Below are positions 1 through 28,781 of a stretch of DNA of 28,781 nt, piece by piece. The DNA is from an uncultured Candidatus Saccharibacteria bacterium (GTDB lineage Bacteria; Patescibacteriota; Minisyncoccia; Phycocordibacterales; UBA5272): contig CAYVOJ010000002.1 of assembly GCA_964453485.1 (NCBI GenBank), positions 1 through 28,781 of the forward strand, in the 5' to 3' direction. The notes beneath the pieces were generated by a model, which was not told the origin of the DNA, ran no database searches, and saw nothing but the letters and a program-made list of their open reading frames with translations. Positions within the stretch are counted from its first letter, which is position 1. Each line of letters starts with the position of its first letter. The position numbers and the translations under genes are program-made.

Positions 1-1
1 T

Positions 2-628
2 ATTTCTGCTTTCCCTCATACGATTGGGATGTATTTTTATACGAGAAACTATTATGATCGGAAGATTGCGGCACTTGAAAGTTCTGTTGAAGAGTTAGAA
101 AATAGAAATGCTCTCCTTGAAGGTATTGCAACTGTCTCACTGTCACACGAAGAAAGTATTTCTAAGAATCTTCATACGGTCGTGCTCTATCCTCTCGGGC
201 ACGATATTACAACATTGTATAACTCAATACTTCTATCAAAAGGATTCAAAGATGGACTTCAGGCAGGAATGGTAGTCTATGTTCGTGGTCGCCAAGGAGT
301 TTGTGTTATTGAAGAGGTTCATGCAGTCACTGCACGGTGTACATTGCTTTCTTCTGGTGGGGTAAAAACAGAAGGGGTCATTGTGAATGCTTCGTCAACA
401 GAGGTTTTGCCGTTAGAAGGTGATGGTGGCGGCTCATTCATTGCTTCGGTTCCTAAGGGTGCAAACATTTCTCTTGCGAACACGGTCGTATACAAAGCTG
501 ACCCAACCATAAAACTCGGGACTGTTGTAGATATACAGGATGACCCACAAGATGTTTTTATGCGTGTTTATATACGAGGGGCATATAATCCAGTTACTGC
601 ATCAATTTTCTATGTCGACAAGGAGTAA
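2..628 (+). CDS. mreC: Rod shape-determining protein MreC (5' partial)
   Basis: Frame is open from position 2, so the ORF-track ATG at 29 is probably internal. Coiled-coil followed by the MreC beta-domain pattern (SILLSKGFKDGLQAGMVVY...GVCVIEEV; LEGDGGGSF; GTVVDI...VYIRG). Lies upstream of a PBP2 gene. Confidence 0.85.
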   Translation: MSAFPHTIGMYFYTRNYYDRKIAALESSVEELENRNALLEGIATVSLSHEESISKNLHTVVLYPLGHDITTLYNSILLSKGFKDGLQAGMVVYVRGRQGVCVIEEVHAVTARCTLLSSGGVKTEGVIVNASSTEVLPLEGDGGGSFIASVPKGANISLANTVVYKADPTIKLGTVVDIQDDPQDVFMRVYIRGAYNPVTASIFYVDKE

Positions 629-776
629 AATACTTTTGTATAGCCTAAGTATTACAAGTGCATTTCTGTATGATGTGCTTTTTTCAACAACACGATATCC
701 AATAATACTTCTTCTGGTGTGTGGTATAGTACTAGTCTATGAACGTGTTTCGCCTCTTATCTACTCGTCGCGCTAA
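612..776 (+). CDS. Small 54-aa two-TM membrane protein at the mreD position (candidate minimal MreD-like)
   Basis: C-terminal part of ORF 540..776, taken from ATG 612 (CT-ATG context): MSTRSKILLYSLSITSAFLYDVLFSTTRYPIILLLVCGIVLVYERVSPLIYSSR. Two hydrophobic segments. Overlaps the mreC end and the mrdA start. Confidence 0.45.
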   Translation: MSTRSKILLYSLSITSAFLYDVLFSTTRYPIILLLVCGIVLVYERVSPLIYSSR

Positions 777-2436
777 GCAAGCTGAGTCTCACGAAATTGA
801 TCCAGAAGATGTGTTCCTGGACAGTCAAAATCTTTCTAAATTAAATATTCACCAAATGGAAGGCCAGCTTGTTCGTCCTTTAGGTGTACTTCCTTATTAT
901 GCAACGATGGCAGTTATCGTTCTTCTTATTGGTTTTGCTGGCGTGCGACTATTTGGTATGCAAATTGTAAACGGTGATGTATACAAAGAAAAAGCAGATA
1001 ATAACCACCTCAAAGCAACACCATTGTTTGCCCTTCGAGGTACGATTCATGATCGCAACAATGTTTTACTTGCTTGGAACACGCAAGCAACTTCAACGAA
1101 TGAGATACCTCGTCGTGCATATATAACAACAGAAGGCTTTTCGCACATCCTTGGATATGTAAGCTATCCTAAAAAAGATCAAAGTGGTATTTTTTGGCAA
1201 GATGAGTACATAGGAAAAGATGGTGTAGAAAAACAGTACCAAGATAGACTGCAAGGAATTAGTGGCAAGCGAGTGCTTGCCATTAACGCACTTCATCAAG
1301 TAGAGGCAGAAAATGTTATTTCGCCACCAGTTAACGGTGAGAATATTCAATTGACAATAGATAAAGATGTTCAGGCGAAGTTATATGAGCAGATCAAAGT
1401 ACTTGCGCACAAAGCACCATTTACAGCAGGTGCTGGAGTGATTATGGACGTGCATACTGGTGCAATTCTGGCACTTGTTAGTTATCCTGAGTACGATAAC
1501 AATCTTATGACGAATGCTAGTACAACCGAAGAAAAAGCGGCCGTTCGTCGTGAACTGATAGACCCACGACATACATTGCTGAATCGTGCCGTTACAGGGC
1601 TTTTTACTCCAGGATCAACGGTGAAGCCCTTCGTGGCATTGGCTGCACTCATGGAAAATATTATTACTCCAGAAAAAAATATTTACAGTTCTGGACAACT
1701 TGTTATTAAGAACAAGTATGGTGGACCAGATACGATTTTTCGAGACTGGAAGCCGCACGGATATACAGATATGCGAAAGGCTATCGCTGATTCTTCTGAT
1801 GAATACTTTTATCAGATCGGTGGTGGATTCCAAGATCAGAAAGGGTTGGGTATTTATAAAATAAAAGAGTATGCGGAGATGTTTGGTTTCGCGACAACAA
1901 CAGGAATAGATTTGCCTGCCGAAGAGTACGGAACAATACCATCGCCTGAGTGGAAGCAGAAAGTCTTCAAACAGGATTGGCTACTTGGTAATACCTACCA
2001 CACATCTATCGGCCAATACGGCTTTCAAATCACTCCACTTGAACTTGTCCGTGGAGTAGCAGCACTCGCTAACGGGGGATATTTAGTAACACCGCATGTT
2101 GTAGAAGCAGGGGCAACTGCAAGTACATCGCTACACCTCGAAGAAAAAAATCTTAAAATTATTCGTGAAGGTATGCGTCAAAGTGTGACACAAGGTATTG
2201 GAGGTGCTCTTGCTATCCCTGGAGTTTCTGTAGCATCAAAATCAGGTACCGCAGAACTTGGCTCAAGGAAAGAAATTGTAAACTCGTGGATTAGTGGTTT
2301 CTTTCCCTACGAACATCCAAAGTATGCCTTTGTGGTCATTATGGAAAAAGGGGGACAGCACAATCCGCGTGGGGCTGTCTTTGCTATGAGAGAGACATTA
2401 GAATGGATGCGTGACAACACGCCTTACACCAAGTAA
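739..2436 (+). CDS. mrdA: Penicillin-binding protein 2 (class B transpeptidase)
   Basis: N-terminal TM, PBP dimerisation domain (RGTIHDRN), transpeptidase motifs STVK, SSD and KSG, adjacent to mreC. Confidence 0.9.
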   Translation: MNVFRLLSTRRAKQAESHEIDPEDVFLDSQNLSKLNIHQMEGQLVRPLGVLPYYATMAVIVLLIGFAGVRLFGMQIVNGDVYKEKADNNHLKATPLFALRGTIHDRNNVLLAWNTQATSTNEIPRRAYITTEGFSHILGYVSYPKKDQSGIFWQDEYIGKDGVEKQYQDRLQGISGKRVLAINALHQVEAENVISPPVNGENIQLTIDKDVQAKLYEQIKVLAHKAPFTAGAGVIMDVHTGAILALVSYPEYDNNLMTNASTTEEKAAVRRELIDPRHTLLNRAVTGLFTPGSTVKPFVALAALMENIITPEKNIYSSGQLVIKNKYGGPDTIFRDWKPHGYTDMRKAIADSSDEYFYQIGGGFQDQKGLGIYKIKEYAEMFGFATTTGIDLPAEEYGTIPSPEWKQKVFKQDWLLGNTYHTSIGQYGFQITPLELVRGVAALANGGYLVTPHVVEAGATASTSLHLEEKNLKIIREGMRQSVTQGIGGALAIPGVSVASKSGTAELGSRKEIVNSWISGFFPYEHPKYAFVVIMEKGGQHNPRGAVFAMRETLEWMRDNTPYTK

Positions 2437-2497
2437 TACAAATAATATTTGTCAATGCTGCTCATGAACGCACTTTATGGTATTATAGATAACCTCT

Positions 2498-2953
2498 ATG
2501 GAATATTTAACACTCGAAAAGAAAACAGAACTTGAGAACGAATTAAACACTTTAAAAACAGTACGTCGTAAAGAAGTTGCAGACGCTCTTCTCTATGCAA
2601 AGTCTCTTGGCGATCTTTCTGAAAACGCAGAATATCATCAGGCGCGTGAAGATCAGGCCAACTGCGAGGAGCGTATCGCTCACCTAGAACAGATCCTTAA
2701 AAATGCAGTGATTATGGATAAACATCACGCTGGTGTCGCAGAAGTAGGGACAACAGTAACTGTTCTTAAAAAAGGTGATAAAGCAGAAAAAGCTTTCACG
2801 CTTGTTGGAAGTGAAGAAGCTGACGCTCTCTCTGGGAAAATTTCAAATGAATCACCACTTGGTTCAGCACTTCTTGGAAAAGCAAAAGGGGATACAGTAA
2901 CGGTAACTACTCCAAAAGGAGACGTTATCTACACAATCAAAGCAATAGCATAA
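2498..2953 (+). CDS. greA: Transcription elongation factor GreA
   Basis: GDLSENAEYHQARE motif and C-terminal ISNESPLGSALLG. Confidence 0.97.
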   Translation: MEYLTLEKKTELENELNTLKTVRRKEVADALLYAKSLGDLSENAEYHQAREDQANCEERIAHLEQILKNAVIMDKHHAGVAEVGTTVTVLKKGDKAEKAFTLVGSEEADALSGKISNESPLGSALLGKAKGDTVTVTTPKGDVIYTIKAIA

Positions 2954-2955
2954 TA

Positions 2956-3054
2956 TAGATTAAGAAGACAGATATCAGACACCAGAAACAAATCTCCTAA
3001 AAAAGAGGTTTGTTTTTGTATTTCTGACTTCTGATACCTGTCTTCTGTAATCTA
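2956..3054. terminator. Long imperfect inverted repeat, probable terminator, built from 7-mer units
   Basis: tagatta.agaagacag.tatcaga...aaacaaatctc pairs with gaggtttgttt...tctgatacctgtcttct.taatcta. CAGA recurs at 2969/2976/2983 and CTG-core heptads run 3022-3049. Confidence 0.6.
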
Positions 3055-3078
3055 TGGATATGATATAATTATATCCAT

Positions 3079-4536
3079 ATGGCATCTATCGAAGAACTGC
3101 GCGCTGAGCGTCTTAAAAAATTACAAGCTCTACAAGAAAAAGGGGTTTCTGGATATCCGAGCGTTTCTCGTCGTACTCATGAACTTCATGAAGTTATTCG
3201 AACGTTTGCAAAATTAGCAGAAGATGCTGTGCAGGTGATTGTTTCAGGACGTGTCATGTCTTCACGTGGACAGGGCGCACTTGTATTTATCGATCTCTAT
3301 GACGGAACAGCCAAACTTCAAGCGGTTATCAAGTTGCCAGAGTCTAGTGAAGAGACACTACAATTTTACAAAGACTACGTAGACACAGGAGACTTCATTG
3401 AAGTAACAGGAACACTCTTTGTAACAAAGTCAGGGCAAGAGAGTGTCCTTGTGAATTCAATTGCAATGCTTTCCAAGTCACTTCTTCCTCTTCCTGATAA
3501 GTATCACGGTATCCAAGATGAAGAACTTCGTATGCGTGAGCGGTACTTAGACATCCTAACTAATCCCGAACTTCGTGAGCTCTTTGAGAAGAAATCAAAA
3601 TTCTGGGATGTAGTGCGTTCTTTTTTGAAAGAGAAGAAATTTCTTGAAGTTGAAACTCCAACACTTGAAGTTACAACAGGTGGTGCAGAAGCTCGGCCAT
3701 TTGCGACACATCACAATGATTTTGATCTTGATGTTTTTATGCGTATCTCTATCGGCGAACTTTGGCAAAAGCGTCTCATGGCTGCAGGTTTTCCAAAGAC
3801 TTTTGAAATTGGACGTGCGTACCGCAATGAGGGTTCATCACCTGACCATCTTCAAGAATTTACAAATTGTGAATTTTATATGGCATATGCTGACTTTGAG
3901 GATGGTATGAAGCTTGTTGAAGAGCTTTACCGTACGATTGCAAAGGAAGTATTTGGTACAACGACATTTACTACACGTGGACATACTTTTGATTTGAGTG
4001 AACCTTGGGCACATATTGATTATCACGATGAGATTCTGAAGCAGACAGGTATTGATATCATACAAGCAACTGATGAAGAAATTGTTCATAGGCTTCAAGA
4101 GCTTAAGGTAAAGTATGATGGTATAAATCGTGAGCGTCTTACTGATACCTTGTGGAAGTACTGCCGAAAGAATATTTCAGGTCCAGCATTTCTTATCAAC
4201 CACCCGCTTTTAGTTGCGCCACTTGCTAAGCAGAATAAAGACGGCATAACTGCCCAGATCTTTCAGCCGATCTTAGCTGGTAGTGAACTTGGAAAAGGAT
4301 ATTCAGAGTTAAATGATCCAATCGATCAGCGTGCACGTTTCCAGAAGCAGCAAGAGTTACTTGCAGGAGGAGATGAAGAGGCGATGATGGCGGATGATTC
4401 ATTTATCGAGATGCTTGAGCATGGTATGCCACCAACATGTGGATTCGGCTTCGGTGACAGACTCTTTGCATTCTTTGCAGGGTTACCTATACGAGAGACT
4501 CAAATGTTCCCACTCGTAAAACCAAAGCATAACTAA
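3079..4536 (+). CDS. lysS: Lysine--tRNA ligase (class II)
   Basis: OB-fold anticodon domain (GRVMSSRGQG, FIDLYD), RERYLD, FEIGRAYRNEG, EFTNCEFY, GMPPTCGFGFGDRL. Confidence 0.97.
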   Translation: MASIEELRAERLKKLQALQEKGVSGYPSVSRRTHELHEVIRTFAKLAEDAVQVIVSGRVMSSRGQGALVFIDLYDGTAKLQAVIKLPESSEETLQFYKDYVDTGDFIEVTGTLFVTKSGQESVLVNSIAMLSKSLLPLPDKYHGIQDEELRMRERYLDILTNPELRELFEKKSKFWDVVRSFLKEKKFLEVETPTLEVTTGGAEARPFATHHNDFDLDVFMRISIGELWQKRLMAAGFPKTFEIGRAYRNEGSSPDHLQEFTNCEFYMAYADFEDGMKLVEELYRTIAKEVFGTTTFTTRGHTFDLSEPWAHIDYHDEILKQTGIDIIQATDEEIVHRLQELKVKYDGINRERLTDTLWKYCRKNISGPAFLINHPLLVAPLAKQNKDGITAQIFQPILAGSELGKGYSELNDPIDQRARFQKQQELLAGGDEEAMMADDSFIEMLEHGMPPTCGFGFGDRLFAFFAGLPIRETQMFPLVKPKHN

Positions 4537-4549
4537 TAAATCATCCCAC

Positions 4550-4660
4550 CTACGTTGTTGTTACGGAATTTTTCTCAGTCAACGTACTTGTTGTACGTCT
4601 CCTTCAAAAAATCCTAGACTCATAGTATCTAGAATAATTTCTTAGTTATGTACGATGAGT
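4550..4660. repeat. Structured palindromic intergenic element (REP-like or ncRNA candidate)
   Basis: Outer stem ggaattttt (4565-4573)/aaaaaatcc (4606-4614) encloses acgtac-ttgtt-gtacgt (4582-4598). A second hairpin is closed by actcat (4618-4623)/atgagt (4655-4660). Confidence 0.4.
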
Positions 4661-4667
4661 AGATTAG

Positions 4668-4718
4668 ATGGGGAAAAAGAAAAGCGTGACCAAAGGTCGC
4701 GCTTTTCTTTTTCCCCAT
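4668..4718. terminator. Bidirectional terminator-like hairpin, 24-bp arms
   Basis: atggggaaaaagaaaagcgtgacc-aaa-ggtcgcgcttttctttttccccat, with one G-U position. Confidence 0.75.
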
Positions 4719-4789
4719 AAGTGTAGTAGGATTCTACATTGAACCCCGTAAGGGAATGTACAACCACTTAGTTTCTGAAAGGAAACACT

Positions 4790-5389
4790 ATGATATCTCA
4801 CGAATTGGAAGTCATCCTACATATGGTCTTTACGGAGGCAAGACGCCAGCGTCACGCGCTGATTACGGTGGAGCACTTACTTCTTGGGCTTCTTCAAGCG
4901 GAAAGTGCACGGGAAGGATTGCTCGCTTGTGCTGTCGACATTGAAGGCTTGCGCAAGTCGTTAGCTGACCATATCAAGGAAAGTACCCCACTGGTTAGCG
5001 GCGATGATGAGGCAGATACTCAACCGACATCTGGTTTCCAGTGCGTCATACAACGCGCCATTAGTGATGTTCAATCCTTGTATGGTGGCGCAAGAGAAGT
5101 CTCTGGGGTCAATGCTCTTCTGTCAGTTTTTTGTGAGACCAACTCTGAGGCTGTCCGTCAATTGCATATACGCGGTATAAGTCGGCTTGATATAGCCAAC
5201 TTTATATCTCGTGACACCACCAAAGATGGCAGCCAGACAGCTATTTCTTGTGAAGTATTTATTTCTCACCGATGGACGAGAAAAGAGATTGAAGGCCTCG
5301 TTGAGACTGTTCCTCCTGACATGAGGACCAGGATTGAGGCTTTCTTTCAGCAGGGTCAGCGTAATGCGAGGGGAAGCCACGTTCGCTAA
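4790..5389 (+). CDS. Stand-alone ClpA N-terminal (Clp repeat) domain protein with a short unrelated tail and no AAA+ domains
   Basis: Residues 1-~145 follow the proteobacterial ClpA N-domain (ELEVILHMVFTEAR..RH..ITVEHLLL; DTQPT.GFQ.VIQRA; EVSG.N.L; SRLDIANFIS). Stop after 199 aa, no Walker motifs, own terminator. Confidence 0.85.
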   Translation: MISHELEVILHMVFTEARRQRHALITVEHLLLGLLQAESAREGLLACAVDIEGLRKSLADHIKESTPLVSGDDEADTQPTSGFQCVIQRAISDVQSLYGGAREVSGVNALLSVFCETNSEAVRQLHIRGISRLDIANFISRDTTKDGSQTAISCEVFISHRWTRKEIEGLVETVPPDMRTRIEAFFQQGQRNARGSHVR

Positions 5390-5409
5390 GTGTTTTGTGC
5401 TCGATTTCC

Positions 5410-5440
5410 AAAAGGTTCGTCATAAGATGAGCCTTTTTTG
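5410..5440 (+). terminator. Intrinsic terminator
   Basis: aaaaggttcgtc-ataa-gatgagcctttt plus T tract, just after the stop at 5389. Confidence 0.7.
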
Positions 5441-5478
5441 TATTTCTTTAAAAATTTAAAATTAGAAACTAAAAATTT

Positions 5479-5524
5479 CCTGAAAATGAGGTTTTACACG
5501 GTTATGTAAAACCTCATTTTCAGG
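5479..5524. repeat. Perfect 20-bp inverted repeat
   Basis: cctgaaaatgaggttttaca-cggtta-tgtaaaacctcattttcagg. Confidence 0.9.
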
Positions 5525-5560
5525 TTGTCCACACCTATTTCCTAGGTTTTTAAGAGATAA

Positions 5561-5596
5561 GTGGAGTATAATGGTTGTTAGTGGGGGAAAGTGGGA
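5561..5596 (+). promoter_or_regulatory. mraZ promoter with MraZ-binding (dcw) boxes
   Basis: GTGGAG (5561), ATGGTT (5571, degenerate), GTGGGG (5581) and GTGGGA (5591) at 10-bp spacing, overlapping TATAAT (5567-5572). Matches the known GTGG-repeat MraZ operators. Confidence 0.75.
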
Positions 5597-5670
5597 GCTT
5601 TCCAAAAGTCATGGACTTTTAGTTGTATTGAGTTTTGTTTTCCCTCATTGCACCCTACTCACTACACCCT

Positions 5671-6105
5671 ATGTTAATTGGCCAATACAAACACGACCTC
5701 GATCCAAAGAAACGACTGACGCTACCTTCAAAGTGGCGTACGGACTTGGGGAAGAAAGTGGTTGTAACCAACGGACTAGATAGTTCTCTTTTTGTTTTTC
5801 CAGTTAAAGAGTGGGAGAAGGTTGCTGAAAAGTTATCACAAACTGGTTTTGGAAACAAAGATACTCGAGATTTTAATCGTTTTATCTTAGGGAATGCTTT
5901 CGAAACAGATGTTGATGCAGCAGGGCGTATCGTTATTCCAGACACTCTTAAAACATTTGCTAAGCTTTCGACAAAAGTCGTTATCGCGGGTATGCACTCA
6001 CGTGTAGAAATCTGGGACGAAGATGCATGGAATGCATTTACGACAAAAGTTAGTGGCGAAGCAGATGTTCTCGCAGGAAAACTAAGTGAATTAGGAATTC
6101 TTTAG
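5671..6105 (+). CDS. mraZ: Transcriptional regulator MraZ
   Basis: MLIGQYKHDLDPKKRLTLP, DAAGRIVIP, GMHSRVEIWD. Start set at ATG 5671 by family N-terminus (ORF track starts at 5635). Confidence 0.95.
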   Translation: MLIGQYKHDLDPKKRLTLPSKWRTDLGKKVVVTNGLDSSLFVFPVKEWEKVAEKLSQTGFGNKDTRDFNRFILGNAFETDVDAAGRIVIPDTLKTFAKLSTKVVIAGMHSRVEIWDEDAWNAFTTKVSGEADVLAGKLSELGIL

Positions 6106-6156
6106 TGTGAAACATGCTTTTATTTTTAAAAATTTCAAATTAAAAATTATATAAGT

Positions 6157-7050
6157 ATGTCTCACATTCCAGTACTTTTACATGAATCTATAGAAGGCTT
6201 GAACCTGAAGAAGGGTGGCATCTATGTAGACTGCACCACAAATCGTGGAGGGCATTCTTCTCTCATAGCTAAAGCTATTGGCAAGACCGGTACACTTGTG
6301 TGTATTGATTTAGACCAAGAAGCGCTTGCTCAAGCAGAAAAGAAATTACGAGCACCGAAGACTGCTCCAACTCTCTACTTTGTTAATTCAAACTTTCGTC
6401 GTCTCGGAGATATTCTAAAAGAACTAGATATTCAAAAAGTTGATGGAGTTCTCGCAGACCTCGGTCTTTCTTCAGAAGAGCTTGATGAGTCAGGTCGTGG
6501 ATTTTCTTTTCGCTTTGACGAGCCGCTTCAAATGACATTTGCTGCGAAGCCAGATGATACCCAAACTACAGCTCACGATATTGTGAACTATTGGAGTGAA
6601 TCTACAATCGCAGATATTCTCTTTGGTTTCTCAGATGAAACATATGCACGCAGAATTGCGAGACGCATTGTAGAAAAGAGAGAGCAAGAAGAGATTAAGA
6701 CCACTCATCAACTTGTCGACATTATCGCTAGTGCTGTTCCGGCGCTCTACCGTCACCGCAAAACTCACTTTGCGACAAAAACATTTCAAGCACTGCGCAT
6801 GGCAGTAAACGACGAATTAGGAAGTATTAATGATTTGATTGAAACACTTCCAAACGTTCTCGTCACAGATGGACGAGCATGTATTATCACCTTCCATAGT
6901 ACGGAAGACCGTATCGTTAAACAGGGTCTCCGGGCACACAGTGAAACATTACGAGCAATTACTAAAAAAGCAATACTTCCAACCAAAGAAGAGGCAGAAA
7001 TAAATCCACGAGCACGCAGCGCACAACTAAGAATCGTAGAAAGAGTATGA
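6157..7050 (+). CDS. rsmH: 16S rRNA m4C1402 methyltransferase RsmH
   Basis: DCTTNRGGHS, DLGLSS, RGFSF, FQALRMAVNDEL, ITFHSTEDRIVK, NPRARSAQLR. Follows mraZ. Confidence 0.96.
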   Translation: MSHIPVLLHESIEGLNLKKGGIYVDCTTNRGGHSSLIAKAIGKTGTLVCIDLDQEALAQAEKKLRAPKTAPTLYFVNSNFRRLGDILKELDIQKVDGVLADLGLSSEELDESGRGFSFRFDEPLQMTFAAKPDDTQTTAHDIVNYWSESTIADILFGFSDETYARRIARRIVEKREQEEIKTTHQLVDIIASAVPALYRHRKTHFATKTFQALRMAVNDELGSINDLIETLPNVLVTDGRACIITFHSTEDRIVKQGLRAHSETLRAITKKAILPTKEEAEINPRARSAQLRIVERV

Positions 7051-7364
7051 CACAACACACACACTACCAATTTACATATACAAAAATCGTTCACACTATG
7101 CTTGCGACACTTGCCGCACTTGCTGTTGTGTATTGTGTTGTCTTACTCTCCCTTGTGTTTTCAGTTATTGAGCGAAAGCAAAATATGCTAGCTTCAAAGG
7201 ATCTCTCGTCTCAGTTAAGTGCACTTGAGACGCAGTATGCAAACGAAATCGCTCAGATAGATGACTCTGTTCTTCGTAAGCATAATTTTACTCGTATTGA
7301 TAATGCAACGTTTGCTGTCCGTAAAGATCCTATCGCTAGTTTTTCAGTTTTATACACACGATAA
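7047..7364 (+). CDS. FtsL-like cell division protein
   Basis: Single TM followed by a heptad coiled-coil, between rsmH and ftsI. The call is mainly positional. Confidence 0.6.
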   Translation: MTQHTHYQFTYTKIVHTMLATLAALAVVYCVVLLSLVFSVIERKQNMLASKDLSSQLSALETQYANEIAQIDDSVLRKHNFTRIDNATFAVRKDPIASFSVLYTR

Positions 7365-7370
7365 CGGGCT

Positions 7371-9116
7371 ATGGTTTATGAACGTGACACGACACCTCCT
7401 TCGCACATAGAGCGGTCGCAATACCGTATTCGTATTATTGTGTATGTTGCAGCTATTGTAGCGGTATGTATTTTGGGGCGAGTTATGTACCTACAGTCGT
7501 TTAAGCACGCATACTATACGTCGCTCGCAGAAAAGCAGTATGTAAGCACCACTCAGACAGTTTTTGATAGAGGGAGCGTTCTCTTGTCTCATCGCCATGG
7601 GGACTTGGTGCCACTTGCAGAGCTTGCAACAAAGTATCGTATAGCAATTGATCCCACGGTACTAACAAAGCCAGAGGAGGTATATGCAATACTTTCAACA
7701 TATATTCCTCTCACAAAAGAAGAGTTCTTAGCAAAAGCAAATAAGAAGCAGGATCCGTATGAAGAAATCGCAAAAGATATTCCGGAAGACGTTGTATCAC
7801 TTCTAAAAGCTAAACGAATTAAAGGTCTGAGTTTTGTAAAAGATAGTAAGCGCTCATATCCACAAGACGATATTGGTGCTAAAGTTATTGGCTTTGTTGG
7901 TAATGATGGGAATCGTGTTCGTGGGCAGTATGGTATTGAGCGGTACTATGATGATATTTTAAGTCGTGACGGTGTCGGACACAGCGTAAACTTCTTTGCC
8001 GAGTTATTTACTGATATACAGAAAACAATTATCGCAAAACAGCAGGAAGAAGGAGGTGATATTGTTCTTACGTTAGATGCAGAAGTACAACGGGCACTGC
8101 ATACAACACTTACTGAAACAAGAAAAGAGTGGAATTCTGAAACGGTTGGTGGAATTGTTATGGATCCAAGCACGGGTGCCATTATCGCCATGGACGCTCT
8201 TCCATCCTTTAACCCAAATGCTTTTGCACAAGTAGTAGATCAGAGATTTTTCGGAAATCAGTTAGTGTCTGGTGTGTATGAAATGGGAAGTATTATAAAA
8301 CCAATTACGATGGCATCTGCGCTTGACGCTGGGGTAGTCAATGAAGCTACAACTTATAATGACGCAGGATTTCGCGATTTGAACGGTTACAAAGTGCGCA
8401 ACTTCGATGGTAAGGCTCGTGGTCCGAATACTCCTATTCAGACAATTCTTGATAAATCATTAAACGTAGGTATAGTTTTTTTAGTTGAACAGCTTGGTAC
8501 AAAACAATTTCAAGAGTATTTTAAAAAATTTGGTATCGGTAGTGATACGGGAGTAGATTTGCCATACGAGGCAAGCGGTCTTACAAAAAACTTAGATAGC
8601 CCTGTTTTTGTCGACAGTGCAACCGCTGGGTTCGGACAAGGTATAGCGATTACCCCGATACAAACAATACGTGCGCTCGCAGCACTTGGTAATGGTGGCA
8701 CGCTCGTTAATCCACATCTTATTGATACTATTATTTATAAAAATGGTGAATCTAAAAAGGTGGTGCCTGATGAGGGTGTTCGGGTTATCTCACCAGAATC
8801 GAGTGAACAGATTTCACGAATGCTTGTCCATGTGGTAGATACAGCGCTCGCTAATGGAACACGAAAAATGGATCACTATAGTGTTGCTGCAAAGACGGGG
8901 ACTGCACAGATACCAAAACCAGGAGGAGGATACTATGATGATAGGTATCTACACTCCTTCTTCGGCTATTTCCCTGCATATGAACCAAAGTATATTATTT
9001 TCCTCTTCCAAACATATCCAAAAGGTGCTGAGTATGCTTCAGCGACACTTACCGACCCATTCTATAAGATAGTAAAGTTTTTGATTTCGTATTACGAAGT
9101 GCCACCAGACAGATAG
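7371..9116 (+). CDS. ftsI: Penicillin-binding protein 3 / FtsI-like class B transpeptidase
   Basis: N-terminal TM, motifs SIIK, SLN and KTG, YEMGS, dcw cluster position. Confidence 0.88.
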   Translation: MVYERDTTPPSHIERSQYRIRIIVYVAAIVAVCILGRVMYLQSFKHAYYTSLAEKQYVSTTQTVFDRGSVLLSHRHGDLVPLAELATKYRIAIDPTVLTKPEEVYAILSTYIPLTKEEFLAKANKKQDPYEEIAKDIPEDVVSLLKAKRIKGLSFVKDSKRSYPQDDIGAKVIGFVGNDGNRVRGQYGIERYYDDILSRDGVGHSVNFFAELFTDIQKTIIAKQQEEGGDIVLTLDAEVQRALHTTLTETRKEWNSETVGGIVMDPSTGAIIAMDALPSFNPNAFAQVVDQRFFGNQLVSGVYEMGSIIKPITMASALDAGVVNEATTYNDAGFRDLNGYKVRNFDGKARGPNTPIQTILDKSLNVGIVFLVEQLGTKQFQEYFKKFGIGSDTGVDLPYEASGLTKNLDSPVFVDSATAGFGQGIAITPIQTIRALAALGNGGTLVNPHLIDTIIYKNGESKKVVPDEGVRVISPESSEQISRMLVHVVDTALANGTRKMDHYSVAAKTGTAQIPKPGGGYYDDRYLHSFFGYFPAYEPKYIIFLFQTYPKGAEYASATLTDPFYKIVKFLISYYEVPPDR

Positions 9117-9172
9117 AGATGGTGCGTACAGAATTGGTACGCCTGAGATACGATATACTATATACTGCCTCT

Positions 9173-10582
9173 ATGCCTATTAATCCTCTACGTGTACGAA
9201 ATATATCAGCGAAAGACTACAAAGGTGGTACGGTGATATATCGTATGTGTCGTGATCTTCGTGCACATGATAATGACGCGCTTCTTTTTGCACAGAGTCT
9301 CGCTACGAGTAAGGGTGCAGAATTGATTGTGGTGTATACGATATGGAATTATGAATGGGTCGGGGCAACACGCAGATTCTATGACTGGGTTATTCCAAGT
9401 CTTATTGAAGTTGAAAAGGAACTACGAGCACATAATATTCCACTCGTGATTGCCTTTGACCAAGATTTTCCGAAACACACCACGAAAACATCGTGCGGTG
9501 CTGTGGTTATTGATCAGCTACCACTTCATTTTATGAATACGTGGAAGAAAGAGTTTCTTGCTCATGCAAATAACACGGCTCTTTATGAAGTCGATGCACA
9601 CAATGTGATCCCGGTCTGGGAGCTTTCTCAAAAACAAGAATTCGCTGCACGAACGATACGAAGTAAAGTGCATGCAAAGATATCTTCTTTCTTGGAAGAC
9701 TATGACAAATTGAAAGTGCATCCTCACAACAAAGAACTTCTTGAAACGTATAGAGCAGTAGACTGGGAACACGTACGGACACAGATTAGGTGTCGAGAAG
9801 ATGTTGCTGGAACAGGTGAGAATAGTCCTGGAGAGCATGCGTCACACAAGGTTTTGAAAGAGTTCTTGGATAAAAAACTTTCAGCGTATGGAGATGCTCG
9901 CAATGATATAAATGGAGATGGTCAGAGTAATCTTTCTCCATATATCTCGCATGGGAATATTTCTCGTAGGAGAATTGTTCTCGAGCTCCTTGCAAAGTCT
10001 CAAATAACAATAGAGAAAGCCTTTGATTCAGTTCAGAATGGATCAAACGGCACAATGGGAAGCACGGCTTCATTTATTGAAGAGTGTGTCGTCAGGTCTG
10101 AGCTGTGTGAGAATTTCTGTTTTTACAACGAGAAGTATGATTCATACGAAGGATTTCCTTTGTGGGCACAAGACACGCTAAAGAAAGCTCTCACTGATAA
10201 ACGCGAGTATGTGTATACATTAGAAGAATTTGAAAAAGCAAAAACGCATGATGATCTTTGGAATGCAGCACAGATGCAGATGGTGAAAACAGGGAAGATG
10301 CAGGGATACATGCGTATGTATTGGGCAAAGAAAATTTTAGAATGGACAAAGTCTCCACAAGAGGCGATGCATATTGCAGTGTACCTCAATGATACCTATG
10401 AGTTAGATGGTCGTGATCCAAATGGGTACGTAGGATGTGCGTGGAGCATAGGCGGTGTACATGATAGGCCATGGTTTGGTCGTTCAATATTTGGCACTAT
10501 TCGCTACATGGCGCAGTCTGGGGTGGAGAAGCGCGGAAAGGTGCACACCTACATAGAGAAATGGCTCGGGCTCTCTGCATGA
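9173..10582 (+). CDS. phr: Class II CPD DNA photolyase
   Basis: RDLRAHDNDALLFA, SNLSPYISHG, GKMQGYMRMYWAKKILEWT, YELDGRDPNGYVG, WSIGGVHDRPW, IFGTIRYM. Start placed at ATG 9173, 6 nt after TATACT (ORF track starts at 9119). Confidence 0.93.
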   Translation: MPINPLRVRNISAKDYKGGTVIYRMCRDLRAHDNDALLFAQSLATSKGAELIVVYTIWNYEWVGATRRFYDWVIPSLIEVEKELRAHNIPLVIAFDQDFPKHTTKTSCGAVVIDQLPLHFMNTWKKEFLAHANNTALYEVDAHNVIPVWELSQKQEFAARTIRSKVHAKISSFLEDYDKLKVHPHNKELLETYRAVDWEHVRTQIRCREDVAGTGENSPGEHASHKVLKEFLDKKLSAYGDARNDINGDGQSNLSPYISHGNISRRRIVLELLAKSQITIEKAFDSVQNGSNGTMGSTASFIEECVVRSELCENFCFYNEKYDSYEGFPLWAQDTLKKALTDKREYVYTLEEFEKAKTHDDLWNAAQMQMVKTGKMQGYMRMYWAKKILEWTKSPQEAMHIAVYLNDTYELDGRDPNGYVGCAWSIGGVHDRPWFGRSIFGTIRYMAQSGVEKRGKVHTYIEKWLGLSA

Positions 10583-10609
10583 AGAAGATAACCATGCTAG
10601 TATGTATTC

Positions 10610-11440
10610 ATGGATAAAAAACCTTTTGTAAAAAAGCCAGCAGCAAAAAGCACGCAACCAAGAGCCTCTCAAGGAACTTCGTGGGGACCTGTTGCTACGT
10701 GGTACGATAAACATCTTGAACATGGGGCAGAAACATATCATGAAAAAGTTGTTTACCCAAATATGCTTCGCTTACTTGGAGATGTTAAAGGAAAGCAGAT
10801 ACTCGATCTTGCTTGCGGGCAAGGACAGTTTTCTCGAATACTTGGAGATAACGGGGCGAAGGTTATCGGTGTAGATATTGGGAAAGAGCTCATTGCTATT
10901 GCAGAAAAGAAAAATACTGAGCATACTTTTTCTGCCCATTATTTTGTTAGCTCCTCAGACGATTTGTATATGATAAAAGACAGCGCGCAAGATATTGCGG
11001 TTTGTATTTTGGCACTTCAGAACATTGAACACTTGCAAAAAACCTTGCAAGAAGTATCTCGTGTATTACGACCCCACGGCCGATTCTTGTGTGTTATTAA
11101 TCACCCATCATTTAGAAACCCACGTCACACTCACTGGGGATATGATGAGCATGAAAACAAACAGTACAGACGAGTAGAAGAATATCTCTCAGAGTCAAAA
11201 ATAAAAATCGATATGACCCCAGGGTCTAGAACAGATAAAAAGTTTACTGTCTCATTTCATCGACCTCTTCAGGTTTATGTAAAAGCTTTTGCAAAAGCTG
11301 GGCTCGCTATCACAAGATTAGAGGAGTGGGAATCTCATAAAAAGAGTGAAAAGGGCAAAAGACAGCACGCTGAGGATCTGTCACGTAAAGAAATACCTTT
11401 ATTTATGTGTATCGAAGTACAAAAAATAAACAAAGCATAA
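10610..11440 (+). CDS. Class I SAM-dependent methyltransferase
   Basis: ILDLACGQG motif I, GVDIG, VSRVLRPHGRF, INHPSF, FHRPL. Substrate unknown. Confidence 0.85.
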   Translation: MDKKPFVKKPAAKSTQPRASQGTSWGPVATWYDKHLEHGAETYHEKVVYPNMLRLLGDVKGKQILDLACGQGQFSRILGDNGAKVIGVDIGKELIAIAEKKNTEHTFSAHYFVSSSDDLYMIKDSAQDIAVCILALQNIEHLQKTLQEVSRVLRPHGRFLCVINHPSFRNPRHTHWGYDEHENKQYRRVEEYLSESKIKIDMTPGSRTDKKFTVSFHRPLQVYVKAFAKAGLAITRLEEWESHKKSEKGKRQHAEDLSRKEIPLFMCIEVQKINKA

Positions 11441-11487
11441 CCTCCGTGTTACGATGATCTTTTAGTTCTGGTATACTCTCACTATCT

Positions 11488-12144
11488 ATGAAATCAATAC
11501 ATAACTTTGTTCGAAAACCAGAAGGAAAATTAGTGGTTGGGCTCGGTGTTATTTTTGTGGCACTTTTTGCATACTATGCATATGCTCGATTTACTAATCA
11601 GATTGAGGCAGCGCCTGTGCTTGAGGTAACTTCTACCGATCATGTCCGTGGTGCGGCAGGGGCTAAGGTGACACTTGTTGAGTTTGGCGATTTTCAGTGT
11701 CCTGCTTGTGGGGCCTATGAACCAATCGTTCGTCAGGTGCAACAAAATAACCCGGGCATACTTCAGGTTGTATTTAGGCATTTTCCTCTAACTCAAATTC
11801 ATAGAAATGCACTTCTTTCAGCTAAAGCGGCCGAAGCTGCTGCGCTCCAGGGTAAGTTCTGGGAAATGCATGATATGCTCTATGATCGTCAAAAAGAATG
11901 GTCAGAAGCGTTGAATGCTCGAGACATTATTCTTTCATATGCAACAGCGCTTAATCTAGATACGGTGAAGTTCTCACAAGATCTACAAAGCAGTGCCCTT
12001 GAAAGTAAAATTTTTGCAGAATACAAAGAAGGTTTGAAACTCGGTGTACAAGGAACTCCAACCTTTTTTGTGAATGGAGTAATGATTGAAAATCCTCAGT
12101 CAGTTGAAGCGTTTGACAAAATCATTAAAGCTGCAGCAAAATAG
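11488..12144 (+). CDS. DsbA-family thioredoxin-fold oxidoreductase, membrane anchored
   Basis: N-terminal TM, EFGDFQCPAC, FRHFPL, GKFWEMHDMLY, GVQGTPTFFVNG. Confidence 0.92.
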   Translation: MKSIHNFVRKPEGKLVVGLGVIFVALFAYYAYARFTNQIEAAPVLEVTSTDHVRGAAGAKVTLVEFGDFQCPACGAYEPIVRQVQQNNPGILQVVFRHFPLTQIHRNALLSAKAAEAAALQGKFWEMHDMLYDRQKEWSEALNARDIILSYATALNLDTVKFSQDLQSSALESKIFAEYKEGLKLGVQGTPTFFVNGVMIENPQSVEAFDKIIKAAAK

Positions 12145-12186
12145 ACAATAAACAAAGTTAATTTAATAGTTACAATAACAAACAAC

Positions 12187-12414
12187 ATGATTAAGGAATT
12201 CTTACTAAAGCAGGCAGTAAAACACGGCACCAAAAATCTTCCTAAAGATCAGGCAGACATGCTTGCAAAAGCTGTAGAAAAAGACCCTGCGCTTTTTGAA
12301 AAAATAGCAAAGGAAATTGAGGCGCTTAAAAAAGCTGGCAAGCCAGAAATGTACGCAGCACTCGATGTGATGAAGAAATATCAGAAAGAGTTGCAAGCAT
12401 TGTTTCAGGAATAA
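12187..12414 (+). CDS. Small alpha-helical hypothetical protein
   Basis: 75-aa ORF fills the gap between dsbA and a terminator, with host-like codon use. No function recognised. Confidence 0.7.
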   Translation: MIKEFLLKQAVKHGTKNLPKDQADMLAKAVEKDPALFEKIAKEIEALKKAGKPEMYAALDVMKKYQKELQALFQE

Positions 12415-12442
12415 AAAAAGCCTCCGCAACGCGGGGGCTTTT
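12414..12442. terminator. Bidirectional intrinsic terminator
   Basis: aaaaaaagcctccgc-aac-gcgggggctttt between convergent genes. Confidence 0.8.
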
Positions 12443-12518
12443 CGCTGCTGACTGTGTCAACAGTCAGTTAATGGAATCTTTGAACTTCCTAGTGGAGCTT
12501 TTGTACAGGTGTGTGTGA

Positions 12519-13298
12519 TTATATCAAGCAGACAAACTTGGTCCTGCACTCGTAGCCACGAGCATGTTCAAAAGTTAACTTTGGAGAATTGTCACCTGAC
12601 CAATGTGCTACGTTAGGGTGATTTGCCCTATCAGTGCCAAAGAGTACGAAATGATGTTTTATTAATCGCTTGACACACTCATGTTTGTAAAACAAATAAG
12701 CAAGACCTTCTGGCGAAGATATAAGATCGTCAACTCGGCTCTTGAGAATGTCAAAGCCGCTTTCATACGTCGGATTGAATTTTGTCTCCAATATTACAAC
12801 TACTCCATCTTCTTTATTTTTTATTGCTTGTAACTCTGCCCACAAGCGGTCAGCGAGCTTTCTCGTATCTCCCTCCTTTTCGGGTAGCTTTTTCGGAGCA
12901 ATGTCTCCTATCTCACCGTGATGTTTTAGGAACATCTCAGCATACAATTCGTCATAACTTCTTGGCAGAAAAACAAGAAATTGTTGTATAGTGTATGCCT
13001 CACATATTTCCAGGCCTCCTGTGTAAAGAGAACAGGTAACAGTACTTTGACCATCTTTCAGAATGGGAGGAACAACACCTAGAAGTCTTTCTTCTTCTTC
13101 AATTTGCTGTCTGGTTTGTGCTTGTCGGCTTTTATATAGTTCTCTCAATTTTCTGTAGAAATCTATACATTCTGAAAAGTGGTTTTGATGTAATCCGTGC
13201 TCATCTGCCAAAAAGAAGCGACGATTTTTCATCAAATCAAGTATGATTTGGTTAATCCTCTTGATTTGGGTGGGGGTAAGATTGACTAAGGTACTCAT
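12519..13298 (-). CDS. Orphan hypothetical protein (259 aa)
   Basis: Long ORF with no competing + strand gene, preceded by ctgaaaggaaaatcgc and a sigma70-type promoter. No recognisable motif. Confidence 0.75.
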   Translation of the reverse strand: MSTLVNLTPTQIKRINQIILDLMKNRRFFLADEHGLHQNHFSECIDFYRKLRELYKSRQAQTRQQIEEEERLLGVVPPILKDGQSTVTCSLYTGGLEICEAYTIQQFLVFLPRSYDELYAEMFLKHHGEIGDIAPKKLPEKEGDTRKLADRLWAELQAIKNKEDGVVVILETKFNPTYESGFDILKSRVDDLISSPEGLAYLFYKHECVKRLIKHHFVLFGTDRANHPNVAHWSGDNSPKLTFEHARGYECRTKFVCLI

Positions 13299-13367
13299 GC
13301 GATTTTCCTTTCAGGATTATCAAGTGTAAAAGAACAGTGGCTTTGCAGGATTGCATTAACCGTTTTA

Positions 13368-13396
13368 AAACTATCACAAGGTATTGACACAGTCAA
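13368..13396 (-). promoter_or_regulatory. Sigma70-type promoter of the orphan gene
   Basis: Minus strand TTGACT-N17-TAGTTT with TG extension. The -35 lies in the palindrome TTGAC-ACA-GTCAA. Confidence 0.5.
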
Positions 13397-13500
13397 AAAA
13401 TGAAACCGGAAAAGATACCCTTTTAATTGAACTATGTGAAGGATAAAAACAATTATGAGAAAATGTGTTAGAATGGTAAGTATTATTTATTTTTTGTATT

Positions 13501-13535
13501 TGCTATCAGCTACAGACTACTAGCTAATAGCTATC
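13501..13535 (+). repeat. Degenerate heptamer array (CTA every 7 nt, 5 units)
   Basis: tgctatc agctaca gactact agctaat agctatc, ending 7 nt before the ychF ATG. Confidence 0.7.
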
Positions 13536-13542
13536 TACGTTT

Positions 13543-14640
13543 ATGTCTCTCTCTATCGGAATCGTCGGCCTCCCAAACGTTGGTAAATCAACGCTCTTTA
13601 ATGCGCTTACGAAAAAACAGGTGCCAGCGGATAACTATCCATTTTGTACGATTGATCCGTCGGTTGGTACGGTGCCTGTGCCAGATGCACGTCTCGCACA
13701 GCTTGCAGCAATATCTGAATCAAAGAAAATTTTGCCAGCAGTTGTTGAATTCGTTGATATTGCAGGACTCGTGAAAGGTGCGGCAGAAGGTCAGGGGCTC
13801 GGGAATCAATTTCTCTCACATATTCGTGAGACAGATGCCATCGCTGAAGTGGTGCGTATCTACGAAAACGGAGATCTCATTCACGTAGAAGGAACGGTAG
13901 ATCCACTTCGTGACATTGAAATCATTAATATGGAGCTTATCTTAGCTGATATGGCTACTGTAGATAAACGCATTCAAACAATTGGTCGTGACGTGAAGCG
14001 TGGTGATAAAGATGCTATTAAGTTACAAGGATGTCTTGAGGTTCTTCAGAAAGCATTCGCCGAAGAAAAGCTTGCCAACTCTGTTTCTTTTGGTGAAGAA
14101 GAAATGAAACTTGTACGCGATCTTCACCTCATTACCATGAAGCCATTTCTCTATGTGCTCAATAAGCAGTCAGGTGGAAAGAACTTGGATGAAATGAAGG
14201 ATGAGCGTTTTCAAAAATTGCTAGCATATTTTACTGCGAACAAATTCCACTATGTGGTTGTTGATGCAAAGATTGAAGATGAGCTAAAAGACTTTGAGGG
14301 TGCGGAACAACAAGAAATGCGAGATGAACTGGGTGCTCACGATAGCGGGGTAGATGGTCTCATTAAAGCTGGATATGATTTGCTTGGTCTTGAGACATAT
14401 CTCACAACAGGACCAGAAGAAACACGCGCATGGACTATTAAGAAAGGCTCTACAGCGCCACGTGCAGCAGCGGCTATTCACTCTGACTTTGAAACGAAGT
14501 TTATTCGCGCTGAAGTTGTGGCGTGCGCAGACCTCGTGACATGTGGAAGTTTCGCGGAAGCAAAATCGCAAGGGAAACTGCGAACAGAAGGAAAAGATTA
14601 CATTGTGAGAGATGGAGATGTGATTGAGTTTAAAATTTAA
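13543..14640 (+). CDS. ychF: Ribosome-binding ATPase YchF (Obg family)
   Basis: GIVGLPNVGKSTLFNALT, NYPFCTIDP, FVDIAGLVKGA, GLGNQFLSHIRE, TGS domain ending YIVRDGDVIEFK. Confidence 0.97.
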   Translation: MSLSIGIVGLPNVGKSTLFNALTKKQVPADNYPFCTIDPSVGTVPVPDARLAQLAAISESKKILPAVVEFVDIAGLVKGAAEGQGLGNQFLSHIRETDAIAEVVRIYENGDLIHVEGTVDPLRDIEIINMELILADMATVDKRIQTIGRDVKRGDKDAIKLQGCLEVLQKAFAEEKLANSVSFGEEEMKLVRDLHLITMKPFLYVLNKQSGGKNLDEMKDERFQKLLAYFTANKFHYVVVDAKIEDELKDFEGAEQQEMRDELGAHDSGVDGLIKAGYDLLGLETYLTTGPEETRAWTIKKGSTAPRAAAAIHSDFETKFIRAEVVACADLVTCGSFAEAKSQGKLRTEGKDYIVRDGDVIEFKI

Positions 14641-14681
14641 AACAGGCCGTAAGGCCTGTTTTAAATTTTAAACTCAATCAC
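14620..14681. terminator. Perfect 29-bp inverted repeat covering the ychF 3' end (terminator-like)
   Basis: gtgattgagtttaaaatttaaaacaggcc-gtaa-ggcctgttttaaattttaaactcaatcac. Confidence 0.85.
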
Positions 14682-14796
14682 TCCATACGACGCTGAGTTC
14701 CATGCGACGTGTGGAGTGATTTGATCTCCGTCAGCACAATTGCTCCATTTTGAAATAAAATAGCACAAGACGACGTACTACCTATATACTGCCTCT

Positions 14797-15357
14797 ATGG
14801 AACAAGAAACCGATGAACAATTAGTCATCTCTATCCGCACAGGAAATGCTGAGCTCTTTGGGGTTATTATCGACAGGTACGAAGCAAAACTAACCCGCTA
14901 TGTTAGACGTTTTGTTCAACAGCCAGATGATGTAGCAGATATCATTCAAACTATCTTTATCAAAGCCTATGTGAATCTACAGAGCTTTGATGTTAGTAGA
15001 GTATTTAATCCTTGGATATATCGTATTGCCCATAATGAGACAGTAAGTTTTTTAAAAAAGAAAGGAAATGAAAAAGTTTCATTTCTTGATTTCGATACTA
15101 TGCTTCCTCATCCGTTTGCAAAAGAGGTTGCTGACAAAGAAACGCTTGATGCGGAGTTAAAACATGTGCTCGATACATCTCTTGCTACTATTCCTCTTAA
15201 GTACCGAGAAGTGCTTGTGCTTTACTTTTATGAAGAACTTTCTTATCAGGAAATTGCAGATGTTCTCCGTATACCCATAGCGACTGTCGGAGTTCGTCTG
15301 CGGCGCGCTAAAGAGCAGCTACAAAAACAAGTTTCTAATAACTACTACACACCATGA
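14797..15357 (+). CDS. ECF-type RNA polymerase sigma factor
   Basis: Region 2 (DVADIIQTIFIKAY...FNPWIYRIAHN) and region 4 (YREVLVLYFYEELSYQEIADVLRIPIATVGVRLRRA), 186 aa. Confidence 0.93.
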   Translation: MEQETDEQLVISIRTGNAELFGVIIDRYEAKLTRYVRRFVQQPDDVADIIQTIFIKAYVNLQSFDVSRVFNPWIYRIAHNETVSFLKKKGNEKVSFLDFDTMLPHPFAKEVADKETLDAELKHVLDTSLATIPLKYREVLVLYFYEELSYQEIADVLRIPIATVGVRLRRAKEQLQKQVSNNYYTP

Positions 15358-16133
15358 CAACTATTAAAAATAACATCCTTACGTTTGTAAAAAATAACGA
15401 CATACGCATGATCCCTCGTTGGAAGGTAGTGCTATTCTCTTTGCTTGGAGTATGTGGACTTATCTTTACGTTTGGGTTGCTGGTATTTTTCGGCAGCTTG
15501 ATACTCTTTGTTCTTTCACGCTATGGACTTATCTATATGCCGCTGTTTGGTTTTGATGCAGTACTCGCGAATCTACGCGCTATTCCAGTTGTGCTCTTTC
15601 TTGTTACTATTGTTCTCCTTATGCTCGTTGAGGTTCTTGTCCGTCGATATGAATTTACATTACGCACCCCAATCTTGACGACACTTCTTGGGGTTACTAC
15701 AGTAGCACTTCTCGTAAGTTATCTTATTTCTCTGACACCAGTACATCAGGAGTTGCATATATATGCAAAAGCACGAGGTCTCGACTTTATGGCAGAGCAG
15801 TATGCCCGACCAATCCCATTTGATAAAATGCCAGATCTCTCTGTTGTACGAGGTGAGGTGACAGAAGTCTTTGAAAAAAGATTTACCGTACAATCATTTG
15901 ATGATGCCACAACAAGCGTGGTTCTTTCTAGAGAAGAAGGTGCTCCAATGCTCCTGGTGCCAGAAGTCGGAGAGGATGTTATTGTTTTTGGAAAATCACA
16001 TAATGGCTATTTCGAAGCAAAACGTATACGCTCATCGCCACACGTGCCTTTTGAAAAACGCTTTGAACACAAGCGTCCACCAGAACATATAATGAAACGT
16101 GAAATAAAAAATGAAACAGATCGTACTAGATAG
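15354..16133 (+). CDS. Multi-pass membrane protein, candidate anti-sigma factor
   Basis: ATGA overlap with the sigma gene, several TM segments, and a C-terminal soluble beta-rich region (VRGEVTEV...FTVQS...GEDVIVFG). Confidence 0.6.
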   Translation: MTTIKNNILTFVKNNDIRMIPRWKVVLFSLLGVCGLIFTFGLLVFFGSLILFVLSRYGLIYMPLFGFDAVLANLRAIPVVLFLVTIVLLMLVEVLVRRYEFTLRTPILTTLLGVTTVALLVSYLISLTPVHQELHIYAKARGLDFMAEQYARPIPFDKMPDLSVVRGEVTEVFEKRFTVQSFDDATTSVVLSREEGAPMLLVPEVGEDVIVFGKSHNGYFEAKRIRSSPHVPFEKRFEHKRPPEHIMKREIKNETDRTR

Positions 16134-16186
16134 TGAGAGGGAAGAGAGCGCACTTCTTTCTCACCTGAATATATAATCTCTACTCT

Positions 16187-16639
16187 ATGAACAAAAAAAC
16201 ATTTCTAAAAAGCGCACTCATCCCAAGTATTGGACTCGCAGTTCTCACCATTTCTTCAGCTTCGGCTATGTCGTTTGGTTCGATGAACATGCCAGCACTA
16301 TCTGCAGACGAAATCGCTACACGACAAACTCAAATGTTCCAAGAACAGGCGACAATGCTCGGGCTTAGTGTCGACGACATCAAAACTGCTTGGGCATCAG
16401 GCAAAGACCTAAAAACACTTGCTACTGAAAAAGGTATTTCTATGGATACCATAAAGCAGAAAATGGAAGCAAAGCACTTAGAAGCACAGAAGGCAGCACT
16501 TTCAACACTTGTAACTAAAGGCGTAATCACTCAAGCGCAGGCTGACCAGAGACTTGCGACAATGACTGCGAAAAAAGCGAAAGGTGAAAAAGGTGAAGGG
16601 AAGCACGGAGGACGCGGCTTTGGAATCTTCAATCACTAA
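16187..16639 (+). CDS. Secreted alpha-helical hypothetical protein
   Basis: Sec-type signal peptide (MNKKTFLKSALIPSIGLAVLTISSASA), helical body (VTKGVITQAQADQRL) and a G/K-rich tail. Confidence 0.8.
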   Translation: MNKKTFLKSALIPSIGLAVLTISSASAMSFGSMNMPALSADEIATRQTQMFQEQATMLGLSVDDIKTAWASGKDLKTLATEKGISMDTIKQKMEAKHLEAQKAALSTLVTKGVITQAQADQRLATMTAKKAKGEKGEGKHGGRGFGIFNH

Positions 16640-16651
16640 GACTCAACACAC

Positions 16652-16690
16652 AAAGCACGTACAGATTCAAACACTGTACGTGTTTTTTTT
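16652..16690 (+). terminator. Intrinsic terminator
   Basis: gcacgtacag-attcaaaca-ctgtacgtgt plus T tract. Confidence 0.8.
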
Positions 16691-16705
16691 GGCGGTAAGA
16701 GTGTG

Positions 16706-16734
16706 TTGCTTTTTCTTAGAAATGAGAGTAGTGT
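16706..16734 (+). promoter_or_regulatory. Sigma70-type promoter of the receiver-domain gene
   Basis: TTGCTT-N17-TAGTGT. Confidence 0.45.
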
Positions 16735-16775
16735 ACTGCTCATATTTCCGTAGGTCGGAAAAAAGGTGACTTTGT

Positions 16776-17186
16776 ATGAACATTCTTTTACTGGAAGATG
16801 GTGTGCTTGGAAGGGATTTGGCTACCCTGTTACGGCACTTTATCAATATGGCTTTTCCAGCAAGTAAATGTGAGATTATTCTCATAGACTCTGTTTGGGA
16901 AGCTGTCGATGTAATTGACATTAGTCCTCAGGATGCTTTTGATTTTGTGGTGTCTGATGGAACCAGATGGGAGGGTGTCTACACCGCAGCCATCGAGAAG
17001 TTCGGACGTGAAAGAGTGGTGGTGTATTCTGGTGACTCAAGCTTGGTTTGGAGACTACGAGATGATTCCACGGTGGATGCATATATCAAAAGTGCAAGAG
17101 CCGGTGTCGGAGATGCATGGAAAACTCCAGCTGAGCTGGCTAACGTGGTAGCGCAAAAGCTGAAAGACCTGGCACCCAATAGCTAG
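16776..17186 (+). CDS. Stand-alone CheY-like receiver domain protein
   Basis: ILLLED (acidic pocket), FDFVVSD (phosphoacceptor Asp), VVVYSG (Ser), AYIKS (Lys). No output domain. Confidence 0.7.
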   Translation: MNILLLEDGVLGRDLATLLRHFINMAFPASKCEIILIDSVWEAVDVIDISPQDAFDFVVSDGTRWEGVYTAAIEKFGRERVVVYSGDSSLVWRLRDDSTVDAYIKSARAGVGDAWKTPAELANVVAQKLKDLAPNS

Positions 17187-17221
17187 GATCAAAATGAAAC
17201 TCATTGTGGTTCTTGCCACAT

Positions 17222-17250
17222 GCGCATCTACGGATGCGCTTTTGTTTTTT
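17222..17250 (+). terminator. Intrinsic terminator
   Basis: gcgcatc-tacg-gatgcgc plus ttttgtttttt. Confidence 0.8.
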
Positions 17251-17300
17251 CTAAAATCTACCACCTAGAATCTAGCGTCTCTCTCTGGTATAATCAAAAA

Positions 17301-19202
17301 ATGTCATCAAACCAAGAGATAACTTTGAGCGAGATTCGCTCAAAATTTTTAGAGTATATGAAAGAGAGAGGGCACGCTATTGTGCCTTCGGCTTCTCTTG
17401 TACCCGAGAATGACCCTACGACCCTTTTCACAGGGTCTGGAATGCAACCCATGGTGCCGTATCTTCTTGGACAACCTCATCCTCTCGGGAAGCGCATCGC
17501 AGACTCTCAGAAATCATTTCGTTCACAGGACATTGAGGAGGTGGGTGATAACCGCCATACAACATTTTTTGAGATGCTTGGGAATTGGTCATTTGGTGAC
17601 TACTTCAAGGAAGAGGAGATTACATGGATGTGGACATTTCTGATCGACGAACTCAAACTCGACCCGAAGAATTTTTATGTAACGTGTTTTGCTGGTAACG
17701 ACTCTCTCGGAGTGCCGCGTGACACAATCTCTGCAGAATTATGGAAGAAGCTGTTTGCAGCAAAAGGAATTGAAGCAGGAATAAGTGAAAATCCAGAAGC
17801 GGGCATGAAAGCTGGTGAGAAGATTTTCTACTATTCAGAAAAGAAAAACTGGTGGTCTCGTAGTGGTGTGCCGGCTAATATGCCTGAAGGTGAGCCAGGT
17901 GGACCAGACTCTGAAATGTTTTATGACTTTGATCCGACTCTAGAAAAGAAAATACACGAAACAAGTGCGTGGAAGAACGAACCGTGTCACGTGAACTGTG
18001 ATTGTGGACGCTTCCTAGAAATTGGAAACAACGTATTCATGCAGTACAAAAAGACAGCAAGTGGCTTCGAGGAGCTACCACAGATGAACGTAGACCATGG
18101 ATCAGGTCTTGAGCGCTATGCTGCTGCGTTACAAAATGATCCAGATATTTTTAATATTGATGTCTTTAATGAGCCAAAGAAAACTATTGAGACCCTCTCA
18201 GGGAAGAAATATGGTGAGTCAGAAGCTGTTGTATATGCTTACCGCGTAGTACTTGACCACCTTCGTTCTGCAACATTTCTCATTAGCGACGGTGTGGTTC
18301 CCGGGAATAAAGATCAGATGTATTTTGTACGTCGTCTTGTTCGTCGCGCAGTGAGATTTGCTCGTAATCTCGGAGTGAACGAGAACTTTACGAAGACTGT
18401 AGGGCTTTCATTCATTGAAACGTATAAAGACGAGTATAAAAATCTCGAAGAGAAGAAAGATTTTATTGTAGGAGAGCTCGATAAAGAAGAAAGTAAGTTC
18501 CGAAAGACGCTCGAGAATGGTATTAAGGAGTTCGATAAGATCGCATCAAAAGATATTTCTGGTGTCGACGCCTTTAATCTTCTTCAGTCATTCGGTTTTC
18601 CAATCGAACTAACAGAAGAGCTTGCCAATGAGCGAGGTATCGCTGTTGATCGTGTATCTTTTGATGAAGAAAAGAAGAAACACTCAGAAGAATCTCGTAC
18701 TGCATCTGCTGGAAAGTTTAAAGGAGGCCTCGGCGGTGACGGAGAGATGGAAACAAAGTACCATACAGCGACGCATATGCTTCATCAGGTGCTTCGAGAA
18801 GTACTCGGTGAGACTGTTGAACAGAAAGGGTCAAACATCACTCCTGAGCGACTACGCTTCGACTTTTCATTTGAACGAAAGATGACTGATGAAGAAAAGA
18901 AACAAGTGGAAGATATTATCAATGCACGTATCAAAGAAAATCTTCCTGTGATTCGTGAAGAAGTGTCGATGGAAGAGGCACGTGCACGTGGGGCTATCGG
19001 ACTCTTCGGTGATAAGTATGGCGATGTGGTGAGTATTTATCGAATCGGTGAAGGAAAGAATCGAGGGGACAAAGATCTTTTCTCCATGGAGTTCTGTGGC
19101 GGCCCTCATGTCTCATCAACAGGTGAACTAGGAGTATTCAAAATTCAAAAGGAAGAAGCGGTATCAGCTGGGGTGCGCCGTATTAAAGCAGTACTTGAGT
19201 AA
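17301..19202 (+). CDS. alaS: Alanine--tRNA ligase, short form without C-Ala
   Basis: DPTTLFTGSGMQP, RHTTFFEMLGNWSFGDYFK, editing motifs HTATH and CGGPH, ends GVRRIKAVLE. Start at ATG 17301, 6 nt after TGgTATAAT (ORF track starts at 17220). Confidence 0.95.
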   Translation: MSSNQEITLSEIRSKFLEYMKERGHAIVPSASLVPENDPTTLFTGSGMQPMVPYLLGQPHPLGKRIADSQKSFRSQDIEEVGDNRHTTFFEMLGNWSFGDYFKEEEITWMWTFLIDELKLDPKNFYVTCFAGNDSLGVPRDTISAELWKKLFAAKGIEAGISENPEAGMKAGEKIFYYSEKKNWWSRSGVPANMPEGEPGGPDSEMFYDFDPTLEKKIHETSAWKNEPCHVNCDCGRFLEIGNNVFMQYKKTASGFEELPQMNVDHGSGLERYAAALQNDPDIFNIDVFNEPKKTIETLSGKKYGESEAVVYAYRVVLDHLRSATFLISDGVVPGNKDQMYFVRRLVRRAVRFARNLGVNENFTKTVGLSFIETYKDEYKNLEEKKDFIVGELDKEESKFRKTLENGIKEFDKIASKDISGVDAFNLLQSFGFPIELTEELANERGIAVDRVSFDEEKKKHSEESRTASAGKFKGGLGGDGEMETKYHTATHMLHQVLREVLGETVEQKGSNITPERLRFDFSFERKMTDEEKKQVEDIINARIKENLPVIREEVSMEEARARGAIGLFGDKYGDVVSIYRIGEGKNRGDKDLFSMEFCGGPHVSSTGELGVFKIQKEEAVSAGVRRIKAVLE

Positions 19203-19221
19203 CTCAGCTGCCTACTATATT

Positions 19222-19267
19222 GTGGATACAAAAAGTCTGCCAGAGGTGGCAGACTTTTTGTATCCAC
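19222..19267. terminator. Perfect 21-bp inverted repeat, bidirectional terminator-like
   Basis: gtggatacaaaaagtctgcca-gagg-tggcagactttttgtatccac. Confidence 0.85.
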
Positions 19268-19302
19268 TGCACACTGCTTACGGCCTACTGTATACTATCT
19301 GT

Positions 19303-19686
19303 ATGAATTCCTACCTCTCAGTTCTTCTTCAGGATTCGTCTACGCGCATTAACTACGTTGTTGATGGTGAGGTTATTGTCACGCATACACACGATATTGG
19401 TTTAAAGCATATTGAAGCAGACGGGCTCGGTACGATTGCGGCATCTAAGTTGATCGACGGAGTTATGTATGTGCTTGAATTTATTTCACTGCATGATCGC
19501 ATACCAACAACGGTTCACCTTAGCTCTCCTCGATATGTGTCATGGCTCTCAGATACTATAACCAACGCATCTTATACACAGTTCTTTACCGACGGGATTC
19601 CTGTGCGTGTTACACTAGAGGGTACAAGAGGTCCTTCAAGTAACTATGCAAGACATACGCAAACCGTATTCTCATTCAAAGTCTAA
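19303..19686 (+). CDS. Hypothetical protein, possible degenerate FtsA/PilM-like (actin-fold) fragment
   Basis: Start at ATG 19303, 6 nt after TATACT. The ORF-track start at 19195 would read through the terminator hairpin. DSSTRINYVVDGEVIVTHTHDIG resembles the FtsA phosphate-2 strand pattern without the Gly-rich loop. Confidence 0.55.
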   Translation: MNSYLSVLLQDSSTRINYVVDGEVIVTHTHDIGLKHIEADGLGTIAASKLIDGVMYVLEFISLHDRIPTTVHLSSPRYVSWLSDTITNASYTQFFTDGIPVRVTLEGTRGPSSNYARHTQTVFSFKV

Positions 19687-21052
19687 CCGCTCTATCGCTT
19701 CGCGTGTAGAAGCGTTCGAGCACCCTTCATCTCTGCGGAGTGATTCTTCAGAATATGGTGCAGTACAAATACCAACTCGTCGCGAACGACGAAGTATTGA
19801 GGGTATGGAGATGTATCCACGTCGACAAAGAAGTGAATATGCCGACGAAACCTTTGATCAAAGAATTCCTATAGATACAGACCCGCATACCTCGTTTAGA
19901 GATATTCGTAGACGTCCTCGTAACGAGCAAACACTCGGTACGTGGATATTTATTGCTGCACTTGTCATAGTTGTTCTCGGGATTGGTTTACTTACCTTCG
20001 TGTACAATAGTGCCACGATTACCGTTACTCCAAAGTATAAAGATATTGATATTAATGAAACTGTTCTCTTTAGCACAACAAAAAGTGCGGGTGCAGTTTC
20101 TTATAGCTTAGCGACAACATCGCTTACGAAAACAAAAACACTACCACTCTCAGAAACAAAGAAAGTAGAAACAAAAGCATCAGGAAATATTGTTATCTAT
20201 AATAATTTCGATACAAATCCACAAAAGCTTATCAAGAACACTCGTTTCGAGTCACCAACAGGTAAGATTTATCGTATCAATCAGACAGTTACCGTTCCAG
20301 GCAAAAAAGGTGAGACCCCAGGAAGTGTGGAGGTAACAGTATACGCTGATAGTTATGGTGCGGACTACAATACCCCTGCAACCGACTTCACAATACCAGG
20401 ATTTAAGGGTACTCCACGATACACGGGATTCTTTGCTCGCTCAAATGGCCCAATGAAAGGTGGTGCGGGTGGTAATGTTGCCCTTGTATCGCAATCTGAC
20501 CTTGATAGTGCGCATGACGAACTTGTTCTTGAAATGACTCAAGCAGTTAAAACATCTCTTAAAGAAGTTACTCAAGCGGGTACGGTGCCACTCTACAGTG
20601 CTATTCAGGTAGTGTTTACTGATAACGCTGCAGATGTTATGTCTGGTGGAACAGCTACATATAGAGTAGATGCCACTGGATATCTTATGTTGGCAAATGA
20701 ACATGAATTAGCTGCTGCTCTTGCAATGTCTGGCATGCGTGATTACGCTAATCAGCCAGTTAGACTTGCGTATGCCGACGAGTTGGTGTTTACTCTTAAA
20801 AAAGAGTCAAAATCATACGCAGATGAAAGTCTGAGTGTGCTTGTAGAAGGGAAGCCTCGTATCGTTCTAACTACAGATTCCGAGGCGTTAAAAGAAGCAT
20901 TTCTTGGAAAGAATCGGAGTGATGCTCCTACCATCGTGCAAAATATTCCATCAGTTACACAGATAGAAATGTCATTTTTCCCACTATGGTTATCTAGTAT
21001 TCCTACGAATAAAGAGCATATTTCTGTAGTAGAATCTCTTCCTGCTCGTTGA
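19646..21052 (+). CDS. Single-TM protein with baseplate-J/gp47-like extracytoplasmic domain
   Basis: Charged, disordered N-terminus, then a TM (WIFIAALVIVVLGIGLLTFVY), then KASGNIVIYN...TRF...G.IY...VTVPG...PGSVEVTVYA...G.DYN...FTIPG. From memory, this pattern is annotated baseplate-J-like in Patescibacteria. Confidence 0.65.
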   Translation: MQDIRKPYSHSKSNRSIASRVEAFEHPSSLRSDSSEYGAVQIPTRRERRSIEGMEMYPRRQRSEYADETFDQRIPIDTDPHTSFRDIRRRPRNEQTLGTWIFIAALVIVVLGIGLLTFVYNSATITVTPKYKDIDINETVLFSTTKSAGAVSYSLATTSLTKTKTLPLSETKKVETKASGNIVIYNNFDTNPQKLIKNTRFESPTGKIYRINQTVTVPGKKGETPGSVEVTVYADSYGADYNTPATDFTIPGFKGTPRYTGFFARSNGPMKGGAGGNVALVSQSDLDSAHDELVLEMTQAVKTSLKEVTQAGTVPLYSAIQVVFTDNAADVMSGGTATYRVDATGYLMLANEHELAAALAMSGMRDYANQPVRLAYADELVFTLKKESKSYADESLSVLVEGKPRIVLTTDSEALKEAFLGKNRSDAPTIVQNIPSVTQIEMSFFPLWLSSIPTNKEHISVVESLPAR

Positions 21053-21077
21053 CCTTGATTTACATTACTGATACAAT
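21049..21077 (+). promoter_or_regulatory. Sigma70 promoter of infA
   Basis: TTGACC-N17-TACAAT with TG extension, 14 nt before the ATG. Confidence 0.7.
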
Positions 21078-21091
21078 CAACCCCTAAACCT

Positions 21092-21310
21092 ATGGATGAA
21101 ACAGAAGATGCTATCGATGTCCTCGAAGGACGAGTTACAGAAACCCTACCAAGTACTCTTTTTCGTGTCATGTTATCAAACAATAAAGAGTTGATATCCT
21201 ACCTTGGGGGGAGAATGCGAGTTCATAAAATTAAAGTACTTGTTGGAGACAAGGTAATGGTTCAAATAGACCCATATGGCGGCAAGGGGAGAATCATTAA
21301 AAGGCTCTAA
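21092..21310 (+). CDS. infA: Translation initiation factor IF-1
   Basis: LEGRVTETLPSTLFRVML, YLGGRMRVHKIKVLVGDKV, GRII. Confidence 0.95.
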   Translation: MDETEDAIDVLEGRVTETLPSTLFRVMLSNNKELISYLGGRMRVHKIKVLVGDKVMVQIDPYGGKGRIIKRL

Positions 21311-21333
21311 AGTCGCCAATCTGCCCATAAGAT

Positions 21334-21362
21334 TTGCATTATTTATCAAGATATAGTATAAT
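21334..21362 (+). promoter_or_regulatory. Sigma70 promoter of the rpmJ-rpsM operon
   Basis: TTGCAT-N17-TATAAT, 16 nt before the rpmJ ATG. Confidence 0.7.
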
Positions 21363-21378
21363 TCTACCCACATTTCTC

Positions 21379-21492
21379 ATGAAAGTAAGATCATCAGTTA
21401 AGAAGATGTGCGCGAAATGCCAAATGATAAAACGTGGTGGTGTGCTTCGCGTTATTTGCGAAACCCCAAAGCATAAGCAGGCTCAGGGCTAA
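21379..21492 (+). CDS. rpmJ: 50S ribosomal protein bL36 (not in the ORF track)
   Basis: Hand translation [37 protein letters not shown], with zinc-ribbon C-x2-C...C...H. Confidence 0.97.
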
Positions 21493-21540
21493 GCGTATCA
21501 ATAACTGAATTATCTAAACTCTAATTTATCTACCACACTT

Positions 21541-21921
21541 ATGCGTATCTCAGGTATTACACTCCCAGAAAACAAGCGTCTAGAAATCGCACTGACTGCT
21601 GTGTATGGTGTTGGTCGCCCTCGTGCACTTTCAATAATTAAGAAACTTGGTCTTGATCCAGGGATGAAAACAACAGCGCTTTCAGCTGATGACGAAAACG
21701 CTATCCGTCGTGAAATCGAAATTTTCAAAACAGAAGGAGATCTTAAGCGTGAAGTTCAGCAGAACATTAAGCGCCTTAAGGACATTAAGTCATACCGTGG
21801 AGTTCGTCATACAAAGCACCTTCCAGCTCGTGGACAGCGCACAAAGACAAATAGTCGTACTGTGCGTGGAAACGTACGTCGTACTATGGGAAGTGGTCGC
21901 CGTAAGACAGAAAAGACATAA
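21541..21921 (+). CDS. rpsM: 30S ribosomal protein uS13
   Basis: MRISGITLP, YGVGR, EGDLKRE, YRGVRH..LPARGQRTKTNSRT. Confidence 0.97.
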   Translation: MRISGITLPENKRLEIALTAVYGVGRPRALSIIKKLGLDPGMKTTALSADDENAIRREIEIFKTEGDLKREVQQNIKRLKDIKSYRGVRHTKHLPARGQRTKTNSRTVRGNVRRTMGSGRRKTEKT

Positions 21922-21952
21922 AATTTAATTTGAAGCCTAATTACTAAAACCT

Positions 21953-22387
21953 ATGGGAAAGAAACGCATCGTAAAAAAGAATAGTTCAGGTGTAGATAGT
22001 GCTCTTAAGGCGCGCTCACTTGCAAAAGTAGTCAAGAAGAAGATTGTTGAAGGTGTTCTCTATGTGGAATCAACGTACAACAACACTCGTCTTTCACTTT
22101 CTGATAAAAGTGGGAATATTCTTGCTTGGTCTTCTTCAGGCGCTCTTGGATTCAAGGGTGCTAAGAAGGGTACTCCATTTGCCGCTTCAAAAATTGGAGA
22201 ACTTATCGGAGAAAAAGCTCAGCAGGCTGGTATTAAGGAGGTCTCTGTTACGGTAAAAGGGGTTGGCTCAGGACGAGAGTCAGCAATTCGTGCGTTCTCT
22301 GCGTACGGTGTTGAAATTACCTCTATTATCGATAAGACACCTGTACCACACAATGGACCAAAGCCTCGAAAGCCTCGTCATGTGTAA
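21953..22387 (+). CDS. rpsK: 30S ribosomal protein uS11
   Basis: STYNNT, WSSSGALGFKGAKKGTPFAA, GVGSGRESAIR, DKTPVPHNG. Confidence 0.97.
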   Translation: MGKKRIVKKNSSGVDSALKARSLAKVVKKKIVEGVLYVESTYNNTRLSLSDKSGNILAWSSSGALGFKGAKKGTPFAASKIGELIGEKAQQAGIKEVSVTVKGVGSGRESAIRAFSAYGVEITSIIDKTPVPHNGPKPRKPRHV

Positions 22388-22424
22388 TTATTTTGCATCC
22401 ACTACTAACTAGTAACTAACAACT

Positions 22425-23045
22425 ATGTCCAGAATCACCTGTAAAACTTGTCGCCGTCTCGGAGAATCACTTTGTGGTCGTGAGAAGTGTGCCTACAAGA
22501 AACGTCCATATGCACCAGGAAAGCTTGATAGCGAGCGAAAGCATCGATCAAACGTTTCTGAATACGGAGAACAGCTTCGCGCTAAGCAGAAGATGCGTAT
22601 TACGTACGGTCTTATGGAAAAGCAGTTTGCTGCATATGTAAAAGTTGCTATGGCTCGTCATGAAACAGGTGAAGGATCAGCTACGCCAGCACTTAAGCTT
22701 TACCGTGCACTTGAGTCACGTCTGGATAACGTTGTGTATCGTTCAGGATTTGCTCACACACGAGCACTTGCTCGTCAGATGGTGTCACATGGACACATTA
22801 TCGTTAACGGTCGCCGTATTAACGTTGCCTCACACCATGTAAAAGTAGGAGATGTTATCTCTATCCGTGAGGGTAGTGCGTCTGCTAAGGGTTTTGCATC
22901 TCTTAAAGAGAAGCTTGCCAACGTTGCGCCAAGTCATGAGCTTATCGTTGATGGTGCAAAATTGCAGTCAACTGTAAAGGGGGAAGTTCGTGAGATCGAA
23001 CCGGTATTTGATACTCAGAAGGTACTTGAGTACTACTCACGATAA
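22425..23045 (+). CDS. rpsD: 30S ribosomal protein uS4 (zinc-binding type)
   Basis: CKTCRR..CGREKC, SEYGEQLRAKQK, LESRLDNVVYRSGFA, ARQMVSHGH. Confidence 0.97.
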   Translation: MSRITCKTCRRLGESLCGREKCAYKKRPYAPGKLDSERKHRSNVSEYGEQLRAKQKMRITYGLMEKQFAAYVKVAMARHETGEGSATPALKLYRALESRLDNVVYRSGFAHTRALARQMVSHGHIIVNGRRINVASHHVKVGDVISIREGSASAKGFASLKEKLANVAPSHELIVDGAKLQSTVKGEVREIEPVFDTQKVLEYYSR

Positions 23046-23075
23046 AAGACGGAGTGCCTATCCACTACCACATAC

Positions 23076-23104
23076 TTGCGTTTTTTGCAATTTTTTGGTA
23101 GAAT
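23076..23104 (+). promoter_or_regulatory. Internal sigma70 promoter upstream of rpoA
   Basis: TTGCGT-N17-TAGAAT with TG extension in the rpsD-rpoA gap. Confidence 0.6.
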
Positions 23105-23200
23105 AGGGAAACTTTATTTATAAGAAGTGTTCCGGTGTGTCATTGTTTTGCGTAAGGTTGCTATCTATTAACTATACTAAGACCATATATTTCATTGCCT

Positions 23201-24157
23201 ATGTCTTCACACTCTATTATTTTGCCTTCAAAGCCAAAAATTGTTAAAGAAGATGCCACTTCTGGCGTCTATGAAATTGACGGATTGTACCCAGGATACG
23301 GTCATACACTCGGAAACTCACTTCGTCGTATTATTCTCTCTTCTATCCCTGGAGCTGCTATCACTTCTCTTTCTATTGATGGTGTAAAGCACGAGTTCTC
23401 AGCTATTGATGGTGTTCGAGAGGATGTTATCGCTCTTATTTTAAATCTTAAGAAGACCCGTTTTAAGCTACACGGTGATGATGCAGAGAAGGCAACGCTT
23501 CGTATCAAGGGTGCAAAGATTGTTACCGCAGCAGACATTGTTGTGCCATCTCAGCTTGAGATCATGAACAAGGATCAGTACATCTGTGAATCAACAGCTA
23601 AAGATGTTGACGTAGCAATCGAGATCACCGTTGAGAAGGGGCTAGGATATGTTCCACGTGAAGTTCTTGAAAAAGAAAAGGCTGATATCGGTACGATTGC
23701 ACTTGATGCATCATTTACACCGATTCGCCGCGCTTCGTATGAAGTAGAAAACATGCGTGTGGGTGATCGTACAGATCATAACCGTCTCCGTGTTTCTATT
23801 GAAACAGATGGTACTATTACTCCTCACGAGGCACTTGAATCAGCGATTCACACAATGATCACACAGCTTCAGTCTGTTGTTGGTTTCCGTGAGCAAGTGA
23901 TTGAGTCTACAAAAGTGGAAACTGTTATGCCTGCAGAAGAGCTTGCTGATGTTACTGATGCGGCAAAAGTAAAGATCGAAGATCTTGGTCTTTCTACTCG
24001 TACAGAAAACGCTCTAGTGTCAGCAGCTATTCGTACAGCTGGAGGACTAGCACGTAAGACAGAGGCAGATTTGCTCTCTACAGATGGCCTAGGAGAGAAG
24101 GGTATCGACGAGATTAAGAAAGCTCTTAACGTGCTCGGGCTCACTCTTAAGGCATAG
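23201..24157 (+). CDS. rpoA: RNA polymerase subunit alpha
   Basis: PGYGHTLGNSLRRIILSSIPGAAIT, HEFSAIDGVREDV, VENMRVGDRTD, alpha-CTD (LSTRTENAL). ATG 23201 preferred over TTG 23195. Confidence 0.97.
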   Translation: MSSHSIILPSKPKIVKEDATSGVYEIDGLYPGYGHTLGNSLRRIILSSIPGAAITSLSIDGVKHEFSAIDGVREDVIALILNLKKTRFKLHGDDAEKATLRIKGAKIVTAADIVVPSQLEIMNKDQYICESTAKDVDVAIEITVEKGLGYVPREVLEKEKADIGTIALDASFTPIRRASYEVENMRVGDRTDHNRLRVSIETDGTITPHEALESAIHTMITQLQSVVGFREQVIESTKVETVMPAEELADVTDAAKVKIEDLGLSTRTENALVSAAIRTAGGLARKTEADLLSTDGLGEKGIDEIKKALNVLGLTLKA

Positions 24158-24158
24158 A

Positions 24159-24187
24159 TTGAATTTAACAAGGTAACGTGTTATAGT
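24159..24187 (+). promoter_or_regulatory. Internal sigma70 promoter of rplQ
   Basis: TTGAAT-N17-TATAGT with TG extension, 8 nt before the ATG. Confidence 0.6.
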
Positions 24188-24195
24188 ACAGAACC

Positions 24196-24549
24196 ATGAA
24201 GCATCATAAGTCATTCAGAAAATTCGGAAGAGAAAAGAACCAGCGCGTTGCGTTTGTTAGATCACTCCTCATTAACCTCATTCGTCACGGACGAATTGAG
24301 ACAACACTTGCTCGAGCAAAAGAGATTCGTCCTTTTGTTGAGAAGCTTGTTACTCTTGCAAAAGAAGACACTGTTGCTCGCCGAAGACTTGTTGCTTCAC
24401 GCCTCATTAACCAGGCTGACGAAACAACAAAGCTTTTTGCAGAATATGCACCTAAGTATAAAGCTGTAGCTGGAGGATACACACGTATCATCAAGCTAAA
24501 TAACCGTATCTCAGACGGTGCTGAAAAAGCTATTATCGAATTTGTATAA
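24196..24549 (+). CDS. rplQ: 50S ribosomal protein bL17
   Basis: MKHHKSFRKFGR, RIETTLARAKEIRPFVEKLVT, GGYTRIIK. Confidence 0.97.
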   Translation: MKHHKSFRKFGREKNQRVAFVRSLLINLIRHGRIETTLARAKEIRPFVEKLVTLAKEDTVARRRLVASRLINQADETTKLFAEYAPKYKAVAGGYTRIIKLNNRISDGAEKAIIEFV

Positions 24550-24559
24550 GACTATTACT

Positions 24560-24913
24560 ATGACATCAACTATTCACACTATCGATGCATCAGGACGCTC
24601 ACTTGGACGTGTAGCTAGTGAAGCAGCAGCCCTCCTTAACGCAAAGGATAGTATTTTCTTCGTTAAGAACCGTGTTGCTGATGTTACGGTAAAGATCATC
24701 AACGCTGCTAAAGTTAAAGTGACCGGTAACAAGATGAAGGAAAGTGTTCACAAGTCATACTCAGGGTATCCTGGAGGTCTCAAAGAAATGCCTCTTTCAT
24801 ATGTTGTTGAAAAGAAAGGATACGGAGAAATCATTAAGCATGCTGTTTCGGGAATGCTTCCAAAGAATAAACTTCAGGATATTCGTTTGAAAAATCTCGT
24901 CATTGAGGAATAA
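24560..24913 (+). CDS. rplM: 50S ribosomal protein uL13 (short form)
   Basis: IDASGRSLGRVASEAA, INAAKVKVTGNK, SGYPGGLK, AVSGMLPKNKL. Start at ATG 24560 (the ORF-track start at 24518 overlaps rplQ). Confidence 0.95.
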   Translation: MTSTIHTIDASGRSLGRVASEAAALLNAKDSIFFVKNRVADVTVKIINAAKVKVTGNKMKESVHKSYSGYPGGLKEMPLSYVVEKKGYGEIIKHAVSGMLPKNKLQDIRLKNLVIEE

Positions 24914-24928
24914 TAATTTACTATACAT

Positions 24929-25336
24929 ATGGAAGCAACTACAAAGAATCGTTATATAGAAGCTGTAGGTCGTCGTAAGACTGCTATTGCACGTGTTCGT
25001 ATTACTCCAGCAGCTAAAGCTTCATTTATCGTGAATGATAAAGATGTTGCTGAATACTTTACAACAAATGATCTTCAGGTTATCGCACAGGAAGCCATTT
25101 CAAAAAGTGAGGCGGGTGAGAAATTCACCGTAACAGTACACGTTGTTGGTGGTGGTATTCATGCTCAGGCTGAGGCTATCCGCCACGGACTCTCTCGTAC
25201 TCTTGTAGAACGAAATGACGATGTAAAGAACACTCTCAAGAAACTTGGATTCCTAAAGCGTGACTCACGTCAGGTGGAACGAAAGAAGTTCGGATTGAAG
25301 AAAGCTCGTAAGGCTCCAACTTGGTCAAAGCGTTAG
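24929..25336 (+). CDS. rpsI: 30S ribosomal protein uS9
   Basis: VGRRKTAIARV, GGGIHAQAEAIRHGLSR, RDSRQVERKKFGLKKARKAPTWSKR. Confidence 0.97.
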   Translation: MEATTKNRYIEAVGRRKTAIARVRITPAAKASFIVNDKDVAEYFTTNDLQVIAQEAISKSEAGEKFTVTVHVVGGGIHAQAEAIRHGLSRTLVERNDDVKNTLKKLGFLKRDSRQVERKKFGLKKARKAPTWSKR

Positions 25337-25340
25337 TACA

Positions 25341-25376
25341 AAAAACAAAAATCGCCTCAGGCGATTTTTTGTTTTC
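25341..25376. terminator. Intrinsic terminator after rpsI
   Basis: aaaacaaaaatcgcc-tca-ggcgattttttgtttt. Confidence 0.85.
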
Positions 25377-25514
25377 TTGACATATTTTTTGTAATTTTGT
25401 ATATAGAATAGGTGTGCGAAAAATGCTATACTGTAGATTACGATAGACATGGCTGTAACGACAGAAATTCCGAAAAGAAAATGATTTTATAGGGCCTTGA
25501 ACACAGAAAAACAC

Positions 25515-26111
25515 ATGAATAATGAAGAAAAGAACCTTAACGAAGAAGTAATACTAGAAGACGCTCATGATATCGACGATGTCTCTTTTGAAGAAACTAA
25601 CGAGGAGGGTGAACTTGACGCAAAAGCAACTATTAAAAAGCTGCGTGAGAAAATTAAGAAGCTTGAGTCTGAAAAGCAAGAATATCTAGACCTCTCACAG
25701 CGAACTCGTGCAGACTATGCGAACTTTAAAAAGGAGGTAGATGAAAATCGTGTAGCTGATAGAAAATTCGCAACGAAACGCTTCATAGAAAGTTTGCTTC
25801 CTGTGCTCGATTCATATGACATGGCACAAGGAAATAAAGAAGCGTGGGAGAAGGTAGATCAGAATTGGCGCGTGGGTATCGAATATATTTTCGGACAGCT
25901 ACGTACAGCTCTTGAAAATGAAGGAGTTGTCCAGTACGGAAAACTCGGTGATGCCTTTGATCCAAATCTTCATGAAAGTATGGAACAGATTGCAGTTTCA
26001 AACGAGAATCAAAATGATACAATTGTACGCATTCTCCAGAACGGTTATAAAATGAATGATACGATATTACGACCAGCCCGTGTACATGTAGGACACTTTG
26101 AAAAGAATTGA
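25515..26111 (+). CDS. grpE: Nucleotide exchange factor GrpE
   Basis: RADYANFKK, LLPVLDSY, FDPNLHESM, ILQNGYKMNDTILRPARV. ATG 25515 preferred over TTG 25497. Confidence 0.95.
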   Translation: MNNEEKNLNEEVILEDAHDIDDVSFEETNEEGELDAKATIKKLREKIKKLESEKQEYLDLSQRTRADYANFKKEVDENRVADRKFATKRFIESLLPVLDSYDMAQGNKEAWEKVDQNWRVGIEYIFGQLRTALENEGVVQYGKLGDAFDPNLHESMEQIAVSNENQNDTIVRILQNGYKMNDTILRPARVHVGHFEKN

Positions 26112-26114
26112 ATG

Positions 26115-26149
26115 TAACTACTTACTAATTACTACTAACTACTTACTAT
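26115..26149 (+). repeat. Degenerate heptamer array (CTA every 7 nt, 5 units)
   Basis: taactac ttactaa ttactac taactac ttactat in the grpE-dnaK spacer. Confidence 0.8.
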
Positions 26150-26158
26150 CTAAAAACT

Positions 26159-28045
26159 ATGGCTAAAATAATTGGAATCGATCTTGGAACAACAAACTCA
26201 GCTGTCGCTATTATCGAAGCTGGACAGCCAAAGATTATCGAAAACCTAGAAGGTAATCGCACGACACCATCTATTGTGTCAGTGAACAAAAATGGTGAAC
26301 GTTCTGTCGGACAAATTGCAAAGCGTCAGGCGGTAACAAATCCAGAAAACACAGTTTATGGCGTGAAGCGCTTTATGGGTCACTCATTTTCTGATAAAGA
26401 AGTTCAGTCAGATATTCCGCGTGTTGCATATAAAATTAAAAGCTCTGATAACGGAGGTGTGCTTATCACACTTGGTGGTAAGGATTCTCGTCCAGAAGAA
26501 ATCTCTGCAATGATTCTTCAGAAAATTAAAGCTGATGTCGAAGCAAAGACGGGGGAGACAGTTACTCAGGCAGTTATTACGGTCCCTGCATACTTTAATG
26601 ACACACAGCGTCAAGCGACAATAGATGCTGGTAAAATCGCAGGCCTTGAAGTAATGCGTATTATTCCAGAACCAACAGCTGCAGCTCTTGCATACGGATT
26701 TAACTCTACAAAGAATGAGAAGATCGCGGTGTATGACTTTGGTGGAGGAACATTTGATATCTCAATTCTCGAAGTGGGCGATGGTGTTGTAGAAGTAAAG
26801 TCAGTAGATGGTGATTCTCATTTAGGAGGTCGTGATATTGATCAGAAATTTGTTCGCTACATTGCGGATGAGTTTAAGAAAGATCAGGGTATCGATGTAA
26901 CCACTGATCCACTTGCACTTCAGCGTCTTGATGAAGCTGCTGAAAAAGCAAAGCATGAGCTTTCTACTCAAATGGAGACTGAAATTAACATTCCATTTAT
27001 CACTTCAGGTGCTGATGGACCGAAGCACTTACTCATCAAAGTTACTCGTGCGAAGCTTGAAGAAATAGCGAAGGAGTTTGTTGATCGCTCTATCGAAATC
27101 ACACAGCGCGCACTCGCTAGTTCTCCATTTAAGAAAGAAGAGATTAATGAAATCATTATGGTGGGAGGTCAGACTCGTATGCCGATGATTGTTGACGCAG
27201 TGAAGGCGCTTTTTGGAAAGGAACCAAACCGTTCGATTAATCCAGATGAAGTAGTAGCACTTGGTGCAGCGGTACAGGCCGGAGTACTTCAAGGAGATGT
27301 GAAGGATGTTCTTCTCTTAGACGTGATCCCGCTTTCTCTCGGTATTGAAACTATGGGAGGAGTTGCAACTAAGCTCGTGGAAAAAAATATGACAATTCCA
27401 ACATCTAAGTCACAGATTTTCTCAACGGCAGCAGATAATCAGACATCTGTTGAAATTCACATCACGCAAGGTGAGCGACCTCTTGCAGCTGATAATAAGT
27501 CACTAGGTAGATTCATTCTCGACGGTATTCCACCAGCACCGCGTGGTATTCCACAAGTGGAAGTTACCTTTGATGTGAACGCAAACGGAATTCTTGAAGT
27601 AAAAGCAAAAGACAAGACTTCAGGAAAAGAGCAGTCTATTCGTATTGAAGCATCAAGTGGACTTTCAGACGAAGATATCAAGCGTATGCAGCAGGATGCT
27701 GAAGCTCATGCTGATGAAGATAAGAAGAAGATGGAATTAATAGAAACAAAGAACATGGCGGACTCACTAGTGCATACTGCAGAGAAATCTCTTAAGGATG
27801 CTGAAGGAAAAATTAGTGATGATATCAAGAAAGAAGTTGCTGAAAAAATCGAACTTCTAAAAACTGCACGTAACGGAGAAGATAAAGATGCCATAACAGC
27901 AGCATCAGATGCTCTTTCGCAATCACTGATGAAAATTGGTGAAGCGATGAAGACCGCTAATGACCAAGCTGGTGCGACAGACAATGGACAACAAGGTGCA
28001 GATGCTGAGTCTGCAGAAAATAAGACAGAAGAGCCAAAAGCTTAG
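26159..28045 (+). CDS. dnaK: Chaperone DnaK (Hsp70)
   Basis: [71 protein letters not shown]. Confidence 0.99.
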
Positions 28046-28050
28046 TGGTT

Positions 28051-28079
28051 TTGCAGACATATAACGTGCGTGGTATAAC
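28051..28079 (+). promoter_or_regulatory. Sigma70-type promoter of dnaJ
   Basis: TTGCAG-N17-TATAAC with TG extension, 12 nt before the ATG. Confidence 0.55.
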
Positions 28080-28091
28080 ATATCTAGTATT

Positions 28092-28781
28092 ATGGCAAAA
28101 AATTATTACGACGTTTTAGGAGTTGAAAAAAGCGCAGCAAAAGACGACATTAAAAAGGCGTTCTATAAACTTGCCGCAAAATATCATCCAGATAAGAAAG
28201 GGGGAGATGAGTCGAAGTTTAAAGAAGTAAACGAGGCGTACCAGGTTCTCTCTGACGAGAAAAAACGAAGAGAATATGATACCTATGGACAGACCTTTAA
28301 TGGTCAAGGTCCACAAGGTGGTGGTTTCGGAGCTGGTTTTGGCGGCTTCAACGCATCAGATATTCAATTTGATTTTGGTGACCTTGGAGATATTTTCGGA
28401 GATATGTTTGGTGGGGCAGGGTTTGGTGGTGGTGCGCAGCAAAAGCGAGGGCGTGATATTTCACTTGAAATTGATGTTACTTTTAAAGAATCAATTTTTG
28501 GAACTGAACGAAACGTACTCATAAACAAGGTGGGAACATGTAAAACCTGTGACGGTAGTGGGGCAAAGAAGGGCACAAGTATGACTACGTGTACTACCTG
28601 TAATGGCCAAGGAAAAGTACATGATACAAAGCGTACCTTCATGGGAACATTTCAAACAGTAAAGACTTGTGAAATATGTCATGGAAAAGGTCAGGTTCCA
28701 AAAGAGAAATGTTCTGACTGTCATGGTAATGGTGTAAAGTCTATGCGTGAAGAAATTCATATTCAGGTACCAGCAGGAATC
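28092..28781 (+). CDS. dnaJ: Chaperone DnaJ (3' partial, not in the ORF track)
   Basis: Hand translation [15 protein letters not shown]...[25 protein letters not shown], then a G/F region and four CxxCxGxG repeats. Runs off the window end. Confidence 0.98.

Follow-up and report, generated by a model that had tools for sequence, protein, structure and literature searches.

Clp N-domains that occur as separate proteins are known to regulate Clp unfoldases or to act as their decoys, and to our knowledge all of those previously described (ClpC2, ClpT) come from the organism's own ClpC. Mycobacterial ClpC2, a stand-alone homologue of the ClpC1 N-terminal domain, has cyclomarin A and phospho-arginine as ligands (PMC10030653, PMC13345244; PDB 8AD9, 8B9O). 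Plastid ClpT1 and ClpT2 are Clp N-domain-like proteins that stand alone as accessory components of the Clp core in chloroplasts (PMC4243950). The window studied here (the whole 28,781-nt stretch of DNA that was analysed) contains an intact ORF of 199 aa with an ATG start (4790..5389, + strand), which ORF calling and domain searches identify as a stand-alone ClpA-type N-domain protein, and whose product we name ClpN. Here, CPR bacteria of ultra-small size, in whose genomes every retained gene is informative, have kept a foreign, Burkholderiales ClpA-type N-domain as a gene of its own that looks expressed.

ClpN shares with ClpC2 a Clp N-domain fold without an AAA+ module (Foldseek E about 6e-5) and a proposed decoy logic. 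However, ClpC2 derives from the organism's own ClpC1, has an extra N-terminal region and is a repressor, whereas ClpN derives from a foreign ClpA and carries a C-terminal helical tail. Like ClpT1 and ClpT2, ClpN is a stand-alone N-domain-like candidate accessory protein of the Clp system, but ClpT is ClpC-derived, binds the ClpP/R ring and is a conserved core component, whereas ClpN is ClpA-derived, accessory and patchily distributed. The closest likeness, in fold and in homology over residues 1-146, is to the N-domains of Burkholderiales and E. coli ClpA (PDB 1K6K, 1LZW, 1MBX, 1R6O). Unlike Burkholderiales ClpA, ClpN has neither D1/D2 rings nor a ClpP-docking loop and ends where ClpA goes on with 'DPLIGR'; it is also encoded by a CPR bacterium, evolves fast and comes in divergent alleles.

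A ClpA N-domain without AAA+ modules

The ClpA-type N-domain occupies residues 1-145 of ClpN (4790..5224, + strand) and consists of a double Clp_N repeat. The E. coli ClpA N-domain (PDB 1lzw_B) aligns end to end with residues 1-146 at E 3e-36, against E 1e-4 to 3e-3 and about 18-24% identity for the N-domains of ClpC and ClpC2 (~18% for ClpC2), so that ClpC-type descent is not indicated. Positions 1-149 of NCBIfam ClpA PRK11034 are matched by residues 1-150 at E 8e-42. Under the ClpA family criteria used (NCBIfam PRK11034 / TIGR02639), ClpN scores 143 bits against a curated PRK11034 cut-off of 1350 bits, and hence the N-domain part alone is present. AF2 predicts residues 1-144 with pLDDT >90, and the model superposes on the ClpA N-domain structures 1k6k and 1r6o_B with an rmsd of 1.3-1.5 Å over 141 residues (Foldseek, TM 0.93). 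A Pfam search of the whole protein at E up to 1 returned no family besides Clp_N.

The two AAA+ modules of ClpA (D1 and D2, with their Walker motifs and ClpP-docking loop) are absent from ClpN, which ends at residue 199, and tblastn found no remnant of D1/D2 or of clpS in the flanks or anywhere in the window. An earlier note on this DNA had read the locus as an intact 199-aa ORF with a ClpA N-domain in its first ~145 aa, no AAA+ module, its own terminator and a G+C content above that of its neighbors, and each of these observations holds. An identical ClpN protein is present on an independent Logan assembly, and there are six members at ≥90% identity.

Origin from Burkholderiales and identity of the recipient

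The named top matches of ClpN are all from Burkholderiales (Rubrivivax, Variovorax, Hydrogenophaga, Acidovorax, Rhodoferax and Sphaerotilus), with 56-61% identity to Burkholderiales ClpA as against 50% to E. coli ClpA, in agreement with the earlier suggestion that the domain is closest to betaproteobacterial ClpA. The same direction holds across alleles, each of which has higher identity to the ClpA of Burkholderiales (30-74%) than to that of E. coli (26-58%). The ClpN gene has the highest G+C in the window, 0.488 (GC3 0.45) compared with 0.41-0.42 (GC3 0.30-0.33) for its neighbors, and a compositional anomaly is found in all ClpN lineages (GC3 0.39-0.66 vs. 0.30-0.53 for neighbors or locus). 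Together with a patchy distribution, these features bear out the proposal that a proteobacterial ClpA N-domain was gained by horizontal transfer. The MraZ cluster and the anchored genomes carry the names Ca. Nomurabacteria, Paceibacterota or Parcubacteria; judged from sequence, the recipient organism is a Nomurabacteria-like CPR bacterium (Paceibacteria). That it lives as an episymbiont, as the earlier note supposed, or on a betaproteobacterial host is conjectural.

In a neighbor-joining tree with ClpA, the alleles branch with little support (bootstraps 16-44) as a ladder beneath the crown of Burkholderiales, a topology that does not separate one acquisition from several. The shared locus and the shared tail motif favor a single acquisition. 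A phage origin was considered and found no support, since the matches on viral contigs are to ordinary enterobacterial ClpA of 758 aa and to one further full-length ClpA, and the PHROG match is a full-length ClpA-like family. A literature search on Clp components in CPR/Parcubacteria and on the ClpN architecture returned nothing relevant.

A variable-cargo hotspot between lysS and mraZ

Comparison of mraZ-anchored relatives shows that the interval between lysS and mraZ (4537..5670, unstranded) is a hotspot of variable cargo, occupied here by the ClpN gene. In these relatives the interval is either ~200-265 nt long and empty or 500-2150 nt long with unrelated genes, and alternative cargo includes a Macro-domain gene, a YafQ/ParE-like toxin with its antitoxin, a deaminase-like gene, DUF7768 and ORFans. 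The ClpN gene is found in 4/160 mraZ-anchored loci and is missing from most close relatives, and empty sites exist. Because most close relatives lack the gene and two alleles are truncated, it is dispensable. The interval resembles known variable genomic islets with accessory or defense-type cargo in its conserved flanks (lysS, mraZ), unrelated alternative cargo, empty sites and recombination tracts reaching into the flank. It differs from them in that the site showed neither an integrase or tRNA nor an element bounded by repeats, and PADLOC defense models gave no match at E up to 1 for the ClpN of the window or for P0005, P0176 and L015. Searches for accessory and conflict genes in Paceibacteria can usefully start from the lysS-mraZ hotspot, which adjoins the cell-division cluster.

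The stand-alone architecture recurs at this position. At least eight divergent allele groups (35-53% identical) lie just upstream of mraZ in independent assemblies. The locus is shared by at least 12 independent assemblies, which come from different studies and in which the junctions agree and CPR genes lie on both sides. These shared junctions, together with the lack of any AAA+ remnant, argue against a frameshifted or misassembled full-length clpA, a concern raised in the earlier note.

Selection on folded parts and exchange of alleles

Rates of evolution, estimated with our own implementation of the Nei-Gojobori method, set ClpN apart from its surroundings, as it evolves ~20 times faster than neighboring genes. 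At a dS of 0.084 its omega is 0.51, compared with 0-0.07 for neighbors at the same dS; this short-range comparison comprises 11 synonymous and 19 non-synonymous differences, such that an omega of 0.5 is not clearly below 1. At longer range omega falls to 0.18-0.40, and between the window and L005 it is 0.40 for ClpN vs. 0.012-0.095 for neighbors. The parts of the protein differ, with omega of 0.18-0.50 in the N-domain, about 0.8-1.8 in the linker and 0.16-0.47 in the tail. Purifying selection acts on the N-domain and tail, and the linker evolves neutrally. An omega of 0.2-0.5, with intact ORFs in eight allele groups, favors the earlier view of a repurposed gene over one that is simply decaying; an omega near 1 in a gene lacking homologues, which would point to decay, is not what we observe. 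Two alleles are nonetheless degenerate: L017 is without its tail, and L021 is cut off after the Trp.

Highly divergent ClpN alleles have been swapped between near-identical genomes by recombination. In L001 and L005, lysS differs at a dS of 0.11 (99.7% amino acid identity) whereas ClpN differs at a dS of 1.46 (50% amino acid identity), and nucleotide identity collapses between mid-lysS and the 3′ end of the ClpN gene. The population genetic signature is unusual: the gene lies in a hotspot, its alleles are ~50% identical in genomes with 99.7% identity in the adjoining gene, and its omega is far above that of housekeeping genes.

A neutral linker and a conserved tail

Residues 146-160 (5225..5269, + strand) form a predicted disordered linker (pLDDT <50 for residues 145-161) whose length and sequence differ among alleles. 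The C-terminal tail that follows (residues 161-199; 5270..5386, + strand) is predicted to be a helical hairpin (H164-173 and H176-195; AF2 pLDDT ~70-82). It contains a motif conserved in eight alleles, in which F185 is invariant in all eight and W162 is invariant in six, being replaced in L015 and P0274.

The earlier note had called the ~50-aa tail novel. For its last ~20 residues this description does not stand, as the distal tail RIEAFFQQGQRNARGSHVR is probably what remains of the first D1 helix of ClpA. When the P0005 tail was aligned to ClpA 'PLDQYTQNLNQLARDGKI' in an anchored-extension test, its score was reached by 0/500 shuffles; the window tail in the same test gave 182/500, not significant by itself, and 14/19 residues of the distal stretch are identical between the two. 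The relic would therefore be assigned to the window tail by transitivity via P0005, the one allele in which the match is significant. Two further comparisons yielded no such match: a narrow 22-column HMM of the ClpA D1 start with shuffles (168/2000 for P0005, no match for the window) and an hhalign comparison of the ClpN family with ClpA(1-300), in which the alignment ends at column 153. Neither a tail-only profile search of 5.8 billion proteins nor a Pfam search of the tail alone gave any match at E up to 10. If the end of the tail is a D1-helix relic, the captured piece would span ~190 codons of clpA.

Two other ideas about the tail were rejected. A remnant of a TIR beta-A/alpha-A unit was prompted by the string 'VFISH' and by P0241, and the family has no TIR or PADLOC match. 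A model of a constant tail with a variable N-domain likewise found no consistent support in region-wise identities. P0241 itself, a protein with an unrelated tail, is the sole ClpA-N::TIR-like fusion.

Variation at the ClpS interface

In the complex of ClpA with ClpS, Glu23 and Arg86 of ClpA form salt bridges with Lys84 and Glu82 of ClpS, respectively, and Glu28 and Thr81 form hydrogen bonds to ClpS Glu79 (PMC12493166). Alignment to E. coli ClpA confirms that both salt-bridge positions are replaced in the window, with Ala23 (codon GCG, 4856..4858, + strand) for Glu23 and Cys85 (codon TGC, 5042..5044, + strand) for Arg86, whereas the hydrogen-bond pair is retained as E28 and T80. Since both salt-bridge residues are replaced, weak ClpS binding or a shifted specificity is predicted for the window allele.

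The loss of ClpS contacts proposed earlier thus applies to the window's allele group, and in part to two degenerate alleles, but not to the family, four alleles of which keep all four contact residues and two more of which differ solely by Thr81->Ser. E28 is invariant across all ClpN alleles. Position 23 is Glu in P0005, L005, P0176, P0194, L015 and P0274, and is changed only in the window's group and in the degenerate alleles L021 (Ala) and L017 (Arg). Arg86 is also missing in two of these three groups: its position holds Arg in all full-length alleles besides that of the window and also in L017, and His in L021. This natural allele series, differing at the ClpS interface, should be useful to dissect recognition by the ClpA N-domain.

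Capture and repurposing, and alternative explanations

The explanation that best fits these results is that the 5′ ~190 codons of a Burkholderiales-type clpA, comprising N-domain, linker and putative D1-helix relic, were captured by horizontal transfer in a Nomurabacteria-like lineage, where they now lie in the lysS-mraZ hotspot with their own leader, RBS and terminator. The gene has been kept as a functional accessory gene, its folded parts constrained, its linker neutral and its alleles swapped. Lacking AAA+ modules, ClpN could neither unfold proteins nor dock to ClpP, and would most likely be a non-catalytic binding module that titrates or hands over a ligand via its ClpA-N surface, probably with the conserved helical tail as part of ligand binding. 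Because most alleles keep Glu23, Glu28, Thr81 and Arg86, the default candidate ligand would be a ClpS-type adaptor, or else another ligand of the ClpA N-domain. Searches of the window and of 1.5 Mb of related loci found no ClpS, ClpA, ClpP or ClpX; among Clp-type proteins, native Hsp100-type ATPases occur in distant CPR. We hold the origin, status and context of ClpN to be very probable and lean toward the account as a whole, that of a captured clpA piece kept as an accessory binding module, while the decoy or adaptor mechanism, suggested by residue conservation and domain content, is tentative. With ClpN, the capture and repurposing of a domain in CPR can be put to concrete tests.

Alternatively, ClpN could be a captured fragment with no present function that is drifting to loss. 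An omega far above that of neighbors (~0.5 at short range), the missing Glu23 and Arg86 of the window allele, the cut alleles L017 and L021, and the absence of the gene from most close relatives are all consistent with decay. Nevertheless, ORFs remain intact in eight allele groups over a dS above 1, omega is 0.18-0.40 at longer range, and selection tells the parts of the protein apart, constraining the tail while the linker evolves at ~1. The leader, RBS and terminator are conserved as well and the fold is predicted with high confidence, and we therefore consider decay unlikely. Still less credible is a native origin, as the remnant of a CPR clp gene upstream of mraZ, or an assembly or binning artifact involving proteobacterial DNA. 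A Clp ATPase gene does lie directly upstream of mraZ in distant CPR, and the G+C of ClpN is unlike its surroundings. But ClpN, which reaches 56-74% identity with Burkholderiales ClpA, matches the native L059 ATPase at a BLASTP E of 0.79, and this protein has no Clp_N, which speaks against grouping with native CPR ClpC/ClpB N-domains; an artifact is opposed by the CPR genes on both sides in at least 12 independent assemblies. Both readings are extremely improbable.

Under another scenario ClpN would be a mimic, delivered into or exposed to a Burkholderiales host, where it would titrate host ClpS or ClpA-N ligands, and its allele diversification would track host variation. The donor lineage is Burkholderiales, evolution is fast with divergent co-occurring alleles and recombination, donor-type ClpS-contact residues are kept in most alleles, and the use of host-derived genes against hosts is a recognized theme that has been discussed for horizontal gene transfer in Patescibacteria (bioRxiv 10.1101/2022.10.05.510940). 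Against this, direct reading finds that the protein begins with the first helix of the N-domain and has neither a signal peptide nor a known secretion signal; Burkholderiales are in any case common in the same freshwater and groundwater habitats; and both salt-bridge residues are gone from the window allele. We regard such a mimic as improbable; if it were real, the gene would offer a molecular clue to host identity in this CPR clade. The related idea that ClpN is a conflict protein, acting as a Burkholderiales ClpA-N mimic that counters either the ClpS/ClpAP N-degron pathway of a betaproteobacterial host or some toxin or mobile element directed at ClpA-N, is quite unlikely, and would make hotspot residence, allele turnover and rapid divergence reflections of an arms race. 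It is similarly doubtful that ClpN serves in trans as the substrate- or adaptor-binding N-domain of an N-less native CPR Hsp100/Clp ATPase, to which the putative D1-helix relic in the tail would dock. Native double-ring Clp ATPases adjoin mraZ in ~40 distant CPR loci. Detailed analysis of one of them (L059) showed a hydrophobic N-terminus and no Clp_N by Pfam, and a second (L075) has no Clp_N among its best 25 Pfam families. The tail, moreover, is conserved, constrained and probably derived from the start of D1. Yet no such ATPase was seen in the window or, in close relatives, up to 6 kb from mraZ, most relatives manage without the ClpN gene, and we know of no ClpA N-domain that binds an N-less ring in trans.

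Signals flanking the ClpN gene

The upstream edge of the variable interval is marked by a long, GC-containing, terminator-like inverted repeat after lysS (4668..4717, + strand; GGGGAAAAAGAAAAGCG...CGCTTTTCTTTTTCCCC), the L001 copy of which matches in inverted orientation. An Rfam search of the flanks detected no structured RNA, and this repeat, like the flanks in general, gave generic hairpin matches far under gathering scores. The ClpN gene has a conserved leader (4700..4789, + strand), which in the window includes a -10-like TAGGAT (4727-4732), a small stem-loop CCC-GTAA-GGG (4745-4754) and the RBS GAAAGGAAA (4777-4785), all on the + strand. In an alignment of nine allele leaders, no change is seen in the GTA of the -10-like box, in the RBS or in the ATG, and pairing of the stem-loop is kept via differing sequences (CCGG-ATTT-CGGG, CCCT-GTAAAA-AGGG and TCTC-GTTT-GAGA). 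A simple sigma-70 scan found no canonical promoter, so the promoter function of the leader is putative. Downstream, an intrinsic-terminator-like hairpin (hairpin scan; 5410..5437, + strand) begins 21 nt past the stop codon and consists of a 12-pair stem followed by the T-run TTGTATTTCT. Between the ClpN gene and mraZ, direct reading and the hairpin scan also identify a 20-bp perfect inverted repeat (5479..5524, unstranded).

A Burkholderiales-type ClpA N-domain in a CPR chromosome

The gene under study is an intact ATG-initiated ORF (4790–5389, + strand) whose 199-aa product, ClpN, combines a ClpA-type N-domain, a linker (residues 146–160) and a tail (161–199). Pfam recognizes Clp_N in it, and residues 1–150 match positions 1–149 of PRK11034, the NCBIfam ClpA equivalog (E 8e-42); a score of 143 bits against the 1350-bit whole-protein cut-off marks ClpN as an N-domain only. 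In the PDB it is matched best by six entries for E. coli ClpA or ClpA-N sequences (E 3e-36 to 6e-35, residues 1–146), and the N-domains of ClpC, ClpC1, and ClpC2 come no closer than E 1e-4. An AF2 model built on an alignment of 27 sequences has pLDDT above 90 over residues 1–144 and fits ClpA-N crystal structures to 1.3–1.5 Å over 141 residues (TM 0.93). In tblastn searches of the 28.8-kb window with a Burkholderiales ClpA fragment, full-length E. coli ClpA, and E. coli ClpS, the ClpN N-domain alone was matched, and six-frame translation found no remnant of D1 (an AAA+ module of ClpA) or clpS in either flank. An earlier note, made from the sequence alone, had read the gene as an intact stand-alone N-domain without AAA+ module, closest to betaproteobacterial ClpA and richer in G+C than its neighbors, and all of this is borne out. 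Every named top match among 5.8 billion proteins is a Burkholderiales ClpA (56–61% identity; Burkholderiaceae, Rubrivivax, Variovorax, Hydrogenophaga, Acidovorax, Rhodoferax, Sphaerotilus). The gene has G+C 0.488 and GC3 0.45, compared with 0.41–0.42 and 0.30–0.33 for lysS, mraZ, and rsmH, and the 600-nt bin over it is the window's G+C maximum.

The surrounding DNA is core chromosome, running mreC, PBP2, greA, lysS, ClpN, mraZ, rsmH, a small ORF that is presumably ftsL, and ftsI, followed by ychF, a sigma factor, alaS, S13/S11/S4, rpoA, L17, L13, S9, and grpE-dnaK. Members of the 90%-identity MraZ cluster and mraZ-anchored genomes carry the names Candidatus Nomurabacteria, Paceibacterota, or Parcubacteria; this places the organism with CPR bacteria of the Parcubacteria type rather than with Saccharibacteria. 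Directly 3′ of ftsI, a place where one might look for additional cell-wall (mur) genes, an ORF of 487 aa (9119–10582) has a DNA-photolyase domain at its N-terminus (Pfam E 1.9e-16); this ORF is kept at the related locus L012 and absent from the corresponding place in L007. The sole sizeable minus-strand ORF (12519–13298) encodes 259 aa without a Pfam match and overlaps the bin of lowest G+C in the window (12901–13500, 0.353).

The same stand-alone architecture, sought in other CPR genomes, occurs there as several divergent alleles upstream of mraZ. An exhaustive profile search with context look-ups recovered further proteins of 182–199 aa (P0005, P0166, P0176, P0194) and close variants of the window type (P0001, P0122–P0125). 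Wherever contigs extend to the genes concerned, six of these (P0005, P0166, P0176, P0194, P0001, P0122) have mreB-mreC-PBP2-greA-lysS upstream and mraZ-rsmH-ftsL-ftsI immediately downstream. Scans anchored on mraZ across 185,579 species genomes and JGI metagenomes added three alleles: L015/L109 from Ca. Nomurabacteria UBA11704 (194 aa, full tail), L017 (N-domain only), and L021 (truncated after the tail Trp). Twelve or more independent assemblies, produced by different studies, contain the gene, and in each it is flanked left and right by CPR genes, which excludes misassembly and contamination. Over 148 trimmed columns, all alleles are nearer Burkholderiales ClpA (30–74% identity) than E. coli ClpA (26–58%); P0176, the slowest allele (N-terminus MIAQELEVSLHIAFVEARQQRHEFITVEHLLL), reaches 74%. 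ClpN GC3 exceeds that of its neighbors in every lineage (0.45 vs. ~0.31, 0.51 vs. 0.32, 0.64 vs. 0.38, 0.66 vs. 0.52), or, in the lineage without neighbor values, the locus G+C (0.39 vs. 0.34). Phage origin gained no support, the viral-contig matches being ordinary full-length ClpA genes. A 219-aa stand-alone ClpA-N protein with a different tail (P0174; L011:206–865), upstream of secE on a contig of 32–36% G+C, has an N-domain 74% identical to Burkholderiales ClpA and may be a separate capture at another locus.

An accessory gene at a variable interval

The gene occupies the lysS–mraZ interval (4537–5670), a hotspot whose cargo varies across this clade of CPR bacteria (loci L014–L043, L094–L109). 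Comparison of relatives whose MraZ shows 70% identity or more finds it empty, at about 200–265 nt, in L023, L025, L027, L028, L030, L031, L033, and L103. Occupied intervals span 500–2150 nt, and the genes in them are unrelated. L014 has a Macro-domain protein; L016 and L095 have a YafQ/ParE-like toxin accompanied by a small antitoxin-like ORF, as does L015 beside ClpN; L017 has DUF7768, L018 a winged-helix protein, L020 a tRNA-binding domain, and L024 a dCMP-deaminase-like protein. ORFans are numerous. Since ClpN is present in only 4/160 mraZ-anchored loci, it is an accessory gene, one of the site's many alternative occupants. Between the gene and mraZ lies a 20-bp perfect inverted repeat (5479–5524; CCTGAAAATGAGGTTTTACA...TGTAAAACCTCATTTTCAGG) that scores terminator-like on the minus strand.

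The 90 nt preceding the ATG (4700–4789) are kept among alleles whose proteins are merely 35–53% identical. Comparison with the equivalents in L001, L005, L007, L009, L012, L015, L017, and L021 delineates, on the + strand, a −10-like TAGnnT box (TAGGAT in the window, 4727–4732), a short stem-loop (CCC-GTAA-GGG, 4745–4754) whose pairing is preserved through differing sequences, and a ribosome-binding site (GAAAGGAAA, 4777–4785). No canonical promoter emerged from a simple sigma-70 scan, and no structured RNA element was found in the gene's flanks. Downstream, a 12-pair terminator-like hairpin followed by a T-run (5410–5437, + strand) substantiates the terminator previously proposed. Together, conserved leader and terminator suggest that the gene is independently expressed.

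Selection and proposed allele exchange

The gene had been described as either repurposed or decaying. Nei-Gojobori estimates for the window and L012 (ClpN 91% identical) give dS 0.084, dN 0.043, and dN/dS (omega) 0.51 for ClpN, compared with omega 0–0.07 at similar dS for PBP2, greA, lysS, mraZ, rsmH, and ftsI; against L005 the values are dS 0.92, dN 0.37, and omega 0.40, with neighboring genes at 0.012–0.095. The protein thus changes at ~20 times its neighbors' rate for equal synonymous divergence, still with omega below 1. By region, omega is 0.18–0.50 in the N-domain, 0.8–1.8 in the disordered linker, and 0.16–0.47 in the tail. Constraint on both folded parts but not the linker is the pattern expected of a functional protein, which favors repurposing and leaves plain decay improbable.

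Pairwise ClpN identities are all 41%–53%, irrespective of genome distance. L001 and L005 share 99.7% identical LysS (dS 0.11) and 50% identical ClpN (dS 1.46), and the window and L005 are 96% identical in PBP2, 99% in GreA, and 53% in ClpN. Window–L005 nucleotide identity is ~88% in the flanks, including PBP2/greA and the 5′ part of lysS, falls to 51–80% between mid-lysS (~3520) and the 3′ end of the ClpN gene (~5315), and then recovers; within this stretch the 3′ half of lysS (3520–4536) is at 63–80%, which suggests that recombination tracts from the hotspot reach into lysS. LysS is just 78–84% identical where PBP2 reaches 96%. The simplest reading of these sequences is that old, divergent ClpN alleles are swapped through homologous recombination, with tracts entering lysS.

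Origin of the tail

The earlier note's "novel tail" holds for the proximal part: from W162 it takes the place of ClpA's acidic linker, and no relative of it could be detected. For the distal part it probably does not. All full-length alleles share a motif of aromatic-x-[WFA], ~20 residues with conserved Leu/Phe, and [LIV]-x-x-F-[FL]; F185 is invariant in 8/8 aligned alleles and W162 in six, with substitutions in L015 and P0274. A MAFFT alignment initially pointed to a match between RIEAFFQQGQRNARGSHVR in the tail and the first helix of D1 in ClpA (PLEQFTQNLNQLAKDGKID). A narrow HMM test of the tail against the D1 start was negative, and hhalign of the family against ClpA ended at column 153. 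We also scored each allele against a ClpA(1–300) profile alongside 500 tail-shuffled versions of itself. For P0005 the real score was attained by 0/500 shuffles and the alignment continued to model position 193; the other counts were 17 (P0176), 22 (L005), 91 (P0194), 97 (L015), 182 (window), 214 (P0122), and 455 (P0274). As 14 of the window protein's last 19 residues are identical to those of P0005, its distal tail is taken, by transitivity, as the same relic. With moderate confidence, then, the distal tail derives from the D1 start, and the piece of clpA that was captured would comprise roughly 190 codons, terminating just ahead of "DPLIGR". A tail-only protein search gave no match, nor did the tail match Pfam, TIR, or PADLOC models. 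AF2 places it in a helical hairpin (164–173, 176–195; pLDDT ~70–82) after the disordered linker.

ClpS interface and possible function

ClpN is a foreign ClpA N-domain with a tail, encoded by an accessory gene that sits at a hotspot and is kept under selection. Residues 23 and 85 of the window protein are Ala and Cys, in the positions of Glu23 and Arg86 of E. coli ClpA. Contacts quoted in PMC12493166 from the ClpS–ClpA-N crystal structure include salt bridges of ClpS (the ClpA adaptor) Lys84 with ClpA Glu23 and Glu82 with Arg86, and hydrogen bonds of ClpS Glu79 with ClpA Glu28 and Thr81. By the contacts quoted there, the window protein lacks both salt-bridge residues and has both hydrogen-bond residues. 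Glu28 is invariant across alleles, and position 81 is Thr, or Ser in L015, P0274, and L017. Both Glu23 and Arg86 are retained in P0005, L005, P0176, P0194, L015, and P0274; changes are confined to the window group (Ala/Cys), L021 (Ala/His), and L017 (Arg at 23, Arg86 retained). The proposed loss of ClpS contacts is therefore true of the window but specific to certain alleles. Judged by these residues, the family overall appears competent to bind ClpS, making a ClpS-type adaptor the default candidate ligand.

Without AAA+ rings ClpN could presumably only bind. The most economical model would be a decoy or adaptor occupying ligands of ClpA-type N-domains (ClpS or substrates), with the conserved tail supplying a second contact. 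We think it unlikely that ClpN is a host-directed mimic of Burkholderiales ClpA-N, and similarly doubtful that it serves in trans as the N-domain of a native N-less Hsp100. Double-ring Hsp100/Clp ATPases do occur near mraZ in about 40 distant CPR loci (e.g., L075:8286–11060). One of 837 aa, directly upstream of mraZ (L059:3279–5792), has no Clp_N domain by Pfam, and its hydrophobic N-terminus probably anchors it in the membrane. This protein resembles a Clp unfoldase that is tethered to the membrane and lacks an N-domain. It has no similarity to the window protein (BLASTP E 0.79), and with its lack of Clp_N this rejects a native CPR clp remnant, in keeping with the foreign source first suggested. 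The reading as a defence protein found no PADLOC match in its favor.

ClpN would work like ClpC2 and ClpT, which are also stand-alone Clp N-domain proteins, but those families are ClpC-derived and ClpN is not a member; nor is it a ClpA, since it lacks the AAA+ modules that define one. What is new is its ClpA descent, cross-phylum capture into CPR, tail, and hotspot with hyper-allelic population structure. The gene is dispensable, yet noteworthy and testable for Clp or CPR specialists.

Other architectures surfaced alongside. P0241, apparently interrupted by a contig end, fuses a ClpA-type N-domain to the opening portion of a TIR-like ThsB domain (residues 169–209, PADLOC E 1.2e-6), suggesting that ClpA-N may act as a sensor module within a defence-type protein. 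Two tandem ClpA-type N-domains are found in P0158, P0218, P0007, P0003, and P0160; the C-terminal sequence of P0158 and P0218 reads as a ClpS domain, and P0007 has precomputed Pfam PF02861 and PF02617 (ClpS). Some of these may be assembly chimeras, and others look like real N-N-ClpS fusions.

Follow-up and report, generated by a model that had tools for sequence, protein, structure and literature searches.

The window analyzed here, i.e. the whole stretch of 28,781 nucleotides, carries short tandem arrays with a 7-nt period in which the triplet CTA is kept (ladders). The arrays are genuine and heritable, and they are linked to the start codon. Many genes of this bacterium, a member of the Patescibacteria with a tiny genome and no use of Shine-Dalgarno (SD) sequences, are preceded by 7-base runs of this kind, resembling a little-known class of repeats. 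The arrays probably help translation to start without the usual ribosome-binding site. The ladders had been noticed in an initial annotation of the window, and their existence was confirmed: direct reading showed CTA at every position given there for mraZ, rpsK, rpsD, dnaK and ychF. The interpretation of the ladders as signals for SD-independent ribosome recruitment is partly supported.

Six ladders are present on the sense strand of the window, as compared with a mean of 0.087 and a maximum of 2 when the intergenic DNA of the window was shuffled 2000 times with its dinucleotides preserved, and there are 22 pairs of CTA at lag 7, as compared with 1.74 ± 1.3. At other periods, 0-1 ladders were seen, the exception being 14, twice the basic period, with two. 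The ladders are identical across independent assemblies from 10 strains.

All the features whose coordinates are given below lie on the plus strand. The mraZ ladder (CCTACTC ACTACAC CCT-ATG; 5655..5673) consists of three CTA with a period of 7 (5655/5662/5669), the last of which overlaps the ATG at 5671; it is identical in strain L378, and the leader is unstructured (MFE -3.3 kcal/mol, z +1.0). The rpsK ladder (CCTAATTA CTAAAAC CT-ATG; 21937..21955; CTA at 21937/21944/21951) lies in the 31-nt rpsM-rpsK spacer and the rpsD ladder (ACTACTA ACTAGTA ACTAACA ACT-ATG; 22402..22427; CTA at 22402/22409/22416/22423) in the 37-nt rpsK-rpsD spacer. In both cases, the last CTA of the run overlaps the ATG, and both ladders are unchanged in the 10 strains. 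In relatives, rpsK is preceded by a similar A/T-rich spacer without any ladder, while among the close relatives compared (L001-L045), only L017 has a ladder upstream of rpsD, the others having a spacer of 5-10 nt. Most relatives lack a ladder at rpsD and rpsK and have spacers of 5-25 nt instead; it is therefore not required for these genes. The dnaK ladder (26118..26161) fills the 47-nt grpE-dnaK spacer with five A-CTA units (26118..26146), a 4-nt slip (CTAT-CTA) and two further CTA (26150/26157), the last of which overlaps the ATG at 26159. The description of the last CTA as the CT-A of CT-ATG is therefore accurate for mraZ, rpsK and rpsD, whereas in dnaK this overlap is reached only via the 4-nt slip. 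The dnaK leader (MFE -1.4 kcal/mol) is 85% identical to that of L042, while the 4-fold sites are only about 50% identical; the ladder is present in only about 40% of the relatives.

The ychF leader (13490..13545) is composed of a TTTTTTGTATTT flank, the units GCTATCA GCTACAG ACTACTA GCTAATA GCTAT, a CTA at 13535 and the ATG at 13543. The in-phase run (CTA 13503..13531) stops 12 nt before the ATG and the extra, out-of-phase CTA lies 8 nt before it; as in dnaK, a 4-nt CTAT-CTA slip re-phases the last unit. An extended -10 box, TGTTAGAAT (13466..13474), was read directly about 70 nt upstream of the ATG, which places the ychF ladder inside the 5' UTR. Strain L378 has an equivalent box, TGGTAGAAT, and G-CTA ladders occur upstream of ychF in both L020 and L378. 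Between the window and L378, the promoter, the TTTTGTAT flank and GCTA are kept, while the spacer letters and the number of units differ. The promoter proposed about 70 nt upstream of ychF was thus found, whereas a -35/-10 scan detected none about 100 nt upstream of mraZ. The upstream sequences of the five genes showed neither an SD nor an adjacent -10, as had been claimed.

A sixth ladder, which the initial annotation did not list, occurs upstream of alaS (TCTAAAA TCTACCA CCTAGAA TCTAG; 17251..17275, the ladder itself spanning 17251-17272). It directly follows an intrinsic terminator, GCGCATC-TACG-GATGCGC plus TTTTGTTTTTT (17222..17250), which is kept in relatives together with its TTTTGTTTT tail, and it is followed by an extended -10 box TGGTATAAT, CAAAAA and the ATG at 17301 (17286..17303), i.e. 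a start of the leaderless type. Position 17301 is the true start, AlaRS homology beginning at residue 34 of the long open reading frame. The ladder is therefore located between the terminator hairpin and the TGGTATAAT box, upstream of the promoter. All four CTA are kept in L038 and in strain L252, where substitutions occur at other positions only. Being conserved upstream of a -10 box and presumably not part of the mRNA, this ladder would argue against reading the arrays as leader elements. In six alaS orthologues, on the other hand, the array is located between a TGTATAAT box and the ATG, and hence in the 5' UTR. Two heptad arrays without CTA were detected by TRF: one of the TTAAAAA type between the clpA-N terminator and the mraZ region (5448..5477) and one (TTAAAAA TTTCAAA TTAAAAA; 6126..6149) in the mraZ-rsmH spacer, just 5' of the rsmH start.

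In 80 related Paceibacteria loci (1.38 Mb), 78 ladders with a period of 7 were found, while the other periods (3-12) gave 1-19 each. Of all 64 trinucleotides, CTA leads in chains at lag 7 (230 pairs, 94 triples, and 47 quadruples), with an extension probability of 0.41. Its counts for lags 7/14/21 are 216/141/106, the background being about 35. Although intergenic DNA accounts for only about 14% of these loci, 74 of the 78 ladders are intergenic. An ATG occurs within 20 nt of 31 arrays, plus several broken ladders, and about half of the arrays adjoin a sense-strand ATG. The 7-nt period, the CTA core, the intergenic limit, the sense bias, and the proximity and register relative to the ATG are direct observations. 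A translation element agrees with these features, but not with the at least 11 arrays, including that of alaS in the window and that of mreB in L378, which lie upstream of a leaderless-type -10 box and hence outside the mRNA. The expectation that ladders would be scarce on the antisense strand held in the window, where none was found on that strand, but less well in the clade: of the ladders in co-directional spacers, 42 have the sense orientation and 17 the antisense one, and these 17 lie directly 3' of stop codons, about half of them pairing with a sense array to form long hairpins.

The arrays could instead act in the DNA, as sites for a DNA-binding protein placed upstream of transcription starts, such as a transcription factor, a nucleoid protein, or an RNA polymerase alpha or sigma contact. 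Since the ATG approximates the transcription start in a leaderless lineage, the phase to the ATG would then really be a phase to the promoter. Some arrays lie directly 5' of extended -10 boxes, the next in-phase unit often being CTG, which provides the TG of TGnTATAAT; others lie 5' of the canonical -35/-10 promoters of rpoA and infA, and the alaS ladder is kept upstream of the promoter in the window, L038 and L252. T-CTA units create tandem -10-like TAnnnT hexamers, TTGAAAA heptad arrays resemble repeated -35 boxes upstream of -10 boxes, and arrays occur in both orientations. In addition, none of the 164 minus-strand genes is preceded by a ladder (about 4.5 expected), so that the bias could be an effect of the DNA strand or replication strand, or of gene type. 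A DNA-level role is nevertheless unlikely: for the ladders directly preceding the ATG in the spacers of rpsM-rpsK-rpsD and grpE-dnaK, no -10 box is usable in the standard geometry, the array is downstream of the -10 box in the six alaS orthologues and ychF, and with a 7-bp period neighbouring sites face different sides of the helix. RNA is also indicated by the 2.5:1 excess of sense arrays and by the fact that arrays abutting the ATG are rich in A and poor in G (48% A and 9% G at the variable positions).

There is no SD signal in this lineage, where leaderless starts predominate. SD-like 4-mers precede 11.5% of the starts versus 8.7% in a control window, which bears out the SD-independent context assumed initially. 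An anti-SD motif has been detected in only 48% of Parcubacteria, bS21 is often absent, and the bS1 of CPR bacteria has 3-4 S1 domains (PMC9297842). The CT-ATG context is not confined to ladders but is general, occurring at 18% of the starts overall, with T at -1 in 70%. The offset between the last CTA and the ATG falls into two of the seven phases in 26/43 arrays (18/31 after de-duplication). At starts without CTATG, CTA at -8/-15/-22/-29/-36 totals 154, versus 66-90 for each other phase. A register relative to the ATG therefore exists, as predicted, but the dominant one in the clade is -8/-15/-22/-29/-36, that proposed initially (-2/-9/-16/-23) being secondary.

The arrays might instead act in RNA processing or structure. 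Leaderless starts are the default, positions -2/-1/+1 read C-T-A at many starts, and four ladders of the window run into the ATG with their last CTA; repeated cuts between CU and A in single arrays might trim polycistronic RNA to 5'-AUG, turning internal genes into leaderless mRNAs. The commonest register, however, has CTA at -8 and not at the ATG, and no nuclease is known or was identified for such a cut. Arrays might also form hairpin arms, which would extend terminators, insulate operons or be RNase III-type substrates: paired sense and inverted arrays form long hairpins that are far more stable than the folds of shuffles (z -2.7 to -8.1 at six loci), and the pairs are located between rpsD and rpoA, before infA, and after stop codons, often around a terminator hairpin. 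About 50/78 arrays have no inverted partner, however, and the leaders of the window, as the initial annotation suggested, are unstructured, since their folds (MFE -1.1 to -4.3 kcal/mol, z +0.4 to +1.65) are not more stable than those of shuffles. A role of either kind seems quite improbable.

With a 7-nt period, each further unit moves the reading frame by one position, so that three or more CTA units give a TAG in every frame of the opposite strand. This arithmetic follows directly from the sequence, and CTAA/CTAG, which accounts for 57% of the units, does likewise on the sense strand. Arrays might therefore stop stray translation entering the spacer, and the TAACTGA repeats have the same property (MacGregor, PMC4679880). 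Inverted arrays, which place TAG on the mRNA, do occur directly after stop codons and before terminators, but the majority, in the sense orientation, guarantee stops only on the non-coding strand, where the need for them is not evident. Since a purine is no commoner after CTA than at the other variable positions and A/T-rich spacers already contain many stops, such an insulating function is highly improbable.

Orthologous arrays share a gene-specific base before CTA: A-CTA for dnaK (10/12 ladder-bearing genomes), T-CTA for alaS (5/7), and G-CTA for ychF (3/3; p = 0.003). This nCTA core is kept while the spacers drift, at a 4-fold-site identity of only about 50%, and no change in copy number occurred across the 10 strains, which shows that the ladders are not slipping microsatellites. 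The argument that a fixed CTA amid varying positions speaks against simple slippage is thus upheld. Inheritance with a conserved nCTA is, like the unstructured RNA and the lack of SD use, observed directly.

The arrays might also have no specific reader. They would then be heptanucleotide SSRs, a widespread bacterial class, generated by slippage or tandem duplication, and spacers would simply accommodate or slightly prefer them, since such sequences form no structure, contain little G and lack start codons; the register and the excess in the sense orientation would be by-products of selection against upstream G and start codons and of growth from CT-ATG. Period-7 tandem arrays of many kinds do dominate the intergenic repeats (113, versus 19 in CDS), and half of them lack CTA (TTGAAAA, ATTAAAA, TAAGGAG), so that the 7-nt period itself may be mutational. 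Units are more alike within than between arrays (2.26 vs 1.20 of 4 positions), arrays are sporadic at orthologous sites, where relatives have plain A/T-rich leaders, CT-ATG and T at -1 are general start contexts, and heptanucleotide repeats are, as Mrazek (2007) is cited, the commonest long SSR class in most prokaryotic genomes. What makes this explanation rather unlikely is that of the seven positions only those of CTA stay constant, the other four drifting, that the nCTA dialects persist at about 50% synonymous-site identity, and that length polymorphism is absent in the 10 strains. The dominant register (-8, -15, ...) also differs from that expected of growth from CT-ATG, and composition alone does not account for CTA outranking all the other A/T/C trinucleotides.

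We tentatively favour, at somewhat less than an even chance, a transcribed, sequence-specific leader or spacer element with a 7-nt register which supports SD-independent initiation. The ladders would form a lineage-specific family of degenerate heptanucleotide tandem arrays, (n)CTA-N3 x 3-6, arising by duplication of a 7-nt unit. Their main setting would be the transcribed 5' leaders or intercistronic spacers of genes unable to be leaderless, where they may serve as single-stranded cis-elements aiding initiation. We infer that they are read as RNA, that a reader exists and that translation is affected: a putative single-strand RNA binder whose modules each cover about 7 nt would read CUA once per module. 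The reader could be the 30S subunit itself, an OB-fold protein of the cold-shock type, or bS1, which in these bacteria is short, with 3-4 domains; CspB is cited as binding one heptamer per protein (Sachs 2012 and Morgan 2007, as cited). The binder might keep the region open and position the 30S or 70S ribosome on the next AUG, which would explain the preferred CTA-to-AUG registers. Against this reading, a plain A/T-rich spacer or tight coupling serves relatives equally well.

Several known systems share some of these features. Among SD-independent enhancers, which include T7 gene 10 epsilon (UUAACUUUA), the TMV omega leader, and CA-rich or A/U-rich S1-binding leaders, the likeness lies in a G-poor, unstructured A/U/C-rich leader at an AUG without SD; UAACUAU-type units resemble T7 epsilon, and UUAACUUUA occurs exactly in the dnaK leader of L002. 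Enhancers of the T7 epsilon/TMV omega type, however, have neither a strict 7-nt register nor an invariant CUA, and their activity was shown in SD-using organisms. The HutP antiterminator sites of Bacillus subtilis, UAG-N4-UAG-N4-UAG in single-stranded RNA read by a ring protein, likewise combine a triplet with a 4-nt spacer in at least three units of period 7, and inverted arrays place UAG-N4 repeats on the mRNA just 5' of terminator hairpins. Most arrays, however, place CUA rather than UAG on the mRNA and precede start codons, not terminators, and no hut operon is involved.

Prokaryotic heptanucleotide SSRs and the cyanobacterial STRR, in so far as Mrazek (2007) is cited, have in common with the CTA arrays a 7-nt period, a non-coding location, a likely origin by tandem duplication, and several unit families per genome. 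The classical ones are nearly perfect, often long and variable in length, whereas the CTA arrays are short (3-6 units), degenerate outside a core of 3-4 nt, stable in 10 strains, sense-biased, and in register with the ATG. The closest precedent is provided by the TAACTGA heptamer repeats of marine Beggiatoaceae and some Cyanobacteria and Bacteroidetes (MacGregor 2015, PMC4679880). One fixed heptamer is repeated there, whereas here CTA and a gene-specific preceding base are fixed and three positions vary, TAACTGA itself being only an occasional unit; the host phylum here is Patescibacteria, and most TAACTGA sets end 1 nt before the start, unlike the CTA arrays. The description of TAACTGA mentions neither sets upstream of -10 boxes nor inverted pairs that form hairpins nor a core conserved among orthologues. 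Both types nevertheless consist of 7-nt tandem units (2-6 copies for TAACTGA, some of whose "split" sets contain related heptamers), and both occur inside ribosomal-protein operons, including 5' of the S4 gene; S1 and Csp proteins have been proposed as the readers of the TAACTGA repeats (PMC4679880).

A mechanical search of both strands of the window for ladders, defined as at least three CTA trinucleotides at 7-nt spacing, yielded six on the plus strand and none on the minus strand. Direct checking confirmed every CTA position listed there: mraZ (5655, 5662, 5669), ychF (13503, 13510, 13517, 13524, 13531), rpsK (21937, 21944, 21951), rpsD (22402, 22409, 22416, 22423) and dnaK (26118, 26125, 26132, 26139, 26146, then 26150 and 26157). 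The sixth ladder (17251-17272), previously unlisted, lies upstream of alaS. In 2000 dinucleotide-preserving shuffles of the 2.9 kb of intergenic DNA in the window, the mean number of ladders was 0.087 (maximum 2 in 2000) versus the six observed, and that of CTA pairs at lag 7 was 1.74 ± 1.3 versus 22. Apart from the double period of 14, which gave two ladders, all the other periods from 3 to 14 gave at most one each. The possibility of an assembly artefact was ruled out, since the ladders recur in ten independently assembled strains. Two heptad arrays of the TTAAAAA type, devoid of CTA, were identified by TRF at 5448-5477 and 6126-6149. A perfect palindrome with a 20-bp stem, CCTGAAAATGAGGTTTTACA-TAACCG-TGTAAAACCTCATTTTCAGG (5479-5524), separates the clpA-N terminator (5410-5437) from the mraZ region, and GTGGGAG-type motifs resembling MraZ boxes occur downstream of it, around 5590.

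The window has a G+C content of 41.6% and carries nearly all its genes on the plus strand: mreC, mrdA, greA, lysS, a Clp-N protein gene, mraZ-rsmH-ftsL-ftsI and a class II photolyase gene, followed by ychF, an ECF sigma factor gene and a short alaS, and then by infA-rpmJ-rpsM-rpsK-rpsD-rpoA-rplQ-rplM-rpsI and grpE-dnaK. The photolyase gene (phr2-type, 9119-10582) directly follows ftsI, in the slot of the mraZ-rsmH-ftsL-ftsI cluster where murE would be expected. No matches were obtained in Rfam and tRNA scans of the window. On direct reading, the SD motif is missing at most of the start codons, and an extended -10 box (TGnTATAAT-like) stands 6-11 nt before the ATG of many genes; the starts showing such a box and no SD are those at 739, 2498, 3079, 10610, 11488, 14797, 16187, 17301, and 24196. 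The genes with a -10 box next to the ATG include alaS, mrdA, greA, lysS, a thioredoxin-like gene, and rplQ. Boxes at this distance make up a leaderless or near-leaderless architecture, and the organism appears, from its sequence, to be largely leaderless. As the initial annotation had claimed, the ladder genes are devoid of both signals: an SD motif was looked for upstream of them and none was found, the lack of any GGAGG-like motif leading us to reject SD sites as an explanation, and no leaderless-type -10 box (TGnTAnnnT or TATAAT-like, 4-12 nt before the ATG) was detected at mraZ, rpsK, rpsD, or ychF. At dnaK, the sole candidate is TACTAT, 9 nt upstream of the ATG and without the TG. Among 851 starts from close relatives, SD-like 4-mers occur at 11.5%, compared with 8.7% for a control window, and 70% have T at position -1. 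The anti-SD motif has been reported in only 48% of Parcubacteria, along with frequent loss of bS21, and CPR bS1 has 3-4 S1 domains (PMC9297842). No 16S rRNA was present in any of the loci fetched.

The CTA arrays were then counted on both strands of 1.38 Mb, consisting of the window and 80 loci found with the window RpoA (57-88% identity) in MAGs labelled Nomurabacteria, Paceibacterota, or Parcubacteria, matches that place the organism among the Patescibacteria (CPR). There are 78 ladders with period 7, versus 1-19 at the other periods from 3 to 12. Seventy-four of them are intergenic, intergenic DNA making up about 14% of the total; the remaining four reflect miscalled starts. Upstream of genes, CTA-CTA pairs number 216, 141, and 106 at lags 7, 14, and 21 over a background of about 35, and coding DNA in the clade set shows no lag-7 signal. 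Among all 64 trinucleotides, CTA ranks first in lag-7 chains, with 230 pairs, 94 triples, and 47 quadruples (extension probability 0.41). The arrays consist of 3-6 units, and their density amounts to 0.61 per kb of spacer in close relatives (31 of 43 loci) and 0.12 per kb in relatives at about 60% RpoA identity (5 of 38 loci). When viral contigs were searched, a control CAT ladder matched in the same way as a 5-unit CTA ladder, a result that says nothing on whether CTA is special or is used by phages.

Period-7 tandem arrays in general, as detected by TRF, are also mainly intergenic (113 versus 19 coding; at most 30 intergenic at any other period), and about half of them are devoid of CTA, their units being TTGAAAA, ATTAAAA, TAAGGAG, or ACTGTTA. 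In a column-variance test, the merged period-7 windows took in flanks, which spread the mismatches across all columns and made the outcome uninformative on which positions vary; the chain-extension comparison of the 64 trinucleotides given above took its place. The units inside one array mismatch at about 44% of the variable positions, and the arrays of one genome are more alike than those of different genomes. Since the units within an array are related, their sequences are most simply accounted for by tandem duplication of 7-nt units. The arrays might be just a tolerated heptanucleotide repeat family; this we consider rather unlikely, the heptads lacking CTA being set against the first rank of CTA among the trinucleotides. 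In three related genomes, long spacers carry different heptad arrays in series (locus L001, 17840-18060; L017, 19530-19760; L002, 640-790), with the SD-like TAAGGAG right after the stop codon, ATTAAAA, and the -35-like TTGAAAA before a TGCTAGTAT or TGCTATACT box, as well as a copy of the palindrome GTCATTCCCGCGCAGGCGGGAATC.

The sense orientation also predominates throughout the clade, as an antisense check of the co-directional spacers showed (42 sense versus 17 antisense arrays). Forty-nine sense and five antisense ladders precede 1798 plus-strand genes, and none precede the 164 minus-strand genes in the clade loci, so that the bias may be a DNA-strand effect. An ATG lies within 20 nt of 31 of the 78 arrays; 10 are farther away, several of them merely through one broken unit, in 11 a leaderless-type -10 box intervenes before the ATG, and 26 have no ATG-ORF downstream.

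The initial annotation had placed CTA at -2, -9, -16, and -23, with the last one forming part of CT-ATG. This ending is found directly in three ladders (mraZ, rpsK, and rpsD), but dnaK joins the register only via a 4-nt CTAT-CTA slip, and the ychF ladder stops 12 nt from the ATG, with a slipped CTA at 8 nt. CT-ATG is also a context of starts in general, which 150 of 846 (18%) show in the clade. A register preference does exist: of the 43 sense arrays whose ATG is at most 45 nt away, 26 have an offset modulo 7 of 1 or 2, where two-sevenths would be expected, and the figure is 18 of 31 with a single count per gene family and phase. At 700 starts without CTATG, however, the main register proved to be -8/-15/-22/-29/-36 (sum 154, versus 66-90 for each other phase), and the one originally proposed is secondary. 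As orthologues are not independent, all of these counts overstate the evidence somewhat.

The arrays preceding promoters have a different setting. Arrays tend to start behind a T-rich TTTTGTAT-like stretch, and those upstream of promoters often close with an in-phase CTG, the source of the TG in the extended -10 box. In the basal state of the alaS region, the terminator is followed by TTTTGTTTT, about 20 nt, TGTATAAT, 6-8 nt, and the ATG. In six genomes an array lies between the -10 box and the ATG, and hence in the 5' UTR, whereas in the window and in the related locus L038 it lies between the terminator and the -10 box. In the window, AlaRS homology begins at residue 34 of the long alaS ORF and the true start is 17301, which is preceded by TGGTATAAT-CAAAAA; the longest ORF starts 27 codons too early and crosses both the intrinsic terminator (17222-17250) and the ladder in the 17220-17300 region. 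Automated gene calls on related contigs also place the alaS start variably. The arrays upstream of -10 boxes would fit DNA-level sites upstream of promoters, a reading which we take to be unlikely and beside which stand the arrays adjoining an ATG and those in the alaS 5' UTR. The ladder itself was rejected as a promoter: TAnnnT hexamers arise from T-CTA units only, and A-, C-, and G-CTA arrays misfit the geometry.

The antisense arrays directly follow the stop codon of the preceding gene, frequently ahead of a terminator hairpin. About half of them have a downstream sense partner, giving about nine inverted/sense pairs, six of which fold as long hairpins (z -2.7 to -8.1). These hairpin pairs occur in the rpsD-rpoA spacer and ahead of infA, at sites immediately 5' of canonical -35/-10 promoters. 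They resemble REP/BIME-like inverted repeats, but about 50 arrays are unpaired and no window ladder has a hairpin-forming inverted partner. Hairpin or processing elements, including trimming at CU|A to leaderless mRNA, seem improbable to us as an explanation. The position of the inverted arrays behind stop codons might also suggest frame-independent stop arrays, which the predominance of the sense orientation makes a very remote prospect in our view. In the window, the region at 23075-23200 holds a canonical rpoA promoter, with TTGCGT, a 17-nt spacer, and TAGAAT, and an rpoA leader of about 95 nt that is kept across relatives (CCACTAMCACATACTTGC...GGGTTAGAAT...ACTTTAYTTATAA); several relatives have, just upstream, an inverted and a sense CTA array that pair into a hairpin. 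In locus L001 nearly the same array of 24-40 nt (TGTATAAT CTAAAAT CTAATGT CTAAAAT...) occurs twice in opposite orientations, once in the alaS leader (3604-3640, plus strand) and once in the 3' region of an unrelated gene (16066-16089, minus strand), and the transcripts would therefore be complementary.

Among orthologues, where the initial annotation had proposed to check conservation of the phase, most have no ladder at rpsK and rpsD: the rpsK ladder is essentially confined to the window lineage, and in the comparison with close relatives (loci L001-L045) rpsD has one in the window lineage and in L017 alone, with a 5-10 nt spacer elsewhere. The picture is mixed at dnaK, where the ladder is present in just about 40% of the close relatives, the rest having a plain A/T-rich leader, but 10 of the 12 ladder-bearing genomes share A-CTA. 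The base before CTA is in fact gene-specific (T-CTA in 5 of 7 genomes at alaS, G-CTA in 3 of 3 at ychF; array-level chi-square, p = 0.003). The genomes compared show about 50% identity at 4-fold sites, and some orthologous dnaK leaders are 85-89% identical, versus an average of 58% and a maximum of 78% in non-orthologous ladders.

Exact-protein look-ups with RpsK and GreA gave ten strains with 96.4-99.9% nucleotide identity; those with DnaK and MrdA gave nothing, and in a metagenome scan with GrpE the best match was 79% identical, with no near-identical strain. Third codon positions vary at 5.5% of sites among the ten strains, and spacers at about 1.5%. No indel or change in unit number was found in the ladders of the strains covering them (ten at rpsK and rpsD, two at dnaK, and one at alaS), and only two substitutions, at one variable position and at the out-of-phase CTA 26150. 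This constancy bears out the earlier argument against recent simple slippage and led us to reject phase variation as well. A hypermutable contingency repeat was likewise rejected, the units not being near-identical (about 44% differences at variable positions) and showing no copy-number polymorphism.

The strain represented by locus L378 has a GreA identical to that of the window, and its ychF is 96% identical. In the ychF leader of L378, the TGnTAGAAT box is kept together with the TTTTGTAT flank and the GCTA units, the differences being in the spacer letters, in the number of CTA (four versus six), and in the CT-ATG register. A 259-aa gene of unknown function, at 12519-13298 on the minus strand of the window, is absent from L378 (19914-20002), where ychF directly follows a 75-aa ORF. 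This indicates a strain-level insertion, deletion, or exchange upstream of ychF, and the L378 leader segment was probably exchanged along with the window-only gene. The extra 7.5 kb of L378 carries two more sense ladders, before mreB (upstream of a -10 box) and frr. No plus-strand gene call or tRNA is present in the 900 nt from its aminoacyl-tRNA ligase gene to mreB (5401-6310), and the matching region of another locus, L379, has a 105-aa minus-strand call.

The initial annotation had also suggested that the ladders might keep the start region unstructured. According to folding predictions, the leaders of mraZ, rpsK, rpsD, and dnaK indeed have almost no structure and do not outdo shuffled sequences in stability (MFE -1.1 to -4.3 kcal/mol, z +0.4 to +1.65), that of ychF having a weak internal hairpin (z -0.9). 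The variable positions contain 48% A and 9% G in the arrays adjoining an ATG, versus 35% A and 17% G in those without a downstream ATG. By predicted folding and composition, these leaders are single-stranded and G-poor like S1/Csp enhancers. A 3-4 nt core has stayed fixed at a 7-nt period over long evolution while the spacers drift. Together with the bias toward the sense strand, the placement on the AUG, the preferred register, and the lack of RNA structure in a lineage making no use of SD, this leads us to favor, tentatively and with less than even confidence, an element that is sequence-specific and read as RNA around the start, over mere unstructured filler. Our confidence is no higher because conserved arrays are found upstream of -10 boxes and inverted arrays behind stop codons, most relatives do without the rpsD and rpsK ladders, half of the heptad arrays have no CTA, and minus-strand genes have no ladder.

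If the arrays are read as RNA, an OB-fold single-strand binder would fit the 7-nt footprint; CspB, as cited in a secondary source, binds one heptamer per molecule. By footprint, a CspB-like protein or the CPR bS1 with 3-4 S1 domains (PMC9297842) would be candidate readers. It is quite unlikely, though conceivable, that (CUA-N4)n is a working replacement for the SD in Parcubacteria lacking the anti-SD, with a fixed AUG register and a ribosome changed via an altered 16S 3' tail or a short 3-4-domain bS1, one OB domain reading each heptad; in a variant, a CU|A-specific nuclease would trim internal cistrons to leaderless 5'-AUG mRNAs.

How start codons are chosen without SD/anti-SD pairing on leadered and internal cistrons is a question that concerns Bacteroidetes, Cyanobacteria, and especially the Parcubacteria, for which loss of the anti-SD motif has been reported in part of the group. 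The present lineage supplies a compact, countable, and conserved candidate signal, with a CTA core, a 7-nt period, and preferred AUG registers, and the natural versions of the same genes with and without an array in close relatives make the question directly testable. Such a signal would also aid start-site and gene calling in Patescibacteria, as the over-extended alaS ORF illustrates.

As regards known systems, an HutP-type antiterminator site consists of at least three UAG triplets with 4-nt spacers on the transcript, and hence has the same 7-nt period. It was rejected here, as CUA is what the transcript carries in all six window ladders and in 42 of the 59 arrays from co-directional spacers; an HutP-like UAG-N4 is presented by the 17 inverted arrays alone, several of which are followed by terminator hairpins. 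TRAP-type arrays, with 9-11 (G/U)AG triplets 2-3 nt apart, do not match either, since the CTA arrays have a period of 7, 3-6 units, and CUA as the mRNA triplet. Among the papers covered by a literature search, none connects signals of this type, whether leaderless or SD-independent, with Patescibacteria. The nearest known counterpart is the set of TAACTGA heptamer direct repeats described from marine Beggiatoaceae, as well as from some Cyanobacteria and Bacteroidetes (MacGregor, 2015; PMC4679880). These repeats come in 2-6 copies, almost all of them intergenic, and stand in forward orientation shortly before starts without an RBS; they are also found within ribosomal-protein operons. They have no known function, S1 and Csp having been proposed as readers (PMC4679880). 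The CTA arrays share with them the tandem 7-nt units and the intergenic, forward location just upstream of RBS-less starts, but their unit is a degenerate (n)CTA-N3 in which only (n)CTA is fixed, they belong to a different phylum and have a different register, they include promoter-upstream and hairpin-forming subclasses, and they show evidence of inheritance and of constraint on the core. TAACTGA itself turns up only now and then in this clade, as one isolated unit, with examples in the dnaK leaders of two related loci (L012 and L031). Even if the arrays are merely tolerated, no other heptamer repeat family has so far shown a conserved core, here of 3-4 nt, as clearly, and the unexplained TAACTGA phenomenon would extend to a new phylum.
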